From: a virus
Lineage: Duplodnaviria > Heunggongvirae > Uroviricota > Caudoviricetes
Length of the DNA: 18,343 nucleotides
Reading direction: 5' to 3' (one strand)
Virus record (IMG/VR): IMGVR_UViG_2526164601_000033
Shown here: piece after piece, positions 1 to 18,343 of the stretch
How positions within the stretch are numbered: position 1 is the first letter of the stretch
Layout: every line of letters starts with the position of its first letter
Notes under the pieces: generated by a model
Seen by the model: the letters and a program-made list of their open reading frames with translations, nothing else
What the model was told of the DNA's origin: nothing
The model's database searches: none
Translations under genes and position numbers: made by a program

Positions 1-1131
1 TCAAATGACCAGTTTTTTCCATTCCTTACCGCGTGCGTCGTTGTAAATATCGGTCATTTTTTGATTCGAATGGCCTAGCAAAATTTTGGTATCAACCCCC
101 TGCTCTCTGAACAATCGCTCTGATAAAGATCTCTGCTCATGGAAAGAGGGAGGGGTGCCATTAGCACGCCAGTTGTAATCCACAGAATCCCGGGCTTTTT
201 TAAATGCAACGGTTAATGTTGCTGGCTTAACCATCCCGCCTCGCTTAGCTGTCCCTTTCGCGTGATGGTGGTGCAATAGCCACGGACTAAGAACGCAATC
301 GCGGCAGGATGACACCACATCATCCAGGGTGAGATTTAATTTATCGCAACGCAGAGCCAGAGGGATGGCAATCCGGGTTCCTGTTTTTTGCTGTTCGACA
401 TGAAGATAACCATCCCGGATATCCGAAAATTGCATTTTGCAAATATCTGAAAGGCGCTGGCCTGTCATCAGTGCCAGCAGCATACCGCGCTGTAAAAAGT
501 AACCATCCTTTTCCGCTGCGTTATAAATCATCATCCACTCATCAAAAGTCAGTCGCTGTCTTGATATCCGCACCTGCGGTTTTTTTGCCGATTCTGCAGG
601 GTTAAAGCCTGGCGGGACATCGCCCGTTTGCTGAGCTTCCCGGAAAACATCGATCAGTACTTTCCTGAAAATTTGTCCCATTCTGTTATGTCCTCTGGCC
701 TTGTACTCTTCCAGTACTGATACCACATCTTTTACGGTTATGGCATCTAACGGTCTGGTGCCAAAACGTTCATCAAATACCCTGAGAGGGGCCGCTTTCT
801 GTTTCAGCGTGTTGAGTTTGATCTCGCCGTTTTCATATCTTTCCTGTTGAATTTTTCTGTAATTATTCAGAAAAATGGTAACGGTTGATGAACCGCCGGT
901 ATCACTAATAATTTTCTCCTGCAGACTGAGCATTTGTTCCATTTGCTGCCGGGCAAGACGGCTGTTCGCTTCTGCTGCAATAGTTTCTGCCAGTTTCTGG
1001 TCAATACTGCCGAGACCGTGATTTTTGCCTGTTATGGGATGCCTGTAACGCCAGTAAACTTTGTTATTTCTTTTGTCAAAATACGGAGATAATCCCGGAA
1101 CATCGGTTTTATATTTTCGCGGGCGCGCCAT
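1..1131 (-). CDS. int: Tyrosine recombinase, lambda-family phage integrase
   Basis: 376-aa ORF. The overall layout and the C-terminal block ILLGHSNQKMTDIYNDARGKEW closely parallel lambda Int (HLLGHKSDTMASQYRDDRGREW, catalytic Tyr) as recalled. It is the terminal gene of the leftward arm and its start overlaps an excisionase-like gene. Confidence 0.9.
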   Translation of the reverse strand: MARPRKYKTDVPGLSPYFDKRNNKVYWRYRHPITGKNHGLGSIDQKLAETIAAEANSRLARQQMEQMLSLQEKIISDTGGSSTVTIFLNNYRKIQQERYENGEIKLNTLKQKAAPLRVFDERFGTRPLDAITVKDVVSVLEEYKARGHNRMGQIFRKVLIDVFREAQQTGDVPPGFNPAESAKKPQVRISRQRLTFDEWMMIYNAAEKDGYFLQRGMLLALMTGQRLSDICKMQFSDIRDGYLHVEQQKTGTRIAIPLALRCDKLNLTLDDVVSSCRDCVLSPWLLHHHHAKGTAKRGGMVKPATLTVAFKKARDSVDYNWRANGTPPSFHEQRSLSERLFREQGVDTKILLGHSNQKMTDIYNDARGKEWKKLVI

Positions 1132-1357
1132 CTTCCAGTATCCTCTTCAAAGCAGGGTGATCTGTGGCGATCACCTCCGGCTTGTTTACCATTCCGACAA
1201 AGCGAGCTTGCGGATCCACTCGCCAGCGTCTTCCAACTTTTTTGGGGAGAGGAAATATCATTCCGGCTTTAGCGTATTTACTTAACGTACTCGGAGTTGG
1301 GACCGGTTCACTGAATTCCTCTTTTGCCCACTCAGTGAGCAGAATAAGTCTTGCCAT
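1109..1357 (-). CDS. xis: Excisionase-like recombination directionality factor (small basic protein)
   Basis: 82-aa ORF immediately upstream of int on the same strand, with a 23-bp overlap of the int start (xis-int overlap as in lambda). The call rests on position and size; no sequence match to lambda Xis is claimed. Confidence 0.55.
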   Translation of the reverse strand: MARLILLTEWAKEEFSEPVPTPSTLSKYAKAGMIFPLPKKVGRRWRVDPQARFVGMVNKPEVIATDHPALKRILEDGAPAKI

Positions 1358-1421
1358 GAGCGTCGTTCGCTAATCATGGTCGCCGCCACTATAGCTGGTG
1401 GGCAACGACCGGGGTTGAACA

Positions 1422-3893
1422 TTAAAAATCAGCCTGATTCGGGATCAGTTTTTGCCAGATAACTGAAACGTATTTTGCCTGGTAACGGGCGTCATCAAGT
1501 GCATTATGGCGCTCACCTTCGAATGGAATAGCCGTTCTGGCATCGAAGTCTATGGCTTTCCCCAGCTCAACGATTGTGCGTACATCGCGATCGTTGTAGT
1601 AACGCCACGGGCAGGGGATCCCCTGCCGTTCGTATGAACGGCGCAAAATCGTGTTGTCGAAGTTGGCTCCATTTCCCCAGACCTGAACAAAAAATTCACC
1701 GGAGTTTTCGTCGATAAATTCCCGCAATTGTAACAGTGCATCATCTAACGGGATTTCATCGGTCATAATGGCAGATTGCGCTTCGCGTGATTGCTTAAGC
1801 CACCATTTAATGGTGTCCCGATCAATGACCCCGCCAGCAGTTTCCAGATCGATAGTCTTACTAAATTCCGGCCCCATATCTCCGGTTTGCGGATCGAAAA
1901 ATATTGCACCTATTGAGATGATCGGGGCATCAGGATTTTTTCCCATGGTTTCAAGGTCGATCATTAGATGGTCACACGTCCTGCTGGTGGATGTGATTTC
2001 TTGATGACCGTTCACCTTAATTGAGTGATCTGCCGTCTCGCCAGTTTCATTATCGCTATCGTGATGCTGATTGCCGTCAGTGTTCTCCTTGTGTGGATGT
2101 TCAGCGCCTTCCATTTCCTCCGGATCATCTTCCTGAACTTCAACCTGATACTCTTCATCGAATGTTTCCTGGTATGTTGCGTCGCCCATCACCGCGCCAC
2201 AATCAGGGCAGTTGCCGCCGCCGGTCTGACCGCAGGCGGTGCAGACTTTTTCCGGTTCCTGTTGCGCTACTGGCTCAGGTTGTTTCGTTTCTGGCTCGTT
2301 TTGTTGCGTATTTGGGCTGTTTTGTTCCGCTTTCTGGTCGTTCTGTTCCGATTCTTGCTGGTTCTGGTTTACAGAATCGCGGGTTTCAATCCCCTTTACC
2401 CATTTCGGATCATTCGGGTCGCTAATCCCTGCAACAAATTCTCCGCGAGAGGCAGCAAGCAACTTATCGGCGTCAGGCTGGCTGATATTGGCTGCCTGCA
2501 TAATTTTGTTTACTTCGTCAGCGGTAACTTTTACCGGCTCTGGTTGTGCGGTCGTGTCAGATGCACCAGTATTTTGTTGTGAACCTGAGTACGTGCCGTT
2601 TTTACGTGCGAAGTATTCCTCTTTTGTGATTTCCGTAGCTCCCAAGGCTAGTGCTTTTTCCAGACCAGAAAGTTTGTTTGCGCGACCGTATTTTTCGCCA
2701 TCCTTGTCGGTGAAGAGGAAGTAGAACGGCCCCTCACGCTCTACAGATGGTTCGACTTCCACTTTGCATTCGGTTTTTTCGTTGCCCGGAATTGCCGTTT
2801 CCACTGCATCAGTTTCTGGTACTGGCGACGAGAGAGTATCAGTTGCGCTCTGATTTCTTCCTTCATCTTCAAACACGCCCTTTGTAGTCAGGTATTCAGT
2901 AATGTATTTGTTCAGTGCCACAGGGTCTTTGTGAATGTCGATCGGACGTTCACGGACAAGGCCAAAAATAGTCTGGCGGTCGTAGCGAAGGGCATCAGGC
3001 TGTTTGCGCATTGATGCCGAGATACGCTTCCAGTCTTCGCGGTCGTTGTCGATAACTTCATTTTTTGCCCAGCGATGGATGCTGCCGTCAATGTTTCCGG
3101 CATCCACATCACCAGGCCAGAGAGCGTAGGCCAGTTCTTCATCCAGCGTTTTCCATGTCTGCTTGTATTCGCGACAAATGGCGGCAGTGACTGGGTTGAT
3201 TTTTCCTGCTGAGTTTTCAGTGTTCTGTTGATTGACTCTGGCGCTGGCGAGATCAACAACAGACGTGTATTTTCCAGTCTCTTTGCGCTCTGCGTCCTGC
3301 CGTTTTTTCCAGTTACGTAATTCAGCCTGAATTTTGGGCCATTTGGCACCCGGATTACATTTGTGTTTAACCCATCCGATAGCGAACAGTTTGCGTTCCG
3401 GATACATAGCGTTAATTTCAGGCGTTTTCATCAGTGCTTCAACGATATGCCCGTCAAAGGTAGCAACGTCTTCCTGCAGTAATTCCTGCGCGTCAATCGC
3501 CATATCAACGGTGATGTTTTCACATGTACCGAACTTAACCAGGACCGCGTTCTGTACTTCAAGGGACAGCTTGTCAAAATTGACGTTCATCGGATCGGAT
3601 TCTGGTTCGACCGGAATAAAGGAAGCGGATTCCTCATCCCAGCGGTTTTCCTGCATATATTCAGCATCCCAGGAATCGAGGGCAGGGCGGGGTATACCGG
3701 GTTTATCCTCGCAGACAAGAAATTTATAAGCGCAGTCCTGAGCAGCCGGATAATGTTCCAGGAATTGCCAGTGAAATTTTGCGCGGGCGCGACGTTCATC
3801 ACCGGCTTCAATGGCAGTGGCTACAGCGACGGCACCTTCTTCCTTTATTGCCTGTTCGTCCGGAATGGCGGCGCAAATAAAGACTTTACTCAT
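1422..3893 (-). CDS. Large phage exonuclease-domain protein (C-terminal DnaQ-like DEDDh 3'-5' exonuclease, central zinc ribbon, low-complexity linker)
   Basis: 823-aa ORF. The C-terminal region carries DLET (Exo I-like), WGNGANFD (Exo II-like) and HNALDDA (Exo III-like) motifs. A CTACG...CPDCG zinc-ribbon-like motif and a Q/N/E/P-rich linker lie upstream of it. GAGG lies about 11 nt before the ATG. Confidence 0.75.
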   Translation of the reverse strand: MSKVFICAAIPDEQAIKEEGAVAVATAIEAGDERRARAKFHWQFLEHYPAAQDCAYKFLVCEDKPGIPRPALDSWDAEYMQENRWDEESASFIPVEPESDPMNVNFDKLSLEVQNAVLVKFGTCENITVDMAIDAQELLQEDVATFDGHIVEALMKTPEINAMYPERKLFAIGWVKHKCNPGAKWPKIQAELRNWKKRQDAERKETGKYTSVVDLASARVNQQNTENSAGKINPVTAAICREYKQTWKTLDEELAYALWPGDVDAGNIDGSIHRWAKNEVIDNDREDWKRISASMRKQPDALRYDRQTIFGLVRERPIDIHKDPVALNKYITEYLTTKGVFEDEGRNQSATDTLSSPVPETDAVETAIPGNEKTECKVEVEPSVEREGPFYFLFTDKDGEKYGRANKLSGLEKALALGATEITKEEYFARKNGTYSGSQQNTGASDTTAQPEPVKVTADEVNKIMQAANISQPDADKLLAASRGEFVAGISDPNDPKWVKGIETRDSVNQNQQESEQNDQKAEQNSPNTQQNEPETKQPEPVAQQEPEKVCTACGQTGGGNCPDCGAVMGDATYQETFDEEYQVEVQEDDPEEMEGAEHPHKENTDGNQHHDSDNETGETADHSIKVNGHQEITSTSRTCDHLMIDLETMGKNPDAPIISIGAIFFDPQTGDMGPEFSKTIDLETAGGVIDRDTIKWWLKQSREAQSAIMTDEIPLDDALLQLREFIDENSGEFFVQVWGNGANFDNTILRRSYERQGIPCPWRYYNDRDVRTIVELGKAIDFDARTAIPFEGERHNALDDARYQAKYVSVIWQKLIPNQADF

Positions 3894-3988
3894 TTTGTTT
3901 TAACCTCATTACAGATTTCAGGGTGAACGAATCCCTGCCATTGCTGGCATTTTTAATCCGTTGGTATGGCGTTAATATGGCTGGCGGG

Positions 3989-4177
3989 TTATCCAGCCGG
4001 TATTTCGTTATTCAGGTTCAGCGATACTTTTTTTAACGGGAGGCATTCACCGGGGATTTTTTGTTCGTCCCTTACCTGAATGCAGGATGACTTACTGTCA
4101 TAAATTCCGGTAATCACATTTTGTGGCTCACCCGTTATAAGAAAAACGGTCATCACCAGTGCAAATGCTGAAGTCAC
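3989..4177 (-). CDS. ydfD: YdfD-like small membrane (lysis-type) protein
   Basis: 62-aa ORF with GTG start overlapping the dicB-like stop (GTGA) and GGAG about 9 nt upstream. N-terminal hydrophobic segment SAFALVMTVFLITGEP and C-terminal EQKIPGxC...NEIPAG resemble E. coli YdfD as recalled. It is immediately downstream of dicB, as in Qin. Confidence 0.6.
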   Translation of the reverse strand: MTSAFALVMTVFLITGEPQNVITGIYDSKSSCIQVRDEQKIPGECLPLKKVSLNLNNEIPAG

Positions 4178-4362
4178 TGCTGTTCTCCGATAATACCAAG
4201 TTCAAGAAGGGCAATTCTGGAAAGTATGGAATTATCATTGAGAAGATAAGGTTCATATTTTCTCATCTTAATGGCATCTTCCGTAAACTCCCGGTTACTG
4301 AGCAGAACACCAATATCAAAACAACCTTCAGACGTATTAACGTTTGGTAATAACGTTTCCAT
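4174..4362 (-). CDS. dicB: DicB-like cell-division inhibitor
   Basis: 62 aa from the ATG at 4362 (GAGGA about 9 nt upstream): METLLPNVNTSEGCFDIGV...FTEDAI matches the DicB N-terminus (MKTLLPNVNTSEGCFEIGV...) as recalled. The ORF track extends the frame to a GTG at 4467, probably not the true start. The gene is AT-rich. Confidence 0.7.
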   Translation of the reverse strand: METLLPNVNTSEGCFDIGVLLSNREFTEDAIKMRKYEPYLLNDNSILSRIALLELGIIGEQQ

Positions 4363-4531
4363 TATCGCGTCCTCAACAATGAATTTTGTGATGCGGTGCC
4401 TGGTGCCTCCAGGTGACGTTAACCAGTTAACAATTAACGCCGGATACAGAGAATCCACCCATAACACTGTTTTTGGTTTTAACTGTTCCGCGTGCGCTCA
4501 GCCGCATTCACCACATCACAAAATTCACTTT

Positions 4532-4589
4532 AAAAAGGGCGGCAGAGCAGTCACGGAGTAAAACTGATACCGCCAAACGTCACCAGAAA
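4532..4589 (-). ncRNA. dicF: DicF small regulatory RNA with its 3' terminator
   Basis: The reverse complement of 4532-4589 reads TTTCTGGTGACGTTTGGCGGTATCAGTTTTACTCCGTGACTGCTCTGCCGCCCTTTTT, which matches E. coli DicF as recalled, including the GGCGG/CCGCC terminator stem and U-run. It lies about 170 nt upstream of dicB on the same strand, as in Qin. Confidence 0.8.
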
Positions 4590-4922
4590 ATTGATAACAG
4601 AGGGCGTTGCAGCGGGGTTGTCACTTAAGCGTATGGTCAACCTGACAACCCGGTGTCCTCAACGGGGAAGGAATAACCCCTCCATACTTACCGCCGCGCC
4701 ATTTCGCGGATTGCCACAACCGGAAGCGCACGGTCGACGAAAATTTAACGACAGGCTATCTATGAACCAGCTACCTCGCCGTGCGCTTTCGCGTTATGGT
4801 CTGACTTTTCAGAGAAATATCCTTTCAGTAAACTGTCAGTGCCGGATGTTCACCCGTGTCCGGCGCACGCACTCCACTTCACCCGTGGAGAACTCCTTAA
4901 TTACCAACCCTCAGGAGGGTGA

Positions 4923-5156
4923 ATGTTAAAATCAACTCTTATTGCTAAATGCCTTTATCAAAATCGCATGGTAAGCAGCATTTCAATAGGCGAGTCTGCA
5001 GTTAAAAGTATTTTCGAAGAGTACTTTCCCGGGCATGATTTTAATAAATGGAATACCAAATTACCGCCAGCAGTTTCAACGCGTATTCTGAAAGCAACCG
5101 AAAGAGCAAGTACAATTCGCGTTAACTATTTCATTAAAGATTTGTGGGATCTTTGA
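4923..5156 (+). CDS. Hypothetical 77-aa protein on the strand opposite to the surrounding operon
   Basis: ATG preceded by a strong SD (AGGAGGGTGA-ATG). The ORF is AT-rich and its 3' end overlaps the 3' end of the convergent 135-aa gene by 23 bp. No recognisable family. Confidence 0.5.
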   Translation: MLKSTLIAKCLYQNRMVSSISIGESAVKSIFEEYFPGHDFNKWNTKLPPAVSTRILKATERASTIRVNYFIKDLWDL

Positions 5157-5541
5157 TATCCACAGAGCCTAAAGTATGTGCATATGGATGTGCTATTATG
5201 CGCCCTCGCAGATTTGCATCATTTTCTAAATTCACTGAACGAAACAGGGCATCAACAAGGCTCTGTACAATGCAAAGGCAATCGAAGACTGTCGCCGTTT
5301 CTGTTTTGATTGATGAAAGAACATGGCCATTCACGCAAACAGAAATTACCCGTTTATTAACATCGCTTTCCTGCTTTTGATTATCAGAACCATATAGCCC
5401 AGAAAAAGCATTGCGCACATTACGAACCATATTATCGATGGTTTCTTTTTCTGCGGTACTAAGGTCAAGAGTAGCCAGTTGTGAACGAACTATATTCGAT
5501 GCCATTTCCTGTAATGGCGTTGGTAAATCTTTAAATTCCAT
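5134..5541 (-). CDS. Hypothetical 135-aa protein with C-proximal R-x5-H-x-Y motif (possible HEPN-like fold)
   Basis: ORF with GAGG about 8 nt upstream of the ATG, AT-rich. Motif LRGRIIAHPY lies near the C-terminus. The gene is co-directional with and 22 bp downstream of the 72-aa gene. Confidence 0.55.
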   Translation of the reverse strand: MEFKDLPTPLQEMASNIVRSQLATLDLSTAEKETIDNMVRNVRNAFSGLYGSDNQKQESDVNKRVISVCVNGHVLSSIKTETATVFDCLCIVQSLVDALFRSVNLENDANLRGRIIAHPYAHTLGSVDIKDPTNL

Positions 5542-5563
5542 TATTAGCCTCGTTGGTTAGCTA

Positions 5564-5782
5564 TTAACGTGGGTATGTAATCATTCTGGCAATGCTTAAT
5601 GCCGCTGCTTTTTCCAGATTGGTGATATCCTGCTCCAGAGCGGACAGATTTTCAGCCTGCTTAGCCCTGGCTTCATTGGCCCATTTCAGGTCCTGCACCG
5701 CCTTAATTTTCTGGTGCATCCACTCATAAAGTTCATCATCGGTATAGTCTGGCGCGATGATGACGGGGTCTCGTTTCTGCAT
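5564..5782 (-). CDS. Hypothetical 72-aa protein (positional equivalent of ydfC in Qin)
   Basis: ATG with a strong SD (AAGGAG, 6 nt spacing). Same size and relative position as ydfC in the Qin dicB operon; sequence identity to YdfC not verified. Confidence 0.55.
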   Translation of the reverse strand: MQKRDPVIIAPDYTDDELYEWMHQKIKAVQDLKWANEARAKQAENLSALEQDITNLEKAAALSIARMITYPR

Positions 5783-5854
5783 GTCGGCTCCTTGTGGTTA
5801 GCGTTGCCTGCTTTTTAACCACGTCAGGCGAGGTGGTATCCTCTGAGGGGTCTG

Positions 5855-6211
5855 TTACTCGAGAGGAAATTGGTTATGAATACAATCAAGTTTTCTTGCC
5901 CAGAATGTGGTGGCTAAGTCTTTGACACATCCTTTAAGCCGCAGGGCTCTGACAGTTTCGCGGGAGCCATCTGCAAAAATTGTGGTCACCTTGTAACTGA
6001 AGATGAGTCCTCGCAGTTCGATGACGAAATCGTTGACAATATCTTCGGTGCACTCACCAGAGACTTTCTGAAGTAAAGGCGCATACCGCTTAGTTACCGC
6101 TCTGATAACTCTTACCTGTCCGGCAATGGCGCTGATATCAATATAAAGCGCCATCGCTGTTTCTTTGCTGATCCCTGGACGCCTTCCATTCTGATGTTTG
6201 ACTTCGCCCAC
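5855..6211 (-). CDS. Hypothetical 118-aa protein, first gene downstream of the OL-like region
   Basis: ORF with GTG start preceded by AGAGGA 8-13 nt upstream; an internal ATG (residue 20) is an alternative start. No recognisable motif. Confidence 0.4.
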   Translation of the reverse strand: MGEVKHQNGRRPGISKETAMALYIDISAIAGQVRVIRAVTKRYAPLLQKVSGECTEDIVNDFVIELRGLIFSYKVTTIFADGSRETVRALRLKGCVKDLATTFWARKLDCIHNQFPLE

Positions 6212-6289
6212 TGAGAAATCCTCTGCTTCCCCTTAACGCCGGGTAGCGGAACTGTTTGCTGAGAACACCGTGCGGTGTCTTGATGAGTA

Positions 6290-6345
6290 GAATTTAGAAT
6301 AGCCTAAGAGTTATGGTCAAGCTTTTTGTGTAGAAAAACCTAAGC
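6290..6345. promoter_or_regulatory. OL-like operator/promoter cluster downstream of the repressor gene
   Basis: TTAGAATAGCCTAA at 6294-6307 and, on the minus strand, TTAGGTTTTTCTAC (plus 6330-6343) share the TTAG-N6-CTAA/C pattern of the repressor-proximal operators; the second is one mismatch from the OR site TTAGGTTTCTCTAC. A leftward -35-like TTGACC (plus 6315-6320) sits between them. Confidence 0.4.
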
Positions 6346-6418
6346 TTCTTGATGTAAAAAACACAAGTATTTGAAAGTTTGTGCTTTTTATTACAGAGAG
6401 TTGCGAAAAAAAGGGGGG

Positions 6419-6826
6419 TTATTTATTTGCGCTTCTTTTGCGAGCTTTGAGTAGTTCTTCAAAAAGTTTGTTGAAATTCTCAACTCGAGCACGCATCTCT
6501 GACAACAGAGCCTTTTGCTCTGACTCAGGCAGTGCGTCGAACAGTTGAAGCAACTCTTTTTGATCTTCTGTCAGATTGACTGGCTGATTATCTGGGATCG
6601 GTTCGCCTGGTTGCTTATCTTCATCTCCAAAAAGAAGCCAAGTCGGCGAGCACTGAAGCGCCTGGCTCAGTGCGAATAATCTCTTCCCCGCTGGCTGTGT
6701 TTCATCTCTTTCCCATTGAGAAATTGTTACGTGAGCCACTTTGACCAGCTTACCTAATGCGGCCTGAGACAGTTTTAATTTTTTTCGCCTGTATAAGAGG
6801 CGAGCACCGAAGGTTTCGTTTTTCAT
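6419..6826 (-). CDS. dicA: DicA-like HTH (XRE/CI-type) prophage repressor
   Basis: 135-aa ORF. The HTH segment SQAALGKLVKVAHVTISQWE and the blocks QCSPTWLLFGDEDKQP, LFDALPESEQ and EMRARVENFNKLFEELLKAR match E. coli DicA as recalled. It is divergent from a Cro-like gene across an operator-bearing intergenic region. Confidence 0.85.
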   Translation of the reverse strand: MKNETFGARLLYRRKKLKLSQAALGKLVKVAHVTISQWERDETQPAGKRLFALSQALQCSPTWLLFGDEDKQPGEPIPDNQPVNLTEDQKELLQLFDALPESEQKALLSEMRARVENFNKLFEELLKARKRSANK

Positions 6827-6827
6827 A

Positions 6828-6892
6828 TTAGGTAATTCTAATTTTTCTTGACTTAGGTTTCTCTACGATCTAGTTTCCTTAGGAAAATCTAA
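6828..6892. promoter_or_regulatory. OR-like operator region: three TTAG-N6-CTAA/C inverted repeats between divergent repressor and cro-like genes
   Basis: Sites TTAGGTAATTCTAA (6828-6841), TTAGGTTTCTCTAC (6853-6866) and TTAGGAAAATCTAA (6879-6892), spaced about 25-26 bp centre to centre. Rightward -35-like TTGACT at 6848-6853. Leftward -10-like TAGAAT (plus 6835-6840) ends 8 nt before the repressor ATG, suggesting a leaderless or near-leaderless repressor mRNA. Confidence 0.5.
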
Positions 6893-6902
6893 GGGGTTCG
6901 AT

Positions 6903-7130
6903 ATGTTGAAAATTGATGCTATAGCGTTTTTTGGCAGCAAAACAAAGCTTGCCAATGTCGCAGGAGTTAGGCTGGCAAGCGTTGCTGCATGGGGGGAACT
7001 GGTTCCTGAAGGTCGCGCGATGCGCCTGCAAGAGGCATCCGGCGGGGAACTTCAGTACGACCCCAAAGTTTATGACGAATATCGTAAGGCAAAGCGGGCG
7101 GGGCGGTTGAACAATGAAAATCACCACTGA
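6903..7130 (+). CDS. dicC: Cro-like HTH regulator (DicC/YdaS family)
   Basis: 75-aa ORF with AAGGGG about 8 nt upstream. Divergent partner of the DicA-like gene; block GRAMRLQEASGGELQYDPKVYDEYRK resembles DicC as recalled (less certain than the DicA recall). Confidence 0.75.
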   Translation: MLKIDAIAFFGSKTKLANVAGVRLASVAAWGELVPEGRAMRLQEASGGELQYDPKVYDEYRKAKRAGRLNNENHH

Positions 7131-7665
7131 ACAGGTTTGTGAGGCTCTGGATACCTGGGTATGCCGACCAGGAATGACACAGGAGCAGGCGACGATATTA
7201 ATCACGGAAGCATTCTGGGCTCTGAAAGAACGCCCGAACATCGATGTTCAACGCGTCACGTTTAATGATGGCGAGGTTGATCAACGGGCGCTGGGCGTTA
7301 ACCGGGTGAAGATATTCGAACGCTGGAAAGCTATCGACACCAGAGATAAGCGTGACAAATTCACGGCGCTGATTCCGGCAATTATGGAGGCTATCCGGAT
7401 CAGCGATTTCAGATTGTATTGTGAAATTACTGACGGAAAAAGCATTACGTACATGATCGCCGGGTTAAACAAAGAATATGGCGATGTGGTGGAGTCCGGG
7501 CTGCTTTTTGCGGATCCAGTTGTTGTGGAACGTGAGACTGACGAGCTTATAGAAAAAGCTATTGCTTTCAAGCACGCGTATCGTCAGCAATACCAATATT
7601 ACTTTGCAGATAAACAAATGTCTGCCAGGGGTTCGTATGAGTATCGATGCACTACGATGGGCTAA
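7114..7665 (+). CDS. YdaT-like (CII-position) protein
   Basis: 183-aa ORF overlapping the cro-like stop, at the position occupied by ydaT/cII-type genes in Rac-like prophages. The family assignment is by synteny and loose recollection only. Confidence 0.45.
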   Translation: MKITTEQVCEALDTWVCRPGMTQEQATILITEAFWALKERPNIDVQRVTFNDGEVDQRALGVNRVKIFERWKAIDTRDKRDKFTALIPAIMEAIRISDFRLYCEITDGKSITYMIAGLNKEYGDVVESGLLFADPVVVERETDELIEKAIAFKHAYRQQYQYYFADKQMSARGSYEYRCTTMG

Positions 7666-8677
7666 AAAGGTGAAAACCGGCAGTTCATCCAGTAAGTCAG
7701 TATTGACCTGGCTTGCTGATATGTGCGGTGCCGATTTGTGTGCATACCCGTCTGTATCTGCACTGGCAGAAGTAACGGAACTGAACAAAAAGACTGTGCA
7801 GGACAGCTTACGACACCTGATGGAGATTGGGTTAATTGTTGATACCGGTGAGAGAAAAGGCAGAACAAAGCAAATTGTGGTGTACCGACTTATCGGTGTA
7901 GAAGAAAGTGTTGCCGAGCCTGAATACACCCAAAAACGGGAGTCTTTAAAGGTGGGTAAAATTGGTGCTGTTAATAAAAACAGTACCGAAAATGGTTATG
8001 TTTCAGCACAAAACAGACCCAAAAACAGAACTCTTAGCTGCATGGAAAATAACCAAAGACACCCAAATTTTCCATCAAAGACACCCAAAAACGGATCACG
8101 GAACCCAAAGGAACCCAAAGATCTAAACCCCACACATAACGCACGCGAGAGTGCTCCGACCAGTGAGCAGGAAGTTTTGTCGTTACAGGCAGCCCCCCCT
8201 GTATTCCTGTATGGCCTGAGCGAACCCATCGGAAAATTCCCGATGAGCGATAGCTGGTATCCGTCACGGGATTTTCGACGACGGGCTGCGTTGTGGGGGA
8301 TGGCTTTGCCGGAGACAGAATTTACACCTGCTGAACTTGCCGCCTTCCGGGACTACTGGGCAGCGGAGGAGAAAGTGTTTACGCAGATTCAGTGGGAGCA
8401 GAAATTCGCCCGTCACGTAAATCACGTCAGGGCGCAGGTTAAACCAGTCAGCAAAGGGGTAAACCATGCAGCAGCACCAGGTGGCACCGCATCACGGGCA
8501 GTTCAGGAAATTCGGGCAGCACGTGAGCAGTGGGAACGTGAAAACGGATTTATCAGCGACGGAAACGGCCTGGAAGCTGTGGGAACTCATGGGGGTGGTT
8601 TATTCGAACCGCTGGATCCAGAAGAACGGGGCCGCACCTTCGAAGCTCTGGATTGCACAGATTGGCGCGATGACTGA
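7637..8677 (+). CDS. Replication initiation protein (N-terminal HTH, C-terminal DnaT-like domain)
   Basis: Start set to the ATG at 7637 (AGGGG 6 nt upstream; MSIDALRWAKKV...) rather than the track start 7562, which lies inside the upstream gene. The C-terminal block SDSWYPSRDFRRRAALWG...FTPAELAAFRDYW is DnaT-like as recalled. Confidence 0.7.
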   Translation: MSIDALRWAKKVKTGSSSSKSVLTWLADMCGADLCAYPSVSALAEVTELNKKTVQDSLRHLMEIGLIVDTGERKGRTKQIVVYRLIGVEESVAEPEYTQKRESLKVGKIGAVNKNSTENGYVSAQNRPKNRTLSCMENNQRHPNFPSKTPKNGSRNPKEPKDLNPTHNARESAPTSEQEVLSLQAAPPVFLYGLSEPIGKFPMSDSWYPSRDFRRRAALWGMALPETEFTPAELAAFRDYWAAEEKVFTQIQWEQKFARHVNHVRAQVKPVSKGVNHAAAPGGTASRAVQEIRAAREQWERENGFISDGNGLEAVGTHGGGLFEPLDPEERGRTFEALDCTDWRDD

Positions 8678-9131
8678 GCAGCAAATCCGGCAGGTCTGCC
8701 GCCAGTGCATGGACCGCTGCCGGGCGGGTGAAACATGGCCTCCGGACCTGGCTGAGTTTGTGGCACTGATTTCGAAAAGCGGAGCCAATCCATTCGGTCT
8801 GACGGTGGATGCTGTGATGGAGGAGTACCGCCGCTGGCGCAATGAGTCCTGGCGATACGACGGAAGTGATAAGTACCCGTGGTCTCAGCCTGTGCTGTAT
8901 CACATTTGCCTCGAGATGCGTTCAAAGGGGATTGAGCGCCAGATGACCGAAGGGGAATTAAAACGGCTTGCAGAACGGCAACTGACGAAATGGGCAAAGC
9001 ATGTTAGTAACGGCCTGAGCGTTCCGCCAGTCCGGCGACAACTGGCGGCCCCCAAACGCCCGTCGGGGCCAACGCCAATTGAGTTGCTGAAACAGGAATA
9101 TGAACGCCGGAAAGCGGCTGGTTTTGTTTGA
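8466..9131 (+). CDS. Lambda P-like replication protein (helicase loader); start uncertain
   Basis: The C-terminal half parallels lambda P as recalled (YPWS...MTEGELKRLAERQL versus YPWK...LTDAELRRKAADEL). The longest ORF overlaps the upstream gene by 212 bp. Alternative in-frame ATGs at 8592 and 8670; the latter forms an ATGACTGA start/stop overlap. Confidence 0.6.
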   Translation: MQQHQVAPHHGQFRKFGQHVSSGNVKTDLSATETAWKLWELMGVVYSNRWIQKNGAAPSKLWIAQIGAMTEQQIRQVCRQCMDRCRAGETWPPDLAEFVALISKSGANPFGLTVDAVMEEYRRWRNESWRYDGSDKYPWSQPVLYHICLEMRSKGIERQMTEGELKRLAERQLTKWAKHVSNGLSVPPVRRQLAAPKRPSGPTPIELLKQEYERRKAAGFV

Positions 9132-9164
9132 GTTGAGAAGTGATTTTTTACCGGGAGGAAATTT

Positions 9165-9899
9165 ATGGAGACTGTTTTTGACGCACTGAAAGCGATGGGA
9201 AAAGCCACGTCGGTAGAGCTGGCTGCGCGACTTGATATCAGTCGTGAAGAAGTACTGAACGAGCTGTGGGAACTGAAAAAGGCTGGCTTCGTTGATAAAA
9301 GCGTATACACCTGGCGTGTGGCTGATAACAACGTTCAGCAGGAACAGCCAGCGCCAGAAGAAACCACCACGGCAACAGAAGCGAAAATCTCAGAGTGCGA
9401 TTTAACCGCGACGATTGAACAACGCGGACCACAAACGGCGGATGAACTGGCTACGCTGTTCGGTACAACATCCCGCAAAGTTGCTTCAACGCTGGCAATG
9501 GCAATCAGCAAAGGTCGTCTGATTCGCGTAAACCAGAACGGTAAAATTCGTTACTGCATACCAGGTGATAATTTACCAGCAGAGCCGAAAGTTGAATCGG
9601 TAGCGGAAACCGATGGTAAAGCCTTTCCTCAGCCAGCCGGTGTTGCGTTACCGGTACAGAAAGATGCAACACAGGAAGATATTAAAACAGAAACTGTGGC
9701 GGACATTGTGCAGTCGCTGCCATCGTTTACTGCAACGCGAGAAGATGATTTGATTTTGCCATCGCTGCATATGGCAAATCGCGAACTGCGTAGGGCGAAG
9801 AATCATGTCCAGAAGTGGGAGCGAGTCTGCGCCGCGCTGCGGGAGCTGAACAAGCACCGGGATATGGTTGCCGGGATTTGTCGGAAGTCCGGGCAATGA
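9165..9899 (+). CDS. Hypothetical phage protein with N-terminal winged-helix-like region (DUF1627-like)
   Basis: 244-aa ORF with GGGAGGAAA SD. The N-terminus ([30 protein letters not shown]) looks like a winged-helix segment. DUF1627 is a loose recollection, not verified. Confidence 0.55.
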
Positions 9900-10060
9900 G
9901 CGGATGGTGCAGGCCTGAAATCATGATACTAACAATGAAGGTAAAATGCATCGGCAGTCTGATTGGTCGTAGTGAGGCGGCGGTCAGGATGAAAGCCCAG
10001 GTTAAGGGAATAAGCCTGATTCTGCGGGGTGATTTTCACCAGTCAACAAAATATCCGTAG
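9896..10060 (+). CDS. Hypothetical 54-aa protein, possibly translationally coupled
   Basis: ATG overlaps the upstream stop (ATGA at 9896-9899). No recognisable motif; short. Confidence 0.3.
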
Positions 10061-10569
10061 CGCGATAACGGTCAAAAATTATGGCGCTGACACTTTTGTG
10101 CCACTGGAGATGACTGTACCTAAGTTCAGGGGAGAAGAACACGTCCGGTGGGATGGTCGGGCCAGATTTAAAGGGCAGGTCATGGCTCCAGCCTGTACGC
10201 TGGCAATGGAGGCTGCCTGGCGGGAAATTGATATGGGAACCACGCCACTCAGGGATTTACTGCCGGTCCAGAGAATAAATTCCTGTTACGGTTACACCAC
10301 TGTGATCTTGCAAGTGCAGGAAAGTAGGTCTACACGGTAACGCGAGTGCGTGTAACTTTTGATGTCATTCCCGTAGAAACACCGGACAAATTTTCGCTGA
10401 CAGGTCATGCAGAAGGTATAAATCTGCAGATTATGGACAATTACGGATATCCGGCAAGAGCCGGAAAAAGCATGCCGCCTCTAATTCTCAGTGGAAGATG
10501 GACTTGATTATACTCATTGCATTGTCAGAAATAGTTATCCATTAAAGGCTGGCTATTCCAAACAGGATG

Positions 10570-10591
10570 TTGATTACAAAAATGTAATCAA
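10570..10591. promoter_or_regulatory. Perfect palindrome TTGATTACA-N4-TGTAATCAA in the promoter region of the binding-protein gene
   Basis: 9-bp perfect inverted repeat with a 4-bp AAAA spacer in an AT-rich intergenic region about 170 bp upstream of the ATG at 10759. -10-like TATAAT at about 10620. Confidence 0.45.
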
Positions 10592-10758
10592 CATGTAAGG
10601 TTTATACTCTTCAATATGCGTATAATTTTCCTTATTTTGTTGACTTTAAATAACAAGCTATGCACGAGGTAAAGTCGGATAAGTTTATCTGGATGTAATA
10701 TATATTATTTGTAGTGTTTATAACTTTATTTCATGATAACCAATAAAAGGAGTTTTTT

Positions 10759-11517
10759 ATGAGGAACATAATGGCAGGTTTTTTAATATTCCTGTCTTCT
10801 GCTGCTTATGCTGATATCAATCTGTATGGTCCTGGTGGCCCGCATACAGCCTTGCTTGATGCAGCCAAACTTTATGCCGAAAAAACAGGTATTATAGTGA
10901 ACGTTCATTACGGCCCACAGAACAAATGGAATGAAGATGCCAAAAAAAATGCAGATATCTTGTTTGGCGCATCAGAACAATCTGCTCTGGCTATCATTCG
11001 GGACCATAAAGACAGCTTCAGTGAAAAAGATATTCAGCCTCTTTATCTGCGAAAAAGTATTTTACTGGTAAAGAAAGGTAATCCTAAAAATATCCGGAGT
11101 ATTGACGACCTGACCAGACCTGGGATTGGCGTAATTGTTAATGATGGTGGTGGTACCAGTAATACATCAGGCACTGGCGTCTGGGAAGATATTGCCGGAC
11201 GTAAAGGGAATATAGAAACTGTCGCCGCAATCCGAAAAAATATTATTTTATATGCGCCCAATAGCGGAACTGCACGTAAGGCTCTTGAGAATCAGCCTGG
11301 AGCAGATGTCTGGATAACCTGGGCTGACTGGGCAGCCAGTAATCCAGAAATTGGTGATGTCGTGGAAATAGCGCCAGACTACGTGATATGGCGTGATATG
11401 AACATTACAGTACGTCAGGATGCAAATGATGAAACCCGTCGATTTGCAGAATGGCTACAAACCGATGAAGCGGCGCCTGCATTCAAAAAATATGGCTGGA
11501 CCAGGAAAGGCACTTGA
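10759..11517 (+). CDS. Periplasmic solute-binding protein, ModA-like (molybdate/tungstate/sulfate-type PBP2 fold), with signal peptide
   Basis: 252-aa ORF with AAAGGAG SD. N-terminal signal-like MAGFLIFLSSAAYA. The blocks ADILFGASEQ, SILLVKKGNPKNI and C-terminal AEWLQTDEAAPAFKKYGW parallel E. coli ModA (ADLFISADQ, SLVVVAPKAS, YDYLKGPQAAEIFKRYGF) as recalled. The gene is AT-rich. Confidence 0.8.
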   Translation: MRNIMAGFLIFLSSAAYADINLYGPGGPHTALLDAAKLYAEKTGIIVNVHYGPQNKWNEDAKKNADILFGASEQSALAIIRDHKDSFSEKDIQPLYLRKSILLVKKGNPKNIRSIDDLTRPGIGVIVNDGGGTSNTSGTGVWEDIAGRKGNIETVAAIRKNIILYAPNSGTARKALENQPGADVWITWADWAASNPEIGDVVEIAPDYVIWRDMNITVRQDANDETRRFAEWLQTDEAAPAFKKYGWTRKGT

Positions 11518-11520
11518 CAT

Positions 11521-11549
11521 CCTCGTCCTTCAGGACGTGGATTCTTTTT
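11521..11549 (+). terminator. Possible intrinsic terminator after the binding-protein gene
   Basis: Imperfect stem CCTCGTCCT / AGGACGTGG followed by ATTCTTTTT. One mismatch in the stem and the T-run is offset. Confidence 0.35.
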
Positions 11550-11852
11550 CCGGATGCCGCGCCAGCGGCATGTAGGGGCAGCTCACAAAACGGAAAAAAT
11601 TGTACGCTAAGCCTCGCCAGGTGAACTGAATTCATTCCGATATGGGAATTCCCATATCGGGCGAAAACGGTTTGCTGTAACGGCAGAGTTAAGTAGGATT
11701 GCTGCGGGTGCTTGAGGCTATCTGCCTCGGGCATGAACACCAACGGCAGATAGATAAAAGCCCCACCCGACTATAAATCGAAGTGAGGCCCCTATATGCT
11801 CGTCACATATAGATTGCCTCTTACGGACCGAAAGGTCAAGGAGAAGCAGGCT

Positions 11853-12008
11853 ATGAAGCAGCAAAAGGCGATGTTAATCGCCCTGATCGTCATCTGTTTA
11901 ACCGTCATAGTGACGGCACTGGTAACGAGGAAAGACCTCTGCGAGGTACGAATCCGAACCGGCCAGACGGAGGTCGCTGTCTTCACAGCTTACGAACCTG
12001 AGGAGTAA
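11853..12008 (+). CDS. hokD: Hok/Gef-family membrane toxin (type I toxin-antitoxin toxin)
   Basis: 51-aa product MKQQKAMLIALIVICLTVIVTALVTRKDLCEVRIRTGQTEVAVFTAYEPEE matches HokD/RelF as recalled. AAGGAG SD. A long structured leader lies upstream, with palindromes at 11637-11660 and 11792-11812. Confidence 0.85.
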   Translation: MKQQKAMLIALIVICLTVIVTALVTRKDLCEVRIRTGQTEVAVFTAYEPEE

Positions 12009-12076
12009 GAGACCAGGCGGGGGAGAAATCCCTCGCCACCTCTGATGTGTCAGGCATCCTCAACGCACCCGCACTT

Positions 12077-12105
12077 AACCCGCTTCGGCGGGTTTTTGTT
12101 TTTAT
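12077..12105 (+). terminator. Rho-independent terminator downstream of hok
   Basis: Stem AACCCGC / GCGGGTT with TTCG loop, followed by TTTTTGTTTTT. Confidence 0.6.
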
Positions 12106-12116
12106 TTTCAACGCGT

Positions 12117-12146
12117 TTGAAGTTCCGGACGGCGCCGGAATAGAAT
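12117..12146 (+). promoter_or_regulatory. Promoter-like element with a palindrome in the spacer
   Basis: -35-like TTGAAG (12117-12122), 18-bp spacer containing the inverted repeat TTCCGG...CCGGAA, -10-like TAGAAT (12141-12146). Placed after the hok terminator and upstream of the Rem-like gene. Confidence 0.35.
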
Positions 12147-12228
12147 CAAAAATACTTAAGTAGCGCGCAGGGAGAAGAGGGATGGACCCCGAACAGGGGA
12201 GTGCTATTTATCTGGAAGGATTCTGTTG

Positions 12229-12486
12229 ATGAGAATCGAAGAATTACGTGAAATTTTTAGTGAAGGTGGCCTCTATACTGTGCGCGTTGAGAAGGGCGCT
12301 ATTGTCAGCCACTGCCGTATTAAATGTTTACAGTCTCAACAAAGGAAGAGTGGAGCTGCGTTAATTCATTTTGTGGATGGGCTTGTGACGGATGGTTTTA
12401 TTTTGCGTGCAAATGAATTTGTCACATCGTTGCCGTCTCTGAAAGAAGCTGGGATTAAGGCTGGTTTTTCTGCTTTTGAAGATTAG
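12229..12486 (+). CDS. Rem-like hypothetical protein (positional equivalent of rem in Qin)
   Basis: 85 aa from the ATG at 12229 (the track start 12226 is TTG). Sits immediately downstream of hokD and upstream of a DUF968-like gene, matching the hokD-rem-ydfU order of Qin. Sequence identity to Rem not verified. Confidence 0.5.
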   Translation: MRIEELREIFSEGGLYTVRVEKGAIVSHCRIKCLQSQQRKSGAALIHFVDGLVTDGFILRANEFVTSLPSLKEAGIKAGFSAFED

Positions 12487-12555
12487 TGAATTCATCTACA
12501 ATTCAGCGCAGGGCTGAACCCCTGTTGAGTAACACTGTGCCACCGGAGAAAGCCG

Positions 12556-12834
12556 ATGGCGCAAAATTCCAGACTACACAATTCTGATAATTCAGCCGTC
12601 TTTGCCAGCAGGCACGGGCGGCGTTCTCATGCATTCAAATCTGACTGGTTCCGGCACGCCCCATGCACTGAAGAACAGGCCGAATGGCTGATTCAGAACT
12701 ACCGCAGACGTGGGTATGAGTTTAGGAAAGCCCTCAGCCTCGATTATCGTCACTGGATAATCTACGTCAGGCTGCCGTACTCCGAGCGCCCACCGCGTCC
12801 GTCCCGCACATTCCAGCAACGCATCTGGAGGTAA
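12556..12834 (+). CDS. Hypothetical 92-aa basic protein
   Basis: ATG with GGAGAAAG SD. Arg/His-rich; no recognisable family. Confidence 0.45.
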   Translation: MAQNSRLHNSDNSAVFASRHGRRSHAFKSDWFRHAPCTEEQAEWLIQNYRRRGYEFRKALSLDYRHWIIYVRLPYSERPPRPSRTFQQRIWR

Positions 12835-12835
12835 C

Positions 12836-13891
12836 GTGCGGGTATTACTTCGACCTGTTCCGGTACCGGAACTTGGGTTGGTGGTCCTTAAACCAGGCCG
12901 TGAATCCATGCAGGTATTCCATAACCCTCGAGTGCTTGTGGAGCCGGAACCGAAAAGCATGCGCGGTCTGCCGTCCGGCATCGTCCCTGCCGTTCGCCAG
13001 CCGCTGGCGGAGGATAAATCATTACTGCCGTTTTTCAGCAATGAGCGTGTGATTCGTGCTGTTGGTGGCGCTGGTGCACTGTCTGACTGGCTGTTGCGTC
13101 ATGTCAAATCCTGCCAGTGGCCTCATGGTGACTATCATCACAGTGAAACCGTTATTCACCGTTATGGTACCGGCGCAATGGTGTTGTGCTGGCACTGCGA
13201 CAACCAGCTGCGTGACCAGACATCCGAATCACTCGAGCAACTTGCTCATCAAAACCTGTCAGCATGGATGATTGACGTCATCGGTCACGCAATAAGCGGT
13301 ACGCAGGAGCGTGAATTATCTCTGGCTGAATTATCCTGGTGGGCGGTCCGCAATCAGGTGGCGGACGCGCTACCGGAAGCGGTATTACGTCGTTCGCTGG
13401 GGTTGCGTGCGGAAAAAATCCGCTCAATGTACCGTGAAAGCGACATCGTACCGGGAGAGCAGACCGCCACCATCATACTGAAGCAGCGCACAAAAAATCT
13501 TGCGCCGCTGCCTCACGCCCACCAGCAAAACCCGCCACAGGAAAAGACGGTGGTCAGCATTGCCGTTGATCCGGAGTCACCGGCTCAGTATCTCCAGCGC
13601 CAGAAACCACAACGGGAAGAGATGCCTGTATACACGCGCTGGGTAAAAACGCAGAAATGCATGACGTGCGGTAATCAGGCAGATGATCCGCATCACATCA
13701 TTGGTCATGGACTGGGAGGGATGGGAACAAAGGCTGATGATTTGTTTGTTATTCCGCTGTGCCGTAAATGTCATAACGAACTGCACGCTGGGGTAAAAGA
13801 TTTTGAAGAAAAACACGGCAGCCAGCTGTTGTTGCTGATTCGTTTTTTAATGCACGCGAGAAATTCGGGTGTCCTGAAGTGGAAAGCATGA
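12836..13891 (+). CDS. DUF968-like (YdfU-like) protein with C-terminal Cys/His zinc-binding-type motif
   Basis: GTG start with a strong SD (TGGAGGTAAC-GTG); alternative ATG at 12908. The C-terminus carries KCMTCGN...HHIIGHG...CRKCHNELH. The family call is by recollection of nin-region proteins. Confidence 0.65.
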   Translation: MRVLLRPVPVPELGLVVLKPGRESMQVFHNPRVLVEPEPKSMRGLPSGIVPAVRQPLAEDKSLLPFFSNERVIRAVGGAGALSDWLLRHVKSCQWPHGDYHHSETVIHRYGTGAMVLCWHCDNQLRDQTSESLEQLAHQNLSAWMIDVIGHAISGTQERELSLAELSWWAVRNQVADALPEAVLRRSLGLRAEKIRSMYRESDIVPGEQTATIILKQRTKNLAPLPHAHQQNPPQEKTVVSIAVDPESPAQYLQRQKPQREEMPVYTRWVKTQKCMTCGNQADDPHHIIGHGLGGMGTKADDLFVIPLCRKCHNELHAGVKDFEEKHGSQLLLLIRFLMHARNSGVLKWKA

Positions 13892-14257
13892 ATGACTGAA
13901 CGGATAGAATTTGTTTTGCCTTACCCGCCGACGGTGAATACCTACTGGCGACGTCATGGCAATACGTATTTCATCTCGGAAGCCGGAAAGCGTTATCGCC
14001 GTGATGTGGCGCTAATTGTTCGCCAGCAGCGGCTGAAATTAAACCTGTCCGGAAGGCTGGTGATAAAGATTATTGCAGAGCCACCGGATAAGCGCCGTCG
14101 TGACCTGGACAATATCCTGAAAGCACCACTGGATGTGCTGACGCATGCCGGACTTCTCATAGACGACGAGCAGTTTGATGAAATCAATATTGTGCGCGGT
14201 CAGCTCGTTCCTGGTGGGCGGCTGGGGATAAAAATCACAGAACTGGAGTGCGCATGA
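13892..14257 (+). CDS. rusA: RusA Holliday-junction resolvase
   Basis: 121-aa ORF. The blocks LPYPPTVNTYWRRHGN and DKRRRDLDNILKAPLDVLTHAGLLIDDEQ parallel E. coli RusA ([45 protein letters not shown]) as recalled. Confidence 0.9.
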   Translation: MTERIEFVLPYPPTVNTYWRRHGNTYFISEAGKRYRRDVALIVRQQRLKLNLSGRLVIKIIAEPPDKRRRDLDNILKAPLDVLTHAGLLIDDEQFDEINIVRGQLVPGGRLGIKITELECA

Positions 14258-14475
14258 ATAACCACTATTTACAGTTTGTGCGTGAGCAGCTCATTATCGC
14301 CACCGCTGATTTGAGTGGGGCAACAAAAGGTCAGCTTGAAGCCTGGCAGGAGAATGCCATGTTCGATACAGGGCGTTACAGGCGAAAAAAAATCCGGTAC
14401 CGCGATGAAGTGACTGGAAAAATGATAACGCGGGATAATCCACCAATCGTTATTATCCTGCGCCCGGCCCTTTAG
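14254..14475 (+). CDS. Hypothetical 73-aa protein; 3' end runs 10 nt into the first tRNA
   Basis: ATG at 14254 overlaps the rusA stop (ATGA), with GGAG 5 nt upstream. The stop codon TAG at 14473-14475 lies inside the tRNA. It occupies the position where a late antiterminator Q gene would be expected but is too short for one. Confidence 0.35.
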   Translation: MNNHYLQFVREQLIIATADLSGATKGQLEAWQENAMFDTGRYRRKKIRYRDEVTGKMITRDNPPIVIILRPAL

Positions 14476-14541
14476 CTCAGTGGTGAGAGCGAGCGACTCA
14501 TAATCGCCAGGTCGCTGGTTCAAATCCAGCAAGGGCCACCA
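14466..14541 (+). tRNA. tRNA-Ile2-like (anticodon CAU; Met cannot be excluded from sequence alone)
   Basis: Manual cloverleaf: acceptor GGCCCTT/AAGGGCC, D-arm GCTC-AGTGGTGA-GAGC, anticodon loop CTCATAA, T-arm GCTGG-TTCAAAT-CCAGC, encoded CCA. Resembles E. coli ileX-type tRNA as recalled. Confidence 0.8.
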
Positions 14542-14542
14542 A

Positions 14543-14618
14543 CCGCCACTAGCCATCAGGAAAGAGCGTCAACCCTTTAAGTTGAGTGTGCGAGGTTCGA
14601 GTCCCCGGTGGTGGTCCA
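14543..14618 (+). tRNA. tRNA-like sequence, degenerate (possible pseudo-tRNA); predicted anticodon loop CCTTTAA
   Basis: Acceptor CCGCCAC/GTGGTGG (one G-U pair) plus encoded CCA and a canonical GGTTCGAGTCC T-loop. The D-stem has only two Watson-Crick pairs (GCCA versus GAGC), the T-stem has an A-C mismatch, and position 33 is C rather than U. Confidence 0.4.
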
Positions 14619-14631
14619 TTATCGGTATTCT

Positions 14632-14705
14632 GCGTTGTTAGCTCAGCAGGACAGAGCAATTGCCTTCTAAGCAATCGGTCACTGGTTCGACTCCAGTACA
14701 ACGCG
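14632..14705 (+). tRNA. tRNA-Arg (anticodon UCU, reads rare AGA)
   Basis: Manual cloverleaf: acceptor GCGTTGT/ACAACGC, D-arm GCTC-AGCAGGAC-AGAGC, anticodon stem ATTGC/GCAAT with loop CTTCTAA, T-arm ACTGG-TTCGACT-CCAGT. CCA is not encoded. Confidence 0.8.
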
Positions 14706-14721
14706 CTACACTTATTTTCCC

Positions 14722-14746
14722 GGCTCGCTTTTGCGGGCCTTTTTTG
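14722..14746 (+). terminator. Rho-independent terminator after the tRNA cluster
   Basis: Stem GGCTCGC / GCGGGCC (one G-U pair) with TTTT loop, followed by TTTTTTG. Confidence 0.6.
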
Positions 14747-14788
14747 TATCTGCGCCACGCCCGGCGCATACCAACCACAGAGCCTTTC

Positions 14789-14798
14789 GGGGGGGGGG
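14789..14798. repeat. G10 homopolymer tract
   Basis: Ten consecutive G at 14789-14798, about 80 bp upstream of the TerB-like start codon. Confidence 0.9.
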
Positions 14799-14880
14799 AG
14801 CTTACGGAGTGGTCAGTGTGACTTTCTCTGTGGGCAGATCGCTCCCGGGCGTTGGCTCACCCACCCAAAGGAACGTCACG

Positions 14881-15313
14881 ATGTTTGGTATTTTTGGTAA
14901 AAAAAGCCCGCAGAGCGGCAACGGAAATTAAAAAGTTTGAAAAACGCGATCTGGCACAGGTGGTGATTAACGCCGCCTACCTGGTGGCCTGTGCAGATGG
15001 TGAATGTGAGGCTTCCTAGAAAGCGAAGATCGAACAGGTACTGCGTAATCAGCCTGCGCTGTACGCGTTTACGTCAGAAATTAATGCGATTAGCGCAACC
15101 ATTATCGGTCAGCTGGATACGAACTTTAAAACTGGTCGTCGTGCGGCGTTACGTGAGATCGAGGATGTGAAACACGATACGCGTGAAGCGGAAGATGTGC
15201 TGGATGTGGCGGTGGCCATTGCGGAGGCAGACGGCGAAATTGAGCCGGAAGAGCGCAAGGTGCTGGAAGAGATTGCCGGTGTTCTGGGTCTTCGTCTGGA
15301 GAATTACCTGTGA
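14881..15313 (+). pseudogene. TerB-like (tellurite-resistance TerB family) gene disrupted by a frameshift in an A7 tract and an in-frame TAG
   Basis: ATG at 14881 (AAGGAA SD) reads MFGIFGKKSPQSGNGN then stops at 14929-14931. The +1 frame from about 14906 continues ...FEKRDLAQVVINAAYLVACADGECEAS-TAG(15017-15019)-KAKIEQVL...AVAIAEADGEIEPEERKVLEEIAGVLGLRLENYL, ending at 15311-15313. The ADGE..EE motifs are TerB-like as recalled. The frame change maps to the A7 run at 14899-14905. Confidence 0.6.
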
Positions 15314-15477
15314 CGGTAAAACTGCGCCTGACTGTGGCTGCACTCCTGCTGTTTCTGGTGGTGATGGTGGATTTCACCAGCAGAATCATGTCGGTGCTGG
15401 CGGATGGGGTGCTGGTCTGCGGCATTATGGTATTGCTGTGGCCGGTGATAAAAAGAAACAGCCTGCATAATGCTTGA
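15310..15477 (+). CDS. Possible small membrane protein (55 aa, GTG start overlapping the TerB-like stop)
   Basis: The frame reads VTVKLRLTVAALLLFLVVMVDFTSRIMSVLADGVLVCGIMVLLWPVIKRNSLHNA with two hydrophobic segments. GTGA start/stop overlap and no clear SD, so weak. Confidence 0.3.
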   Translation: MTVKLRLTVAALLLFLVVMVDFTSRIMSVLADGVLVCGIMVLLWPVIKRNSLHNA

Positions 15478-15643
15478 TTTTTTGTTTGCTGTTTATTAAA
15501 AACACTTCTGCATGGTGAATCCCCCTGTGCGGAGGGGCGATCAGCAACCAGGTATATGGGATAATCGCGGATTCAGGTGCTGATACTGAATTCACCGGGA
15601 GGCACCCGGCACCATGCAAGAAAAAGAATGTGCATGCAAACAT

Positions 15644-15667
15644 GCCCCTCTCCGGAGGGGCTTTTTT
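15644..15667 (+). terminator. Rho-independent terminator in the intergenic region upstream of the esterase gene
   Basis: Stem GCCCCTC / GAGGGGC with TCCG loop, followed by TTTTTT. Confidence 0.55.
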
Positions 15668-15794
15668 ATGGGTAAAAAATGCCCGAATGGGTTCGGGCAA
15701 CAGCATGAGATACTGATATTGTTGTGTTGTTATCGTGTGGATTTTAACCAGGGTTTATCAGGCTGCGCAACTGCGTGGCCTTTTTTCATTTCTT

Positions 15795-15839
15795 GGGCTG
15801 TAGTCCCCGTGTGTCATTCAGGCTTCCGGACTACAGCCC
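15795..15839. repeat. 12-bp perfect inverted repeat (GGGCTGTAGTCC ... GGACTACAGCCC) with 21-nt spacer
   Basis: Arms at 15795-15806 and 15828-15839, about 45 bp upstream of the esterase ATG. Confidence 0.6.
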
Positions 15840-15882
15840 ACTCCATATCTGATTTAATACACTATCCCGGCCGGGAGGAATA

Positions 15883-16824
15883 ATGACATTTAAACATTAT
15901 GATGTTGTCAGGGCGGCGTCGCCGTCAGATCTTGCGGAAAAGCTGACACATAAACTGAAAGAGGGCTGGCAGCCGTTTGGTAGTCCGGTGGCCATAACCC
16001 CTTATACTCTGATGCAGGCGATTACAGCAGAAGGTGATGTGGTGGTCAGTGGTGCAACTGAGCCGGATTGGTACTACGTCATCGTACTGGCCGGGCAGTC
16101 CAATGCCATGGCTTACGGTGAAGGGCTTCCGCTGCCGGATTCATACGATGCTCCGGATCCGCGCATTAAACAGCTGGCGCGCCGCAGTACAGTGACGCCG
16201 GGTGGGGCTGCCTGCAGATATAACGATATTATTCCGGCCGACCACTGCCTGCATGATGTGCAGGATATGAGTACGCTGAATCATCCGAAGGCAGACCTGA
16301 GCAAAGGGCAGTACGGCTGTGTCGGCCAGGGGTTACATATTGCCAAAAAACTGCTCCCGTATATCCCGAATAACGCGGGGATCCTGCTGGTACCATGCTG
16401 TCGTGGTGGTTCGGCATTTACCCAGGGCGCGGAGGGGACATTCAGTGCGGACACGGGGGCCAGCCAGGATTCGGCGCGCTGGGGTGTGGGTAAACCGTTA
16501 TATCAGGACCTGATTGCGCGCACCAAAGCTGCATTACAGAAGAACCCGAAAAATGTGTTGCTGGCGGTGTGCTGGATGCAGGGAGAGTTTGACATGAGCG
16601 CCGCCACCCACGCACAGCAACCTGCGCTGTTTACAGCCATGCTGACACAGTTTCGTGCTGACCTCTCCGTGTTTAACGCGCAGTGCCATGGTGGCAGTGC
16701 TGCAGATGTGCCGTGGATTTGTGGTGACACGACGTATTACTGGAAAAATACCTACGGCACCCAGTACACCGGGAAAGCAATCGCTGGCGAAGGTGACGTC
16801 AATTCCTCTGGTCAGTCCGGTTGA
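15883..16824 (+). CDS. Sialate O-acetylesterase-like protein (NanS-p-like: N-terminal DUF1737-like segment plus SGNH/SASA esterase domain), apparently truncated
   Basis: 313-aa ORF with GGGAGG SD. Motif LAGQSNAMAYGE (the GQSN block of SGNH/SASA esterases) and WMQGEFD (WxQGESD-like). Synteny with prophage nanS-p paralogues downstream of the tRNA cluster in lambdoid/Stx phages; those are usually much longer. Confidence 0.75.
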   Translation: MTFKHYDVVRAASPSDLAEKLTHKLKEGWQPFGSPVAITPYTLMQAITAEGDVVVSGATEPDWYYVIVLAGQSNAMAYGEGLPLPDSYDAPDPRIKQLARRSTVTPGGAACRYNDIIPADHCLHDVQDMSTLNHPKADLSKGQYGCVGQGLHIAKKLLPYIPNNAGILLVPCCRGGSAFTQGAEGTFSADTGASQDSARWGVGKPLYQDLIARTKAALQKNPKNVLLAVCWMQGEFDMSAATHAQQPALFTAMLTQFRADLSVFNAQCHGGSAADVPWICGDTTYYWKNTYGTQYTGKAIAGEGDVNSSGQSG

Positions 16825-17263
16825 GTTTTCGACATCATCGTGGCGGCGGGCTGTTCTGTCTCTTGAAGAACATCATAAAGCCTGGTTGTTGTGGTGTTAC
16901 AGCGGGAGTATTTGTTGGGAATATCAGATCGCGATAACACAGTGGGCGTGGAATGAATTTAATACTCAATCCGGTACCAGAAAAATTGCTGGGAAAACGC
17001 AGGAACGCCTGAAAAAATTAATCTGGCTGGCGGCGCAGGCAGTAAAAGCAGAACTTTTTGGTGGGGAAGGTTATGAATATCAGGAGCTGGCATTACTGGC
17101 GGGAGTGACAACTAAAAACTGGTCCAAAACATTTACTCGTCACTGGGTTGCAATGAAACACATTTTTCACCGACTGGATAGTGAGGCTTTATTATTTGTA
17201 ATGAGAACACGTTCAAAACAAAAGGCGGCATTTTCAAAGCAATGTGTTGCAAAAGTAGATTGA
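16825..17263 (+). other. Open reading frame without a credible start, in a different phase downstream of the esterase stop (possible frameshifted C-terminal remnant)
   Basis: The track ORF 16655-17263 is stop-free for 202 codons but has no ATG with an SD after 16824. The part upstream of 16824 is the alternate frame of the esterase gene. Confidence 0.3.
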
Positions 17264-17326
17264 AAGGCATATATTTCATGCAAATCTGATATTTTGCCGA
17301 TTTTGTACGTGATGGCAAAAGCAAAC

Positions 17327-17354
17327 AAAACCCGCCCACAAGCGGGTTTTGTTG
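17327..17354 (+). terminator. Rho-independent terminator (hairpin plus T-run)
   Basis: Stem AAAACCCGC / GCGGGTTTT with CCACAA loop, followed by GTTGT. An A-run precedes it, so it could act in both directions. Confidence 0.6.
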
Positions 17355-17500
17355 TGCCACTTATCTCGGATAGACATGGTGAATGCGCTGGTGGAGGAGA
17401 TAAGGGTGATTTTTGTATGCTTGCAACATTGATTTCGTAACACACCATTTACGGGGCGTACAAAAACAGGGAGAGTGAGGGCGTTTATTTTGTGCCCTTC

Positions 17501-18343
17501 ATGACAGACGGTAACGGCGTCAATACCGCCACTAACGCGCCGGCAGAAGATCCGGATATTCCGGCATCAGGATATTACGGTGCGGCATCGAGAACGAATG
17601 GAAACCAGGTATCATCAAACCGCCCGACACATTTCAGTTCATGGGCGCGCAGGAGCATTATTCCGGATCGTCTGGCAACCGCTATTCTGAACGCAGCCGG
17701 GCGCACCTCAGCCTTCATCAGTGGTAAGGCACCGGAAATCAAACCCTCGCCCGGCGGCAACACGCCATCGGGTCCGTCTGCAGATACGTCCGTTCGCACA
17801 ATCTCCCTGCTGCCGGCAGCCGGAGAGGCTGCTGCGCAGGGCTGGAGCATTAAGGATGGCGGAATTCAGTTGTCGGGTGGTGTATTTAAGATCACCAAGC
17901 AGAGCAATAAAACCTGGTCCCTGACGCATCCGGTGGATGACGCAATTACCCTGCTGACACAGGGCGGCAGACTGACCTGTAAGTTCCGCCTGTCAGGCGC
18001 ACTGACCAACAATCAGTTCGGGCTGGGGATTTATCTGTATACGGATGCTCCCGTTCCTGATGGTGTGGCGATGACGGGTACCGGTAATCCGTTCCTGATG
18101 TCGTACTTCACTCAGACCACTGACGGCAGAGTGAATCTGATGCATCACAGGAAAGCCGGAAACACGAAGCTGGGGGAGTTCGGCGATTACGGTAACGACT
18201 GGCAGACGCTGGAGCTGGTGTTCACCGCCGGCAGTGCCACGGTTACTCCGAAACTGAATGGAGTGGCTGGCCCGGCATTCCAGGTTATAAAAGACAGTCT
18301 GACACTGGGACTGAATGCGCTGACGCTGACGGATGTTACAAAA
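17501..18343 (+). CDS. Hypothetical protein, 3'-truncated by the window end (beta-rich, Gly/Thr-rich)
   Basis: Manual translation from the ATG at 17501 runs 281 codons to the window end without a stop. It is absent from the ORF track, presumably because no stop falls inside the window. An in-frame GTG at 17492 is an alternative start. No family recognised. Confidence 0.5.
   Translation, partial: MTDGNGVNTATNAPAEDPDIPASGYYGAASRTNGNQVSSNRPTHFSSWARRSIIPDRLATAILNAAGRTSAFISGKAPEIKPSPGGNTPSGPSADTSVRTISLLPAAGEAAAQGWSIKDGGIQLSGGVFKITKQSNKTWSLTHPVDDAITLLTQGGRLTCKFRLSGALTNNQFGLGIYLYTDAPVPDGVAMTGTGNPFLMSYFTQTTDGRVNLMHHRKAGNTKLGEFGDYGNDWQTLELVFTAGSATVTPKLNGVAGPAFQVIKDSLTLGLNALTLTDVTK

Follow-up and report, generated by a model that had tools for sequence, protein, structure and literature searches.

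An 18.3-kb contig end of Escherichia coli DEC9E as the very probable integrase-to-esterase half of prophage PPompW, with a 673-bp block likely misplaced in assembly

The DNA examined in this study (18,343 nucleotides in full, hereafter the window) is very probably the integrase-to-esterase half of the PPompW prophage of E. coli DEC9E, a known and very widespread element, and the displacement of a 673-bp block within it is most likely a contig-ordering error.

Identity with the prophage at ompW

The window covers a lambdoid prophage at ompW from its integrase gene up to its sialate esterase gene and constitutes the final 18.3 kb of draft contig AIGO01000025.1 from the O26:H11 strain DEC9E; positions 5883-18343 were 100% identical to this contig in assembly GCA_000249975.2, and an exact-protein look-up assigned the encoded proteins to E. 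coli DEC9E. "PPompW" denotes the ompW-integrated lambdoid prophage of EHEC and EPEC described by Nakamura et al. in 2021 (PMC8112680), which was carried by 44% of 767 complete genomes; every PPompW examined was defective, with many inactivating lesions (PMC8112680). In the source contig, ompW and a 121-bp attL were located about 44 bp beyond the integrase stop codon, to the left of the window, and the 121-bp att repeat annotated in LC567822 was found there, outside the window, at 100% identity. A location of the contig away from ompW was excluded by the presence of ompW and the att repeat.

At least 80% of the window was present in 454 of 5426 complete E. coli genomes, the best of which reached 99.7-99.8% identity. 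Positions 1-14795 matched the published PPompW phages LC567818-LC567841 at 99.9-100% identity. The PPompW phage records covered 84% of the window, between 1 and 17441, at 99.9%, and direct alignment with LC567822 covered 1-14795 and 16769-17441 (99.9% over 1-14448). When the 673-bp block was restored to its place, the window was collinear with the ompW prophage of O26:H11 strain 11368 (NC_013361.1, from 1740094), with identities of 99.87% across 16.3 kb and 97.8% across the next 1.8 kb, and this collinearity took in all three "cargo" positions; 454 other complete genomes were likewise collinear with the restored window, cargo included. The original prediction had named an end-to-end alignment with a single described prophage, cargo included, as the observation that would speak against it; the 11368 prophage gives this alignment after block restoration. 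Non-collinearity with PPompW was excluded by the alignments to LC567822 and to the 11368 prophage.

The DEC9E prophage and PPompW share the integration site, the 121-bp att and, apart from the displaced block, the gene order from int to the esterase, as well as the cargo (orf77/orf135, paa with the fimbrial pseudogene, hok/sok, the tRNAs, the TerB pseudogene and DUF3927). They differ in that only the DEC9E window has the 673-bp Q block displaced into the esterase gene, and in that it carries a 272-bp AgvB-bearing segment (15618-15889) where canonical PPompW has a segment of 180 bp. Moreover, the DUF1627 gene is intact in the DEC9E window but frameshifted in the PPompW of 11368 and EH2252, and in the O145:H28 PPompW records, unlike in the window, sequence on the right side of the tRNAs has been lost through an ISEc20-linked deletion. 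At its far right end PPompW holds a type III effector locus (EEL) and a 21-bp secondary attB, whereas the DEC9E contig stops earlier, inside the esterase gene, and the late region lies on other contigs.

Table 1. Features of the window, with positions, strand and supporting evidence.
Feature	Position	Strand	Evidence
Integrase	1..1131	-	Pfam Arm-DNA-bind_1 7e-22 and Phage_integrase 1e-16
Excisionase	1109..1357	-	Pfam Exc 1.3e-7
YdfE-type exonuclease, 823 aa	1422..3893	-	Pfam YdfE_N, YdfE_C, Rv2179c-like
DUF1482 (YdfD-like) gene and dicB	3989..4362	-	Pfam DUF1482, DicB
DicF small RNA	4537..4588	-	Rfam RF00039, 76.7 bits vs gathering score 48
634-bp insert relative to Qin, between dicF and ydfC	4910..5543		Qin contiguous there, 18062/18063
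orf77	4923-5156	+	PHROG family without assigned function
orf135	5134-5541	-	PHROG family without assigned function
ydfC and hypothetical gene (5855-6211) replacing Qin ydfA/ydfB	5564..6211	-	YdfC 94% identical to that of Qin
DicA-like repressor	6419-6826	-	Pfam HTH_3; 63% amino-acid identity to Qin DicA
DicC/Cro-like protein	6903-7130	+	Pfam P22_Cro; 83% amino-acid identity to Qin DicC
YdaT-family, CII-like regulator	7114..7665	+	Pfam YdaT_toxin; PHROG "CII-like transcriptional activator" 4.5e-40
DnaT-domain initiator	7637-8677	+	Pfam DnaT; PHROG replication initiation protein
P-family helicase loader	8670-9131	+	Pfam Phage_lambda_P 4e-16; PHROG P-like helicase loader
DUF1627 protein, Rac ydaW homologue	9165..9899	+	Pfam DUF1627; 91% amino-acid identity over 147 residues
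Low-GC cargo island	9900..11660	+	GC 0.40-0.42; annotation of collinear prophages
paa	10759-11517	+	Pfam SBP_bac_11; AcfC-family adhesin Paa/AdfO; RefSeq annotation of collinear prophages
hokD/sok type I toxin-antitoxin locus	11706..12008	+	Rfam sok 103.9 bits vs 59, at 11706-11855
rem, hypothetical gene, ydfU (DUF968 and HNH), rusA	12226..14257	+	Pfam Rem, DUF968, HNHc_6, RusA
Q gene, 5′ 195 bp	14254..14448	+	Cut by block displacement; reference alignments
tRNA cluster	14466..14706	+	ARAGORN finds 3; Rfam supports outer two only
TerB-like (tciA-like) pseudogene, then DUF3927 gene (15310-15477)	14881..15477	+	Pfam TerB, DUF3927
STnc100 small RNA	15481-15673	+	Rfam 145.8 bits vs 47
AgvB anti-GcvB RNA	15674-15735	-	Rfam 95.6 bits vs 56
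Sialate O-acetylesterase 5′ part (nanS-p type)	15883..16768	+	Pfam DUF1737 and SASA
Displaced 673-bp block	16769..17441	+	Between 14448 and 14449 in every reference
Esterase 3′ part (DUF6645 region)	17442..18343	+	Runs off the window, essentially the contig end

Gene content and comparison with related phages

As shown in Table 1, the leftmost part of the window carries integration and exonuclease genes. The integrase is a tyrosine recombinase with a lambda-type arm-binding domain and, at 36% amino-acid identity to lambda Int, is the only recombination gene product that resembles its lambda counterpart; together with the excisionase, it would hold the prophage at the 121-bp att at the 3′ end of ompW. 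In the exonuclease, residues 642-813 form a C-terminal Rv2179c-like DEDD 3′-5′ exonuclease domain (Pfam 2e-67), residues 1-256 were 87% identical to Qin ydfE, and the enzyme showed 39% identity to the middle region of RecE. Judged by its domains, this 823-aa enzyme is not lambda Exo and does not carry the RecE nuclease domain. In tblastn searches of the window, no match was found for lambda Exo, Bet or Gam, Rac RecT, lambda O, P, Q, N, cII or xis, 933W Q, Qin Q (ydfT), or Rac ydaU, ydaV or kilR; the only matches from this panel were with the middle region of RecE and with 29 residues of YdaT. The "lambda-like recombination" that had been proposed was thus not borne out: the sole nuclease is the YdfE-type DEDD enzyme, and at the DNA level the shared part of the window amounts to 0% for lambda, 27% for Qin and 5.9% for Rac.

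A Qin-like dic region had also been predicted and was confirmed, with the divergent dicA/dicC pair, DicF, dicB (a cell-division inhibitor gene) and ydfC in Qin order; the YdfD-like and dicB products showed 48% and 61% amino-acid identity to those of Qin ydfD and dicB, respectively. The proposed insert in the dicB operon is present as well, and its orf77/orf135 pair also occurs in phage Evi. Pfam and PADLOC searches gave no useful match for orf77, orf135, the frames at 5855-6211, 10029-10340 and 12556-12834, or the DUF proteins; PHROG matches for these were confined to families without assigned function (phrog_21318 for the gene at 5855-6211), and orf135 had no match in the PDB. As lambdoid biology would suggest, the divergent DicA-like repressor and DicC (Cro-like) protein may form the immunity switch, and because DicA is only 63% identical to that of Qin, the immunity specificity is probably different. 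A predicted leftward operon would comprise ydfC, two genes without assigned function, DicF, dicB, the ydfD-like gene and the YdfE-type exonuclease gene.

The YdaT-family gene (PF06254 profile match) overlaps the end of dicC, directly after this cro-like gene. The N-terminal 93 residues of its product were 87% identical to Qin YdfX, and its match with Rac YdaT extended over 29 residues at 41%; no PDB relative was found at E≤0.001. By sequence, the gene corresponds to an intact version of Qin ydfX and not to Rac ydaT; membership in the YdaT family is supported, but the label "Rac-like" is not. Within the DnaT-domain initiator gene, iteron-like repeats were found at 7923-8119. The anticipated P-type loader is represented by a Phage_lambda_P-family protein with a partial profile match (positions 50-161 of 162 in Phage_lambda_P, and 74-235 of 236 in PHROG); its N-terminal part, a third of lambda P, is missing or different, and it gave no tblastn match with lambda P.

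GC content was 0.42 and 0.40 at 10001-11000 and 10501-11500, respectively, compared with 0.43-0.55 elsewhere. In the cargo island located there, paa is accompanied by a small ORF and a fimbrial-subunit pseudogene (about 10064-10597). The paa product was named Paa in a protein-cluster look-up; paa on a PPompW-type prophage is already known. The hok frame is the 70-aa ORF at 11796-12008, where hokD is annotated in the collinear prophages. This gene had been counted as cargo, in a "binding-protein/hok moron"; hok/sok is instead conserved backbone, found at the equivalent place in Qin, Evi, 689R5 and PhiR42_1. The hokD-rem-ydfU stretch showed 84% DNA identity to Qin, and the products from rem to rusA showed 70-80% amino-acid identity. 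A rightward operon would run from the YdaT (CII-like) regulator through the DnaT-domain initiator with its iterons, the P loader, the Paa cargo, hok/sok, rem, ydfU and rusA to Q.

The tRNA cluster comprises a tRNA(CAT), which RefSeq annotates as Ile, a tRNA-Arg(TCT) and, between them, a degenerate tRNA-like element, and was 86% identical in DNA to the ileZ-argN-argO region of the Stx2 phage 933W. The TerB-like locus of the original prediction is present, although translation shows its gene to be a pseudogene, disrupted by an in-frame TAG at 15017, and the TerB/DUF3927 cassette occupies exactly the position of stx2AB in 933W. The window and 933W share the order of tRNAs, cargo slot, small RNAs and nanS-type esterase, with 75% identity in the segment downstream of the slot and 67% amino-acid identity in the esterase, the reading frame of which is interrupted after 16768 in the window. 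However, 933W carries stx in the slot and has a different Q type and different immunity, replication and recombination genes (exo/bet/gam in 933W). No tblastn match to Stx2A or Stx2B was found in the window. The description of this part as a Stx-phage-like tRNA/esterase region without stx therefore stands, with the TerB pseudogene and DUF3927 filling the stx slot.

STnc100 and AgvB are convergent; the CACAACA motif is present in the reverse complement of 15674-15735, and a terminator hairpin matching AgvB was found at 15699-15680. AgvB was described by Tree et al. (2014) as an RNA of about 60 nt, convergent with a partner sRNA downstream of pR′ and carrying a 5′ CACAACA motif and a terminator (PMC4104026); the predicted RNA has the same motif, terminator, convergent partner and position. 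Because a promoter/terminator consensus scan gave counts near the shuffled expectation (24 vs 19.9; 27 vs 19.9), only the few hairpins coinciding with Rfam RNAs were used. In the predicted layout, Q would be followed by the tRNAs, the decayed TerB gene and DUF3927 in the stx slot, the STnc100/AgvB pair and the nanS-type esterase.

Qin has in common with the window ydfE (the N-terminal part of the exonuclease), a ydfD-like gene, dicB, DicF, ydfC, dicA, dicC, ydfX (the N-terminal part of the YdaT-like gene), hokD, rem and ydfU, and its aligned 27% showed 73-95% DNA identity. Qin differs in that it is located at ydfJ, is decayed, has lost int function and replication genes, and is without the 634-bp insert, paa, the tRNA/TerB/esterase region and the window's Q type. 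Phages Evi (LR597642) and vB_EcoS-689R5 (ON470583) share the exonuclease, dic-region and hok-ydfU-rusA backbone with the window at 84-97% identity, and Evi also has the TerB/DUF3927 pair; both differ in integration modules, immunity genes and P-to-hok cargo, neither has paa, and Evi is without the esterase. Variable cargo slots between related lambdoid phages are textbook knowledge. The P-to-hok slot holds an acetyltransferase in Evi, an ea22-type gene string in 689R5 and relBE/flxA in PhiR42_1, and the Q-to-holin slot holds stx in 933W, tRNAs only in 689R5 and TerB/DUF3927 in Evi.

That the three slots differ between relatives, and that Qin is without the 634-bp insert, would favor the view of the element as an unusual lambda/Qin/Rac/P-type/Stx mosaic with non-standard cargo, providing a new map of moron insertion hot spots. 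We consider this highly improbable, given that hundreds of complete genomes, as well as published prophage records, carry the same combination and cargo at about 99.7%, that the lambda Red genes are absent, and that the YdaT-like gene, like the greater part of the backbone, is of Qin type. The prophage is mosaic in the way that lambdoid phages usually are, but is not an informative non-standard combination; likewise, the content of its three cargo positions does vary among Qin, Evi, 689R5, PhiR42_1 and 933W, but is not non-standard, since PPompW carries the same cargo. As for modules drawn from different reference prophages, the bulk of the backbone represents an intact relative of Qin, itself a decayed prophage, and much of the "different reference prophages" effect appears to be naming.

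The displaced block and the right end

The order of segments to the right of 14448 was unlike that of any reference, a displacement that the original prediction had missed. The block lies 2.3 kb too far right, so that it breaks up the esterase gene and leaves the 3′ two-thirds of Q at 16769-17263, apart from the 5′ part. It contains Q codons 66-229 (to 17263), followed by a promoter-like site and a hairpin (17247-17353). When the block was moved back, a 229-aa Q was intact with one substitution and the esterase frame was open. The canonical A-B-C-D order of the segments was seen in EH2252, PEC240, 11368 and the unrelated phage 689R5; LC567822 has only canonical A-B and the start of C, with an IS and a deletion thereafter. 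Two junction-spanning 161-mers (including that at 16768/16769) were found in none of the 5426 complete genomes. An artefact of window preparation was excluded, since the chimeric proteins are already in the deposited NCBI assembly.

We infer that the displacement is probably a contig-ordering (scaffolding) error of the draft assembly and not biology. A real, DEC9E-specific, homology-independent three-breakpoint cut-and-paste that split Q and the esterase appears unlikely. Such an event would have parted the downstream promoter/terminator region of Q from the tRNAs and late genes, so that the prophage could no longer enter late transcription, and it would be in keeping with the generally defective state of PPompW and its many inactivating lesions (PMC8112680); the order also stands in the deposited assembly, where the gene calls reflect it, and a simple graph mis-join is not accounted for by any repeat at the junctions. 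However, repeats, microhomology and target-site duplication were all absent at the three breakpoints, and a precise three-breakpoint move without homology, duplication or mobile-element signature argues against a real rearrangement, as do the absence of both tested junctions from the complete genomes, the occurrence of the chimeric ORFs on one contig only among indexed public assemblies, and the canonical order in the complete genome of the sister strain DEC9B. Further evidence against it is that the last 3.9 kb of the draft contig is built of multi-copy prophage segments; the blocks occur at up to 10-13 places in complete genomes, and the contig ends 902 bp past the last junction. Breakpoints without shared sequence are also unexpected for a de Bruijn graph error. 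The error scenario therefore needs a scaffolder that mis-ordered and abutted small repeat contigs.

The right end was also compared with a second, non-ompW prophage of O103 RM8385, which matched positions 14932-16767 and 17442-18343 at 98.4% and 99.0%, respectively. This match takes in the AgvB segment that is absent from canonical PPompW, which suggests some real recombination or sister-prophage chimerism at the right end, and in the 5′ third of the esterase, identity to the PPompW of 11368 and EH2252 was no more than 95.8%. These data would suit a right end that, from about 14930, is a chimera of two prophages of one genome and hence not PPompW, a reading that we regard as rather doubtful. 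Outside the 272-bp patch, the same segments were 99.1-99.6% identical to the PEC240 PPompW, so that allelic variation or recombination among PPompW copies would explain most of the divergence, and the tRNA-TerB part (14448-15617) was closer to PPompW (99.1-99.2%).

Implications for the element and its use as a reference

The window is unsuited as a prophage reference map, because the segment order at its right end occurs in no complete genome, and automated annotation of the contig yielded two chimeric proteins that are now public (EHW60040.1 and EHW60041.1). The element, its integration site, the Paa adhesin, the small RNAs DicF and AgvB, and variable lambdoid cargo slots have all been described already. 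The window is ordinary; its sole unusual trait is the misplaced 673-base block, seen only in the DEC9E draft assembly. If true, the displacement would be a further step in locking a prophage that carries virulence genes (paa, AgvB and DicF) into the chromosome.

The ompW prophage of the window

The window was identical (100%) to the final stretch of AIGO01000025.1 (152,062 bp; GCA_000249975.2), a contig whose proteins carry the name E. coli DEC9E; it starts at the integrase stop codon and ends within the esterase gene, 1 base short of the contig end. In the source contig, ompW lies 45 bp beyond the integrase. A search for att sites beyond the window, proposed as a check in the original prediction, located the 121-bp att repeat annotated in LC567822 (a record of PPompW, the lambdoid prophage integrated at ompW) beside the integrase, with 100% identity. 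On this evidence, the window represents the early (left) half of a lambdoid prophage at ompW.

By megablast, at least 80% of the window was found in 454 of 5426 complete E. coli genomes, at best identities of 99.7-99.8% and always adjoining ompW. Eleven phage-collection records, either PPompW or Stx2a phages nested in PPompW, covered 84% of the window at 99.9%; direct alignment of LC567822 covered positions 1-14795 and 16769-17441. PPompW has been reported in 44% of 767 complete genomes and 92 serotypes, and was defective in every examined case (Nakamura et al. 2021, PMC8112680). The ompW prophage of reference EHEC O26:H11 11368 has the same genes and order as the window, including all of the proposed cargo positions; once one displaced block (B) was moved back, the two were collinear, with 99.87% identity along 16.3 kb and 97.8% along the other 1.8 kb. 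The original prediction had put forward a mosaic of modules from several reference prophages, with three non-standard cargo positions, and had named as contrary evidence an end-to-end alignment, cargo included, with one described prophage. Because the 11368 prophage gives that alignment after block correction, the mosaic is not a noteworthy finding; the PPompW-type element is already known. The predicted gene content stood in part, but three labels were wrong and a broken Q gene was overlooked.

Features of the window by coordinate
Feature	Window position	Remarks
Slot 1, dicF-ydfC	4910-5543	634 bp
orf135 and overlapping convergent orf77	4923-5541	
Iteron-like copies of ACACCCAAAAAC	7923-8119	4-5 copies, in the initiator gene
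P-family loader	8670-9131	153 aa
DUF1627 (ydaW-like) gene	9165-9899	244 aa
Fimbrial-subunit pseudogene	10064-10597	directly upstream of paa
Slot 3, left bracket (tRNAs)	14422-14756	933W 21076-21419
A/C junction	14448|14449	
tRNA-Lys(ttt), ARAGORN	14543-14618	
TerB-like and DUF3927 genes	14757-15491	stretch holding both genes; in-frame TAG at 15017 in the TerB-like gene
Slot 3, right bracket	15492-15990	933W 22789-23296, downstream of stxB
Segment with AgvB and STnc100 3' end	15618-15889	272 bp
C/B junction	16768|16769	
Block B	16769-17441	673 bp
Strong hairpin	17324-17353	within block B
Third breakpoint	17441|17442	

The displaced Q block

Four segments, named A (up to 14448), B, C (2320 bp) and D, occur in the order A-B-C-D in every reference aligned through the region (EH2252, PEC240, O26 11368 and 689R5, an unrelated phage); LC567822 has A-B and the start of C, then an IS-linked deletion. 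In the window the order is A-C-B-D, with B ∼2.3 kb further right than in the references. Block B holds Q codons 66-229, a promoter-like site at the Q end and the hairpin. In the deposited sequence, Q breaks off after codon 65 and the C/B junction interrupts the esterase gene. When B was returned to its reference place, Q was again 229 aa long, with one substitution, and the esterase frame was open to the window end.

When 161-bp probes for the A/C and C/B junctions were searched, neither was found whole in any of the 5426 complete genomes, and the two chimeric proteins in the draft annotation (EHW60040.1 and EHW60041.1) occur on AIGO01000025.1 only. No shared sequence and no duplication were detected at the three breakpoints. 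Such genomes hold each of B, C and D in several copies (as many as 10-13 places), and 902 bp of contig follow the last junction. We consider it unlikely that the deposited order reflects a real rearrangement; the simplest account is that scaffolding of the draft genome misordered small repeat contigs and abutted them. The displaced block, the only unique feature of the window, is probably an artefact.

Variable positions between backbone genes

The three proposed cargo positions are real and vary among relatives, but this variability was already known and their occupants are standard for the PPompW lineage. Slot 1 is absent from the K-12 prophage Qin and contains orf135 on the operon strand and the convergent orf77. 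The same pair occurs in phage Evi, whereas in 689R5 and PhiR42_1 another small ORF occupies the position. Neither gene had a Pfam or PADLOC match, orf135 had no PDB match, and PHROG matches were only to families without assigned function. Each gene was present on at least 1000 contigs or thereabouts. One source labels orf77 a dGTP triphosphohydrolase, which is implausible given its 77-aa size.

Slot 2 (DUF1627-hok) is a low-GC island (0.40-0.42) with a fimbrial-subunit pseudogene and paa, encoding the known AcfC-family adhesin Paa/AdfO. RefSeq annotates the pseudogene in collinear genomes with a frameshift and an internal stop. Its location on the same island suggests that paa arrived together with a fimbrial operon remnant. 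The equivalent stretch holds an acetyltransferase in Evi, some ten ea22-type genes in 689R5, and flxA-ydfV-relBE in both PhiR42_1 and Qin. Because hok/sok is present in all four, it is backbone, not cargo, contrary to the predicted binding-protein/hok moron.

Slot 3 (tRNAs-esterase) is bracketed exactly by matches to the Stx2 phage 933W. Since both brackets align, stx2AB of 933W is replaced in the window by the TerB-like and DUF3927 genes, bearing out the predicted Stx-phage-like tRNA/esterase region without stx. The ARAGORN tRNA-Lys lies between two good tRNAs, at the 933W argN position; the Rfam tRNA model did not report it even at E<=0.1, and it is missing from the RefSeq annotation. This tRNA-like element is probably a decayed tRNA.

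Directly after slot 3 is a convergent STnc100 and AgvB pair, in exactly the arrangement of Tree et al. (PMC4104026). The 272-bp segment contains full AgvB, with its CACAACA motif; canonical PPompW references instead have 180 unrelated bases, with no AgvB match and a weaker STnc100 match. Other prophages, including those of related strains, commonly carry the 272-bp form; O103 RM8385 has it in a second lambdoid prophage, located 158 kb from PPompW, that matched window 14932-16767 at 98.4%. Sister-prophage recombination or assembly chimerism could account for this segment.

Backbone modules and their relatives

The integrase has a lambda arm-binding domain and a tyrosine recombinase domain, is 36% identical to lambda Int, and adjoins an Exc-family excisionase gene. 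Lambda-like recombination had been predicted, but the window contains no such module: tblastn with lambda Exo, Bet and Gam and Rac RecT gave no match, and no part of the window aligned with lambda at the DNA level. An 823-aa exonuclease carries Pfam YdfE_N and YdfE_C and a C-terminal Rv2179c-like DEDD 3'-5' exonuclease domain; it shares 87% identity with the Qin pseudogene ydfE over residues 1-256, and the match at residues 262-625 (39%) is to the middle of RecE and does not involve the RecE nuclease domain.

The predicted Qin-like dic immunity was recovered. The divergent immunity genes encode proteins 63% and 83% identical to Qin DicA and DicC, respectively, and to their left are ydfC (94% to Qin), DicF RNA (Rfam, 76.7 bits), dicB (61%) and a ydfD-like DUF1482 gene. 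The YdaT-like protein (Pfam YdaT_toxin; its PHROG is named CII-like activator) is 87% identical to Qin YdfX over its N-terminal 93 residues, versus a 29-residue match to Rac YdaT. The gene is the intact form of Qin ydfX and not a Rac import, contrary to the predicted Rac-like label.

The DnaT-domain initiator gene contains the iteron-like repeats, with 5 matches to ACACCCAAAAAC versus 1.9 expected by shuffling, a modest excess that is no more than suggestive; an origin inside the initiator gene would be expected to place them so. The predicted P-type loader is present 3' of the initiator as a P-family protein, but its similarity to the lambda P profile is confined to the C-terminal two-thirds, the N-terminal third being missing or different. 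The family phrog_15931 (482 positions) covers the C-terminal part of the initiator and the entire loader, so other phages have fused or mis-called versions. The DUF1627 protein is 91% identical to Rac YdaW; its gene is intact in the window and LC567822, and the annotations of O26:H11 11368, EH2252 and PEC240 show a frameshift there, a difference of one base. The hok/sok-rem-ydfU-rusA block is Qin-like (84% DNA identity).

DNA similarity to Qin, 933W, Rac and lambda extended over 27%, 9.4%, 5.9% and 0% of the window, respectively. The backbone is best viewed as an intact Qin relative that has the replication module missing from Qin through loss, and whose late region starts as in Stx phages.

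Follow-up and report, generated by a model that had tools for sequence, protein, structure and literature searches.

A convergent, overlapping gene pair in a cassette of the dicB-type operon and its counterparts in enterobacterial temperate phages

In the staphylococcal phage 80alpha, an overlapping antisense gene pair, Tha/Ith, is located by cI, and transcriptional interference together with a protein inhibitor couples immunity to the phage life cycle (Rostol et al. 2024, PMC11087260). The pair described here, found in the window (the 18,343-nt stretch of DNA that was analyzed), is also small and located by a lysis-lysogeny switch, with one gene antisense within the switch-controlled operon. 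Its arrangement is, however, the mirror image of Tha/Ith. The antisense gene of 80alpha, which encodes the inhibitor, opposes the lysogenic cI operon; in the present case, ORF77 lies antisense within the early operon, which is under repression, and encodes a putative lysogen-phase product. The two pairs have no similarity in sequence or fold, and Tha is a HEPN RNase, while neither of the proteins considered here is.

Lambdoid phages carry cargo genes (morons) in their immunity regions, such as rexAB of lambda and sieA/sieB of P22. The cassette that contains our pair resembles these genes, as well as the DicB exclusion function of Qin, in its atypical composition, its presence or absence among near-identical phages, and its location by the repressor. 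By definition, a moron has a promoter and a terminator of its own, neither of which was detected for the cassette in scans of the window. Also unlike a moron, the cassette replaces part of a resident gene, since it creates a fusion to a conserved N-terminal domain (N-dom). Another parallel comes from lambda, in which oop RNA is said, after Krinke and Wulff, to overlap the 3′ end of the cII mRNA. As judged from gene positions, the cassette would likewise give rise to convergent transcripts overlapping at the 3′ end of an early gene of a lambdoid phage; oop is non-coding, whereas the cassette has conserved proteins on both strands. Last, the combination of a conserved N-dom with interchangeable C-termini, each with its own small neighbor gene in E. 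coli, recalls the CdiA-CT/CdiI and Rhs-CT/RhsI systems. In contrast to those systems, N-dom is just 57 aa long, with no secretion or delivery domain, and the neighbor genes are convergent rather than downstream and co-directional. PADLOC and Pfam scans recognized no toxin domain in the cassette alleles.

The cassette in the dicB-type operon

The window contains, on one strand and in this order, a DicA-like repressor gene (positions 6419 to 6826, minus strand; HTH_3 match at 4e-14), ydfC (5564 to 5782, minus strand; annotated YdfC, phrog_1744), the DicF small RNA (4537 to 4588, minus strand; Rfam RF00039, 76.7 bits, E = 1e-15), and dicB (4174 to 4362, minus strand; Pfam PF05358, E = 1.8e-37, covering residues 36 to 97 of a 97-aa open reading frame), i.e., a dicB (Qin-type) operon. 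The dicA gene of K-12, 135 aa in length, occupies a position equivalent to that of the DicA-like gene. A promoter scan placed a promoter-like site, TTGACC-18-TAAATT, in the gap between the repressor and the operon (6320 to 6291, minus strand).

Pairwise alignment with the Qin prophage of K-12, a step proposed in the initial annotation of the locus, delimits the insertion to positions 4910 to 5543. This 634-bp block, located between ydfC and the DicF leader, has no counterpart in K-12 and appears as one clean gap in the alignment, with flanks that are ~97% identical. The AT-richness noted earlier by eye is borne out: the GC content of the block is 39.1% compared to 49.1 and 48.1% in flanks of equal size and falls within the lowest 2.7% of all 634-bp windows in the 18,343-nt stretch. 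It had also been supposed that in Qin ydfC is directly followed by dicF and dicB and that ~970 bp separate the ydfC-position gene from DicF here. Extra DNA is indeed present, and the ydfC stop at 5564 lies 976 nt from the 5′ end of DicF. However, since a distance of 340 bp separates ydfC from dicF even in Qin, the extra DNA amounts to 634 rather than 970 bp. The remaining spacer (4589 to 4909, minus strand; ~97% identical to K-12) is the leader of the DicF precursor and, read on the opposite strand, the upstream region of ORF77. The block is AT-rich extra cargo inside a dicB-type operon and carries two real, uncharacterized convergent genes.

Of 5426 complete E. coli genomes, 2697 have an empty ydfC-dicF junction, and 644 carry the cassette at ≥80% coverage. 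The site accommodates at least five types of cassette, and every E. coli type keeps a reverse gene there. Four of the five aligned types have a common junction: the ORF77-side junction TTCACCCTCCTGAGGGTTGG (operon strand) also stands ahead of the reverse gene, a different one each time, in three other aligned E. coli types. The fourth other type (208-aa/ORF69) has a different junction and its own GGAGG. When the other alleles were scanned with PADLOC and Pfam, no significant match was obtained, and literature searches by accession, PHROG identifier, ydfC/dicF, or lambdoid hotspots found nothing on the cassette genes. This distribution marks the ydfC-dicF junction as a cassette-exchange hotspot of dicB-type lambdoid prophages, with the block as one of its alleles.

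ORF77, ORF135, and the HEPN-like string

As described in the initial annotation, the block contains a 135-aa gene co-directional with ydfC, DicF, and dicB (ORF135, 5134 to 5541, minus strand) and a 77-aa gene on the opposite strand, antisense to the dicB operon (ORF77, 4923 to 5156, plus strand; phrog_10348). Their 3′ ends overlap by 23 bp, and the overlap (5134 to 5156) is dual-coding, its two strands encoding ..IKDPTNL* and ..IKDLWDL*. The strong Shine-Dalgarno sequence ascribed to ORF77 was found as well: AGGAGG at 4913 to 4918 on the plus strand, 4 nt ahead of the ATG. Both products are listed in RefSeq as “hypothetical protein” and have no significant match in Pfam, NCBIfam, or PADLOC, in agreement with their description as unknown.

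The ORF77 model is a compact five-helix all-alpha protein (pLDDT 96.7). The protein has no Pfam match, no known relative, and no solved or annotated structural neighbor. It has homologs of 55 to 72% identity in other genera, and some of its residues are invariant; a 43% identical ORF77-like gene occurs alone, in a non-phage setting, in Psychrosphaera. The fold and the homologs of ORF77, together with the phrog_1363 match and the recurring halves of ORF135 presented below, establish both as genuine genes. On the plus strand of the 4589 to 4909 spacer, no sigma-70–like site of at least 9/12 was found upstream of ORF77; the scan of the whole window returned 7 sites compared to 4.3 ± 1.9 expected, which is not above shuffled sequences. 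A non-coding, extended −10–like element, GTGGTATCTT...ACACAACCAAGAAGG, is kept upstream of ORF77 in four genera. Since the E. coli spacer has no convincing sigma-70 promoter and the TATCTT element of other genera is apparently missing from it, ORF77 might be silent in the E. coli window.

ORF135 matches phrog_1363 over its full length (5e-47). Its residues 1 to 63 also match phrog_6937, phrog_2151, and phrog_9419, and residues 55 to 128 match phrog_23433. N-dom, delimited by sequence comparison to residues 1 to 57 (MEFKDLP...NVRNAFSGLY; 5371 to 5541, minus strand), is a two-helix module common to Escherichia and Salmonella proteins with at least five other C-termini. The C-terminal domain (C-dom; residues 58 to 135; 5134 to 5370, minus strand) is homologous to stand-alone 75- to 86-aa phage proteins of Serratia, Klebsiella, Proteus, Photorhabdus, Erwinia, and others. 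By these sequence comparisons, ORF135 is a fusion of N-dom and C-dom. The conserved core of C-dom is VNG..T..AVAADY...LE.EAN.SG[KR]T[IL]....GS, and its most conserved stretch is the tail (L105, E106, A109, N110, G113, R/K114, T115, G125, and S126). The AlphaFold2 model of ORF135 has two helices, a beta-hairpin (residues 65 to 70 and 73 to 79), and a helix at residues 85 to 106, at a mean pLDDT of only 42.8, and models the conserved tail as coil with the same low confidence. Because of this pLDDT value, the model was left out of fold searches, and the “disordered tail” may merely reflect a shallow alignment. Only far-below-threshold Pfam and NCBIfam rows were obtained for ORF135.

The initial annotation had pointed out that LRGRIIAHPY, near the C-terminus of ORF135, fits the signature of HEPN RNases and resembles that of HepT toxins. 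The string is there, at residues 111 to 120, but the motif is not conserved and is not accompanied by a profile match. Conservation of its Arg and His in homologs had been named beforehand as a check. Among 47 homologs that are not of the E. coli type, R112 is Arg in one and Ser in 34; H118 is His in 25, Gly in 9, and a gap in 13; and Y120 is Tyr in none. Even among eight E. coli-type cluster representatives, R112 is Arg in four and Gln in four. It is R/K114 that is conserved as a basic residue, at a distance of only 3 residues from H118. No HEPN-clan family was returned from Pfam at E ≤ 1, the only match being ROS_MUCR (0.088); NCBIfam and PADLOC returned nothing HEPN- or defense-related; and profile searches against PDB sequences were empty at E ≤ 10. 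HEPN proteins are all-alpha helical bundles in which the motif begins a helix; in the AlphaFold2 model, with the mean pLDDT of only 42.8 given above, the string lies in coil and a beta-hairpin is predicted. The cognate MNT nucleotidyltransferase was not found, the partner being the all-alpha 77-aa ORF77, which matches no Pfam family. The likeness to HepT/MNT type VII toxin-antitoxin systems is thus limited to a short string fitting R-x4-6-H, while the motif is not conserved, no profile matches, and the predicted secondary structure and the partner differ. A HEPN/HepT RNase was therefore rejected on the basis of motif conservation, profile searches, and predicted secondary structure. Since the R/H motif is not conserved in homologs, this reading is refuted at the motif level, and an ORF135 acting as an RNase through R-x5-H-x-Y is hardly conceivable, even though the window protein contains the string.

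Conservation of the pair across phages

To score pairing, we considered the 79 IMG/VR loci of ORF77 with enough downstream sequence. All 79 contain a convergent C-dom gene, 72 of these with an overlap of 23 bp. Convergent and overlapping C-dom and ORF77 genes are found in Escherichia, Serratia, Klebsiella, Proteus, Photorhabdus, Erwinia, and one further Enterobacteriaceae lineage. The overlap length is identical (23 bp) in Serratia, Klebsiella, Proteus, and Erwinia, and the pairing persists at identity levels of 28 to 36% for ORF77 and 32 to 46% for C-dom. A scan of species-representative genomes yielded only four loci, which are of limited use for statistics, and the correlation between ORF77 and C-dom divergence is weak (mirror-tree r = 0.30), with 15 pairs being too few to say anything. 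Overall, no fewer than seven enterobacterial genera have temperate phages in which the core pair is kept tail-to-tail. The two genes behave as a unit, conserved across genera to a far greater extent than linkage would account for in mosaic phages.

The association is looser on the C-dom side. In IMG/VR loci that are not of the E. coli type, C-dom occurs with ORF77 in 14 of 17 and without it in 3 of 17. It also occurs without ORF77 in a 201-aa variant from E. coli and a 208-aa variant from Serratia, and in Photorhabdus an intact C-dom adjoins a frameshifted ORF77. Among the phage and prophage loci examined, ORF77 lacks an adjacent C-dom at a single locus, where the contig ends. The reverse genes found with C-dom include at least three besides ORF77 (ORF63, ORF150, and a Serratia open reading frame). 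Since C-dom with an extension pairs with other reverse genes, ORF77 may be interchangeable cargo rather than a dedicated partner. The isoelectric points and charges of the pair revealed no consistent toxin/antitoxin pattern.

The setting of the pair in other genera is similar. A ydfC homolog precedes C-dom in Proteus. In Serratia and Klebsiella, the cI terminator and a pL-like promoter lie ahead of the pair, the promoters being predicted only: in Serratia, cI is followed by a predicted terminator (4650 to 4632), a promoter-like site (4584 to 4557), and the forward gene, and in Klebsiella a 10/12 promoter-like site is predicted upstream of the pair. The order of terminator and promoter-like site after cI would make C-dom the first early-left gene, with ORF77 embedded antisense. 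No terminator hairpin is predicted at the overlap in the window (z = −0.39 and −0.04), and a bidirectional terminator was rejected on these values. The plus strand of the Serratia locus folds significantly at the overlap (z = −3.1), the hairpin having no T-run.

A possible switched antagonist pair

Our preferred reading, to which we assign a probability of about 0.38, is that ORF77 and C-dom are a coupled pair of antagonists with mutually exclusive expression, located at a cassette hotspot, and that no HEPN RNase is involved. The early-operon C-dom (~78 aa) and the antisense ORF77 would form an old, functionally coupled two-gene module, and in E. coli C-dom is fused to the 57-aa N-terminal module to give ORF135. 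Since the forward gene is part of the repressor-controlled early-left (pL/dicB) operon and ORF77 runs against it, we propose that the pair may work as a “noncontiguous operon.” By gene order, ORF77 is indeed an antisense gene embedded in an operon under a lysis-lysogeny repressor, with promoters that are predicted only. In the lysogen, DicA or CI would silence the forward gene, and ORF77 could be made from its own promoter. Upon derepression, early transcription would proceed head-on through ORF77, decreasing its expression and supplying C-dom. ORF77 would then be the lysogen-phase effector (exclusion, defense, or toxin-like), and C-dom would be the early-lytic neutralizer, probably acting via the conserved tail that is predicted to be unstructured. 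The layout of the locus, the fusion, the pairing across genera, the place by the switch, the hotspot, and the lack of motif conservation are observed; promoter activity, mutually exclusive expression, and protein-protein antagonism with this polarity are what we infer for the pair. The neighboring gene dicB is reported to confer phage exclusion (PMC6832061). A toxin/immunity or anti-phage role, suggested for the locus at the outset, is possible. If such a role holds, it is more likely that ORF77 is the effector and the C-domain of ORF135 the neutralizer, the reverse of the first reading: among the phage and prophage loci examined, C-dom survives as an orphan and ORF77 does not, which fits C-dom as a neutralizer rather than an effector.

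The two genes could instead be independent accessory genes, the relatives of ORF135 having immediate-early host-takeover or anti-defense functions and ORF77 being an unrelated lysogenic-conversion moron. We regard this as unlikely, though well worth considering. Swapping at the locus involves five or more cassette types, none of them with an assigned function, C-dom keeps company with other reverse genes, and the mirror-tree correlation is weak. The first place after pL is also typical of anti-defense genes; ral of lambda and ocr of T7 are encoded first after an early promoter. However, ORF77 has C-dom beside it at each of the 79 IMG/VR loci and in all enterobacterial genera that were checked, and the fixed 23-bp dual-coding overlap, maintained down to ~30% protein identity, is unexpected for unlinked cargo in highly mosaic genomes. 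Less probable still is a module that acts mainly in cis at the RNA level, with convergent transcription of ORF77 and the resulting sense/antisense RNAs throttling read-through from the dicB promoter into the toxic DicF, dicB, and ydfD, much as oop RNA acts on cII mRNA in lambda, and the proteins being secondary. The location of the cassette, exactly between the promoter-proximal genes and the DicF leader, agrees with such a role, as does the reverse gene kept by all E. coli cassette types, with one junction in four of the five aligned. The lack of a predicted terminator where the genes overlap leads one to expect long overlapping transcripts, and antisense interference is part of Tha/Ith control. 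Yet purifying selection clearly acts on both proteins across genera, and ORF77 has a confidently predicted fold with invariant residues; a purely RNA-level role is unlikely because it would not maintain both proteins. In addition, about half of complete E. coli genomes have an empty junction, so the module is dispensable for DicF/dicB control.

The reverse polarity, i.e., a classical toxin-antitoxin system in which ORF135/C-dom is the toxin and ORF77 is the immunity protein or antitoxin, seems very improbable to us. The genes are small, adjacent, and co-occurring, and ORF77 has a strong Shine-Dalgarno sequence, as might be expected of such a system. However, several lineages have C-dom but not ORF77, and in Photorhabdus its neighbor is a frameshifted ORF77, whereas ORF77 was never found without C-dom in the complete phage and prophage loci examined, the opposite of the toxin-antitoxin expectation. 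The genes do not resemble known toxins in the Pfam, NCBIfam, PADLOC, and PDB-sequence searches and, being convergent with a 3′ overlap, are not co-transcribed in one operon as type II toxin-antitoxin genes are.

A broader version of the antagonist-pair reading, which we put forward tentatively and consider rather unlikely, is that ORF77 and C-dom represent a previously unrecognized family of two-gene prophage modules widespread in Enterobacterales. Each module would consist of a lysogen-expressed effector, which defends or excludes, shut off at induction by head-on transcription and an immediate-early antidote. The ydfC-dicF junction would then be a polymorphic effector/antidote hotspot, where a shared 57-aa adaptor is placed on interchangeable C-termini, each with a cognate antisense gene.

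Even if the coupled-pair model is wrong, the HEPN lead need not be followed further, and knowledge of the fusion and of the conserved pair allows better gene annotation. A hotspot in the well-studied dicBF operon with at least five “hypothetical” alleles would be a compact place to look for new exclusion or anti-defense functions. The genomes carrying the cassette include O157:H7, O26, O103, and O145 STEC, and cassettes could alter the DicF and DicB output of EHEC prophages. If the coupled-pair model is true, ~12% of complete E. coli genomes would carry an uncharacterized module that is switched with the phage life cycle and built of two protein families without known relatives.

The insert between ydfC and dicF

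Alignment with the K-12 prophage Qin revealed a single clean gap of 634 bp, corresponding to positions 4910–5543 of the window and bordered by flanks that are ~97% identical; the ydfC-dicF distance in Qin itself is 340 bp. The GC content of the block is 39.1%, compared to 49.1 and 48.1% in flanks of equal size, and lies within the lowest 2.7% of 634-bp windows of this sequence. The block carries ORF135 (135 amino acids; 5134–5541, minus strand) and the convergent ORF77 (77 amino acids; 4923–5156, plus strand), which is preceded by AGGAGG 4 nt 5′ of its ATG; the 3′ ends of the two genes overlap by 23 bp. Since the Qin alignment, the GC contrast, and the ORF and overlap coordinates agree, the initial annotation of an AT-rich insert with two convergent, 3′-overlapping genes was correct in every particular.

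The surrounding minus-strand operon is of the Qin dicB type. It begins with a 135-aa DicA-like HTH repressor (6419–6826), from which a Cro/DicC-like gene (6903–7130) diverges, and continues with a 99-aa ORF (phrog_21318; 5855–6154) in place of K-12 ydfA and ydfB in the repressor-ydfC interval, ydfC (5564–5782), ORF135, the DicF small RNA (4537–4588; Rfam, 76.7 bits), dicB (4174–4362; Pfam, 1.8e-37), and, beyond dicB, a DUF1482/ydfD gene followed by a gene for an 823-aa exonuclease. The promoter scan placed a promoter-like site at 6320–6291 (minus strand), between the repressor and the 99-aa ORF. A 46% identical homologue of the 99-aa ORF lies directly downstream of a gene related to residues 58–135 of ORF135 (C-dom) in the IMG/VR locus L116, where ORF77 is absent.

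Elsewhere in the same prophage, a match to Sok antisense RNA (11706–11855, plus strand; Rfam RF01794, 103.9 bits) points to a type I toxin-antitoxin module of the hok/sok kind. The intervals 15481–15735 and 14466–14706 comprise the STnc100 small RNA (plus strand), which directly adjoins the anti-GcvB small RNA AgvB (minus strand), and, ~1 kb upstream, a cluster of three tRNAs, Met(cat), Lys(ttt), and Arg(tct), only two of which are reported by Rfam. Such features are characteristic of late-regulatory regions in EHEC lambdoid prophages.

Neither ORF77 nor ORF135 had a significant match in Pfam, NCBIfam, or PADLOC (ORF135 gave only far-below-threshold rows in Pfam and NCBIfam), and the literature searched does not mention them. 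Both belong to PHROGs families whose function is not known (phrog_10348 and phrog_1363, respectively). RefSeq labels the block's genes as two hypothetical proteins, and ORF77 is hypothetical in all twelve deposited phage records that contain it (PPompW prophages, Stx2a phage tandems, and phage Evi).

When occupancy of the ydfC-dicF site was counted in 5426 complete E. coli genomes, 2697 had an empty, K-12-like junction. The exact block, at ≥80% coverage, was present in 644 genomes, including O157:H7, O26, O103, and O145 strains. Other cassettes were those of 208 aa/ORF69 (594 genomes), 133 aa (125), 124 aa/ORF73 (87), and 201 aa/ORF63 (8). All five of the E. coli variants that were compared are built alike: the forward gene opens with the ORF135 N-terminal domain (N-dom, residues 1–57), and a reverse gene that differs between variants comes next (phrog_10348, 2605, 18692, 4274, or 7249). 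The Shine-Dalgarno junction of the reverse gene is identical in four of the five, the 208-aa/ORF69 cassette being different. Reverse genes are sometimes decayed; in the 133-aa cassette of L007 (3362–3680, minus strand), a frameshift or stop interrupts the phrog_18692 gene. Proteins of these cassettes matched no known defense or Pfam family. One E. coli prophage carrying the 201-aa variant has a PaaA2/ParE toxin-antitoxin pair inserted in its repressor-ydfA interval (L004, 1694–2172), a second cargo site in the dicB operon.

Composition of ORF135

ORF135 is a fusion of N-dom and C-dom, and its homologues are of two kinds. Many Escherichia and Salmonella proteins match only residues 1 to ~55 (MEFKDLP...NVRNAFSGLY) and continue into unrelated C termini, with total lengths of 122, 124, 129, 133/137, and 208/212 aa. 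Stand-alone proteins of 75 to 86 aa from Serratia, Klebsiella, Citrobacter, Yersinia, Erwinia, Proteus, and Photorhabdus align to residues ~60–135; the core of C-dom is VNG..T..AVAADY...LE.EAN.SG[KR]T[IL]....GS. The N-dom of the window is recombinant in turn: its residues 8–31 (5449–5520) are of the kind that accompanies the 208-, 124-, and 133-aa variants, another version is present in most of the 135- and 201-aa relatives, and the two rejoin at KETIDN. A ~30-aa N-terminal extension, MQFD..(I/V)CK.F.(V/L)P.EA...I, unlike N-dom, is present on the non–E. coli C-dom proteins P0221, P0212, P0214, P0224, and P0182. Its first residues bear a faint likeness to the N-dom start MEFKDLP, and an older relationship may connect the two N-terminal modules.

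The motif R-x5-H-x-Y near the C terminus had been read as a HEPN RNase signature. This rationale was mistaken. Homologues of other than the E. coli type (47) were aligned with 8 cluster representatives of the E. coli type. The position of R112 is Arg in 1 of the former, most of which have Ser, and Gln in 4 of the latter; that of H118 is His in 25 of the 47, and Tyr at position 120 was confined to the E. coli type. Conservation of a basic residue falls on R/K114, only three residues ahead of H118. HEPN-clan Pfam profiles gave no match even at E ≤ 1, and profile searches against all PDB sequences were empty. The AlphaFold2 model of ORF135 consists of two helices, a β-hairpin, and a further helix and places the motif in coil; it was kept out of fold searches because it is unreliable (pLDDT of 42.8). 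The partner, ORF77, is all-alpha and not a nucleotidyltransferase. A HEPN function of ORF135 is thus hardly tenable.

Conserved pairing beside the lysogeny switch

The ORF77/C-dom pairing is ancient. A convergent C-dom gene lies beside every Enterobacterales ORF77 homologue examined, and the 23-bp overlap recurs in Serratia, Klebsiella, Proteus, and Erwinia. In one more lineage of Enterobacteriaceae, the paired genes overlap by 33 bp, and ORF77 shares only 28 to 36% identity with the others. In IMG/VR, all 79 ORF77 loci with enough flanking sequence contain convergent C-dom, fused to N-dom in 54 and without it in 25; the overlap is 23 bp in 72. In Photorhabdus temperata, ORF77 is frameshifted (L022, 4001–4227, plus strand) and C-dom is intact. 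The only solitary ORF77-like gene, 43% identical, is in a non-phage context in a Psychrosphaera metagenome-assembled genome (L023, 3989–4228); it is flanked by genes resembling those for a chemotaxis receptor and a large glycoside hydrolase, and neither phage genes nor C-dom occur in the vicinity.

The converse association is weaker, ORF77 being present at 14 of 17 non–E. coli-type C-dom loci. One exception, L116, near a contig end, has a co-directional gene in place of ORF77, and its C-dom retains the overlap-derived ...KDPLGL tail, an apparent recent loss of ORF77. At the other two, C-dom is followed by an extension, either fused to it or encoded separately, and the reverse gene is another one, of 150 aa. 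Similarly, the E. coli 201-aa variant extends C-dom by 66 aa and has another reverse partner, of 63 aa (phrog_2605), again with a 23-bp overlap.

In Serratia and Klebsiella prophages, the C-dom gene directly follows cI. The Serratia order is cI, a terminator-like hairpin (4650–4632), a promoter-like site (4584–4557), and C-dom; Klebsiella has a 10/12 promoter-like site at the matching position. C-dom is accordingly the first early-left gene, with ORF77 embedded antisense between it and the other early genes. In Proteus, as in E. coli, a ydfC homologue precedes C-dom. The non-coding element GTGGTATCTTGGAGTTCTCACACAACCAAGAAGG is common to four genera upstream of ORF77 and looks like an extended −10 promoter with a leader behind it; just before it, a GC-rich palindrome is conserved (L011, 3940–4000; L013; L020; L022). 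A related element precedes alternative, unrelated reverse genes (L028, ~3300–3440; L030, ~3365–3420; L123). Palindrome and element may serve as a common promoter and leader or, read on the other strand, as a signal in the early-left transcript. In E. coli, the spacer is similar to the element, seemingly without the TATCTT hexamer, and the promoter scan found no sigma-70-like site of ≥9/12 upstream of ORF77 in the window.

Possible function of the pair

With the anatomy, fusion, conserved pairing, and switch-adjacent position demonstrated, a model of coupled antagonists can be proposed, to which we tentatively assign a probability of ~0.38. In the lysogen, the repressor would silence the forward gene and ORF77 could be expressed; upon derepression, early transcription would collide with ORF77 transcription and yield C-dom. 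The two proteins would be mutually antagonistic, with ORF77 as the effector and C-dom as the neutralizer. Among worked examples, Tha/Ith of phage 80alpha comes closest. This polarity is favored because C-dom survives without ORF77, while ORF77 never occurs without C-dom in the complete phage and prophage loci examined; because the Photorhabdus C-dom is intact beside a broken ORF77; and because the most conserved stretch of C-dom is a predicted-unstructured tail, a feature of many antidotes, while ORF77 is a rigid globule. Against this evidence, the reverse polarity, or a classical toxin-antitoxin system, seems very improbable.

It is possible, though unlikely, that the genes are independent cargo held together by linkage only. 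Another reading, in our estimate decidedly improbable, is that the pair acts mainly at the RNA level, as a throttle on read-through into DicF and dicB. The probability left over belongs to some explanation outside these readings. The block is a conserved, uncharacterized antisense gene pair at a hotspot for cassettes in the dicBF operon. ORF77 and C-dom vary a known organizational theme with proteins that lack known relatives, and the pair is directly testable.

Follow-up and report, generated by a model that had tools for sequence, protein, structure and literature searches.

The region around the divergent dicA and dicC genes is very probably the repressor/anti-repressor immunity switch of PPompW, a Qin-type lambdoid prophage of Shiga-toxigenic and enteropathogenic E. 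coli. The window (the whole stretch of 18,343 nucleotides that was analysed) is the STEC prophage PPompW itself, a Qin relative with DicF, dicB and a Rem homologue. Qin-type features found are a DicA-family repressor, a divergent DicC, three repeats in the spacer between them, a PL promoter ahead of dicF-dicB, and a Rem homologue (Table 1); dicB and ydfC are annotated at the identical O157:H7 locus. Rem is an antirepressor that lifts DicA repression in K-12 (PMC10448788).

The pairing of a DicA-like repressor with a divergent Cro-like neighbour, read from the open reading frames in the preliminary description, is borne out by NCBIfam and Pfam families and by identity to the K-12 proteins (63% for the repressor, 83% for DicC). 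The N-terminal 68 aa of the repressor match the DNA-binding domain of P22 C2 (chains 1adr, 2r1j, 3jxb; residues 2–69; E=1e-21), and its nearest relatives in structure and sequence are P22 C2 and 434 Cro; Pfam Phage_CI_repr scores 21.3 bits, just under the 22-bit cutoff. No S24/LexA-like C-terminal autocleavage domain was found in its 135 aa, for which Pfam reports HTH families only. The switch probably shares an ancestor with the immC region of P22.

In a search of 5,426 complete genomes, about 750 were found to carry most of the region. DicA-type copies occupy up to 4 places per genome in carrier genomes.

Table 1 Features of the immunity region and associated genes. Positions are those of the window; strand is left empty for binding sites; the motif is TTAG-N6-CTAA.
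Feature	Position	Strand	Basis
DicF sRNA gene, in the PL operon, followed by dicB	4537..4588	-	Rfam RF00039, 76.7 bits
Conserved leader of the PL transcript: hairpin (6279..6264), pseudoknot-like element (6252..6229)	6229..6279	-	Covariation
PL/dicBp-type promoter: -35 TTGACC (6320..6315), 18-bp spacer, -10 TAAATT (6296..6291)	6291..6320	-	Scan, 9/12
OL1-type operator, over PL spacer and -10	6294..6307		Exact motif (TTAGAATAGCCTAA); register of P22 OL1 and of K-12 TTAGTCATGGCTAA
OL2-type operator, its core 9 bp upstream of the PL -35 hexamer	6330..6343		One mismatch (GTAGAAAAACCTAA); register of P22 OL2
A/U-rich terminator-like hairpin, between repressor stop codon and PL (presumed function)	6355..6390	-	RNA fold, -12.5 kcal/mol, z=-3.0
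DicA-family repressor, 135 aa	6419..6826	-	NCBIfam NF007257 DicA, 241.6 bits (cutoff 101), full length 1–135
Predicted start of repressor mRNA	6826..6828	-	A6828 would give a 2-nt leader, 6826 a strictly leaderless message
Oa-equivalent (P22 OR3 position), holding the repressor -10 and adjoining ATG	6828..6841		Exact motif (TTAGGTAATTCTAA)
-10 TAGAAT of repressor maintenance promoter (PRM/dicAp type), without recognisable -35	6835..6840	-	TAGnAT kept in 15/15 non-redundant relatives
PR/dicCp-type promoter: -35 TTGACT (6848–6853), 17-bp spacer, -10 TAGTTT (6871–6876)	6848..6876	+	K-12 alignment
Om-equivalent (P22 OR2 position), between PR -35 and -10, putative DicA site	6853..6866		One mismatch (TTAGGTTTCTCTAC)
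Oc-equivalent operator (P22 OR1 position), CCTTAG-GAAAAT-CTAAGG, core 6879–6892	6877..6894		Exact motif (core TTAGGAAAATCTAA), 6-bp perfect arms, homology to K-12 Oc
DicC (P22 Cro-like) gene	6903..7130	+	NCBIfam NF007282 DicC, 167.6 bits (cutoff 130); Pfam P22_Cro, E=3e-13
Rem homologue	12226..12486	+	71% identity to K-12 Rem

Sites and promoters on either side of the repressor gene

The consensus promoter scan (threshold 9/12) found only PL and one intragenic match, and missed both PR (8/12 by manual count) and the repressor promoter; these two are therefore placed by alignment with K-12 and P22, where the starts are mapped. The counterpart of PR in the K-12 alignment is the dicC promoter (TTGACT-17-TATCTT), for which 5'RACE has located the start; in the window, the predicted start of PR is G6883, and a Shine-Dalgarno sequence AAGGGG follows at 6891–6896. 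The predicted start of PL is A6284, and its layout, TTGACC...TAAATT...CATCA, is that of P22 PL, where the RNA start is annotated. The hairpin at 6355..6390 has a 12-bp stem followed by U residues.

Loci were compared in 40 distinct relatives (Escherichia, Citrobacter, Enterobacter, Pantoea, Erwinia, Buttiauxella, Yersinia, and viral contigs), many of them closely related and hence not independent. The three intergenic sites lie at -65 to -67, -40 or -41, and -15 or -16 from the repressor ATG; the downstream pair lies 35–36 bp apart; exact copies of the motif were not found in the flanks of these 40 loci. The Oc-equivalent covers the predicted dicC transcription start. The deviation of the Om-equivalent (GTAG..CTAA) is kept at its offset in most relatives, as is that of the OL2-type site (TTAG..CTAC); the Oa-equivalent holds its offset in all relatives, and is in register with P22 OR3, ATTTAAGATGACTTAACT-ATG. 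The helix-2 class of the repressor covaries with the base 5' of TTAG: in half-sites of the class found here this base is C in 56% and G in 1%, whereas in half-sites of the K-12-like classes it is G in 70–75% and C in 0%. There is thus evidence that the DicA family comprises two or more operator specificities.

Functional data come from related loci. K-12 Oc (TTGTTAGTCATAACTAACAA, which contains TTAG-N6-CTAA) is bound by DicA in vivo, a CTAA-to-CTCA change abolishing binding; DicA at Oc represses dicC and activates dicA; in the in vivo assay, DicA by itself did not bind isolated K-12 Om or Oa (PMC3441716). TTAG-N6-CTAA is therefore insufficient for binding, and not all five sites are established repressor sites. 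A K-12 DicA site at dicB carries a low-evidence rating, its location being given as unknown (PMC7567609). The primers of PMC6915034 match the exact allele of the window; in that study overexpression of DicA lowers dicB, and overexpression of DicC lowers dicA and raises dicB. In P22, OR1–3 and OL1–3 are annotated C2 binding sites, and the P22 sequence was compared directly with the window; the window showed no third OL site of the kind present in P22 and also reported for K-12.

With a probability that is appreciable and still well short of even, only the Oc-type site (6879–6892) and OL1 (6294–6307) are true DicA operators, the other three copies reflecting promoter overlap or DicC sites. The K-12 binding results at Oc, Om and Oa agree with this, as does the repression of dicA by DicC in this very allele (PMC6915034); moreover, the TAGAAT -10 lies inside the 6828 site, which adjoins the ATG, the 6853 site touches TTGACT with its right half, and conservation of both sites could in part stem from their overlap with the repressor -10 and the PR -35. 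However, the CTAA half at 6828 and the GTAG half at 6853 are conserved though required by no promoter hexamer; OL2 overlaps no promoter hexamer, but has retained both its place and its particular one-base defect; the equivalent P22 positions are annotated as C2 operators; and the K-12 assay used isolated sites and would miss cooperative binding.

A bolder extension is doubtful, namely that the GTAG-for-TTAG defect shared by the middle OR site and OL2 marks deliberately weak sites, filled cooperatively, with a possible OR-OL loop across the 408-bp repressor gene. If true, cooperative contacts would be made by the short C-terminal domain of DicA, a domain unlike that of the lambda or the P22 repressor; taken with the C-versus-G flank difference, the region would then be a compact, cleavage-independent, lambda-style long-range switch, and there would be several immunity types, with possible cross-talk, among the DicA-type prophages of one EHEC genome.

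Promoter and start of the repressor message

On the minus strand the start of the repressor gene reads TTAGAATTACCTAA-T-ATG, with TAGAAT at 6840..6835, then 8 nt (6834..6827), and ATG at 6826..6824. The counterparts of this -10 are TAGCAT in K-12 and TAAGAT in P22. No GGAG- or GAGG-like Shine-Dalgarno sequence was found in the 20 nt before the ATG. The preliminary description had reported a -10-like TAGAAT ending 8 nt before the ATG and the lack of a Shine-Dalgarno sequence, and both observations stand, the first by its coordinates, the second for the preceding 20 nt. It had also proposed a probably leaderless repressor message, which is supported, mostly by homology, and has to be amended to a leader of probably 2 nt. 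In K-12, the dicA mRNA has a 3-nt leader, its start lying 7 nt downstream of TAGCAT (PMC4681348 Table S3, differential RNA-seq), and this leader was confirmed by RLM-RT-PCR (PMC4681348 Fig. S1C); the annotation of P22 puts the 5' nucleotide of the PRM transcript 4 nt upstream of the c2 ATG. Carried over to the window, the K-12 geometry predicts a start at 6828 and hence a leader of 2 nt. The distance here from TAGAAT to the A of the ATG, 9 nt, is long, which makes a 5' end exactly at the AUG less likely than this 2-nt leader. Lambda cI is described as having a leaderless mRNA (PMC4681348, PMC8630535), and the mRNA of PaaR2 was found leaderless by 5'RACE and N-terminal sequencing (Jurenas et al. 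2021).

It is very unlikely that the repressor is made mainly from a distant PRE-like promoter in or beyond dicC, as a long-leader mRNA, with TAGAAT non-functional as a -10. Establishment promoters exist in lambda and P22 (P22 PRE is annotated), and the promoter assigned here to the repressor is without a -35 and was unflagged by the scan; nevertheless, every relative retains TAGnAT at a conserved distance from the ATG, the K-12 start lies 7 nt past the homologous TAGCAT and 3 nt ahead of the ATG, a Shine-Dalgarno sequence such as would serve a leadered mRNA is missing, and no cII/C1-type activator was found, the gene after dicC being YdaT-like by Pfam.

Motif counts, related switches and proposed working

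The preliminary description placed operator-like repeats on both sides of the repressor gene, three in the dicA-dicC spacer and two downstream, with even spacing of the first three and a single mismatch between a downstream site and an OR site. All of this was confirmed. From one intergenic site to the next, the starts are 25 and 26 bp apart, and 6330–6343 read on the opposite strand (TTAGGTTTTTCTAC) is a single base away from 6853–6866. The motif search that it suggested outside the locus, run on the 18-kb window, gave no further match at up to one mismatch beyond the five. Exact matches number 3 against 0.14 expected in the window, and three or more were reached in 0 of 200 shuffles; matches with up to one mismatch number 5 against 4.67 expected over the whole window, which is unremarkable as a count, and all five lie within 6294–6892. 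Local shuffles, confined to the two AT-rich intergenic stretches (33–41% GC), put P at about 1e-4 or below in the dicA-dicC spacer (76 bp) and at about 0.01 in the downstream one (207 bp). That the copies are chance palindromes of AT-rich intergenic DNA, which the base composition and the total at up to one mismatch might suggest, is refuted by the comparative data (offsets fixed across genera, no exact copies in the flanks, a homologous K-12 site validated functionally) as well as by the excess of exact copies and the local shuffles, and retains hardly any probability.

The likeness to the lambda OR/OL layout that had been noted is upheld by alignment with K-12 Qin and P22, but in logic only: on the comparisons that follow, P22 and Qin are closer models than lambda. 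K-12 Qin, a cryptic prophage, has the same gene order (dicB, DicF, ydfC, PL, dicA, divergent dicC) in a region that aligns base for base; a repressor of 135 aa; Oc, Om and Oa at matching offsets; a TTGACC PL with flanking sites; the -10 inside Oa beside the ATG; a Rem homologue; and an almost identical PL leader. Its DicA shares only 63% identity with the repressor here. It also differs in operator centres and flanks (half-site CTTAGR here, GTTAGY in K-12), and the two are therefore probably of different immunity types. Om is a good near-palindrome here and degenerate in K-12; the window has 1 nt less between Oa and ATG; the first PL gene is a 99–118 aa ORF here and ydfA in K-12; the prophage of the window keeps integrase, replication and late genes. 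For the K-12 dicA-dicC-dicBp region, see Bejar et al. (1986, 1988), Yun et al. (2012) and Ragunathan & Vanderpool (2023).

Salmonella phage P22 immC shares a homologous N-terminal DNA-binding domain and a P22-type Cro; 18-bp operators (OR1–3, OL1–2) in register, with common T-T-A positions (TTAAG in P22, TTAGR here); an OR3-equivalent that adjoins the repressor ATG and contains the PRM -10; and the PL elements, OL1 covering spacer and -10 and the 18-bp OL2 of P22 ending 7 bp upstream of -35. It differs in its repressor (216 aa in P22; 135 aa without a LexA-like cleavage domain here), in its third OL site, not found in the window, in its N protein, which has no counterpart here, and in its boxA/boxB nut site, missing from the PL leader of the window. 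Induction here is presumably via an antirepressor, unlike in P22. With lambda cI/cro the region shares the logic of a divergent repressor/cro pair, three operators about 25 bp apart, a second set at PL, a weak, activator-dependent maintenance promoter, and an mRNA without Shine-Dalgarno sequence; its operator sequence is unrelated (the 17-bp lambda consensus does not fit), similarity of the repressors is weak at best, and a cleavable C-terminal domain is missing here. In CP-933P, a cryptic prophage of O157:H7, the regulator of the PaaR2/YdaS switch sits at the genomic position of cI and dicA and has a divergent YdaS/Cro-like partner, but its sequence similarity to DicA is described as low and it is coupled to a toxin-antitoxin pair (Jurenas et al. 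2021).

From these systems, we infer the following working. The DicA-type repressor would most likely bind as a dimer to 18-bp sites with core TTAG-N6-CTAA and half-site CTTAGR. At the Oc-type site (6877–6894) it would cover the start of the dicC promoter and turn the rightward early genes off, and, as has been demonstrated for K-12 DicA, it would stimulate the weak, -35-less promoter of its own gene; at OL1 and OL2 it would block the PL/dicBp-type promoter of ydfC, DicF and dicB. The sites at 6853 and 6330, with the same conserved one-base defect, are probably weaker and cooperative. For the site at 6828, which overlaps the repressor -10 and start, the probable role is DicC-mediated repression of dicA, negative autoregulation, or a combination of the two. 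The repressor mRNA would start 0–2 nt before the AUG and be translated without a Shine-Dalgarno sequence. Derepression would be expected by the Rem antirepressor or by a bistable DicA/DicC flip, not by RecA cleavage.

For K-12 Qin, published work already covers the Oc operator, the arrangement of the region and a near-leaderless message for dicA, and the sites share their register with P22; conceptually, nothing here is new. The additions are modest: five site positions mapped across genera, the evidence on operator specificity in the DicA family, and a PL-leader RNA undescribed so far. The region governs DicF and DicB, inhibitors of host cell division, in widespread pathogenic E. coli, and its operator set and probable immunity type help in predicting cross-regulation between co-resident prophages.

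RNA in the PL leader

The PL leader holds a covarying pseudoknot-like RNA (6229–6252), in which 95.4% of cells are paired and 5 of 8 pairs change on both sides, values reached by 0 of 500 shuffles. Every relative is predicted to form the first leader hairpin, but in a register that varies from group to group, and no covariation is therefore claimed for this hairpin. No Rfam match to the leader was found, either at gathering scores or at E up to 10. Two candidates were rejected: a nut site, since there is no boxA/boxB and the first PL ORF is without an N-like arginine-rich motif; and an HK022 put RNA, since blastn-short against putL/putR gave chance words of 7–10 nt only, the PL leader of HK022, on direct reading, bears no resemblance to the one here, and the covariance model of the leader element finds nothing in HK022. 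Weaker copies of the leader motif, not significant, lie at 17981–18012 (E=0.15) and 9015–9056 (E=6.5).

An allele of the Qin immunity switch

The switch in the window is real and adds one more allele to the well-described Qin dicA/dicC system, which has P22 immC ancestry; the sequence statements of the preliminary description were correct without exception. The repressor ORF (135 aa, 6419-6826, minus strand) scores 241.6 bits with the NCBIfam DicA model (cutoff 101), the divergent ORF (75 aa, 6903-7130) 167.6 bits with the DicC model (cutoff 130); identity to the K-12 proteins is 63% for DicA and 83% for DicC. Many O157:H7, O55:H7, O145, O103, and O26 chromosomes contain the 941-bp region with 100% identity, and most of it is carried by about 750 of 5,426 complete E. 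coli genomes; the element is named PPompW in GenBank phage records, where dicA and dicC are already annotated.

The 18,343-bp window holds three exact copies of TTAG-N6-CTAA (0.14 expected), a count reached in 0 of 200 shuffles of the whole window. That the motif copies arose by chance is unlikely: a total of five sites at one mismatch or fewer is unremarkable for the whole window, yet all five are confined to 6294-6892, and with shuffling confined to the two AT-rich spacers, P was at most about 1e-4 in the 76-bp divergent one and about 0.01 in the 207-bp downstream one. The three intergenic sites, described as evenly spaced, start 25 and 26 bp apart; both related sites downstream of the repressor gene were recovered, and 6330-6343, read as its reverse complement, matches 6853-6866 at all but one base, as had been claimed for a downstream and an OR site.

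Features located in the window (PL, promoter downstream of the repressor gene)
Feature	Position	Strand	Basis or remark
Exact TTAG-N6-CTAA (OL1)	6294-6307		motif search
One-mismatch site GTAG..CTAA (OL2)	6330-6343		motif search, one mismatch allowed
Exact TTAG-N6-CTAA (Oa equivalent)	6828-6841		motif search
One-mismatch site TTAG..CTAC (Om equivalent)	6853-6866		motif search, one mismatch allowed
Exact TTAG-N6-CTAA (Oc equivalent)	6879-6892		motif search
DicF	4537-4588	-	Rfam, 76.7 bits
Upstream hairpin of PL leader	6264-6279	-	
Paa gene (AcfC-family adhesin, virulence cargo)	10759-11517	+	annotation of identical O157:H7 locus and PPompW records
sok antitoxin RNA	11706-11855	+	Rfam; prophage right arm
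rem homologue ORF	12226-12486	+	71% identity to Rem; between hok/sok and ydfU-like gene
tRNA genes (two)	14466-14538 and 14632-14705	+	Rfam; prophage right arm
STnc100 sRNA	15481-15673	+	Rfam; prophage right arm
AgvB, anti-GcvB sRNA	15674-15735	-	Rfam; prophage right arm

This layout recurs in the dicC-dicA-ydfA region of K-12: Oc (TTAGTTATGACTAA) adjoins dicC, the degenerate middle site Om follows, and Oa (TTAGCATTAGCTAA) lies 2 nt ahead of the dicA ATG; downstream of dicA, a TTGACC -35 is found with TTAGTCATGGCTAA covering spacer and -10. This locus has been likened to the immunity regions of lambdoid phages; dicCp has three operators, and dicBp has operators as well (Bejar 1988, cited in PMC10448788). 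The lambda-like OR/OL layout proposed earlier stands as to operator-like sites at both ends; half-site positions and register are common with P22, which is therefore the closer model. Repressor residues 2-69 match the DNA-binding domain of P22 C2 (E=1e-21); unlike C2, the window repressor is without a cleavage domain. The annotated P22 operators are in the same register as the window sites: OR3 (ATTTAAGATGACTTAACT) abuts the c2 ATG and holds the PRM -10; OR2 extends at its end into the PR -35, TTGACT; OL1 covers spacer and -10 of PL (TTGACC...TAAATT...CATCA); OL2 (18 bp) ends 7 bp upstream of the PL -35. Half-sites TTAGR (window) and TTAAG (P22) occupy the same positions. boxA and boxB are absent from the window PL leader.

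Conservation and occupancy of the operators

A set of eleven loci in other species plus 80 viral contigs, including Pantoea, Enterobacter, Erwinia, E. ruysiae, E. albertii, Buttiauxella, Citrobacter, and Yersinia, gave 40 distinct intergenic regions. Relative to the repressor ATG, the motifs in these regions are placed at -65 to -67, -40 or -41, and -15 or -16; a distance of 35-36 bp separates the downstream pair, which brackets the PL -35, and the flanks hold no further exact copies. Most members share a one-base defect, GTAG, in the middle OR site and OL2. The most conserved columns among 15 non-redundant sequences are TTAG, CTAA, the TAGnAT -10, and the TTGACT -35, with no conservation upstream in the cro 5' region.

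K-12 DicA binds Oc (TTGTTAGTCATAACTAACAA) in vivo, repressing dicC and activating dicA, and a single CTAA-to-CTCA change abolishes binding (PMC3441716). DicA dimers at the window Oc (6877-6894, CCTTAG-N6-CTAAGG) would occlude the predicted dicC start G6883, assigned to a promoter TTGACT-17-TAGTTT (6848-6876), and, by analogy with K-12, would also activate the repressor promoter, which has no -35. DicA at OL1 and OL2 would block PL (TTGACC 6320..6315, TAAATT 6296..6291, start about 6284), so that DicF and dicB stay silent. Low affinity and cooperative binding are likely for the two defective sites (6853 and 6330); the 6828 site overlaps the repressor -10 and start and probably serves DicC repression, autorepression, or both. 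Binding, site occupancy, and transcription starts in the window are inferred throughout. In overexpression experiments DicA lowered dicB, and DicC lowered dicA and raised dicB (Pan et al. 2019, PMC6915034); the primers of that study match the window's allele.

The main alternative is that DicA occupies Oc and OL1 only, the other sites being conserved for promoter reasons or for DicC binding. It is supported by K-12, where isolated Om or Oa did not bind DicA (PMC3441716). Arguments against it are that half-sites are kept where no promoter hexamer requires them, that OL2 is conserved although it falls in no hexamer, and that P22 has its operators in these positions.

In the window's repressor class, the position immediately 5' of TTAG is 56% C and 1% G, and in K-12-like classes it is 70-75% G and 0% C (loci not phylogenetically independent). 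By helix-2 class (window half-sites 6294-6343 and 6828-6892, with compared loci L003-L093), SQAALGKLV (window) goes with C, TQREA and TQRSL (K-12 DicA) with G; on the 3' side of TTAG, the window has a purine where the K-12 class has C or T. Together, these class-linked bases suggest several immunity specificities within the DicA family, as judged from sequences of non-independent loci.

Start of the repressor message

The minus strand upstream of the repressor reads TTAGAATTACCTAA-T-ATG, so that TAGAAT ends 8 nt before the ATG (6826), with no Shine-Dalgarno-like sequence before it in the window, both as described. K-12 dicA starts 3 nt before its ATG (Romero et al., PMC4681348, Table S3; RLM-RT-PCR analysis in Fig. 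S1C), 7 nt after TAGCAT. With this geometry (TAGAAT, 6 nt, start), the window message is predicted to begin with A6828 and to have a 2-nt leader; initiation at the first base of the ATG would be 9 nt from the -10 and is the less likely possibility. In P22, the annotated PRM start lies 4 nt ahead of the c2 ATG, and the mRNA of PaaR2 (prophage CP-933P, same position as the repressor) is leaderless by 5'RACE. From these starts and the window geometry, "probably leaderless" holds in a loose sense (0-3 nt, no SD), a strictly leaderless start being less likely than the 2-nt leader; a long-leader transcript is unlikely.

The PL leader and the surrounding prophage

Conservation across genera covers about the first 60 nt of the PL transcript and persists where the first gene is a different one. 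At 6252..6229 (minus strand; GUUC[CGCU]A(CCC)[GGCG]UUAA(GGG)), two interleaved stems can form after an invariant GUUC. Among 23 distinct sequences in an unfitted MAFFT alignment, 95.4% of cells were paired over both stems and five of eight pairs changed on both sides, values reached in 0 of 500 shuffles; slid controls paired at only 30-47%, and the fold is possible in 25 of 28 unique leaders versus 7% of shuffled segments. The pattern points to a conserved pseudoknot-like RNA; it might act in cis as an antiterminator that carries transcription past the DicF terminator, control translation of the first PL gene, or affect RNA stability. Rfam gave no match, and comparison with P22 nutL and HK022 putL revealed no likeness. 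A covariance model found no significant second copy in the window; non-significant look-alikes (GUUCCGCC..GGCG plus a short second stem) lie on the strand of rightward transcription at 17981-18012 (+, E=0.15) and 9015-9056 (+, E=6.5). An A/U-rich hairpin with an A-tract on one side and a U-tract on the other (6355-6390, minus strand; -12.5 kcal/mol, z=-3.0) separates the repressor stop codon from PL and may end the dicA transcript ahead of PL.

The gene content around the switch is that of a Qin-like lambdoid prophage, with integrase, excisionase, exonuclease, dicB, DicF, and ydfC on its left and, on its right, a YdaT-like gene, genes for replication, paa, hok/sok, and a rem homologue. Rem is the Qin antirepressor and relieves DicA repression in K-12; induction would be expected via Rem or a bistable flip, not RecA. 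The paa gene sits in the early-right region, between replication genes and hok/sok. The right arms of the window (about 14250-15900) and of the deposited record PPompW_132418 (L097; 14503-17170) differ, with a Q antiterminator gene, three tRNAs, and ISEc20 in the latter and two tRNAs with the STnc100 and AgvB sRNAs in the window; PPompW-type prophages are thus mosaic right of rusA.

Follow-up and report, generated by a model that had tools for sequence, protein, structure and literature searches.

paa/adfO of an ompW-integrated lambdoid prophage lies in a mobile cassette with a candidate regulatory block upstream

In the 18,343-nt stretch of viral DNA analysed here (the window), we identified the gene at 10759-11517 as paa/adfO of the lambdoid prophage integrated at ompW (Sp9 in Sakai; CP-933O/OI-57 in EDL933). 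The region very likely forms a self-contained cassette composed of an upstream element, a -10 hexamer, a ribosome-binding site, a gene of 252 codons and a terminator; it encodes a protein of the AcfC/PEB3/Paa family that is predicted to be exported and to have an anionic ligand, and its upstream block would be bound by a regulator. Positions are those of the window, and every stranded feature given below lies on its plus strand; the insert and its two repeats carry no strand.

The open reading frame is genuine. It encodes 252 aa plus a stop, follows a Shine-Dalgarno sequence read as AAGGAG (10747-10752) 6 nt 5′ of the ATG, and its product, a periplasmic solute-binding protein, matches Paa/AdfO (ECs_1772, z2053) of the E. 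coli O157:H7 prophage Sp9/OI-57 at 100% identity. At the nucleotide level, the 1,177 nt from 10380 to 11556 are 100% identical to O157:H7 Sakai and PPompW phages. The Sakai annotation of prophage Sp9 reads [quoted passage not shown], and “AcfC family adhesin Paa” is the name both of the identical protein in PGAP and of the cluster representative. The gene was found in 623 of 5,426 complete E. coli genomes. The initial annotation, made from the sequence, had presented the protein as uncharacterised, which is incorrect: it has long been in use as a virulence marker of STEC/EPEC, and phenotypes of mutants have been published (PMC8565820). According to that review, adfO mutants show lowered HeLa adherence, paa/adfO mutants form fewer A/E lesions, and the secretion of several other proteins is also altered in the adfO mutant (PMC8565820). 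Expression of ECs1772 has been seen in the lysogen and varies with growth phase (PMC2241611).

The gene lies in a variable insert of ~1.8 kb (9873-11663) in a Rac-like lambdoid backbone. The homology of other Rac-like and Stx phages to the window extends to ~9865-9872 on the ydaV/ydaW side and resumes from ~11664-11687 on the hok/sok side. Because no empty-site prophage was found (no contiguous record joining 9640-10040 to 11600-12010 in 5,426 E. coli genomes), the limits of the insert come from this mosaic comparison only. The insert contains a small ORF, a fimbrial pseudogene, paa and two inverted repeats. The ORF (9896-10060), annotated by PGAP/RefSeq in identical prophages, encodes a hypothetical protein of 54 aa for which a Pfam search returned no match. 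The pseudogene (10065-10598; PGAP) is that of a papH/pixH-like fimbrial minor subunit, with a frameshift and an internal stop. An intact homologue in the pap-like operon of FT130 is 86% identical over 10093-10557, a tblastn search returned PixH/fimbrial proteins at 68-70%, and the fimbrial homology ends at ~10557-10560, 5′ of the first inverted repeat. As paa came with this decayed fimbrial gene, it looks like a captured piece of a larger locus. A perfect palindrome of 24 bp, CCGATATGGGAATTCCCATATCGG (11637-11660), marks the insert's right edge; it is unrelated to the repeat at 10567-10594, folds at -21.2 kcal/mol (z -4.45) and is present as a single copy per genome, confined to genomes with the paa prophage. 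The right neighbour is hokD (ckf; 11853-12008), the toxin gene of a hok/sok-type module, as annotated by PGAP in identical prophages.

The description of paa as an AT-rich, moron-like prophage insert located between the replication module and hok is upheld. The GC content is 26% at 10599-10758, 40% at 10346-10598 and 44% in the paa coding sequence, versus 48-52% in the flanks. In the annotation of identical prophages, the gene has replication genes (O/P-like, DUF1627) on one side and hokD on the other, and the insert is absent from the Rac-like and Stx phages that share both flanks.

Blastn of the window against plasmid loci delimited the paa cassette, of ~1 kb, to 10555/10573-11577. It is shared at 85-86% with unrelated plasmids, namely, pE105-3 and p2013C-3244 of E. 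coli and pEA26_2 of E. albertii, and its boundaries recur in three plasmid contexts, with the inverted repeat marking the 5′ edge. Both an intrinsic-terminator-like hairpin, CGTCC-TTCA-GGACG with a T-rich tail (11524-11549), 7 nt past the stop codon, and the consensus -10 hexamer TATAAT (10621-10626) of the putative paa promoter, invariant in five lineages, lie inside this mobile unit.

The repeat at the 5′ edge had been noted as a perfect 22-bp palindrome (TTGATTACA-AAAA-TGTAATCAA, 10570-10591) and a candidate operator for a dimeric regulator. It is real and non-random (0.01 matches to the 22-bp form are expected per window, even with three mismatches), and no second copy was found in the window. 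In fact, its arms are 12 bp long (ATGTTGATTACA-AAAA-TGTAATCAACAT, 10567-10594), and it is a perfect inverted repeat and not a strict palindrome because the 4-nt AAAA spacer is not self-complementary. A genome-wide search found the 42-nt block that contains it once per E. coli genome, at paa loci only, which rules out a mobile repeat such as a MITE, an IS end or a REP element. We aligned five diverged paa lineages (prophage, one metagenomic, E. albertii, pPapM-36-2 and pE105-3). Upstream of the gene, only ATTACA-AAAA-TGTAATCA, yGTmAG and TATAAT are conserved in all five, the mean column identity being otherwise 60%. Arm complementarity is 12/12 in the prophage, 10/12 in the metagenomic lineage, 8/12 in E. 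albertii, 7/12 in pPapM-36-2 and 6/12 in pE105-3. In each arm, the outer six bases are for the most part specific to the prophage, and the inner arms ATTACA/TGTAAT are kept in 5/5 lineages, apart from a single left-arm substitution in E. albertii. Of the initial proposal, the conserved core beside a conserved -10 stands; the 22-bp dimer site as drawn is not kept by selection, since only the inner 6-bp arms are conserved across lineages.

Alignments and a motif scan define a conserved block, ATT(A/G)CA-A(A/C)AA-TGTAATCA-N3-4-yGTmAG-sTTyA (10573-10604), as a candidate regulator-binding region. Conservation is weaker in its left half than in its right half or in a third, direct hexamer, and the element may therefore lack the symmetry of a dimer site. 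No -35 was recognisable 16-18 nt from the TATAAT, which is why a consensus scan lists no full sigma-70 promoter there. Transcription would start a few bases 3′ of the hexamer, and the block, holding the core of the inverted repeat, would then sit at about -60 to -29. Most likely, judging from the conservation pattern, this block is a candidate host-regulator site beside an activator-dependent promoter; it would bind a host-encoded regulator, and the site would travel with the cassette between prophage and plasmids. The element is absent upstream of the Salmonella, Citrobacter, Yersinia, E. albertii chromosomal, Edwardsiella, Enterobacter, Aeromonas and Francisella homologues. In a scan of a genome collection, its 18-mer core ATTACAAAAATGTAATCA was scattered in unrelated, mostly AT-rich taxa, with no Enterobacterales among the matches listed.

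A plausible but less likely alternative is that the repeat is a non-regulatory lineage accident or a scar at the junction of the fimbrial remnant and the paa cassette, and that its core is a part of the promoter (a UP-like A-tract and its flanks). The repeat spans the 5′ edge of the cassette, where homology begins at 10555-10573, ~10 nt past the end of the fimbrial homology; the outer arm halves have diverged in pE105-3 and pPapM-36-2; the AAAA spacer and the bases 3′ of the right arm are conserved equally with the arms; and the E. albertii substitution falls in the left arm. In addition, the perfect form is confined to a near-clonal set of prophages (576 records at at least 99%). However, 12 perfect base pairs are far from chance, the metagenomic lineage retains 10 of 12 with one pair apparently compensated, and the 6+4+6 core is invariant amid DNA diverged to ~60% identity. 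A role for the repeat as an RNA hairpin, stopping read-through from the early (replication) operon of the phage before paa or insulating the gene from it, is far less likely. Such a hairpin would be on the same strand as the replication genes and downstream of them, and the stem (-15 kcal/mol, z -4.7) forms in the prophage lineage only, but the U-tract is absent and a terminator scan made no call at this position. Moreover, the plasmid-lineage RNAs fold no better than shuffled sequences (z +0.4 and -0.9), so the conserved feature is the sequence and not the pairing, and we rejected a hairpin or terminator as that feature.

Returning to a regulator-bound block, we compared it by eye with operator consensuses for FNR (TTGAT-N4-ATCAA), IHF (WATCAA-N4-TTR), CRP, LexA, Fur and TyrR and with integron attC core sites. 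The spacing is wrong for FNR, the half-site order is opposite to that of a TyrR box, the order and sequence are wrong for attC, and the IHF match is imperfect and lost in two lineages. There is no match to CRP, LexA or Fur sites, and regulation of ECs1772 by Fur has also been excluded experimentally (PMC4382993). The pentamer GTAA(T/G) does occur three times in the block, twice as direct copies phased at 11 bp and once inverted. We tentatively propose, as a possible but rather unlikely reading, that 10573-10604 is a docking site of the OmpR/CpxR type (two-component or envelope-stress) that the prophage lineage extended to a 12-bp dyad, changing its regulation. GTAAT-N6-GTAAG fits the CpxR consensus GTAAA-N4-8-GTAAA (PMC9603713) loosely; the fit is a lead only, because the window contains 5 occurrences of the relaxed pattern versus 1.7 expected. 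If this were true, the mobile paa cassette would be wired into a host regulon on any carrier replicon.

Sequence comparisons place Paa in the AcfC/PEB3/Paa family, with the class II periplasmic solute-binding fold. A phmmer search of the PDB matched PEB3 at E=1.2e-81 (residues 11-248) and AcfC at E=3.5e-81, over the full length, and Paa is 54% identical to C. jejuni PEB3 along the entire mature protein (BLASTP). The signal peptide of the initial annotation is confirmed as residues 1-18 (10759-10812), with predicted cleavage after AYA: the N-terminus, MRNIMAGFLIFLSSAAYA followed by DINLYGPGG, has signal-peptidase-I features and no lipobox Cys, and the crystallised mature PEB3 chains begin at the residue aligned with Paa D19. 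Paa is thus predicted to be Sec-exported and to lose its signal peptide, leaving a mature protein of ~230 aa. In 23 family members, down to 52% identity, the invariant positions are GPGGPH (24-29), S72/Q74/S75, SNTSGTG (134-140), W142-E-D, NSG (168-170), W185, T187-W188, D190-W191 and R212. Within SNTSGTG, Paa T136/S137 align with PEB3 T138/S139, and in work attributed to Min et al. in 2009, a PEB3 T138/S139 mutant reportedly loses ligand binding.

A homology check on the ligand pocket, as initially suggested, led to the PEB3/AcfC family and its invariant loop, through which, together with the neighbouring invariant residues, a small anionic ligand would bind Paa. PEB3 has been described as a transporter or binder of 3-phosphoglycerate-type compounds (PMC12469816, PMC5424204). 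AcfC is periplasmic, binds sulfated glycans, mediates mucin chemotaxis and has been proposed to be a sulfate-binding protein (PMC5976639). By analogy with PEB3 (3-phosphoglycerate, PEP) and AcfC, the likeliest ligand of Paa is a metabolite that is phosphorylated or sulfated/carboxylated, rather than molybdate. The ligand class is uncertain because the AcfC data concern sulfate and sulfated glycans and the PEB3 data concern phosphorylated C3 acids.

The initial observation that the gene has no permease or ATPase partner stands: none was found in the window or annotated in the identical prophage regions of Sakai, 2015C-4944 and E2865. A search for a cognate transporter likewise found no co-oriented adjoining permease or ATPase gene at four distant chromosomal loci of the family (Edwardsiella, Enterobacter, Francisella and Aeromonas) or in the plasmid contexts, and members of the AcfC/PEB3/Paa family elsewhere are orphans too. 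Paa would then work without a dedicated ABC permease, as its relatives do, and for this reason the effect on adherence and colonisation described for it in the literature probably arises indirectly, via sensing, chemotaxis or uptake by a host system. A direct effect through the binding of anionic host glycans is possible.

The leading idea of the initial annotation, that Paa is a ModA/Sbp-type scavenger of molybdate, tungstate or sulfate for the host ModBC or CysUWA, now appears improbable. “ModA-like” is correct insofar as Paa is assigned to SBP_bac_11 (PF13531), the Pfam family of ModA, but fails in any specific sense, as all ModA and Sbp models score below their cut-offs. Paa reaches 18.3 bits versus 62.5 for the ModA equivalog TIGR01256, 11.7 versus 253 for PRK10677 and 17.7 versus 470 for PRK03537, and 22.6 versus 288, 21.5 versus 155.5 and 19 versus 308 bits for the Sbp/CysP NCBIfam models, whose matches are local (residues ~93-146 only). 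Among PDB entries, the sulfate-binding proteins 1sbp and 6ddn match at E~1e-4, but ModA structures only at E~0.1 (0.13). The shared Pfam family, the weak local matches to these models and to the sulfate-binding structures, and the proposal of AcfC as a sulfate-binding protein would favour a scavenger; however, the evidence is ELISA on mucin and the sulfated glycosaminoglycans heparin and chondroitin sulfate, not on free sulfate (PMC5976639), and the ligands reported for PEB3, the closest characterised relative, are phosphorylated C3 acids (PMC12469816). It is doubtful, though possible, that Paa is a true surface adhesin that contacts host receptors directly, with the solute-binding fold serving as a lectin-like module. 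The PGAP name, the lowered adherence of the mutants and their diminished A/E lesion formation (PMC8565820) and the AcfC ELISA binding (PMC5976639) agree with this. Nevertheless, Paa has a type I signal peptide only and no lipobox, beta-barrel, autotransporter or fimbrial features; AcfC is found in the periplasmic fraction, and adhesion to Caco-2 and HT-29MTX cells is unchanged when it is deleted (PMC5976639). The altered secretion of other proteins in the adfO mutant (PMC8565820) suggests an indirect effect, and the family-wide invariance of the buried-pocket motifs points to a role in binding a small ligand.

As paa/adfO (OI-57) is already in use as a molecular marker of STEC and EPEC risk, and structures of the family (PEB3, AcfC) have been solved, finding the gene again adds nothing new. 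The limits of the mobile cassette, the conserved element near the promoter and the invariant residues of the pocket are handles on the way in which an orphan periplasmic binding protein could promote adherence and on the control of its expression, a modest and incremental gain and not a discovery.

Based on these comparisons, the system closest to the window is the paa/adfO locus of Sakai and EDL933, with the same papH-like pseudogene 5′, hokD/ckf 3′ and integration at ompW; the paa locus itself shows no differences. Past 14448, however, the late region of the window differs in arrangement from the reference prophages, with an apparent 673-bp relocation (junctions 14448|14449, 16768|16769 and 17441|17442) that would split gene Q. 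PEB3 (Cj0289c; PDB 2hxw/3fir/3fjg/3fjm) has the SNTSGTG loop, a type I signal peptide and no adjoining ABC transporter, like Paa. However, it is N-glycosylated at a DFNVS sequon where the aligned Paa segment, DSFSEKD, lacks one, its K135 is T133 in Paa, and peb3 is chromosomal and under BumSR (PMC12469816), whereas paa is on a prophage. AcfC (VC_0841 of V. cholerae, PDB 4jb7) is 47% identical to Paa (PMC5976639) and is likewise a periplasmic, horizontally acquired colonisation factor with no partner transporter; acfC shares a transcript with the chemoreceptor-like acfB and is controlled by ToxR/ToxT (PMC5976639), whereas paa is monocistronic, with no chemoreceptor gene nearby. ModA, Sbp and CysP share the class II periplasmic-binding fold and PF13531 with Paa, but Paa fails their curated cut-offs, has no modBC or cysUWA neighbours, and has closest characterised relatives that bind organic anions. 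Finally, like the lambdoid morons (bor, lom and sopE-type cargo), paa is an extra gene of atypical composition between conserved phage modules, with its own predicted -10 and terminator, expression in the lysogen (PMC2241611) and a link to host fitness or virulence; unlike them, paa came with a decayed fimbrial gene, and its cassette also circulates on F-type plasmids.

The gene behind the upstream inverted repeat, a 252-codon ORF at 10759-11517 (+), is the long-known virulence-associated paa/adfO and not the uncharacterised ModA relative proposed in the initial annotation. A region of 1,177 nt is 100% identical in E. coli O157:H7 Sakai, where the counterpart, ECs_1772, is annotated as [quoted passage not shown] and lies in “prophage Sp9; lambda-like phage”, with its integration site adjoining ompW. 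Deposited PPompW phages show the same 100% identity over the paa region, and PGAP names the product “AcfC family adhesin Paa”. The gene is present in 623 of the 5,426 complete E. coli genomes, in 582 chromosomal and 52 plasmid places. The top PDB matches of Paa are Campylobacter jejuni PEB3 (1.2e-81, residues 11-248; 54% identity) and Vibrio cholerae AcfC (3.5e-81), with weaker matches to sulfate-binding proteins (about 1e-4) and to ModA (just 0.13). Paa is assigned to the Pfam family SBP_bac_11, but it scores far under the cut-offs of every NCBIfam ModA and Sbp/CysP model and is therefore “ModA-like” only in sharing a Pfam family with ModA. According to PMC8565820, adfO (z2053) is carried by OI-57/CP-933O and is always accompanied by ckf, a hok-like neighbour gene, and an adfO mutant adhered poorly to HeLa cells and secreted less of several proteins.

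The view of paa as a moron, already put forward from the sequence, is well supported by its composition, its own signals, and a mosaic comparison. In a 400-nt composition profile, GC falls to a minimum of 33-35% across 10401-11000, against about 48-55% on both sides; by segment, the 160 nt that precede the start codon have 26%, 10346-10598 has 40%, and the paa coding sequence has 44%. AAGGAG stands at the Shine-Dalgarno position 6 nt 5′ of the ATG, the N-terminus (MRNIMAGFLIFLSSAAYA|DINLYGPGG) is a typical type I signal peptide with no lipobox cysteine, and a terminator-like hairpin, ending in a T-rich tail, follows at 11524-11549. The homology of Rac-like and Stx relatives to the window ends at about 9865-9872, on the ydaV/ydaW side, and resumes at about 11664-11687, on the hok/sok side; these phages have no match in between. 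No “empty site” uniting both flanks was found in the complete-genome set. On the left side, the DUF1627 (ydaW-like) gene at 9165-9899 is intact in the window (a 244-codon ORF) and annotated by PGAP as frameshifted in the near-identical 2015C-4944 and E2865 prophages.

The resulting insert of ~1.8 kb holds a 54-codon ORF, a decayed fimbrial gene, paa, the terminator-like hairpin, and a second palindrome. Within it, paa appears to form a smaller mobile unit. F-type plasmids of E. coli and E. albertii carry paa-like genes (86-94% amino-acid identity) in entirely different surroundings, and in three plasmid contexts the homology to the window starts at 10555-10573 and ends at 11572-11577; these recurring limits define a cassette of ~1 kb, in which the repeat is the first conserved feature and the terminator the last. 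Fimbrial homology stops ~10 nt left of the repeat. Directly 5′ of paa lies a papH/pixH-like minor-subunit pseudogene (10065-10598; frameshifted, with an internal stop according to PGAP), whose intact counterpart belongs to a pap-like operon in strain FT130 (86% match to 10093-10557); PixH-like plasmid genes share 68-70% amino-acid identity with the pseudogene. On one E. coli plasmid and in Aeromonas, paa-family genes are found near chaperone-usher or PapB/FaeA-type regulator genes. This remnant and these fimbrial-type neighbours hint that the cassette may have been captured from a fimbrial locus. The second palindrome, a perfect 24-bp CCGATATGGGAATTCCCATATCGG at 11637-11660 with an EcoRI site at its centre, is unrelated to the upstream repeat; it lies in the 86 nt that separate the cassette end (11577) from the point where hok/sok homology begins (11664), folds as RNA at -21.2 kcal/mol (z -4.45), and occurs once per genome, in paa-prophage genomes only.

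The reported 22-bp palindrome, at 10570-10591, is present and non-random (0.01 matches expected per shuffled window with three mismatches permitted), but it is longer than described, with perfect 12-bp arms ATGTTGATTACA / TGTAATCAACAT around AAAA at 10567-10594, and the full dyad is not what is conserved. We compared the upstream regions of five paa lineages: the window, pE105-3/p2013C-3244, pPapM-36-2, E. albertii pEA26_2, and a metagenomic E. coli contig. Against a mean column identity of 60%, two blocks stand out, namely ATT(A/G)CA-A(A/C)AA-TGTAATCA followed by 3-4 variable bases and yGTmAG-sTTyA (10573-10604), and TATAAT (10621-10626), 16-17 nt beyond it. All 12 bp of the arms are complementary in the window, against 10 in the metagenomic lineage, 8 in E. 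albertii, 7 in pPapM-36-2, and 6 in pE105-3. As a rule, the lineages retain just the inner 6 bp of each arm, and conservation is stronger in the right half and in a third, directly oriented hexamer than in the left half. The repeat folds well as RNA in the prophage lineage only (-15 kcal/mol, z -4.7), and the poor folding in plasmid lineages (z +0.4 and -0.9) argues that the constraint acts on the DNA sequence and not on pairing. We read the perfect 12-bp dyad as an elaboration particular to the prophage lineage, whose significance is uncertain.

No acceptable -35 element lies 16-18 nt from the TATAAT, and a consensus scan found no full promoter there. In our reading, the first conserved block (10573-10604) is probably where a regulator binds: it would span about -60 to -29 relative to the start of an activator-dependent promoter and move with the cassette. 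A dispersed repeat was ruled out, as the 42-nt block occurs in a single copy per genome and at paa loci only; the element is absent upstream of more distant paa homologues. The CpxR tandem consensus quoted in PMC9603713 fits the block loosely, but the relaxed pattern turns up in the window more often than expected (5 matches versus 1.7), so CpxR is only a lead. ECs1772 transcription shifts on entry into stationary phase (PMC2241611) and shows no Fur dependence (PMC4382993).

Elsewhere in the window, a 673-bp block (16769-17441), comprising the 3′ part of antiterminator gene Q and downstream DNA, is relocated relative to near-identical reference prophages. Compared with the E. coli E2865 prophage (99.9% identical), it lies 2.3 kb further downstream, within the SASA/NanS-p esterase gene, which it breaks; Q is split into Pfam halves at 14248-14475 and 16655-17263. 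The affected stretch is 14449-17441, with junctions at 14448|14449, 16768|16769, and 17441|17442, the first of which is absent from all 5,426 complete E. coli genomes. This may be a real rearrangement, in which case late-gene antitermination would be inactivated, or a sequence artefact. Three phage-borne tRNA genes at 14466-14706 are Met-type with a CAT anticodon (labelled tRNA-Ile in references), Lys-TTT, and Arg-TCT; of these, just the Ile and Arg genes are found at this place in the prophages of Sakai and E2865.

Taken together, the initial observation was accurate, and its reading of the locus in structural terms, as an orphan binding protein, a moron, and a non-random repeat, was largely right. 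To the already known gene this analysis makes three small additions: it sets limits to the cassette, describes a conserved promoter-proximal element, and shows that conservation does not extend to the full 22-bp dyad first reported. The missing transporter partner is a trait of the whole family and not an oddity of the prophage copy, as plasmid copies are solitary too and the chromosomal homologues of Edwardsiella, Enterobacter bugandensis, Francisella, and Aeromonas are isolated genes, each flanked on either side by a long intergenic gap. When Paa was aligned with 22 relatives, the most distant at 52% identity, drawn from Enterobacterales, Aeromonas, Vibrio, Francisella, Helicobacter, and Campylobacter, the invariant residues were GPGGPH (24-29), S72/Q74/S75, SNTSGTG (134-140), W142-E-D, NSG (168-170), W185, T187-W188, D190-W191, and R212. 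Paa T136/S137 align with PEB3 T138/S139, whose mutation reportedly abolished ligand binding in the work of Min et al. in 2009; PDB entries 3fir and 3fjg differ by K135E, which is consistent with this result. The other close relative, AcfC, is located in the periplasm and binds sulfated glycosaminoglycans and mucin; chemotaxis towards mucin depends on it, whereas adhesion to cells does not (PMC5976639).

What the first reader, a model, noticed from the sequence alone, without database searches (positions are those of the whole stretch)
11518..12110. hokD-type type I toxin locus with a long structured leader, detached from relBE
The toxin matches HokD/RelF as recalled, but here it follows the binding-protein moron rather than relBE. 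It has a 335-bp upstream region with two perfect palindromes (CCGATATGGGAA/TTCCCATATCGG at 11637-11660 and CTATATG-N7-CATATAG at 11792-11812) and an in-frame upstream ATG at 11796 with a GAGG SD. hok loci are regulated by an overlapping mok frame, an antisense Sok RNA and fold-back mRNA elements (established). Whether this copy retains functional mok/sok elements cannot be decided by eye.
Basis: partly seen in the sequence, partly recalled or inferred. Interest (0 to 1): 0.45.

Follow-up and report, generated by a model that had tools for sequence, protein, structure and literature searches.

The report
Intact prophage hok/mok/sok toxin-antitoxin cassette
This is an ordinary but complete copy of the well-known hok/mok/sok RNA-regulated killer-gene cassette, sitting in a lambdoid prophage of pathogenic E. 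coli. The laboratory-strain relBE-hokD arrangement is the truncated exception, not this copy.

Summary
A 51-aa ORF (11853-12008) is identical to HokD.

The locus is a canonical hok/mok/sok cassette. Rfam RF01794 scores 104 bits. Every element of the plasmid R1 model can be mapped: promoter, +1 at 11706, tac, ucb, mok SD and ATG, dcb, fbi and terminator. An antisense Sok gene of about 49 nt lies on the minus strand.

RNA folding reproduces the R1 switch. The full-length mRNA pairs tac with fbi and hides the mok SD. A 3'-shortened mRNA pairs tac with ucb and SD with dcb. Across 94 homologues, tac-fbi and ucb-SD keep pairing through compensatory changes.

The real leader is 147 nt, not 335. The small palindrome is the top of the Sok-target hairpin. 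The 24-nt palindrome lies upstream of the promoter and outside the cassette.

K-12 hokD shares homology only from the hok SD onward, so relBE-hokD is the derived form.

The 24-nt palindrome is a gene-less copy of an element that is frozen at synonymous sites inside KilA-N/BstA-family phage genes. Its function is unknown.

Verdict: already known, low interest.

The parts
11519..11551 (+). paa terminator: hairpin 11519-11542 followed by a T-run. It separates paa from the hok cassette.
   Evidence: Terminator-like site; inverted repeat I4; fold -13.3 kcal/mol, z -3.0.
11637..11660 (.). Perfect 24-nt palindrome CCGATATGGGAATTCCCATATCGG. It is not part of the hok transcript. It is a gene-less copy of an element otherwise embedded in KilA-N/BstA-family genes.
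   Evidence: It sits 4 nt left of the conserved cassette edge.
11671..11699 (+). Candidate hok promoter: -35 TTTGCT (11671-76), 17-nt spacer, -10 TAGGAT (11694-99), then 6 nt to the +1 G at 11706.
   Evidence: The position is conserved in all hok cassettes inspected. The -10 is TAGAAT, TATAAT, TAAAAT or TACAAT in other alleles. The consensus scan did not report it. Inferred.
11706..11717 (+). hok mRNA 5' end and tac element, GGGUGCUUGAGG.
   Evidence: Start of the Rfam RF01794 match. Aligns with the R1 +1 GGCGCUUGAGG. Pairs with fbi in the full-length fold and with ucb in the truncated fold. Forms a nascent metastable hairpin with 11724-11734.
11718..11753 (+). Conserved stem-loop between tac and ucb.
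   Evidence: Helix 2 is 98% paired, with 3 compensatory pairs.
11758..11764 (+). ucb (anti-SD) AAGCCCC. It pairs either with the mok SD (closed form) or with tac (open form).
   Evidence: Numbering of the R1 aSD (A70-C72) from PMC9841398.
11785..11798 (+). mok Shine-Dalgarno GAGG (11785-88) and mok ATG (11796-98).
   Evidence: The SD is sequestered in the full-length fold and paired to dcb in the truncated fold.
11796..12008 (+). mok reading frame, 70 aa, in frame with hok. MLVTYRLPLTDRKVKEKQA precedes HokD.
   Evidence: The same architecture is annotated for mokW/hokW and mokC/hokC.
11792..11812 (+). CTATATG-N7-CATATAG: upper stem of the SD/dcb hairpin that holds the mok start. This is the target of the Sok 5' tail.
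   Evidence: The region is hypervariable between cassettes.
11816..11820 (+). dcb, GCCUC. It pairs with GAGGC of the mok SD in the open form.
   Evidence: 100% paired in 94 sequences (helix 4).
11756..11804 (-). Predicted Sok antisense RNA, about 49 nt: an 11-nt single-stranded 5' tail, a hairpin and UUUU.
   Evidence: Ends placed by analogy with annotated sokW and sokC, which start at mok +9 and end at the end of the U-run. Fold -18.7 kcal/mol, z -4.0, with the same architecture as SokW and SokC. The sense strand of the same region folds at only -8.3 kcal/mol, z -1.2.
11811..11839 (-). Candidate Sok promoter: -35 TTGACC (11839 to 11834), 17-nt spacer, -10 CAATCT (11816 to 11811).
   Evidence: Aligned with the R1, hokC and hokW equivalents. 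The -10 is a weak consensus match, like hokC's CACTCT. Not reported by the scan. Inferred.
11840..11843 (+). hok Shine-Dalgarno GGAG. Homology to K-12 hokD begins here.
11853..12008 (+). hok (hokD allele), 51 aa plus stop.
12016..12037 (+). 3'-UTR hairpin. By analogy with R1 it is the protective 3' stem-loop of the processed mRNA.
   Evidence: Helix 8 is 98% paired, with 5 compensatory pairs. The R1 role comes from PMC9841398.
12058..12070 (+). fbi, CCUCAACGCACCC, complementary to tac.
   Evidence: Compensatory changes across genera.
12077..12108 (+). Intrinsic terminator of the hok transcript.

Best explanation
The region 11664-12108 is a complete, self-contained hok/mok/sok type I toxin-antitoxin cassette carried as a moron in a lambdoid prophage integrated next to ompW. 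The prophage is of the PPompW / Qin type.

Inferred mechanism, following the plasmid R1 model:
1. A weak promoter gives a roughly 400-nt hok mRNA starting at 11706.
2. While the mRNA is being made, the 5' tac element is held in a local hairpin.
3. In the finished mRNA, tac pairs with fbi (12058-70) and ucb pairs with the mok SD, so the mRNA is neither translated nor bound by Sok.
4. Slow 3' trimming removes fbi. tac then pairs with ucb, and the mok SD moves into the SD/dcb hairpin, which carries the small palindrome.
5. mok translation, and coupled hok translation, become possible.
6. The short, unstable antisense Sok RNA (about 11804 to 11756, minus strand) pairs with the mok start region and triggers RNase III cleavage.
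7. When Sok supply stops or falls, as on prophage loss or induction, HokD is made and damages the inner membrane.

Shown here: all elements are present, the alternative pairings are predicted by energy, and they are supported by covariation.

Inferred: the promoters, the transcript ends, the processing, the toxicity of this copy in situ, and the biological role (prophage stabilisation, or help with lysis as for hokW-sokW).
For: - Rfam RF01794 matches 11706-11855 at 103.9 bits, against a gathering score of 59.
- Pfam HOK_GEF, E=2.9e-23. The protein is identical to HokD, which serves as a toxic control in bioRxiv 10.1101/2025.08.07.668861.
- The alignment with R1-type hok and with K-12 hokB, hokC and hokE, BL21 hokD and 933W hokW places every element.
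- 933W, 85.7% identical over the cassette, carries annotated mokW, hokW and sokW. That system was shown experimentally to be a type I TA system (PMC8621323).
- The full-length fold has tac-fbi pairing and a sequestered mok SD (-153.5 kcal/mol, z -7.1).
- The fold truncated at 12040 switches to tac-ucb and SD-dcb. The nascent hairpin folds at z -5.0.
- Across 94 distinct homologues, tac-fbi is 96% paired with 3 compensatory pairs and ucb-SD is 98% paired with 4 compensatory pairs. No shuffle out of 500 reaches the observed values, and slid controls give 36-49% pairing. tac-ucb and SD-dcb are 100% conserved.
- tac and fbi change together: GGGCGCUUGAGA with UCUCAAGCGCCC in Photorhabdus, and GGGUGCUUGAAG with CUUCAUAGCACCC in Citrobacter.
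- The antisense strand folds far better than the sense strand (-21.4 against -8.3 kcal/mol). Predicted Sok has the tail, hairpin and U-run architecture of SokW and SokC.
- The identical leader is kept in about 570-590 complete genomes.
Against: - No expression data were available. Neither promoter was picked up by the consensus scan.
- The Sok -10 hexamer CAATCT matches TATAAT at only 2 of 6 positions.
- The hok -10 is TAGGAT here, where most alleles have TAGAAT.
- Chromosomal hok/sok loci tested earlier (hokA, hokB, hokC) did not give post-segregational killing, as summarised in the bioRxiv introduction. An intact sequence therefore does not prove activity.
- tac-ucb and SD-dcb never vary, so they are supported by conservation and energy only, not by covariation.
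- The structure tested on the alignment was derived from the window sequence itself. This favours it somewhat over the slid controls.
Confidence: 0.85

Rival explanations
1. The cassette is a silent relic. The sequence elements are intact, but hok and/or Sok are not expressed, or the system no longer kills, as reported for several chromosomal hok loci. The locus would then have no present function.
For: Both candidate promoters are weak and were missed by the scan. The Sok -10 is CAATCT. The hok -10 carries a G where most alleles have A. Earlier work found that chromosomal hokA, hokB and hokC did not mediate killing. K-12 loci are described as inactive in PMC1635323.
Against: There are no frameshifts, stops or IS insertions. 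Every paired element is kept. About 570 genomes from different serotypes have a 99-100% identical sequence. hokC has an equally weak Sok -10 (CACTCT) yet has an annotated SokC RNA. The close relative hokW-sokW is active.
Confidence: 0.1
2. hokD here is simply the last gene of a paa-hokD operon, transcribed by read-through from paa. This would parallel the co-transcription of relF/hokD with relBE in K-12. The upstream structures would then be incidental.
For: Same strand and close spacing. In K-12, relBEF is one transcript (PMC3598666).
Against: A hairpin plus T-run terminator follows paa directly. The hok cassette, with its own conserved -10 and +1, occurs unchanged behind many unrelated upstream genes. 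The covarying tac-fbi pairing needs a 5' end at 11706.
Confidence: 0.03
3. The 24-nt palindrome at 11637-11660 is an operator or structural part of hok regulation, as the reader's 'structured leader' implies.
For: It lies only 10 nt upstream of the candidate -35. A second, unrelated junction type also places the same palindrome about 70 nt upstream of a hok +1 (L148 type).
Against: It is absent from 73 of the 77 leader-bearing viral contigs that encode the identical HokD, including three with the same short Sok cassette (L041, L069, L079). It lies outside the block conserved between cassettes. Its main home is the coding sequence of KilA-N/BstA-family genes in unrelated phages.
Confidence: 0.05

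Closest known systems
hok/sok (parB) of plasmid R1
   Same: The same parts in the same order: promoter, tac, stem-loop, ucb, mok SD and ATG, Sok target hairpin, dcb, hok SD, hok, 3' hairpin and fbi. The same predicted switch between closed and open forms.
   Different: Located in a prophage, not on a plasmid. The Hok protein is divergent. In the remembered canonical R1 sequence mok is out of frame with hok, whereas it is in frame in the R1-like plasmid copy fetched here. The Sok target region is unrelated in sequence, and predicted Sok is shorter (about 49 nt against about 64 nt for R1, from memory).
hokW/mokW/sokW of Stx2 phage 933W / Sakai prophage Sp5
   Same: A lambdoid-prophage cassette that is 85.7% identical over 11664-12080. 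mok is in frame, and tac, ucb, dcb and fbi are near-identical. It has been shown to be a type I TA system that depends partly on RNase III and Hfq and that helps lysis and phage release after mitomycin C (PMC8621323).
   Different: 933W has the long Sok hairpin (71-nt SokW) and a different mok-start/Sok-tail sequence. The HokW C-terminus differs, and so does its position in the phage genome. This window has the short Sok hairpin class.
hokC (gef)/mokC/sokC of E. coli
   Same: In-frame mok with a similar N-terminal peptide (MLNTCRVPLTDRKVKEKRA against MLVTYRLPLTDRKVKEKQA; the MokC sequence is recalled, the coordinates are). Short Sok hairpin class. Sok -10 of the same weak type.
   Different: A chromosomal locus next to nhaA, disrupted at its 3' end by IS186 in K-12. 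About 80% protein identity.
hokD (relF) of E. coli K-12, third gene of relBEF in the Qin prophage
   Same: Identical Hok protein, 3' UTR, fbi and terminator, and the same downstream neighbours: a rem-like gene, DUF968 and Q.
   Different: K-12 lacks everything upstream of the hok SD (promoter, tac, ucb, mok, Sok target and Sok promoter), which is replaced by relBE. The K-12 arrangement is the truncated derivative.
BstA abortive-infection proteins and their aba DNA element (relevant only to the 24-nt palindrome)
   Same: The palindrome is normally embedded in genes with an N-terminal KilA-N domain and a BstA-type C-terminal domain. BstA loci are known to contain a DNA-level self-immunity element inside the gene (PMC8585504).
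   Different: The published aba is a 63-bp element at the start codon with terminal direct repeats, not a palindrome in the KilA-N region. The genes here are only about 32% identical to BTP1 bstA, and only over the C-terminal part. No bstA-like gene is present in the window.

Membership tests
Hok/Gef toxin family (Pfam PF01848) | Small (about 50 aa) protein with an N-terminal transmembrane helix that matches the HOK_GEF profile. | tested here: met
   E=2.9e-23, 81.6 bits against a cutoff of 22. Identical to RefSeq HokD WP_000813254.1.
hok/sok type I TA locus | Overlapping upstream mok frame with its own SD, through which hok translation is coupled. | tested here: met
   ATG at 11796 with GAGG 7 nt upstream. 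The 70-aa frame runs into hok. The annotated mokW and mokC have the same arrangement. Translational coupling itself was not tested.
hok/sok type I TA locus | Long-range 5'-3' pairing (tac-fbi) that closes the full-length mRNA. | tested here: met
   Present in the MFE and centroid of 11706-12075. 96% paired across 94 sequences, with compensatory changes.
hok/sok type I TA locus | Alternative pairings: ucb with the mok SD (closed form) against tac with ucb and SD with dcb (open form). | tested here: met
   Both states are predicted. ucb-SD covaries. tac-ucb and SD-dcb are invariant.
hok/sok type I TA locus | Cis-encoded antisense Sok RNA opposite the mok start, with its own promoter and terminator hairpin. 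| tested here: inconclusive
   A hairpin plus U-run is present and specific to the antisense strand. The promoter position aligns with R1, hokC and hokW, but the -10 is weak and the scan did not report it. No transcript data.
hok/sok type I TA locus | Match to the curated RNA family for the hok leader/Sok region (Rfam RF01794). | tested here: met
   103.9 bits against a gathering score of 59, over the full model 1-157. The match is on the hok sense strand.
hok/sok type I TA locus | 3' exonucleolytic processing of hok mRNA, RNase III cleavage of the duplex, and killing when Sok decays. | not testable with these tools
   Needs northern blots or RNA-seq and toxicity assays. The 3' hairpin that protects the processed form in R1 is present and covaries (helix 8).
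relBEF operon (K-12 hokD context) | hokD immediately downstream of relE and co-transcribed with relBE. | tested here: not met
   No relE is present. The upstream gene is paa, followed by a terminator.
BstA/aba system (for the 24-nt palindrome only) | The DNA element lies within or next to a bstA gene and is cognate to it. | tested here: not met
   No KilA-N/BstA-like gene in the window. The element differs from the published aba in position and form.

The most novel reading that the evidence does not exclude
The 24-nt palindrome just left of the hok cassette may be a free-standing copy of a cis-acting DNA element whose normal home is inside KilA-N/BstA-family phage-defence genes. There it is preserved at synonymous sites and through symmetric double substitutions. 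As a gene-less copy it could act as a decoy or immunity site, in the manner of aba, that lets this prophage replicate in cells expressing such a defence protein. Alternatively it could be a recombination hotspot at which morons such as paa are joined to the hok cassette.
Probability: 0.15. Interest if true: 0.65.

Novelty: already known. Interest (0 to 1): 0.2.

Why it matters
For the hok locus itself there is little new. It adds one more intact member to a thoroughly studied family and is already annotated as hokD in hundreds of genomes.

Two points are useful.
- It shows what the complete hokD cassette looks like. The textbook K-12 relBE-hokD is a 5'-truncated derivative that keeps fbi but has lost tac, mok and Sok.
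- The same HokD protein travels with several different Sok-target cassettes. This is what would be expected if the many hok/sok copies in one EHEC genome must avoid cross-talk.

The side finding could matter more. If the palindrome conserved at the DNA level inside BstA-like defence genes proves to be a functional site, it would point to how these proteins recognise DNA or how phages escape them.

Tried and rejected
- I tested whether the 24-nt palindrome belongs to the hok leader. Rejected: it is outside the cassette homology, and it goes with paa rather than with the Sok cassette type.
- I considered that it is a library linker or assembly artefact, because of its central EcoRI site and its presence in contigs of 30-64% GC. 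Rejected for E. coli: it is in about 570 complete genomes from many laboratories. In other organisms it sits in frame in a conserved protein motif.
- I considered that exact matches in KilA-N genes merely reflect the conserved peptide DMGIPIS. Rejected: a codon-unbiased sample shows frozen synonymous sites, and symmetric variants change the peptide but keep the palindrome.
- I considered that it is the published aba element. Rejected: different position and form.
- I looked for KilA-N gene remnants flanking the window copy. Only weak, stop-containing similarity on both strands, driven by the palindrome itself. Inconclusive.
- I looked for an 'empty site' to show mobility. None found.
- I suspected that L223 held a CRISPR spacer. 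It has only two 25-nt direct repeats flanking the palindrome, so it is not an array.
- The sigma-70 scan gave no support for either the hok or the Sok promoter. Their positions rest on alignment with characterised loci.
- My first manual coordinates for the hok ATG were off by one (11854). Corrected to 11853.

Full report
**Context**

The window is 100% identical to a lambdoid prophage integrated next to ompW in bovine and EHEC-type E. coli, for example strain E2865, O157:H7 and O121:H19. It also matches deposited 'PPompW' phages. The local gene order is: replication genes, pseudogenes, paa (an AcfC-family adhesin, 10759-11517), hokD, a rem-like ORF, DUF968, rusA and Q.

**Checking the observation**

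- The toxin ORF is 11853-12008. Its product is identical to HokD of K-12 and BL21 and matches Pfam HOK_GEF.
- The ATG at 11796 is in frame with hok and has GAGG 7 nt upstream.

**What the 335 bp contain**

Directly after paa there is a hairpin followed by a T-run (11519-11551). Homology to hok cassettes that sit behind unrelated upstream genes begins at about 11664, at AAAACGGTTTGC.

A conserved -10 lies 6 nt before a conserved G at 11706. It reads TAGGAT here and TAGAAT, TATAAT or TACAAT elsewhere. Position 11706 is also where the Rfam model RF01794 starts (103.9 bits) and where the R1 hok mRNA +1 aligns. The hok leader is therefore 147 nt (11706-11852). The 24-nt palindrome at 11637-11660 is upstream of the promoter.

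**Element map**

[quoted passage not shown] Exact coordinates come.

| Element | Coordinates |
|---|---|
| tac | 11706-17 |
| stem-loop | 11718-53 |
| ucb | 11758-64 |
| mok SD | 11785-88 |
| mok ATG | 11796 |
| small palindrome (top of the SD/dcb hairpin) | 11792-98 and 11806-12 |
| dcb | 11816-20 |
| hok SD | 11840-43 |
| hok | 11853-12008 |
| 3' hairpin | 12016-37 |
| fbi | 12058-70 |
| terminator | 12077-12108 |

mok is in frame with hok, as in the annotated mokW/hokW and mokC/hokC pairs.

On the minus strand, -35 TTGACC (11839 to 11834), a 17-nt spacer and -10 CAATCT (11816 to 11811) align with the Sok promoters of the characterised loci. Annotated sokW and sokC both start at mok +9 and end at the end of the U-run. 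Applying that rule puts Sok at about 11804 to 11756.

This 49-nt RNA folds into an 11-nt free 5' tail, a hairpin and UUUU. SokW and SokC fold the same way. The hairpin relies on G-U pairs, so it is much more stable on the antisense strand (-21.4 kcal/mol, z -4.2) than on the sense strand (-8.3 kcal/mol, z -1.2).

**Does it behave like R1?**

The R1 model is summarised in PMC9841398. It requires a closed full-length mRNA, with tac-fbi pairing and the mok SD paired to ucb. It also requires an open 3'-processed mRNA, with tac-ucb and SD-dcb pairing.

Energy minimisation of 11706-12075 gives the closed form (z -7.1). Truncating the sequence at 12040 gives the open form. The first 35 nt alone form the nascent metastable hairpin (z -5.0).

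I collected 80 viral and 53 genomic loci that encode HokD relatives and aligned 94 distinct full-length mRNAs.

- tac-fbi is 96% paired, with three pairs changed on both sides.
- ucb-SD is 98% paired, with four such pairs.
- The 3' hairpin is 98% paired, with five.
- No shuffle out of 500 reaches the observed values, and slid controls give only 36-49% pairing.
- tac-ucb and SD-dcb are invariant. This is expected for segments that must each pair with two partners.

Read directly from the sequences, tac and fbi change together in Photorhabdus, Kluyvera, Citrobacter and Pantoea.

**Relation to relBE**

K-12-type hokD matches the window only from about 11839, the hok SD, onward. It keeps fbi and the terminator but has lost the promoter, tac, ucb, mok, the Sok target and the Sok promoter.

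- The relE-hokD junction is found in 1167 of 5426 complete E. coli genomes.
- Leaders of this family are found in every genome, at a median of 3 and up to 12 places each. The window's own allele is in about 590 genomes.
- Of 80 viral contigs that encode the identical HokD, 77 have the full leader and 2 have relE upstream.
- Strain E2865 carries both arrangements.

The cassette in the window is therefore the complete form, and relBE-hokD is the derived, truncated one. This agrees with my recollection of Pedersen and Gerdes 1999, which is not in the held library.

**Variation between cassettes**

The identical HokD protein, tac, ucb, dcb and fbi are combined with at least seven different mok-start/Sok-tail sequences and with two Sok hairpin classes.

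The window has the rarer short class, ACCCGACTATAAATCGAAGTGAGG, seen in 7 of 80 contigs. Close relatives of this short class occur in Photorhabdus and Citrobacter loci.

EHEC genomes carry many hok genes: 12-14 according to PMC2887945, and 6-8 places per genome. Diversification of the Sok recognition region to avoid cross-talk is therefore a reasonable inference. It was not tested.

**Function**

The closest characterised relative is hokW-sokW of 933W/Sp5. It is a type I TA system that depends partly on RNase III and Hfq. After mitomycin C, SokW falls, HokW rises, and lysis and phage release are helped (PMC8621323).

I infer a comparable role here: prophage stabilisation and/or assistance with lysis.

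Weak points:
- Neither promoter is found by the consensus scan.
- The Sok -10 is a poor match to the consensus.
- Some chromosomal hok loci were inactive in earlier tests.

**The 24-nt palindrome**

It travels with the paa junction and not with the hok cassette. It is in 4 of 4 paa loci, and it is absent from the three short-cassette loci that lack paa.

The exact 24-mer is also present in other IMG/VR contigs and in 45 metagenome contigs of 30-64% GC. In about twenty of these contexts it lies in frame, as the peptide DMGIPIS, inside genes with an N-terminal KilA-N domain (Pfam) and a BstA-type C-terminal domain (PADLOC E=3e-21; about 32% identity to BTP1 bstA).

I took a sample of 46 distinct homologues found through degenerate peptide patterns, so the sample is unbiased for codon choice.

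- The codons inside the palindrome are almost fixed, with codon entropy of 0-0.4 bit. Equally conserved residues elsewhere in the gene show 1-2 bits.
- Variants such as CCGATGTCGGAATTCCGACATCGG change the peptide to DVGIPTS but remain perfect palindromes.

The palindrome is therefore selected at the nucleic-acid level.

Gene-less copies occur in the window, at a second junction type that is also upstream of a hok cassette (L148 type), and in about fifteen unrelated places. The window has no bstA-like gene. In E. coli the gene-less paa-hok copy (about 570 genomes) is commoner than the gene itself (137 genomes).

It is not the published aba element, which is 63 bp at the bstA start codon with direct repeats. 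I found no paper in the held library that links BstA with a palindrome. Its function remains unknown.

**Verdict**

The finding is real and correctly recognised as Hok-family. It is an ordinary, already annotated, complete hok/mok/sok cassette.

Noticed in passing
window 11637-11660; L148, L149, L160, L191, L196-L240, L241-L320: The perfect 24-nt palindrome CCGATATGGGAATTCCCATATCGG is normally embedded, as the peptide DMGIPIS, in KilA-N/BstA-family phage genes across 30-64% GC. There its synonymous sites are nearly frozen, and symmetric double variants keep the palindrome. The window holds a gene-less copy at the paa/hok junction. Function unknown; not the published aba element.
   Followed up: partly
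window 11991-11996: The Tyr47 codon TAC of hok lies in TACGAA, which is invariant in all 94 aligned hok mRNAs. It resembles the TadA A-to-I editing motif reported to recode Tyr to Cys in hokB, and said to apply to hokC, hokD and hokE (bioRxiv 10.1101/2025.08.07.668861).
   Followed up: no
window 11706-11855: The Rfam family named 'sok' (RF01794) matches the hok sense strand. Its consensus structure is the open form of the hok mRNA leader (tac-ucb, SD-dcb). The Sok RNA itself is on the opposite strand, so annotation taken from this hit would have the wrong strand.
   Followed up: yes
L011-L143 versus window 11761-11812: An identical HokD protein and identical tac, ucb, dcb and fbi are combined with at least seven different mok-start/Sok-tail sequences and two Sok hairpin classes. 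The window's short class is shared with Photorhabdus and Citrobacter loci. This suggests modular exchange or diversification of the antisense recognition region.
   Followed up: partly
NZ_AP018808.1 (strain E2865), 1751253 and 2157792: The same genome carries both the complete paa-hokD cassette and a K-12-type relE-hokD junction with the same toxin. The truncated copy has no Sok target.
   Followed up: no
window 4537-4588 (-): DicF antisense sRNA, 76.7 bits, in the immunity/early region next to dicB.
   Followed up: no
window 15481-15673 (+) and 15674-15735 (-): STnc100 sRNA (145.8 bits) directly abuts the anti-GcvB sRNA AgvB (95.6 bits) on the opposite strand, downstream of Q.
   Followed up: no
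window 14466-14538 and 14632-14705 (+): Two prophage tRNA genes, annotated as tRNA-Ile and tRNA-Arg in the matching RefSeq record.
   Followed up: no
window 12117-12146 (+): The only sigma-70-like site the scan reported in this region (TTGAAG, 18 nt, TAGAAT). It lies just after the hok terminator and upstream of the rem-like ORF 12226-12486, which has no Pfam match.
   Followed up: no
L223 6233-6314: In one metagenome contig the 24-nt palindrome plus TAGAT is flanked by two copies of a 25-nt direct repeat, GATTAAATTCTGCGCGCATTGGTTG. This looks like an insertion with a long duplication. Only two repeats are present, so it is not a CRISPR array.
   Followed up: partly
window 11554-11571: A further perfect 7-bp hairpin, ATGCCGC-GCCA-GCGGCAT, lies between the paa terminator and the 24-nt palindrome, in the paa-specific flank. 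Not explained.
   Followed up: no

Follow-up and report, generated by a model that had tools for sequence, protein, structure and literature searches.

In Stx phages such as 933W the late region is arranged in the order Q, pR′, tR′, tRNA genes (ileZ-argN-argO), cargo and lysis genes. The antiterminator Q loads on RNA polymerase paused just downstream of pR′, and the Q-modified polymerase then passes tR′ as well as later terminators, through which the tRNA, cargo, lysis and morphogenesis genes are reached (textbook knowledge; PMC9388147). Q proteins comprise three unrelated families, one of which, the Q82 family, corresponds to PF06323 (PMC9388147). Phage 82 Q serves as the prototype of this family.

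The DNA analysed here, referred to as the window, is a stretch of 18,343 nt, and its prophage is found again, 99.7-100% identical, in the nearest closed genomes. These PPompW-type prophages (LC567822 and similar) of O26 and other EHEC/EPEC strains, including the closed DEC9B, 11368 and PEC240, resemble the window at this level over 18 kb, and the likeness covers int, paa, hokD, rusA, Q, the tRNAs and the esterase gene. In the closed relatives the next gene after rusA measures 690 bp and is annotated as "bacteriophage antitermination protein Q" (229 aa). Behind it lie a 195-bp spacer, tRNA-Ile, tRNA-Arg, a terB pseudogene, a DUF3927 gene, the gene of a 617-aa SASA esterase and a holin gene. Their Q belongs to Pfam PF06323, which it matches over positions 2-218 of 220. 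This is the same element order as in the 933W-type layout, including tRNA-Ile(CAT) and tRNA-Arg downstream of the late promoter. However, stx genes are lacking, Q is of the Q82 family and the middle tRNA is degenerate. The PPompW-type prophage has been deposited many times with an intact Q (99.9% identity), and the same Q module is found at 97-98.5% in two records named as phage isolates. In the sibling strain DEC9B, whose genome is closed, the prophage shows the normal order, with an intact Q followed by a complete lysis and morphogenesis operon. Compared with these descriptions, nothing in the window departs from known systems.

An earlier note on this DNA had stated that only a 73-aa ORF separates rusA from the tRNAs, that it overlaps the first tRNA by 10 nt, and that a full-length Q is absent from this position. 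All of this agrees with the ORF and ARAGORN coordinates: the ORF is the only one in the interval, the overlap with the first tRNA (start at 14466) is exactly 10 nt, and the place is the one at which the nearest relatives have the 690-bp Q gene and the 195-bp spacer. The features concerned are as follows.

13892-14257, plus strand: rusA (121 aa), the last gene of block A; an ORF with Pfam RusA in the record's gene table, annotated RusA in relatives
14254-14475, plus strand: 73-aa ORF, Q residues 1-65 followed by VIILRPAL (ORF call and comparison with the DEC9B Q)
14254-14448, plus strand: 5′ Q fragment, codons 1-65, at the end of block A; identical to DEC9B Q residues 1-65, PF06323 positions 2-62 of 220 (E = 2e-19)
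16769-17263, plus strand: 3′ Q fragment, codons 66-229 and stop; identical to DEC9B Q residues 66-229, PF06323 positions 59-217 of 220 (E = 2e-65)

The 73-aa ORF starts at an ATG (14254) that overlaps the rusA stop codon and ends at a TAG within the first tRNA, the codons of the last eight residues (VIILRPAL) being taken from the 17-nt tRNA leader and nucleotides 1-7 of the tRNA itself. It is not a chance ORF, as its residues 5-65 match Pfam Phage_antiter_Q at positions 2-62 of 220 (E = 2e-19). Q is cut exactly after codon 65, and the remainder of the gene lies downstream in the window. When 14254-14448 and 16769-17263 are rejoined, the encoded protein is 100% identical to the 229-aa Q of DEC9B. 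The two fragments score 70.5 and 221.2 bits against PF06323, where the gathering cut-off is 25. Jointly they span the entire profile, but neither alone spans the domain, and no single ORF of the window covers the approximately 220 positions, compared with positions 2-218 in the intact relatives. No start codon belongs to the 3′ fragment itself, whose frame is open upstream to a GTG at 16655 within esterase sequence. This gives a 202-aa ORF (16655-17263) in which Q residues 66-229 come after 38 out-of-frame esterase residues, and this ORF matches PF06323 positions 59-217.

The predicted 73-aa product is thus a truncated form of a canonical 229-aa late antiterminator of the Q82 family and not a small regulator. 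The earlier note had considered that a very small, non-canonical regulator might be used in place of Q, and had proposed a comparison of the 73-aa protein with the Q families. The comparison returned the N-terminal part of the Q82-family profile only, and no full-length small antiterminator. That the ATG is coupled to the rusA stop, as is the start of the full-length gene, would suit a functional small protein. The product is, residue for residue, the N-terminal 28% of the 229-aa Q with eight read-through residues from the tRNA, the exact 73-aa product is on record nowhere, and all relatives encode the full-length Q; a functional substitute for Q is therefore very improbable. Among the ORFs tested, PF06323 was the sole antiterminator family matched at E ≤ 0.01, with no Pfam match to Q-lambda (PF03589) or Q21 (PF06530). 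A search of solved structures returned no Q structure of the Q82 family, the only match being a weak one to the phage lysin Ply (1xov, E = 5.5e-4). Because the 5′ fragment represents 28% of the domain and the 3′ fragment lacks its own start, a functional Q is, on the predicted reading frames, not something that can be made from the window as written.

The arrangement behind this was resolved by blastn of the window against three closed relatives, including those labelled L001 and L004. The relatives share an order of four blocks, A-B-C-D, whereas the window reads A-C-B-D:

1-14448: block A, through Q codon 65; L001 up to 5249
14449-16768, plus strand: block C (2,320 bp), L001 5922-8149; lies after block B in relatives
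16769-17441, plus strand: block B (673 bp), L001 5250-5922; Q codons 66-229 and a 178-bp spacer, 673/673 identical to DEC9B
17442-18343, plus strand: block D, L001 8150-9051; 3′ part of the esterase gene, ending 1 nt before the contig end
14448-14449: junction J1 (block A/block C), blunt with a 1-nt ambiguity (blastn against L001 and L004)
16768-16769: junction J2 (block C/block B), blunt (blastn)
17441-17442: junction J3 (block B/block D), blunt (blastn)
15883-16824, plus strand: 313-aa ORF, residues 1-295 of the SASA/DUF1737 esterase followed by 18 residues of out-of-frame Q

Block A is 100% identical to the DEC9B sequence over its 14,448 nt. Block C holds the tRNAs, the terB pseudogene, the DUF3927 gene, the STnc100 and AgvB sRNAs and esterase codons 1-295. 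The displaced 3′ part of Q and its spacer are located inside the sialate-esterase gene, so the order A-C-B-D splits both Q and the esterase gene, and the late promoter region ends up after the tRNAs. Un-permuting the window restores collinearity with the relatives (blastn). When 15883-16768 is joined to 17442-18343 an open esterase frame of 596 codons results, and apart from the breaks neither Q nor the esterase gene contains any further mutation. The PPompW-type prophages thus differ from the window in having an intact Q and the order A-B-C-D, and also in lacking a 0.5-kb AgvB-containing patch at 15533-16057.

The earlier note had taken its observation to suggest that the late-regulation module had been deleted or replaced. 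In favour of this, nothing between 14449 and the tRNAs resembles the rest of Q or a promoter. The missing 673 bp are however present at 16769-17441, 100% identical to the relatives, and the ORFs tested contain no match to another antiterminator family. Loss of the module, or its exchange for a different one, is accordingly close to impossible. The comparison with intact relatives that had been suggested for locating a deletion junction revealed a block swap instead of a deletion. A deletion junction as the cause can be dismissed, with the DNA in question found in block B.

The displaced block also carries candidates for the elements expected downstream of Q, and the tRNAs remain with block C:

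17264-17441, plus strand: Q-tRNA spacer (178 bp) at the end of block B; joins Q to the tRNAs in relatives
17247-17275, plus strand: candidate pR′ (TTGCAA, 17-nt spacer, TATATT), overlapping the Q stop codon (consensus scan)
17324-17353, plus strand: candidate tR′, a perfect 12-bp hairpin (consensus scan and inverted-repeat search)
14466-14541, plus strand: tRNA with a CAT anticodon (ARAGORN, Rfam; annotated tRNA-Ile in relatives)
14543-14618, plus strand: tRNA-like element, Lys-TTT (ARAGORN only)
14632-14706, plus strand: tRNA-Arg (TCT) (ARAGORN, Rfam)
14722-14745, plus strand: terminator-like hairpin with T-run 3′ of the tRNAs (consensus scan only)

The TTGCAA-17-TATATT site and the 12-bp hairpin are candidates for pR′ and tR′, as judged from consensus match and position. 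The 5′ Q fragment still adjoins rusA, and the candidate promoter (17247-17275) and hairpin (17324-17353), both of them consensus matches only, follow the displaced 3′ fragment. On these matches the gene, coming after rusA, would be followed by the promoter-like site, then the hairpin and the tRNAs, an order of the lambdoid late-control type. Unlike in other Q82-family modules, the gene of the window is severed behind codon 65, with 2.3 kb between the cut and the 3′ part. As written, the candidate late promoter comes after the tRNAs, the sRNAs and the first half of the esterase gene. The middle tRNA-like element falls below the Rfam gathering score and is unannotated in the closest closed genomes. 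Since other prophage variants carry a second tRNA-Arg in the tRNA cluster, the element at 14543-14618 is probably a decayed second Arg (argN-like) tRNA.

The window is the final 18.3 kb of the draft contig AIGO01000025.1 (152,062 bp, GCA_000249975.2), with identical sequence, which rules out an edited or synthetic stretch. AIGO00000000 is the draft of E. coli DEC9E, an stx-negative O26:H11 strain of ST29 (PMC5592225), and possible sequencing or assembly errors in this draft have been noted (PMC5592225). The window ends (18343) 1 nt before the end of the contig and inside the esterase gene, which indicates that the assembly broke in a multicopy gene approximately 0.9 kb past the last junction. 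The three junctions are located 0.9-3.9 kb from the contig end. Per genome, the esterase gene occurs in 4 places at the median and 10 at the maximum, the tRNA-to-esterase block in up to 16, and a Q of the window's type in up to 5 (related strains). A second DEC9B prophage (L005, 2180894-2192213) carries relBE, hokD, DUF968 and rusA followed by a frameshifted antiterminator gene, with no annotated tRNAs. This antiterminator gene has no DNA similarity to block B, but the terB, DUF3927 and esterase region is otherwise near-identical, which makes the late regions highly repetitive within one genome.

The permutation is exact, with zero bases gained or lost, a 1-nt ambiguity (C) at two of the joints and microhomology of ≤ 1 nt. 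No direct or inverted repeats and no target duplication were found at the junctions. Likewise, no IS element or transposase was found, blocks B and C holding only Q, tRNA, terB, DUF3927 and esterase sequence. None of the hallmarks of a transposon- or IS-mediated move was found at the locus: no terminal inverted repeats, no target-site duplication and no transposase within or beside the moved block. CCCGGG and AACGTT sites are located at two of the breakpoints, and they look coincidental. J1, J2 and J3 are each absent from 5,426 complete E. coli genomes, in which 120-nt junction probes reached a best coverage of 50-65%, i.e. one side only. The exact J1 string is furthermore absent from species-representative genomes and metagenome contigs, the exact J2 string from species-representative genomes and the exact J3 string from metagenome contigs. 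Only contig AIGO01000025.1 is on record as encoding the 313-aa J2 fusion product.

That the fragments belong to one Q gene, that the blocks are permuted, and that this permutation is unique and sits at the end of a contig are observed facts. An assembly cause, rather than a biological one, is our inference: the A-C-B-D order is probably a misassembly in which two short blocks were mis-ordered at the end of the contig. This reading is preferred because the swap is unique, sits at a contig end in multicopy DNA and has no simple biological route, and because the broken genes are pristine. None of the junctions occurs in any independent assembly of the collections scanned, and all of them are near the contig end in multicopy sequence. 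Blocks B (673 bp) and C (2.3 kb) together measure 2,993 bp, a size at which we would expect read-pair ordering to be unreliable. The closed genome compared is that of the sibling DEC9B and not of DEC9E itself; it has the normal order, and the real DEC9E chromosome would then carry an intact Q, as DEC9B does. Against a misassembly it can be said that assemblers normally join sequences via real overlaps, and the step that would abut these blocks bluntly cannot be named with certainty. The A/B and C/D breakpoints match no obvious population-level mosaic boundaries, with no sign of them at common boundaries when the best place per record is considered. In addition, block C is native apart from an internal patch, so that the blocks were not simply borrowed from another prophage, and the junctions are known from assembled sequence, not from reads.

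The swap could alternatively be real in DEC9E, as a very recent illegitimate rearrangement that moved the 673-bp block with the 3′ part of Q and pR′ into the esterase gene. The sequence is after all that of a deposited public record, with junctions that contain no Ns and carry no provable assembler signature, and disruption of regulators is common in prophage decay. Such a move could proceed, for example, by excision of blocks B and C as a 3-kb circle, which would be opened at the B/C joint upon reinsertion. It would inactivate both Q and the esterase, and the late genes would be expressed only with a Q of the same specificity supplied in trans from another prophage. Such a supply is conceivable considering that, in related strains, these Q genes are found in up to 5 places per genome. 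Nevertheless, a conservative three-breakpoint permutation without homology, IS elements or recombinase sites has no simple biological mechanism. The arrangement is moreover a singleton among all collections searched, it falls in multicopy DNA less than 4 kb from where the contig ends, and Q and the esterase gene are otherwise perfect. We regard a genuine rearrangement, the main alternative, as possible but somewhat doubtful. If true, it would add one more defective prophage, in which Q and the esterase are inactivated and the late promoter no longer drives the tRNAs and sRNAs, and its interest would be local, limited to the DEC9E strain. A still bolder view of the same move, in which the 673-bp block is a mobile cassette whose programmed, reversible relocation turns late expression off and on, as a lysogeny switch working through a repeat-free recombination mechanism, is barely credible.

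Misassembly, the favoured explanation, also bears on the suggestion in the earlier note that the prophage may be defective for late gene expression. This stands in part: as written, the prophage has no Q of its own, but the "defect" may not exist in the organism, because a single draft contig, at its end, is the only place where the arrangement is seen. The case is mainly a caution: the apparent loss of Q in this O26:H11 prophage is a property of that one contig, and not evidence for a new regulator or a deleted module. A survey that grades prophages as intact or inducible on the basis of draft assemblies would mistake this one for Q-negative.

Block C was further compared with its copy in DEC9B. 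It is native to the prophage next to J1 as well as J2, and the differences are internal only. A G10 run (14789-14798) in the window corresponds to G8 in the DEC9B copy, and a T-run at about 15477 is one base shorter than in that copy; these homopolymer differences could be sequencing errors or real slippage. The 0.5-kb patch at 15533-16057 is missing from DEC9B's copy of the prophage and from other close relatives, and matches another DEC9B prophage as well as lambdoid prophages of other strains at 98.6-99.3%. Its source is either mosaic exchange at this site or the collapse of repeats into one consensus. The patch and the homopolymer differences lend weak support to a poorly resolved region. 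An origin of the whole of block C from a paralogous prophage was rejected by difference mapping, the foreign part being the internal patch only. Two sRNAs are annotated in this part of the block:

15481-15673, plus strand: STnc100 sRNA (Rfam)
15674-15735, minus strand: AgvB, the anti-GcvB sponge sRNA (Rfam), within the patch 15533-16057

The TerB-family gene of block C (approximately 14885-15313) carries an internal stop, as it does in all close relatives, whose annotation lists it as a pseudogene; an intact 55-aa DUF3927 gene (15310-15477) comes next. Cargo was also found in the early region of the window, comprising paa (10759-11517), encoding an AcfC-family adhesin, the hokD/sok toxin-antitoxin pair (11706-12008) and the DicF sRNA on the minus strand (4537-4588).

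Follow-up and report, generated by a model that had tools for sequence, protein, structure and literature searches.

A probable pseudogene of a prophage tRNA-Lys(UUU) in the argN slot of a lambdoid tRNA gene cluster

Introduction

Stx2 and other lambdoid phages of the 933W and VT2-Sakai type carry a cluster of three tRNA genes, ileZ-argN-argO, whose naming and rare-codon interpretation are said to go back to Plunkett and colleagues in 1999. A cluster in the same place, downstream of Q, pR′ and tR′, is found in the DNA analysed here – the window, 18,343 nucleotides of IMG/VR record IMGVR_UViG_2526164601_000033 (Caudoviricetes), which is part of a lambdoid prophage. Its middle gene poses a question. 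A first-pass annotation, made from the letters of the sequence, had noted an unusual set of features in an otherwise tRNA-like element – a D-stem of two pairs, an A-C mismatch in the T-stem, a C at position 33 and the anticodon UUU – and offered two readings: a decaying tRNA, or a non-canonical RNA with another role. Which of these is it, and from what did it derive? Literature on ileZ/argN/argO, Stx phage tRNAs, lambdoid tRNA-Lys and O157 prophage tRNA pseudogenes yielded nothing specific to the matter.

Results

The cluster and its setting

The cluster and its immediate surroundings are organised as follows.

14466-14541, plus strand: ileZ-type tRNA, anticodon CAU (Met/Ile2-CAU to ARAGORN), with encoded CCA, intact; Rfam 72.5 bits, identical copies annotated tRNA-Ile by RefSeq
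14542, plus strand: spacer of 1 nt, separating the ileZ CCA from +1 of the middle gene, read directly
14543-14618, plus strand: middle gene, 76 nt, a probable pseudogene of the tRNA-Lys(UUU) lineage in the argN slot (ARAGORN, Rfam, alignments, RefSeq comparison)
14619-14631, plus strand: 13-nt spacer before argO, variable among alleles
14632-14708 (14632-14706 in ARAGORN), plus strand: argO-type tRNA-Arg(UCU), fold intact; Rfam 68.1 bits
14722-14749, plus strand: terminator-like hairpin and T-run just 3′ of the cluster (consensus match only)

Both flanking tRNAs fold canonically, as the first-pass annotation stated, with one correction: alignment shows that argO ends here in CTA, where other phages encode CCA. 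Downstream of the cluster a TerB-family gene contains an internal stop (15017-15019), as it does in E2865, and on the evidence of these two lesions the neighbourhood of the middle gene is decaying too. Rfam also identifies the prophage sRNAs STnc100, AgvB, sok and DicF in the region.

From 14448 onward there is no difference between the window and PPompW_14040, a prophage integrated at ompW in E. coli O157, nor between the window and prophages of O26, O103, O111 and O145 STEC. The middle gene itself recurs unchanged (the window allele) in approximately 225 complete E. coli genomes and in 14 copies from IMG/VR or GenBank; recurrence on this scale excludes sequencing error. Many STEC lineages share the allele without change, but because the same holds for its non-coding flanks this identity reflects recent spread and is silent on selection. 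Alignment to the cluster of Stx phages, which had been proposed as a check, places the middle gene in the argN slot as an argN homologue; against those phages ileZ (identical) and argO (nearly so) are almost invariant, while the middle gene, although it shares the length plan, T-loop and CCA of argN, is far more variable.

Fold of the middle gene

ARAGORN calls the middle gene as Lys-UUU at 14543-14618, with these parts, all on the plus strand.

14543-14549 and 14608-14614, plus strand: acceptor stem, 7 bp
14552-14567, plus strand: D-arm
14569-14585, plus strand: anticodon arm
14574-14580, plus strand: anticodon loop CCUUUAA, with C33 at 14575, UUU at 14576-14578 and A37 at 14579
14591-14607, plus strand: T-arm
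14593 and 14605, plus strand: A51 and C63, a T-stem mismatch
14612, plus strand: U70, in a G3.U70 wobble
14615, plus strand: discriminator U
14616-14618, plus strand: encoded CCA

The drawing agrees with the good acceptor stem, canonical T-loop and encoded CCA described earlier, and adds a wobble that had gone unmentioned: position 3:70 is the one G.U in the acceptor stem. The anticodon stem retains all five pairs below its 7-nt loop, the T-loop (TTCGAGT) conforms to TTCRA, and G18G19 and a purine at position 37 are in place. The irregularities are equally real, each being present in the same drawing: G10-C25 and C11-G24 are the only pairs of the D-stem, short of the three or four of a tRNA; A51.C63 interrupts what should be a fully paired 5-bp T-stem; and C33 stands where a canonical elongator tRNA has U33. 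A bulged 3-bp D-stem gains only 0.3 kcal/mol and was rejected.

The call is nonetheless a borderline one. A 5% increase in the ARAGORN score threshold removes it, while the neighbouring tRNAs persist to 115-120%. A standard fold in another register, which the first-pass annotation had named as grounds for abandoning its view, did not emerge: ARAGORN barely accepts the gene, in the same register, and found no other cloverleaf register for it. An Rfam search with 301 nt gave no match between the middle gene and the tRNA family RF00005 at E<=10; the best match within the clan was tRNA-Sec at 15.7 bits, the RF00005 score being lower still and thus short of the gathering score of 29 bits that sets membership. 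Annotation pipelines disagree in the same manner. ARAGORN and one GenBank pipeline label the window allele tRNA-Lys, while RefSeq/PGAP – used here as a proxy for the verdict of tRNAscan-SE – leaves it unannotated in E2865 and other genomes, listing there tRNA-Ile and tRNA-Arg alone.

A lineage of prophage tRNA-Lys(UUU) genes

The UUU anticodon had been taken as a departure from the Arg anticodon expected by synteny. Comparison with other prophages changes this picture, for an intact tRNA-Lys(UUU), set apart from the Arg type by three compensated pairs, fills the same slot in many of them. RefSeq annotates such genes in an Ile-Lys-Arg cluster (Z1323CEC0011) and in Ile-Lys-Thr-Gly clusters (EC31, AR_0118, 2012C-4221), and the alleles so annotated differ from the window allele at one to three positions; from the commonest, the window allele is separated by one deletion and one substitution. 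The two agree at every marker of the lineage: the anticodon arm UCAAC-CCUUUAA-GUUGA, the pair C7-G66, the D-loop AUCAGGAAA and the variable loop GUGUG. Among 56 contigs selected by their Q gene and not by tRNA sequence, a Lys type whose D-stem is intact was found in 25, Arg(UCG) in 15 and the window allele in 12. When genome contigs were scanned for the Lys-type anticodon-arm pattern, most matches beyond E. coli and Shigella fell in unrelated bacteria by chance.

Scores against the Rfam tRNA model separate the window allele from these relatives, which, where intact, range from 37.0 to 53.2 bits.

Sakai argN: 54.8 bits
Lys type with U33 (2012C-4221): 53.2 bits
Common Lys type with C33: 44.4 bits
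F349 argN: 43.0 bits
Z1323 Lys: 37.0 bits
Window allele: no match
U8C variant (2009C-3133): no match

The annotated tRNA-Lys genes of Z1323CEC0011, EC31 and AR_0118 share with the window allele C33, A51.C63, the anticodon arm, the D-loop and the variable loop; they differ in having T12 and a D-stem of 4 bp, in scoring 37-44 bits and in being annotated, none of which holds for the window allele. An intact cloverleaf, as recognised by RefSeq/PGAP and by Rfam, is found in the window allele by neither.

Two of the three defects noted at the outset are widespread. C33 is present in 18 of 19 distinct 77-nt Lys-type alleles, the rare 2012C-4221 form alone having U33, and A51.C63 is present in 17 of the 19 as well as in the argN genes of F349, Nil2 and WGPS6; the pair 51:63 is unpaired in 16 of 48 distinct middle-slot alleles. 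The mismatch is not disabling by itself, because alleles that carry it still pass Rfam. C33 and A51.C63 are, judged from these alleles, inherited with the Lys lineage and not specific to the window.

The T12 deletion

The lesion that destroys the D-stem can be located precisely.

Between 14553 and 14554, plus strand: deletion of T12 in the 5′ strand of the D-stem (GCTC to GC-C), from alignments

Loss of T12 is found in two alleles alone: the window allele (14 copies) and one sister allele, L175 (2 copies). Their surroundings differ, the window allele having argO as its next gene and U70, the sister allele tRNA-Thr and C70. L175 is the commonest intact Lys allele minus T12, and since the two are otherwise equal the comparison isolates the effect of the deletion: the Rfam score falls from 44.4 to less than 17.8 bits, a drop of at least 26 bits. 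Restoring T12 to the window gene takes the energy of the constrained cloverleaf from about -15.1 to -20.4 kcal/mol, so that its loss costs some 5 kcal/mol; the two D-stem pairs that are left contribute 0 kcal/mol. These are cloverleaf-constrained energies, a form of prediction that leaves tertiary contacts and modifications outside its scope; they were adopted because minimum-free-energy folding proved uninformative about the quality of a tRNA, the cloverleaf not being the predicted fold for functional argN alleles or even for ileZ. All 16 T12-deleted copies have the same, perfectly paired anticodon arm with UUU. On comparison of alleles the broken D-stem is the only one of the three listed defects particular to the window copy.

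Origin of the Lys type

That the middle gene belongs to the argN slot is evident from position and from sequence: it is identical to F349 argN at 65 of 77 positions (84%). The anticodon has nevertheless moved. C35 is the main identity element for ArgRS, and position 35 of the middle gene is U. Compared with the argN of Stx phages, the window gene has UUU in place of UCG, switched pairs at 7:66, 27:43 and 30:40, C33 and the loss of T12, and it fails a tRNA model against which Sakai argN is a clear match.

The nature of the switched pairs is telling. When 48 distinct middle-slot alleles were aligned and pairs counted on the cloverleaf, 95.8% of cells were paired, as against 28-53% with the 3′ partners slid, and the observed covariation score was reached by none of 500 shuffles. 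Between the Arg and Lys types both sides of a pair have changed, with pairing kept, at 7:66 (U-A/C-G), 27:43 (C-G/U-A) and 30:40 (G-C/A-U); each switch counts as one historical event, giving three events and not many. From these switches it follows, as far as a comparison of alleles can show, that the Lys type took shape as a cloverleaf able to work, and because three compensated stem pairs part it from the Arg type, UUU is inherited and not acquired by drift. The IMG/VR allele L329 is an Arg(UCU) form with the Lys-type anticodon stem, one transition short of UUU.

The Lys type and the middle gene share 78-84% of positions with argN, and 61% with host lysT. Capture of lysT as the source of the Lys type was rejected on this contrast (81-84% to argN against 61%), which indicates derivation from the phage Arg scaffold. 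The window allele bears a further trace of argN: from the T-arm to the end of the downstream spacer its sequence is that of F349-type argN, U70 included, and among Lys alleles position 70 follows the neighbour, being C where Thr is next and T where argO is next. This suggests that the window gene is a Lys/Arg recombinant, with a crossover inside the gene between Lys-type and Arg-type clusters.

Constraint on the middle slot

Cluster flanks are mosaic and partly non-homologous overall, and for this reason a matched test was restricted to 20 Ile-Lys-Thr-Gly haplotypes with flank identity of at least 90%. Segregating sites per nucleotide were as follows.

ileZ: 0
Thr: 0.039
Gly: 0.053
Lys type (leaving out 19 nt on which the locus search was based): 0.121
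Non-coding flanks: 0.055 and 0.170

Variation in the C33 Lys lineage is on a par with that in the non-coding flanks and about four times that in the neighbouring tRNA genes. The difference between Lys and the neighbouring tRNAs is significant (Fisher's exact p=0.011), although site counts are small (7 versus 7) and the haplotypes related and recombining; Lys and flanks are indistinguishable (Fisher's exact p=0.83), and the neighbouring tRNAs differ from the flanks (p=0.0002). Clusters of the Ile-X-Arg arrangement have their highest nucleotide diversity in the middle gene (π = 0.058, against 0.025 for argO and 0.0028 for ileZ), and 31% of middle-gene copies there contain indels. Lesions have arisen independently within the Lys lineage: U8C (approximately 25 copies), the T12 deletion, single D-stem mismatches and, in Stx2c phages, a 12-nt deletion in the anticodon arm. 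No single arm is specifically more conserved than the rest in alleles of 77 nt. All of this points in one direction, albeit with small numbers and non-independent haplotypes: the middle slot appears weakly constrained and prone to repeated decay.

Discussion

The middle element is probably a prophage tRNA-Lys(UUU) gene turned pseudogene, the product of ordinary decay and not a new kind of RNA. Chance resemblance to a tRNA is not at issue, because homology to real tRNA genes is unambiguous. What marks it as a pseudogene is the combination of clear homology to functional tRNAs with a disabling lesion that has no counterpart in its intact relatives, and, at the level of the lineage, relaxed constraint relative to the neighbouring functional tRNAs. 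The first-pass suggestion of a decaying tRNA is thereby borne out: the element fails the Rfam tRNA model, RefSeq omits the identical allele while annotating relatives in which T12 is intact, and the lineage has lost constraint.

A history can be proposed by comparison. The middle slot would first have held an Arg tRNA (argN, with UCG; UCU forms exist), which in one lineage was remodelled to Lys(UUU), compensatory changes preserving the cloverleaf. Most of the Lys lineage would then have gained C33 and A51.C63, and seems to have been under little constraint since. In the copy found in the window the T12 deletion would have destroyed the D-stem, and recombination with an argN-type cluster would have supplied the 3′ end with G3.U70 and the argO neighbour. 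The pseudogene is probably still transcribed with ileZ and argO, and RNase P and exonucleases can probably still release the RNA, given that the acceptor/T-arm helix and the CCA are intact. Deprived of a D-stem it would lack an L-shaped core, making charging, EF-Tu binding and use by the ribosome unlikely; the RNA is probably degraded, with no part in decoding. The loss of the middle tRNA would be cheap because EHEC genomes hold several such clusters – from five to nine in those carrying the window allele.

The alternatives grant the element some function, or a different past. The least improbable of them, though still unlikely, is that the element, while it no longer decodes, has been retained for processing: its acceptor/T-arm helix and CCA would act as a tRNA-like signal, at whose 5′ end cleavage by RNase P trims the 3′ trailer of ileZ and splits the precursor. 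RNase P of E. coli splits polycistronic tRNA transcripts and cleaves acceptor/T-arm minihelices, and with the CCA of ileZ only 1 nt from position +1 of the middle gene such a cut would set the ileZ trailer. Furthermore, none of the decayed alleles seen has lost the 7-bp acceptor stem or the CCA, however badly its interior is wrecked, and these alleles include an 80-nt scrambled form and the form with the 12-nt deletion. But preserved ends may equally reflect short divergence, or recombination via conserved ends; the T-loop consensus is lost from the scrambled 80-nt allele; the even conservation of arms among 77-nt alleles singles out no signal; and RNase E together with 3′ exonucleases offers E. 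coli other routes to mature ileZ. We regard as distinctly improbable that the element is a working, if unusual, tRNA-Lys(UUU), which might serve when the host tRNA-Lys is cleaved by PrrC, RloC or the PARIS effector AriB. There are grounds for the idea. The phage T5 tRNA-Lys(UUU) neutralises PARIS (PMC11464382) and phage tRNA-Lys genes rescue phages from PrrC170 (PMC11555353), in each case tRNAs with altered stems; like that of T5, the window gene is phage-borne, reads UUU and has an anticodon stem unlike that of the host, all five stem pairs as well as position 33 differing from E. coli lysT. The stem UCAAC/GUUGA is in effect the host stem GUUGA/UCAAU with its strands swapped, ARAGORN does call tRNA-Lys, and the acceptor and anticodon stems, T-loop, G18G19, A37 and CCA are intact. 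Yet the D-stem is destroyed, with a fall of at least 26 Rfam bits from the loss of T12 alone, RefSeq leaves the gene unannotated, and the lineage varies like non-coding DNA. The resistant T5 tRNA-Lys, moreover, keeps a full cloverleaf and a canonical loop (CUUUUAA, with U33), whereas the window gene has no D-stem and C33, which also led us to reject C33 as a hallmark of nuclease-resistant phage tRNA-Lys. The discriminator is U here and A in the tRNA-Lys of both host and T5, and G3.U70 could misdirect charging. Just as improbable is a broader version in which the Lys(UUU) lineage at large, with its strand-swapped anticodon stem and C33, is a prophage counter-defence tRNA evading PrrC, RloC and PARIS AriB, the T12-deleted copy persisting as a tRNA-like decoy that neither decodes nor is cleaved, or as a processing element; were it true, a strategy described for T5-like virulent phages would extend to the lambdoid prophages of EHEC, which are temperate.

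A new role for the element as a non-decoding RNA – a decoy titrating some nuclease or modification enzyme specific for tRNA-Lys, or a source of regulatory fragments – is more doubtful again. The UUU anticodon arm preserved in all T12-deleted copies and the other prophage sRNAs of the region are permissive of such a role, and in this respect the second reading of the first-pass annotation gained nothing further: no Rfam family beyond the weak tRNA-Sec match was found, no covariation outside the cloverleaf, conservation no greater than that of the flanks, and no partner or target. Hardly credible at all is the view that the element began as argN, tRNA-Arg(UCG), and that UUU arose by drift once the gene had been inactivated. 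The shared slot and the identity to F349 argN are in its favour, but drift is at odds with the intact, annotated tRNA-Lys(UUU) that has the same anticodon arm in many prophages and with differences in the anticodon stem that are compensated pairs and not random changes.

As a tRNA pseudogene the element is ordinary and belongs to a familiar kind; the switches of anticodon in the past of its slot make it modestly more interesting. Pseudogenes and remolding of tRNA genes in general combine a recognisable scaffold with a lesion, a sub-threshold score, faster substitution and a shift of anticodon; nothing essential differs here, the setting in the late operon of multi-copy EHEC prophages being what is specific. 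There is nonetheless a practical consequence for annotation. ARAGORN-based pipelines report a tRNA-Lys where RefSeq/PGAP reports nothing, so that tRNA counts for EHEC prophages differ between pipelines, and neither marks a pseudogene. The middle slot of ileZ-argN-argO is better seen as a variable cassette, occupied by Arg-UCG, Arg-UCU, Lys-UUU and many broken forms beside an almost invariant ileZ, a disparity which suggests which of the three tRNAs these prophages need. Should counter-defence against tRNA-Lys-cleaving systems be pursued in these prophages, the intact Lys-type relatives, and not the window copy, are the reasonable candidates.

A possible rearrangement around Q

Two adjacent blocks are swapped in the window relative to every related genome, as mapped by BLAST against E2865, PPompW_14040 and 7.1_Anguil.

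14254-14448, plus strand: 5′ third of the Q antiterminator gene, cut at 14448 and fused straight to the tRNA cluster (BLAST mapping)
16769-17441, plus strand: displaced block of 673 bp, comprising the rest of Q (to 17263) and the intergenic region between Q and the tRNA genes
17324-17353, plus strand: tR′-like hairpin within the displaced block, which also holds a promoter-like site

The displaced block lies inside a SASA-esterase gene, whereas in all other genomes it is directly upstream of the position corresponding to 14448. For the hairpin, Nil2 offers an annotated tR′ as reference. A query spanning 14448 was split in two in all 15 top matches listed from 5,426 complete E. coli genomes, and the 30-mer at this junction is absent from IMG/VR and from JGI metagenomes; the natural junction is present in 98 IMG/VR contigs. 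A real swap would break Q and separate the tRNA cluster from its late promoter, consistent with a defective prophage, but the arrangement may just as well be an artefact of assembly or construction. Either way it does not affect our conclusions about the middle tRNA gene, because these rest on the sequence of the middle gene itself and of its relatives.

Allelic variation in the middle tRNA slot

Features of the middle gene recur in Stx2 phages. The argN alleles of Stx2a_F349 (comparison locus L003:414-490) and Nil2 (L010:414-490) carry the A51.C63 T-stem mismatch together with G3.U70 – the classical AlaRS identity pair – and score 43 bits with Rfam, compared to 54.8 for argN of Sakai. Both alleles are annotated as functional in these phages.

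The Lys-type gene itself is most commonly found in a cluster of four tRNA genes, Ile(CAU)-Lys(UUU)-Thr(UGU)-Gly(UCC), as in E. coli EC31 (L132:1437-1746) and AR_0118 (L133:1437-1746), with a Q gene of the same type upstream. The middle-slot allele of the IMG/VR locus L329, an Arg(UCU) allele with U33, an A51-U63 pair and an anticodon stem (UCAAC/GUUGA) of the Lys type, may be an intermediate linking the Arg type to the Lys type, since UCU and UUU are separated by a single transition.

Also frequent is a middle-slot allele of 80-81 nt, present in L018 and some 30 further IMG/VR loci. The acceptor stem, T-stem and CCA are retained, but scrambling has affected the T-loop (which reads GCGGGT, for example) as well as the D-arm and the anticodon arm; ARAGORN detects no gene in this allele. 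It represents a further, independent decay of the middle slot.

The neighbouring argO of the window departs from that of other phages at its 3′-end, where CTA (14706-14708) stands in place of the encoded CCA, and in its T-loop (TTCGACT rather than TTCGAAT). Apart from this, its fold is preserved (68.1 bits). The tRNA would require the CCA-adding enzyme of the host.

An exchange of adjacent blocks

Comparison with related genomes shows that two adjacent blocks, 14448-16767 and 16769-17441, stand in exchanged order in the window relative to all of them, with breakpoints at 14448, 16768 and 17441. As a consequence the breakpoint at 14448 splits the Q antiterminator gene, and the one at 16768 splits a gene for a SASA-family esterase. 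The junction created by the exchange was found neither among the matches listed from 5,426 E. coli genomes nor in IMG/VR or JGI metagenomes; the natural junction is found in 98 IMG/VR contigs. Inspection of the swap junctions revealed neither repeats nor a target-site duplication. The exchange is either a private rearrangement or an artefact of assembly or construction.

The region downstream of the tRNAs

Downstream lies a ten-G run (14789-14798), at which an IS110-family element (ISEc20) is inserted in LC567818, whose prophage is otherwise identical. Next to be noted is a disrupted gene:

14888-15316, TerB-family gene 3′ of the tRNA cluster, with an internal stop codon at 15017-15019

The reading across the stop is GECEAS*KAK. 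E. coli E2865 has an equal defect, annotated by RefSeq as a pseudogene; in O157:H7 strain 7.1_Anguil the gene is intact.

Rfam matches, all exceeding the gathering score, place four prophage sRNAs in the window:

4537-4588, minus strand, DicF sRNA (76.7 bits)
11706-11855, plus strand, sok antitoxin of a hok/sok module (103.9 bits)
15481-15673, plus strand, STnc100 prophage sRNA (145.8 bits)
15674-15735, minus strand, AgvB anti-GcvB sRNA (95.6 bits)

Follow-up and report, generated by a model that had tools for sequence, protein, structure and literature searches.

A probably decayed allele of a TerB-domain prophage gene in Escherichia coli, preceded by a G tract of variable length

Nucleotides 14789-15313 of IMGVR_UViG_2526164601_000033, an 18,343-nt stretch of viral DNA (hereafter, the window), most probably belong to a decayed allele of the TerB-domain 'moron' gene tciA. 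We give a probability of about 85% to the reading that this allele is an inherited pseudogene and not a contingency locus, because no length of its A or G tract permits the synthesis of full-length TerB. An earlier note on this DNA had described a TerB-like frame broken by a +1 change in an A run and by an in-frame TAG, with a G10 run about 80 bp upstream of the start. It had proposed that the gene could be switchable (phase variable) rather than dead, with decay mutations or assembly errors as fallback readings. Direct reading of the sequence located both lesions and all three elements (G10, A7 and TAG) where the note had placed them, with 82 nt between the G tract (14789-14798) and the ATG at 14881, and comparison with orthologues agreed with the reading of decay. 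The features of the gene and its leader are as follows.

14784-14788, plus strand: CCTTT, anti-Shine-Dalgarno arm of the leader helix, pairing with AAAGG at 14867-14871 (RNAalifold and pair counts, 11 leaders)
14789-14798, plus strand: G10 tract, polymorphic in length, derived from GGGGGTG, 5' strand of leader helix 1 (shuffles, lengths in relatives, intact alleles)
14855-14872, plus strand: 3' strand of leader helix 1 (GGCTCACCCACC), followed by the Shine-Dalgarno sequence AAAGGA (comparative folding)
14881-15313, plus strand: TerB/TciA-like pseudogene, 143 codons when repaired (repair and profile/structure matches; RefSeq relatives annotated as pseudogene, 'internal stop')
14881-14883, plus strand: ancestral ATG (MFGIFGKK...), 8 nt after AAGGA (MFG..KK conserved in Enterobacterales and jumbo phages)
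14885-14887, plus strand: TTG used as start of the A7 allele by automatic annotation (MVFLVKK...; PGAP CDS coordinates in relatives; proteins P0004, P0006, P0007, P0010 and P0013)
14899-14905, plus strand: A7 tract, a +1 insertion in ancestral GGT AAA AAA GCC (A6) (orthologue comparison)
14929-14931, plus strand: TAA ending the ATG frame of the A7 allele after 16 codons (direct reading)
15017-15019, plus strand: amber TAG at codon 46, from GAG (Glu46) (homologue alignment, GAG-bearing alleles of the same background, 577 records with the TAG 62-mer)
15311-15313, plus strand: stop TGA (direct reading)

The allele differs from its intact orthologues by three derived changes. An extra A in GGT AAA AAA GCC (A6 to A7) puts the conserved ATG out of frame; a change from GAG to TAG at codon 46 stops translation and costs the first DGxxxxxE motif its invariant Glu; and, in the leader, GGGGGTG has become a pure G run that then slipped to various lengths, G10 in the window. 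The first two were inherited, by descent or recombination, and are fixed across hundreds of genomes of Shiga-toxin E. coli (STEC), and the third would behave as a neutral mononucleotide microsatellite.

Removal of one A yields a frame of 143 codons whose sole remaining defect is the TAG at codon 46. The conceptually repaired protein matched Pfam PF05099 (42.1 bits, with a cut-off of 24.4), PHROG 632 'tellurite resistance' (230 bits over residues 1-143 of 143) and the solved structure of Klebsiella pneumoniae TerB (PDB 2JXU; E 4e-7, residues 15-137), and the TerB-like assignment therefore survived profile search. A search in a collection of 5.8 billion proteins returned 164 relatives, and the family alignment shows two DGxxxxxE motifs, the Glu of the first being codon 46. 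The two motifs do not occur intact in an uninterrupted frame of the window, where Glu46 is TAG and the ATG frame is shifted at A7; this copy is a gene remnant and not a functional member of the TerB family. It matches over its full length the TciA/TerB-like protein of lambdoid prophages (PHROG 632; tciA of Escherichia phage JLK-2012, NC_049942; 'tellurite resistance TerB family protein' in RefSeq) and shares with tciA systems the partner tciB (DUF3927) and a location bounded by the late-region tRNAs on one side and by the sialate esterase and lysis genes on the other. Unlike intact tciA, it is shifted by a +1 insertion past codon 8 and has an amber codon in place of Glu46, and the copies of its relatives are RefSeq pseudogenes. 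The TerB of the terZABCDE operon (K. pneumoniae, 2JXU, PF05099) has the same domain with its two DGxxxxxE motifs, whereas the window gene stands alone in its prophage, with other ter genes absent nearby and only distant sequence similarity. No experimental function for the prophage TerB/TciA family was found in the literature searched.

Intact proteins of E. coli, Klebsiella, Salmonella, Serratia, Pantoea and jumbo phages start with MFG-(I/F/M/L)-F-x-KK, indicating that the ATG at 14881 is the ancestral start. Since the DNA of intact alleles reads GGT AAA AAA GCC or GGT AAG AAA GCC at this point, the A7 of the window is a one-base insertion; comparison with intact orthologues, as the earlier note had proposed, thus returned A6 as the ancestral tract and GAG as the codon replaced by TAG. 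Only when the sequence is read from the ancestral ATG does the frame change come to light. PGAP starts the allele in the downstream frame, at TTG 14885, and for this reason the NCBI pipeline annotates close relatives as 'internal stop' without a frameshift; a small set of E. coli proteins beginning with MVFLVKK represents the A7 allele called from this TTG. Lying 12 nt from the Shine-Dalgarno sequence and 4 nt past a strong, well-placed ATG, the TTG would at most serve as a weak start. Alleles in which A7 is combined with GAG are common (four of ten de-duplicated places) and are called intact from TTG 14885, which suggests that the extra A, without the TAG, may not abolish expression. Programmed frameshifting or transcriptional slippage at A7 was also considered and rejected, reasoning from the sequence. 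A-rich heptamers promote a -1 shift, whereas passage from the ATG to the TerB frame would need +1 on AAA AAA A before the common codon AGC, with no known stimulator visible, and any such shift would be irrelevant because the TAG remains.

To count the alleles, short exact-context queries were run against 5,426 complete E. coli genomes. The A7 context (90-mer) was exact in 549 records and the A6 version of the same 90-mer in only three. Two of these, UTAK-1 and OkiPb01711, are G7/A6/TAG and hence still dead, and the third, from O157:H7 86-24 (a curli-positive isolate), is G12/A6/GAG, with an intact frame starting at the ATG. In the natural alleles that combine A6 with TAG (loci L013 and L014), the A6 frame still ends at codon 46, so that a length change in this tract does not toggle an otherwise intact gene. 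Every close relative fetched carries A7 and TAG, including O26:H11 11368 and both assemblies each of 97-3250 and 2013C-3277, and each is flagged as a pseudogene in RefSeq; the disabling lesions, recognized against intact orthologues, are thus shared by descent among relatives.

As to the second lesion, position 46 is Glu in 17 of 17 aligned homologues, down to 48% identity, and the amber codon arose from GAG, because the exact protein background of the window exists with GAG (loci L029, L030 and L033) as well as with TAG (L028 and L032). The 62-mer context of the TAG was exact in 577 records, across O157:H7, O26, O111, O103 and O145 strains. Its GAG version was found in 13 records, an undercount, as other backgrounds differ at neighbouring synonymous sites, and for this reason it was not used as a frequency of the intact gene. 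The TAG ends translation in either state of the A tract. According to ARAGORN, the only anticodons in the window are CAT, TTT (degenerate) and TCT, with no suppressor tRNA (CUA anticodon); neither a cognate suppressor nor a recoding signal, one of which an amber-suppressed or recoded gene should have, was found. An internal restart past the TAG was rejected, the next in-frame candidate being GTG 15167, from which a product of just 48 residues would result.

A few rare alleles carry TGG (Trp) at codon 46 (L017 1501-1929 and L018 1501-1929, single contigs), on two leader backgrounds, G7 and GGGGGTG. Their frame is reopened, with the invariant Glu of the motif replaced, and they are most simply explained as pseudo-reversions from TAG to TGG.

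Some observations sit uneasily with decay as the explanation. The 97 codons past the TAG contain no further stop or frameshift in any allele examined, indicating that either the decay is young or the allele is repeatedly repaired by recombination with intact paralogues; the gene is present in a median of 3-4 copies per genome. Additionally, all four combinations of A6 or A7 with GAG or TAG exist. The absence of secondary lesions, the TGG alleles and an intact tciB that overlaps the TerB stop would also be expected if a useful product persisted, be it by a TTG start with amber read-through, as a short N-terminal peptide, or as a leader RNA tuning tciB or the late genes through the length of its G tract. 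We consider this unlikely: the window has no suppressor tRNA, Trp at position 46 replaces an invariant motif Glu, and the TGG alleles are singletons. The preferred reading, an inherited pseudogene, is also consistent with the ratio of nonsynonymous to synonymous segregating sites, 6:2 in the A7 lineage and 15:41 in the intact lineage (Fisher p = 0.012), a difference that may point to relaxed constraint, in a comparison of only eight alleles with evident recombination. From these data we infer that the allele is non-functional and that its tract variation is neutral.

Homopolymers of the length seen here had been regarded as uncommon, which holds for the G10 tract (0.02 expected by chance from shuffles) and fails for A7, with nine A7/T7 matches in the window for 8.9 expected. 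The window also contains two A8 runs, longer than the A7, one inside the adhesin gene paa (10942-10949, in 10759-11517) and the other in the 5' fragment of the Q gene (14385-14392), and neither disturbs its frame.

The length of the G tract varies between strains, as the earlier note suspected. G6, G7, G9, G10, G11, G12, G13 and G14 were seen directly in the fetched loci, and a spread sample of 60 genomes gave match spans of 96-104 for a 100-nt query, consistent with G6-G14. This range occurs in the decayed lineage and also in 86-24 and other alleles that keep GAG. Heritable differences in length are real, because G13 recurs in three assemblies, the early reference genome of O26:H11 11368 and two others, and G11 in both independent assemblies of 97-3250. 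For strain 2013C-3277, one assembly has G10 and another G9, by instability or error. GGGGGTG is found in 10 of 10 sampled intact alleles in the ATG frame, the exception with a run being one A6 assembly of uncertain accuracy. Homologous leaders from Salmonella, Pantoea, Pseudescherichia, Franconibacter and Buttiauxella have AGGGGTG, AGAGGTG, GGGGTG or AGGGTG, and the pure G run is therefore derived, from an ancestral GGGGGTG. No sigma-70-like promoter, for which the tract might act as a spacer-length switch, was found between 14746 and 14880. Most economically, the run is read as a neutral microsatellite that has grown upstream of a defunct gene, with leader and gene no longer constrained.

The tract position is also the site of an insertion. 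In locus L016 (4084-5542, LC567822.1), ISEc20, of the IS110 family, is inserted directly after G7, exactly at the position of the G tract. The same insertion occurs in 10 further PPompW / Stx2a phage records from the LC5678xx series of prophages integrated at ompW. In these prophages the region from terB to the lysis genes is deleted and the other end of the IS adjoins GGGG; the G run may be, or resemble, an ISEc20 target.

Slipped-strand contingency loci are well known as poly-G or poly-C tracts in genes and promoters of Neisseria, Haemophilus, Campylobacter and Bordetella, and in true contingency loci isolates scatter over ON and OFF lengths. The window resembles poly-G loci of this type in having a long G run near the start of a gene, with lengths that differ between isolates. 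It departs from them in that its ORF is independently dead, the tract is derived and absent from the 10 ATG-frame alleles, no promoter spans it, and the coding A7 is near-monomorphic. Reversible switching of TerB by slippage at A7, at the leader G10 or at both would fit the G6-G14 range between strains, the difference of one G between the 2013C-3277 assemblies and between 86-24 isolates, and the A6 variants on the same background, among them the curli-positive 86-24 isolate with its intact ATG frame and A7 parent. We nevertheless judge it very improbable, as the codon-46 TAG halts translation, and is thus epistatic to slippage, whatever the state of the A tract. Moreover, 549 A7 to 3 A6 records is unlike the scatter of true contingency loci, A7 is a run of ordinary length for the window, the G run is missing both from the sampled ATG-frame alleles and from other genera, and the polymorphism looks unconstrained (in eight alleles with evident recombination). 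The orthologues are disrupted in the same way and hardly vary at A7 or TAG, an outcome that the earlier note had itself named as speaking against a switch.

Homopolymer length is a typical residual error of long-read assemblies, and the extra A, the TAG or the length of G10 might in principle be errors of this assembly. The disagreement between G10 and G9 in 2013C-3277 would agree with such an origin, as would an otherwise unprecedented block relocation in the window, which could be a misassembly. Conversely, A7 and TAG recur unchanged, in 549 and 577 independent records respectively, including the early O26:H11 11368 reference, and G11 was reproduced by two independent assemblies of 97-3250. 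Error is therefore ruled out as the source of A7 and TAG, and an artefact seems to us barely credible overall; only the exact G count in the window is uncertain, by plus or minus 1.

Two isolates of O157:H7 86-24 differ at both tracts. The wild type is G11/A7/GAG (L012, NZ_CP017249.1) and the curli-positive isolate is G12/A6/GAG (L015, NZ_CP017251.1), with the ATG frame restored. Both genomes are PacBio assemblies polished with Illumina data, and since the region is present in 3-4 copies per genome, the difference may reflect either real slippage or mis-polishing. The 86-24 genome papers make no mention of it, and the literature searched on TerB/DUF3927 in Stx prophages and on homopolymeric-tract phase variation in O157 contained nothing on the tract or the pseudogene.

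The G tract lies in a leader whose structure is conserved. Direct reading places the Shine-Dalgarno sequence AAGGA at 14868-14872, and the single-sequence fold of the window leader was not distinctive (z = -1.64), making comparative analysis necessary. An alignment of 11 leaders from at least six genera (loci L011, L019, L040 and L045-L052), analysed with RNAalifold, supports a two-helix leader (14784-14872). Its outer helix joins CCUUU, directly 5' of the tract, to the Shine-Dalgarno AAAGG, and in helix 1 the tract position plus GAGCC pairs with GGCUCACCCnCU. Across the 11 leaders, 94.3% of cells are paired and eight pairs show compensatory changes, as compared with 2.2 ± 1.3 in shuffles, none of 500 reaching eight; slid controls gave 0-2 compensatory pairs. 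The leader had no match to an Rfam family at E ≤ 1. From its predicted sequestration of the Shine-Dalgarno sequence, we consider it a candidate translational control element of the intact tciA/tciB cassette.

Whether the length of the G tract matters for this element was assessed by folding. Partition-function calculations for the window leader predicted lower accessibility of the Shine-Dalgarno sequence with G12-14 than with G5UG to G8. Together with a helix conserved with covariation across genera, this prediction would favour the leader RNA as the useful product considered above. Against it, the T-to-G change that makes the run pure abolishes a U-A pair that 10 of the 11 leaders retain, and the accessibility prediction comes from single sequences: the outer helix is the minimum free energy structure of 8 of 11 leaders, although not of two E. 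coli leaders of ancestral type, for which such folding does not reproduce the consensus helix. The poly-G run might be a hypermutable switch in a Shine-Dalgarno-sequestering leader that tunes tciA/tciB, STEC alleles with GAG (O157:H7 86-24 type) going ON and OFF by joint slippage of G(n) and A6/A7 and TAG alleles being burnt-out versions, a proposal that we regard as quite improbable. For the window allele, any effect of the leader tract is moot, because the coding sequence is broken twice, and the inherited pseudogene remains our reading of it.

The neighbourhood of the gene comprises the following features.

14466-14541, plus strand: tRNA with CAT anticodon (tRNA-Ile in relatives), first of the prophage tRNA cluster (ARAGORN; Rfam, 72.5 bits; PGAP in relatives)
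14543-14618, plus strand: degenerate tRNA-like remnant, tRNA-Lys(ttt) (ARAGORN only; no Rfam tRNA match at E ≤ 1; unannotated by PGAP in relatives)
14632-14706, plus strand: tRNA-Arg (TCT) (ARAGORN, Rfam)
14722-14745, plus strand: terminator-like hairpin and T6, directly past the tRNAs and upstream of the TerB leader (sequence scan)
15310-15477, plus strand: gene for a DUF3927/TciB-like small membrane protein, 55 codons, intact, its GTG start overlapping the TerB stop (GTGA) (Pfam PF13064, 60.4 bits; PHROG 1470)

The remnant at 14543-14618 is probably a degenerate argN-type tRNA; one phage record annotates its counterpart as tRNA-Lys. The exact TciB-like protein is indexed in 7601 blocks of a public collection. 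Downstream of its gene, Rfam matched the prophage sRNAs STnc100 (145.8 bits) and AgvB (95.6 bits), plus a weaker AsxR-like match, within 15481-15673 (plus strand) and 15674-15735 (minus strand). In the otherwise closest relative, the segment 15618-15889 is replaced by a shorter, unrelated one.

Over its first 14,448 bases, the window shares 99.92% identity with the lambdoid prophage next to ompW in STEC strain 2013C-3513, which has the order rusA, Q, tRNA-Ile, tRNA-Arg, terB (pseudogene), DUF3927, SASA esterase (nanS-p), holin and lysozyme. This order of Q, tRNAs, terB, DUF3927 and esterase in relatives indicates that the gene occupies the cargo slot which holds stx in Stx phages, between the tRNAs and the sialate esterase, as proposed earlier. 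According to a recent preprint on Pas sRNAs, the stx1 operon lies directly upstream of the esterase in phage NC_011356, and TerB is among the conserved neighbours of prophage sRNAs. Synteny in relatives of the window is that of the stxAB moron slot (Q, pR', tRNAs, cargo, nanS-p, lysis genes). Unlike in stxAB phages, the cargo of the window consists of tciA/tciB and the sRNA genes STnc100 and AgvB, with no toxin, and its Q and pR'-like promoter are displaced downstream.

This displacement results from the relocation of a 673-bp block, which is found at 16769-17441, inside the nanS-p esterase gene, and lies between the 5' end of Q and the tRNAs in relatives. The block comprises the 3' two-thirds of Q, the pR'-like promoter (17247-17275) and a hairpin, leaving Q split into a 5' fragment (14248-14448) and a 3' part (16769-17263) and the esterase truncated. 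The junctions (14448/14449, 16768/16769 and 17441/17442) show no microhomology, duplication, IS or mobile element. No complete E. coli genome spans the junctions of the rearranged order in one piece, and junction 33-mers were absent from IMG/VR (two junctions scanned) and from GTDB species representatives (one scanned). A real rearrangement, a misassembly or an edit could each account for the relocation; if real, it would have split Q and disconnected terB from the late promoter. The verdict on the TerB pseudogene is unchanged in any case. The 5' half of the esterase (15890-16768) is only 95.7% identical to the closest relative, whereas its flanks are 99.3-99.9% identical, indicating that it is a recombination patch from another prophage copy.

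The pseudogene allele is ordinary, being already annotated in RefSeq and common to hundreds of Shiga-toxin E. coli, and for this reason it does not belong on lists of candidate phase-variable genes. Its biological importance is small. Automatic annotation conceals the frameshift through the TTG start, and the 'intact' TerB proteins of 142 aa that are called in O157 and other strains therefore probably have a wrong N-terminus or are poorly expressed. The variation of the tract from G6 to G14 is genuine; spurious differences between assemblies are to be expected at this hypervariable site, which might serve as a fine-scale marker. Lastly, the conserved leader, with its predicted sequestration of the Shine-Dalgarno sequence, would offer a concrete handle on the regulation of the intact tciA/tciB cassette.

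Follow-up and report, generated by a model that had tools for sequence, protein, structure and literature searches.

What occupies the 405 bases that separate a small membrane protein gene from a sialate O-acetylesterase gene in this phage DNA? The stretch that was analysed, which we call the window, is 18,343 nt long, and its interval 15478-15882 is bounded on one side by the DUF3927 gene (15310-15477; 55 aa) and on the other by the ATG of a nanS-p-type esterase at 15883. A preliminary description had read the interval as a structured non-coding spacer between the tRNAs and nanS-p, holding an intrinsic terminator, a second GC hairpin and an inverted repeat, with the esterase as the gene that the repeat might control. 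The placement was correct (the tRNAs lie at 14466-14706, and the esterase carries DUF1737 and SASA), and all three structures are present in the sequence. The genes on either side are the following:

14880-15477, plus strand: moron in the stx slot, consisting of a TerB-family gene and a gene for a DUF3927 small membrane protein (Pfam PF05099 and PF13064)
15883-16768, plus strand: 5' part of a nanS-p-type sialate O-acetylesterase gene (Pfam DUF1737 and SASA; block mapping)

An in-frame TAG at 15017-15019 makes a pseudogene of the TerB gene, and the nanS-p gene is interrupted at 16768/16769. TerB and DUF3927 genes are also annotated in E2863, PEC240 and Sakai.

An Rfam scan of the whole window at gathering thresholds returned two full-length matches within the interval, STnc100 on the plus strand and AgvB on the minus strand. 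Together they take up ~255 of the interval's 405 bases; the genes converge, with terminators that abut (15667 and 15674). The features of this pair are the following:

15481-15673, plus strand: STnc100-family sRNA gene (Rfam RF02076, 145.8 bits against a gathering threshold of 47, model positions 1-206 of 206)
15521-15537, plus strand: internal stem-loop of STnc100, CCCCC-TGTGCGG-AGGGG (a paired element of the Rfam consensus alignment)
15644-15667, plus strand: terminator T1 of STnc100 (terminator scan; 7-bp G+C stem, 4-nt loop, T6 run)
15735-15674, minus strand: AgvB anti-sRNA gene, a predicted sponge of the GcvB R1 seed (Rfam RF02702, 95.6 bits against a gathering threshold of 56, model positions 1-62 of 62)
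15699-15674, minus strand: intrinsic terminator of AgvB, with its stem at 15699-15680 and a U-run to 15674 (terminator scan; 8-bp perfect inverted repeat)

We consider it highly probable (about 0.85) that the interval is the convergent sRNA module of pathogenic E. coli lambdoid prophages, located between the moron slot and nanS-p. The identities, structures, strandedness and conservation of the module's parts are matters of observation. The STnc100/AgvB pair is already known, since Tree et al. 2014 (PMC4104026) reported a convergent pair of sRNAs between moron and nanS-p, and because two described sRNA genes and their terminators fill most of the interval, the bulk of it is ordinary. The earlier statement that the interval holds no convincing gene is right for proteins, as the open reading frames that cross it have no Pfam match, but wrong for RNA. 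The terminator is exactly where it had been placed and the GC hairpin lies at 15521-15537 rather than at about 15524-15540; both turn out to be parts of STnc100, not elements that regulate the esterase, and a spacer whose hairpins serve the esterase is not an apt account of an interval of which some 255 bases are sRNA genes. The scan also listed two terminators that the preliminary description lacked, one on the minus strand (15699-15680) and a second one on the plus strand (15760-15781). Across 14200-16200 it found 6 terminator-like sites, against 2.1 ± 1.5 in shuffled sequence.

That the gap carries no RefSeq annotation would fit an ordinary intergenic spacer whose hairpins are mere terminators or products of chance. 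We give this reading hardly any credence: it has to contend with matches to two Rfam families (E = 7.5e-33 and, for AgvB, 8.9e-18), with an experimental literature on both sRNA families and with a further hairpin, described below, that is conserved with covariation. For the sRNA part, the Rfam matches refute it.

STnc100 is of the same family as EcOnc27 and EcOnc06 and is related to PasD. The RNA is predicted to fold stably into several hairpins, with an intrinsic terminator at the end (MFE, -76.4 kcal/mol; z = -4.15; 0 of 200 shuffles equally stable), and the window copy is 96.9% identical to the Sakai Sp17 copy. The T1 stem (15644-15661, GCCCCTC-TCCG-GAGGGGC, with the T-run reaching 15667) corresponds to the terminal helix in the Rfam model. 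Of the sRNA's conserved internal stem-loops, the GC hairpin is the first; it lies inside a block (15491-15540) with 91-94% conservation across over 100 Stx phage records. Homology of the region with other contexts begins only at ~15491. Upstream of 15481, no plus-strand sigma-70 promoter was found at the scan threshold, and inspection by hand gave only weak candidates. A plus-strand RNA of roughly 170-200 nt (15481-15673) would end at T1.

The relatives EcOnc27, EcOnc06 and PasD1/2 are described in the literature as Hfq-bound, trans-acting sRNAs. The plus-strand partners reported by Tree et al. are EcOnc27 (Sp5, about 235/247 nt) and EcOnc06 (Sp17, about 177 nt) (PMC4104026), and both sit where Rfam places STnc100. 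A homologue of EcOnc06 is listed in a table of that study as "5' ECs1961" (PMC4104026), and ECs_1961 is the Sp10 esterase. EcOnc06 is probably the Sp17 copy of STnc100, provided that the genome-version shift of ~+137 nt seen for AgvB1 holds at Sp17. Members of the family are transcribed in both EDL933 and Sakai. In EDL933, RNA-seq reads were obtained for 11 of 11 STnc100 copies, and a Northern blot confirmed one of them (PMC5331693); one STnc100 copy lies 75 nt downstream of stx2B (PMC12370729). STnc100 has also been related to the EPEC RIL-seq sRNAs PasD1 and PasD2, which are associated with a sialate esterase gene, a relation that we take from the statement in bioRxiv 10.64898/2026.05.13.724894 and not from direct sequence comparison. 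What the window copy has in common with STnc100 (RF02076), EcOnc27 (Sp5, 3' of stx2B), EcOnc06 and PasD is the full-length covariance-model match, the conserved GCAUGGUGAAUCCCCCUGUGCGGAGGGGCGA core and the terminal intrinsic terminator, along with its place directly after a moron and before an anti-sRNA. It differs from the Rfam consensus in its centre (about 15543-15565), which is shorter and diverged.

The AgvB gene is identical at 61 of 62 nt to AgvB1 of the E. coli O157 Sakai prophage Sp10. On the plus strand, position 15702 is C in the window and T in Sakai and E2863, a substitution in the segment that links the two 3' hairpins of AgvB. The 5' variable region carries CACAACA (CGAUAACAACACAACAAUAUC is present), and the conserved 3' region of ~42 nt closes with a Rho-independent terminator, which the Rfam AgvB model has as its terminal helix and which ends in U6 and stands back to back with T1. 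The duplex of the 5' 24 nt with MG1655 GcvB is predicted at -19.9 kcal/mol, compared with -13.7 ± 2.8 for shuffles (z = -2.2; 1.8% of shuffles as good). With regard to the positional criterion of Tree et al. (PMC4104026), the gene lies in a lambdoid prophage between a moron and a conserved downstream ORF and is convergent with a plus-strand sRNA. AgvB1 and AgvB2 (EcOnc01a/b; Sakai Sp10 and Sp17) share the CACAACA seed mimic, the terminator and the promoter region with the window, and they too are convergent with STnc100 between TerB/DUF3927 and the esterase.

Work on Sakai established that EcOnc01a (AgvB1, Sp10), at 60 nt, is Hfq-dependent and the most abundant of these sRNAs, that the CACAACA of AgvB pairs with the GcvB R1 seed and thereby relieves DppA repression, and that AgvB adds to growth and fitness in bovine terminal rectal mucus (PMC4104026). 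If this function can be carried over from the Sakai literature to the window copy, a 62-nt AgvB (15735 to 15674) would be transcribed from its own sigma-70 promoter and stopped at its own terminator, and its 5' CACAACA would mimic GcvB targets and sequester the R1 seed, so that transporters such as DppA would be derepressed.

The module is widespread. Copies of the interval in complete E. coli genomes are 98.3-99.8% identical to it; parts of the module occur in 2856 of 5426 such genomes, at least 80% of it in 626, and it is also present in 152 phage records. Sakai has the same STnc100/AgvB module in both Sp10 and Sp17. Three single-base differences separate the window from Sp10 (in AgvB, in the loop of the hairpin described below and in the T-run just before the STnc100 match), and Sp10 additionally has a 4-nt duplication in an arm of that hairpin.

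Two open reading frames cross the interval, at 15614-15883 on the plus strand (89 aa) and at 15425-15706 on the minus strand, and the Sakai annotation has a minus-strand "hypothetical protein" (ECs_1960) across the region. A small protein might therefore be encoded here, especially since the stop of the plus-strand frame overlaps the esterase ATG (TAATG) in a manner that suggests translational coupling. We regard this as very improbable. Neither frame has a Pfam match; changes in T-run length interrupt the plus-strand frame in close relatives, as does the 4-nt insertion in Sakai, the TAATG overlap is missing in other leader classes, and current RefSeq drops these ORFs or labels them pseudogenes. 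The plus-strand frame was rejected as a coupled upstream ORF for the same lack of conservation and of a Pfam match.

The remaining part of the interval, between the AgvB gene and nanS-p, begins with two features that overlap on opposite strands:

15770-15741, minus strand: putative sigma-70 promoter of AgvB (-35 box TTGCGC at 15770-15765, 18-nt spacer, -10 box TAAAAT at 15746-15741)
15760-15787, plus strand: terminator T2, AGGCTGCGC-AACT-GCGTGGCCT plus T6 (terminator scan; 9 pairs, 6 of them G-C)

The AgvB start at 15735 lies downstream of the TAAAAT box. In the 196 nanS-p upstream regions that we gathered from IMG/VR prophage contigs, the spacing between TTGCGC and a TTAAAAT or TATTAT box is constant in every leader class with a minus-strand sRNA, whatever minus-strand sRNA follows, and CTGCGCAA/TTGCGCAA are invariant in 31 aligned sequences. 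This pattern suggests that TTGCGC/TAAAAT is the AgvB promoter; we call it putative because the promoter scan tool did not list it.

T2 consists of a stem at 15760-15781 followed by a T-run to 15787, and its loop and left arm carry the -35 box of AgvB on the opposite strand. In the aligned relatives, 47 cells of the stem are G.U and 5 are A.C, one U.G pair is invariant, and elsewhere G.U alternates with G-C; thus, T2 pairs only as plus-strand RNA. Judged by eye, T2 in the leaders of classes F and G pairs 2 nt out of register with class A, so these pair counts understate its conservation in the two classes. Like T1 and the AgvB terminator, T2 was listed by the scan and has a G+C-rich stem, a short loop and an immediate U-run. 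No description of the overlap between T2 and the -35 box was found in the papers that were consulted.

Downstream of T2 is the inverted repeat of the preliminary description, which we refer to as hairpin H:

15794-15840, plus strand: hairpin H in the nanS-p leader, with a 13-bp perfect stem and a 21-nt loop (inverted-repeat search, RNAalifold and covariation)

Its arms are 15794-15806 (TGGGCTGTAGTCC) and 15828-15840 (GGACTACAGCCCA), and 42 nt separate its end from the esterase ATG at 15883. The repeat had been described as 12 bp with a 21-nt spacer; the spacer is as given, and the arms are one base pair longer. Among inverted repeats within 60 nt, H is the longest perfect one in the whole 18.3-kb window.

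To assess the conservation of H, we used a 31-sequence leader alignment (MAFFT columns). A hairpin occupies the same place in each of the leader classes A (that of the window), B, C, F, G and H, with loops of about 11-28 nt that are unrelated in sequence, and RNAalifold yields hairpin H independently as a consensus structure. The two helices of H pair in 93.5% and 80.9% of cells. Both sides change in 7 of the 14 pairs (for example, U-A to C-G, A-U to G-C, G-C to U-A and G-C to A-U), in sequences that are related and represent about six lineages. When T2 and H were scored jointly, 86.5% of cells paired, compared with 32-44% when the partners were slid, and 0 of 500 column shuffles matched the observed pairing or covariation score. 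Several rare variants have mismatches in the H stem. These data indicate that H is a conserved plus-strand RNA structure whose stem has been kept across at least six diverged leader types. H is not essential for nanS-p, because two leader types, the AT-rich Stx2a/933W-like and the MSIK-type, lack it.

The same alignment bears on whether the repeat acts as RNA or as DNA. G.U exceeds A.C by 53 cells to 6 (at 12 and 4 of the 14 positions, the A.C cells being rare variants), which argues that selection acts on the plus-strand RNA and not on a DNA operator or a minus-strand RNA. Taken with the RNAalifold consensus and the compensatory changes, this bears out the suggestion of the preliminary description that the repeat is an RNA structure. 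The other suggestion, a protein-binding site, would make the repeat a DNA operator at which a dimeric protein contacts both 13-bp arms and controls either the esterase or the divergent AgvB promoter. In the window the repeat is a perfect palindrome, and relative to the AgvB start it spans -59 to -105, which puts it upstream of that gene's promoter, in a position like that from which class I activators bind. Co-evolution of half-sites could also produce symmetric changes in the two arms. We nonetheless consider an operator distinctly unlikely, because the changes in the stem keep plus-strand RNA pairing and break DNA symmetry. In addition, spacer length ranges over about 11-28 nt, with no sequence relationship between classes, which would change the phasing of the half-sites; no sigma-70 promoter is predicted nearby for the esterase, and operators do not typically have 13-bp arms separated by 21 nt.

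Control of the esterase through H could also operate at the level of translation. The H loop (15812-15829) is complementary to the Shine-Dalgarno (SD) sequence and start codon of nanS-p (15871-15888) over 18 nt, with 7 + 7 bp, so that a pseudoknot or an alternative fold might repress the esterase. A covariation-like difference is in keeping with this: class C has UGCCAU/AUGGCA where the window has UGUCAU/AUGACA. Several class C variants, however, combine UGUCAU with AUGGCA, and the complement of the AUG is absent from classes B, F, G and H. We compared the pairing of loops and initiation regions with that of shuffled loops (RNAduplex; 300 loop shuffles per sequence; 31 leaders from all classes) and found that the native duplexes were no better (z from -1.4 to +1.4). 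Both the MFE and the centroid folds place the SD outside the hairpin. H was rejected as a leader that sequesters the ribosome-binding site on these two grounds, and we consider a translational switch unlikely; the one concrete mechanism by which the repeat might control the esterase, loop pairing with the SD and AUG, does no better than shuffled loops. Pairing of the H loop with the seed of the neighbouring anti-sRNA, suggested by GU-rich loops that resemble the GcvB seed, was set aside, as no consistent complementarity was seen by eye in classes A and C.

Closer to the start codon, RNAalifold gave one further element:

15865-15876, plus strand: small UCCC/GGGA hairpin over the 5' part of the nanS-p SD (GGAGGA, 15874-15879)

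Its pairs are kept in 29-30 of 31 sequences without covariation, and the evidence for it is weak for that reason.

Neither a terminator nor a mobile repeat accounts for H. The stem is followed by CTCCATATCTG on the plus strand and AAGAAATG on the minus strand, and the terminator scan did not list it; because it has no U-tract, H is not an intrinsic terminator. A search of 1.34 Mb of prophage loci for GGGCYG...CRGCCC found H upstream of nanS-p at 145 loci and, beyond these, only 3 unrelated palindromes, a distribution that is specific to the nanS-p upstream region and unlike that of a dispersed (REP/MITE-like) repeat. A permissive Rfam search of 15400-16000 gave no covariance-model match for the T2/H segment (15736-15882) and no hit of any kind over 15794-15840; the sole hit touching the segment, to OmrA-B at 15703-15787, fell below threshold (20.9 bits against 40; E = 0.17). 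As far as our literature search went, H is undescribed.

Next to H, no sigma-70 promoter for nanS-p was found at the scan threshold, and only weak candidates were found by hand. Because no such promoter is predicted, H most likely resides in the long late transcript, in the canonical arrangement of the locus. The reading that we favour, tentatively, is that H is a stability or processing element of this transcript. It could be a protective stem at a 5' end generated by cleavage, or it could be a nuclease site at which the moron/sRNA part of the RNA is severed from the mRNA for nanS-p and lysis. H might otherwise act as a structural insulator, shielding the initiation region from base pairing with RNA upstream of it, or as an RNA stem to which a protein binds. 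Analogues are the ompA-type 5' stem-loops that stabilise mRNA and RNase III hairpins such as T7 R1.1. H resembles the ompA leader and R1.1 as a stable leader stem-loop with no U-tract, a conserved stem and a freely varying loop. The analogy is one of function only; there is no sequence similarity, and we do not claim membership for H. Its 13-bp stem is shorter than expected of a classical RNase III site.

Stx phages share much of this arrangement. The preliminary description had placed the interval where these phages carry stxAB, which is right as to neighbourhood; more precisely, the interval lies just downstream of the stx slot. No stx sequence is present in the window, and the slot is filled by the broken TerB gene and DUF3927. 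In the Stx1a phage Stx1_499, stx1B ends 79 nt before an STnc100 copy, and the module then runs to the nanS-p start, in the order AgvB-family anti-sRNA (with a different seed), second terminator, hairpin and nanS-p; its class A hairpin H is identical to that of the window. A Stx2a phage likewise has an STnc100 copy after stx2B. As judged from these sequence comparisons, the stxAB slot is upstream of a shared module.

The AsxR/EcOnc27 module 3' of stx2B (Sp5) and its stx1B equivalent also resemble the window in having a plus-strand STnc100-type sRNA that faces a short minus-strand anti-sRNA whose 3' 42 nt are conserved and whose 5' seed varies, and the Stx1a phage copy shares T2 and class A H as well. 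The window differs in its seed, which is of the AgvB and not the AsxR type (39.2 bits against an AsxR gathering threshold of 63), and in its upstream cargo, which is TerB/DUF3927 instead of stx. Leaders of the Stx2a/933W type differ from that of the window in lacking the T2-proximal H.

T1 and T2 may insulate the genes downstream. In tandem they would stop non-antiterminated transcription of the moron and STnc100 before nanS-p and the lysis genes, and Q-modified polymerase from PR' would read through both and cross the AgvB gene and promoter head-on. One may go further and propose both that H is an undescribed, selected cis-acting RNA element (for processing, stability or standby of the Q-dependent late transcript) and that the T2/-35 overlap is a deliberate two-strand device, a combination that we regard as possible but rather doubtful. 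In a lysogen, such a device would keep the late genes insulated while AgvB fires; upon induction, antiterminated polymerases crossing T1 and T2 would collide with AgvB transcription and shut it off. If this is true, anti-sRNA output would be coupled to the lysis-lysogeny state.

An unannotated 400-bp gap in RefSeq prophages thus conceals two sRNA genes, one of which, AgvB, rewires the GcvB amino-acid and peptide transport regulon of the host and aids colonisation of the bovine niche (PMC4104026). Knowing the module guards against a further report of it as a new structured spacer. The possible additions to knowledge are only hairpin H and the T2/-35 overlap, both of which are conserved and have a function that we infer. 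If they are functional, they bear on how nanS-p and the lysis genes are silenced in Stx-type lysogens during sRNA expression, an advance that would be incremental and no surprise.

The surroundings of the interval in the window depart from the usual gene order. Compared with canonical loci (PEC240; O157 strain 7.1_Anguil), two adjacent blocks are exchanged. The displaced block of 673 bp comprises the last two-thirds of Q, at its 3' end, together with the intergenic region between Q and the tRNAs (PR'/tR'); it lies at 16769-17441, inside nanS-p, and its canonical position is before the tRNAs. The breakpoints are exact, without loss or duplication, and the window's block junctions are absent in one piece from the complete E. 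coli genomes of the collection. The exchange may have arisen by genuine translocation, or else as an artefact during assembly or handling of the sequence. In the window as it stands, Q and nanS-p are both split and PR' no longer leads into the interval; the read-through model applies to the canonical arrangement only, because a late PR' transcript would miss the interval in the window. The interval 15478-15882 itself lies entirely within one block and is internally canonical.

Comparison of the window with canonical prophages, in which the order is RusA-Q-PR'-tRNAs-TerB-DUF3927-sRNAs-nanS-p, revealed that a 673-bp block comprising the 3' part of Q and the Q-tRNA intergenic region is found within the nanS-p esterase gene. 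The breakpoints are exact and lie at window positions 14448, 16768/16769, and 17441/17442. Q is thereby split, such that positions 2 to 62 of its Pfam profile match at 14248-14475 and positions 59 to 217 match at 16655-17263, and the esterase gene is likewise split by the block. When we searched for the block junctions in complete RefSeq E. coli genomes, they were present in none. The placement of this block could reflect a real translocation, a misassembly, or a manipulated sequence. Within its intergenic part lies a perfect 12-bp inverted repeat, AACAAAACCCGC-N6-GCGGGTTTTGTT (17324-17353), with the appearance of an intrinsic terminator acting in both directions; it probably corresponds to tR' of the short transcript from PR' (StxS/6S-like).

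In the window, the TerB-family gene (14880-15313) is a pseudogene with an in-frame TAG at 15017-15019, and its PF05099 match is restricted to 15020-15313. The PEC240 copy carries an identical "internal stop" annotation, whereas the annotations of E2863, Sakai, and 7.1_Anguil show an intact gene. The middle tRNA (14543-14618, the argN position) is a diverged variant that falls below the Rfam tRNA threshold. ARAGORN assigned it a UUU (Lys) anticodon. Numerous positions distinguish it from the argN of O157 and Stx2a phages, where the anticodon loop is CUUCGAA.

The sRNA region and nanS-p leader also vary among loci. AgvB in the window differs from that of Sakai and E2863 by a single base, at 15702, in the linker preceding the terminator hairpin (RNA ...CAUGCUGUUGCCC in the window versus ...CAUGCUAUUGCCC). 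In hairpin H, the 13-bp hairpin of the nanS-p leader, the right arm contains a duplicated 4-nt CAGC that creates a bulge in Sakai prophage Sp10 (L202:1790-1840) and in some IMG/VR loci (L018/L020). In loci with nanS-p leaders of class C, F, G, or H, the convergent minus-strand partner of STnc100 is not of the AgvB/AsxR type. The candidate sRNA in this place is longer, at ~85 to 95 nt (e.g., GCCAGCUGAAAUAUUACUUCACGUUUUGUUGUUUAUUCCUUGCC... plus a terminator), and matches no Rfam family. Its -10 element is TATTAT and its -35 element is TTGCGC, as for AgvB. One IMG/VR prophage contig (L128) carries five copies of STnc100, including a head-to-tail array of four. The coordinates of these last two features, and of two other known prophage RNAs matched in the window, are as follows.

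L082:2396-2497, plus strand in the locus: example of the sRNA candidate, found likewise in L164, L128, L137, L156, and L100
L128:4984-5196 and 6956-7937: STnc100 copies
Window 11706-11855: sok antitoxin RNA (103.9 bits), adjoining a hok-type locus
Window 4537-4588: DicF (76.7 bits)

A subthreshold OmrA-B-like match (20.9 bits versus a threshold of 40; E = 0.17) was also obtained on the plus strand at window 15703-15787, antisense to AgvB and with its 3' end at T2, the second plus-strand terminator (15760-15787). Its score probably derives from the terminator, but a plus-strand RNA ending at T2 is a less probable alternative.

Follow-up and report, generated by a model that had tools for sequence, protein, structure and literature searches.

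A Q gene followed by pR'/tR' is textbook lambdoid biology. The NanS-p esterases of Stx phages are 636-657 aa long, and the last SGNH block of this family reads RSSH, RASH or RPTH in published alignments (PMC10462455). Both a Q gene and a nanS-p gene occur in pieces in the 18,343-nt stretch of DNA analysed here (the window). The window corresponds to the last 18.3 kb of contig AIGO01000025.1 (assembly GCA_000249975.2), ending 1 base before the contig end, and is 100% identical to the final 12.4 kb retrieved from that contig. The contig comes from the draft assembly of E. coli DEC9E, a strain of serotype O26:H11 and sequence type ST29 that is stx-negative and was recovered in Mexico in 1986 (PMC5592225). 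An integrase gene at the window start adjoins ompW both in the contig and in the complete genome of the sister strain DEC9B, and the window is therefore the left two-thirds of a lambdoid prophage integrated at ompW. Within this prophage, a truncated esterase and the start-less open frame behind it are almost certainly the two sides of a single junction, left by the conservative relocation of one block of DNA.

The truncated NanS-p ORF (15883-16824, plus strand; stop codon at 16822-16824) encodes 313 aa. Its residues 1-295 are native and carry DUF1737 plus the SGNH blocks up to WMQGEFD, while the last 18 residues (TGKAIAGEGDVNSSGQSG) are foreign and are translated from the relocated block, out of the Q frame. 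DUF1737 was recognised by Pfam at residues 3-50 (PF08410, E 4.7e-16) and the SASA domain at residues 66-262 (PF03629, E 1.4e-13), the latter covering only positions 4-157 of the 226 in the profile. Both GQSN and WMQGEFD were found, with GQSN aligned to the GQSN of E. coli NanS, the block I serine motif. In strain DEC9B at least two copies of nanS-p are intact, and the intact paralogues of that strain are 616-617 aa long. An earlier note on this DNA had described a NanS-p-like esterase cut short at 313 aa, a description confirmed by the incomplete SASA profile and by the length of these paralogues.

After the esterase stop, the frame 16826-17260 remains open for 145 codons and ends at a stop at 17261-17263. 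It has no ATG start, and the only preceding in-frame GTG codons are at 16655 and 16793. An open run of 145 codons in 18 kb is, by its length alone, not beyond chance. With its length and its place immediately behind the stop, the frame would fit a frameshift or other small lesion in nanS-p, in which case it would encode the C-terminal portion of NanS-p. However, the frame matches the Q antiterminator family (PF06323, Phage_antiter_Q; E 3.9e-55, profile positions 82-217 of 220), and 673 bp separate the break from the point where NanS-p sequence continues, leaving a simple lesion with next to no probability. The earlier note was thus correct about a long frame with no start, but the assignment of that frame to the NanS-p C-terminus fails, as it shows PF06323 Q and no NanS-p similarity. 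The note had also proposed comparison with full-length nanS-p, and this comparison does locate a change of frame: 673 bp further on, at 17442, the NanS-p sequence is taken up again in a frame displaced by one. Of the two causes offered at the time, frameshift or rearrangement, the second holds and the first does not, with a 673-bp block inserted between 16768 and 16769.

The open frame belongs to the 3' two-thirds of Q, codons 66-229 plus the stop (16769-17263, plus strand; PF06323). Codons 1-65 remain as a 5' stump at the native site (14254-14448, plus strand; translation MNNHYL...DNPPI), which runs into the tRNA leader for 8 more codons (VIILRPAL) before a stop at 14473-14475. Q is thus split at the boundary of codons 65 and 66 into pieces 2.3 kb apart, the downstream piece being 164 codons long, and the window holds no full-length Q domain with its own start codon, only the stump and the ATG-less fragment. 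Neither piece would be expected to function. The stump and its short extension (14254-14475) form a donor-side scar that directly abuts the leader of the tRNA cluster and was missed by gene callers. Overlapping the Q stop is a late-promoter-like site (17247-17275, plus strand; TTGCAA-17 nt-TATATT), followed by a GC-rich hairpin (17324-17353, plus strand), both of them consensus-level matches only. From their position directly after Q, these two elements (17247-17353) may represent the pR'/tR'-type module normally found 3' of this gene. A sequence comparison of Q with solved structures gave no match except one that was marginal and irrelevant, and NCBIfam gave zero matches for any gene fragment at the locus.

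Comparison with related prophages explains both halves of the observation. In BLAST searches of phage records, the esterase flanks matched intact nanS-p/yjhS in two pieces with ~670 bp of the query unmatched between them, and the unmatched 673 bp (16769-17441) proved 99.9% identical to the 3' part of Q and its downstream region in PPompW prophages. For the description that follows, the window is divided into blocks A (1-14448), C (14449-16768, 2320 bp), B (16769-17441, 673 bp) and D (17442-18343), named by their native order. The window reads A-C-B-D, whereas the DEC9B chromosome and PPompW (LC567818) read A-B-C-D. In the native order, A ends with rusA and Q codons 1-65, B (673 bp) supplies Q codons 66-229 and the putative pR'/tR' region, C (2320 bp) carries the tRNAs, TerB, DUF3927, the sRNAs and the 5' part of nanS-p, and D holds the 3' part of nanS-p. 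Window stretches 1-14448, 16769-17441 and 14449 onward are consecutive in both references at 99.9-100% identity. For example, on the PPompW locus (L001), window 10449-14448 corresponds to positions 1-4000, 16769-17441 to positions 4001-4673 and 14448-14795 to positions 4673-5020. The same stretches follow DEC9B, with 99.98% identity over window 1-14448 (up to Q codon 65), 100% for 16769-17441, colinearity for 14448-14795 and 99.8% identity for 17442-18343. The relocated block B (plus strand) is identical to DEC9B chromosome 2344984-2345656, where it lies between the equivalents of window 14448 and 14449, 2.3 kb upstream of its present site. In this scheme block B would have left Q after codon 65 and settled in nanS-p after codon 295, so that one relocation would split both genes.

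Returning block B to its native place in silico restored both reading frames. Q became a 229-aa protein, 100% identical to the Q of DEC9B and covering positions 2-217 of 220 in PF06323 (E 1e-90), and the NanS-p frame ran without a stop through 596 codons up to the end of the contig, with a junction (GTQYNTIYGAYKNRE) identical to that of DEC9B. The swap is thus precise, with no base lost or gained, and nothing was seen that contradicts this structural description. The rearranged junctions read ...GGGATAATCCACCAATC / GTTATTATCCTGCGCCC (A/C), ...GGCACCCAGTACA / CCGGGAAAGCAATCGC (C/B) and ...CATTGATTTCGTAAC / ACACCATTTACGGGGCG (B/D), and their native counterparts ...CCACCAATC / CCGGGAAAGC (A/B), ...TTTCGTAAC / GTTATTATCC (B/C) and ...CCCAGTACA / ACACCATTTAC (C/D). 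Microhomology at the blunt junctions amounts to 1, 0 and 0 nt, and no direct or inverted repeats were found at the block boundaries. A search for a shared recombinase core or a common restriction site was also negative, as the CCCGGG at A/B does not recur at either of the other boundaries. The A/C junction showed a resemblance to the tRNA leader of other phages, which was set aside as a weak chance similarity.

The same comparison bears on the possibility that a mobile element or foreign prophage DNA was inserted into nanS-p. Such events have precedents, since IS-interrupted nanS-p alleles are on record in O157 Stx2a-phage variants (PMC10462455), and ISEc20 lies near this locus in the O145 version of the ompW prophage. 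However, the insert is exactly the 673 bp missing 2.3 kb upstream in the same prophage, its sole coding content is the Q fragment, and it has no transposase, terminal repeats or target-site duplication, making an insertion of this kind very improbable. Import of block B from another prophage is rejected on the same ground, the insert being equal to the upstream gap.

The site of the break matters for the fate of the esterase. The 3' fragment of NanS-p fills block D (17442-18343, plus strand), is in frame from 17444 and runs off the contig end. The restored NanS-p aligned with E. coli NanS (PDB 3PT5) over residues 59-379 (E 5e-121) and with the lectin-like C-terminal domain of NanS-p (PDB 6YP6) over residues 421-595. 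Its last SGNH block is RPTH (17621-17632, plus strand), and His359 of this block (codon 17630-17632) aligns with a histidine of 3PT5 that we take to be the catalytic His301 of NanS. This block lies beyond the insertion point, in block D, 673 bp and one frame away from the 313-aa ORF, as does the lectin-like C-terminal domain DUF6645 (about 17954-18286, plus strand), which the ORF likewise lacks. NanS-p is thus split after codon 295, inside the catalytic domain. DUF1737 and SGNH blocks I-III lie within the 313-aa ORF and some 84 residues at the end of the NanS fold, with the predicted catalytic His, outside it, a loss that would probably leave the product inactive as an esterase; neither NanS-p piece would be expected to function. 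The earlier note had supposed that the catalytic domain was separated from a C-terminal portion and might still be active by itself. A C-terminal part is indeed present downstream, but the break falls inside the catalytic fold and not behind it, and the suggestion of activity is not supported, as the NanS alignment needs residues 59-379 and the native residues end at 295.

The rearranged order was sought across large sequence collections and found only in the contig itself. None of the three junctions (C/B, B/D and A/C) was spanned in any of 5426 complete E. coli genomes, the order occurred in none of 50,697 phage records, and the exact junction strings were absent from IMG/VR, the metagenome collection and GTDB representative genomes. 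In an exact-protein index, each of the chimeric ORFs (313 aa and 156 aa) was listed in AIGO01000025.1 only. The native order is common: its A/B junction string, used as a positive control, was present in 98 IMG/VR contigs, the A/B region was contiguous in 1226 genomes, and A/B was spanned by 1227 of 1231 records. The A/B sequence is single-copy, at a median of 1 place per genome, and the tRNA-to-nanS-p module occurs in up to 16 places per genome.

Over the 14.4 kb of block A, the contig and DEC9B differ at only 3 positions. Two substitutions relative to DEC9B, 53 bp apart at positions 3335 and 3388, fall in the gene for an 823-aa exonuclease; the resulting private protein is on record in AIGO01000025.1 only, and a 401-bp stretch of the gene had no exact match among complete genomes, the best of which was 99.8% identical. 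DicF antisense RNA lies beside dicB (4537-4588) and sok antitoxin RNA overlaps a hok-type toxin gene (11706-11855). Such pairs are usual cargo of cryptic prophages. In addition, paa, encoding the AcfC-family adhesin Paa, occupies 10759-11517 and is preceded by a fimbrial-protein pseudogene according to the DEC9B annotation.

Block C (14449-16768, plus strand; 2320 bp), now upstream of B, carries the first 886 nt of nanS-p. ARAGORN predicted three tRNA genes (14466-14541, 14543-14618 and 14632-14706, plus strand) with anticodons CAT, TTT and TCT. Only the first and third reached the Rfam gathering score, and RefSeq lists only tRNA-Ile and tRNA-Arg in DEC9B. The second of the three genes (14543-14618) is possibly degenerate. 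A TerB-family gene (14852-15313), located between the tRNAs and DUF3927, is present as two short ORFs and is annotated in DEC9B as a pseudogene with an internal stop. Just upstream of nanS-p, Rfam identified the sRNA STnc100 (15481-15673, plus strand; 146 bits) and the anti-GcvB sRNA AgvB (15674-15735, minus strand; 96 bits), in a region where the corresponding part of the ompW prophage of DEC9B has either diverged or is missing. A contiguous tract from about 15533 to 16310, possibly to 16751, which takes in AgvB and about 430 nt from the start of nanS-p, is of the allele type of other prophages instead of the ompW type. It resembles a second DEC9B prophage at 2.18 Mb and PPyecE, with a few private SNPs, and had no exact match in any complete genome. 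Gene conversion could have produced the tract, or the assembler could have switched from one paralogue to another. The idea that the assembly collapsed the paralogues site by site into a consensus was rejected for block C, as the variant sites form one contiguous tract of the other paralogue type.

It is a roughly balanced question whether DEC9E itself carries the A-C-B-D order or whether that order is confined to the draft assembly of 2012, with a slight lean toward an artefact. We give an even chance to an assembly error, through mis-ordered pieces or a chimeric consensus, in which case Q and nanS-p of DEC9E would be intact as in DEC9B. The order is private to one contig across all collections scanned, the junctions fall at 0.9-3.9 kb from the end of the contig, in the module that recurs most among lambdoid prophages, and block C holds the other-paralogue tract (about 15533-16310 or further) with no exact complete-genome match. 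In addition, an exact cut-and-paste that reuses three breakpoints resembles a moved block of text, and we know of no E. coli mechanism for it. However, the breakpoints lie away from repeat boundaries, A/B being in single-copy sequence and C/D inside a copy-specific SNP cluster, and for the same reasons the idea that the block boundaries coincide with boundaries of paralogue homology is unsupported. No k-mer is common to the three boundaries, so that assembly by overlap or graph would require reads across the new junctions; a triple short repeat that would make both orders valid for a graph assembler was looked for at the boundaries and not found. The sequence also contains no Ns, which likewise speaks against an assembly error. 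Scaffolders usually leave Ns. Blocks B and C together measure 2993 bp, near the common 3-kb mate-pair insert size, which may be coincidence. A chimera from mate-pair circularisation was considered and set aside, as it explains C/B only and neither A/C nor B/D.

A genuine rearrangement private to DEC9E, in the strain or in a laboratory stock, is rated at somewhat below even. It would have arisen either from three breaks religated in the wrong order or from excision of B and its reinsertion 2.3 kb downstream. All three junctions lie in copy-specific sequence, where a consensus normally shows such junctions only with spanning reads, and the contig is otherwise of good quality, with 3 differences from DEC9B in block A. 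In contrast, no transposase, inverted repeats, target duplication, recombinase core or useful microhomology was found at the locus, and a series of duplications, deletions or inversions could give this order only by striking the same breakpoints again to the exact nucleotide. Classical end-joining is, to our knowledge, absent from E. coli, which also weighs against a genuine event. The order is moreover known from one instance, with no independent DEC9E data set among the collections searched. More narrowly, it is unlikely that the order is real and arose in one event, as a homology-independent and exact cut-and-paste of a non-mobile 673-bp piece with three blunt junctions. If true, such an event would imply an undescribed rejoining of several simultaneous breaks, or unrecognised recombinase activity, in a prophage. 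We know of neither a biological mechanism nor an assembler error that would naturally yield an exact, blunt three-breakpoint swap in copy-specific sequence.

Under either origin, the 313-aa 'SASA family esterase' and 156-aa 'Q' ORFs annotated on the DEC9E contig are fragments and should be excluded as functional paralogues from surveys of nanS-p and Q alleles. The locus also illustrates how what looks like a truncated enzyme followed by an orphan ORF can be the product of a local block swap. If the order is real, the prophage would lack Q-dependent late transcription and would have lost one of several nanS-p copies, locking a prophage that was already cryptic. The loss of one nanS-p copy would probably matter little. 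The exactness of the swap, if real, would be a small mechanistic curiosity and the sole unusual aspect of the locus.

Set against described systems, the locus is no new family or system and is ordinary prophage decay or an artefact, consisting of a pair of split genes. Once the block is removed, NanS-p has the same order of DUF1737, SASA/SGNH and lectin-like domains as the well-described NanS-p of Stx and non-Stx lambdoid prophages (for example 933W and phi24B vb_24B_21) and occupies the same place between the Q/tRNA region and the holin gene; in the DEC9E contig, however, the gene is split in the catalytic domain and the ORF retains 295 native residues, without the His block and the C-terminal domain. 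Chromosomal NanS (YjhS, 3PT5) has neither DUF1737 nor the lectin-like domain, and restored residues 59-379 cover nearly its whole chain, which defines the extent of the catalytic fold, whereas the 313-aa product spans only about three quarters of that fold. The IS-interrupted nanS-p with C-terminal region type CTR3 in O157 Stx2a phages (PMC10462455) is likewise a disrupted copy in a genome with other copies, although those alleles are interrupted by an IS at the C-terminal end and that of the DEC9E contig by a non-mobile piece of the neighbouring Q, in the catalytic domain. Similarly, the stump and block B together make a complete 229-aa protein of the PF06323 type, with a promoter-like site and a hairpin directly after it that may correspond to the pR'/qut/tR' of the lambdoid Q module, whereas the DEC9E contig presents this gene in two pieces, 2.3 kb apart.
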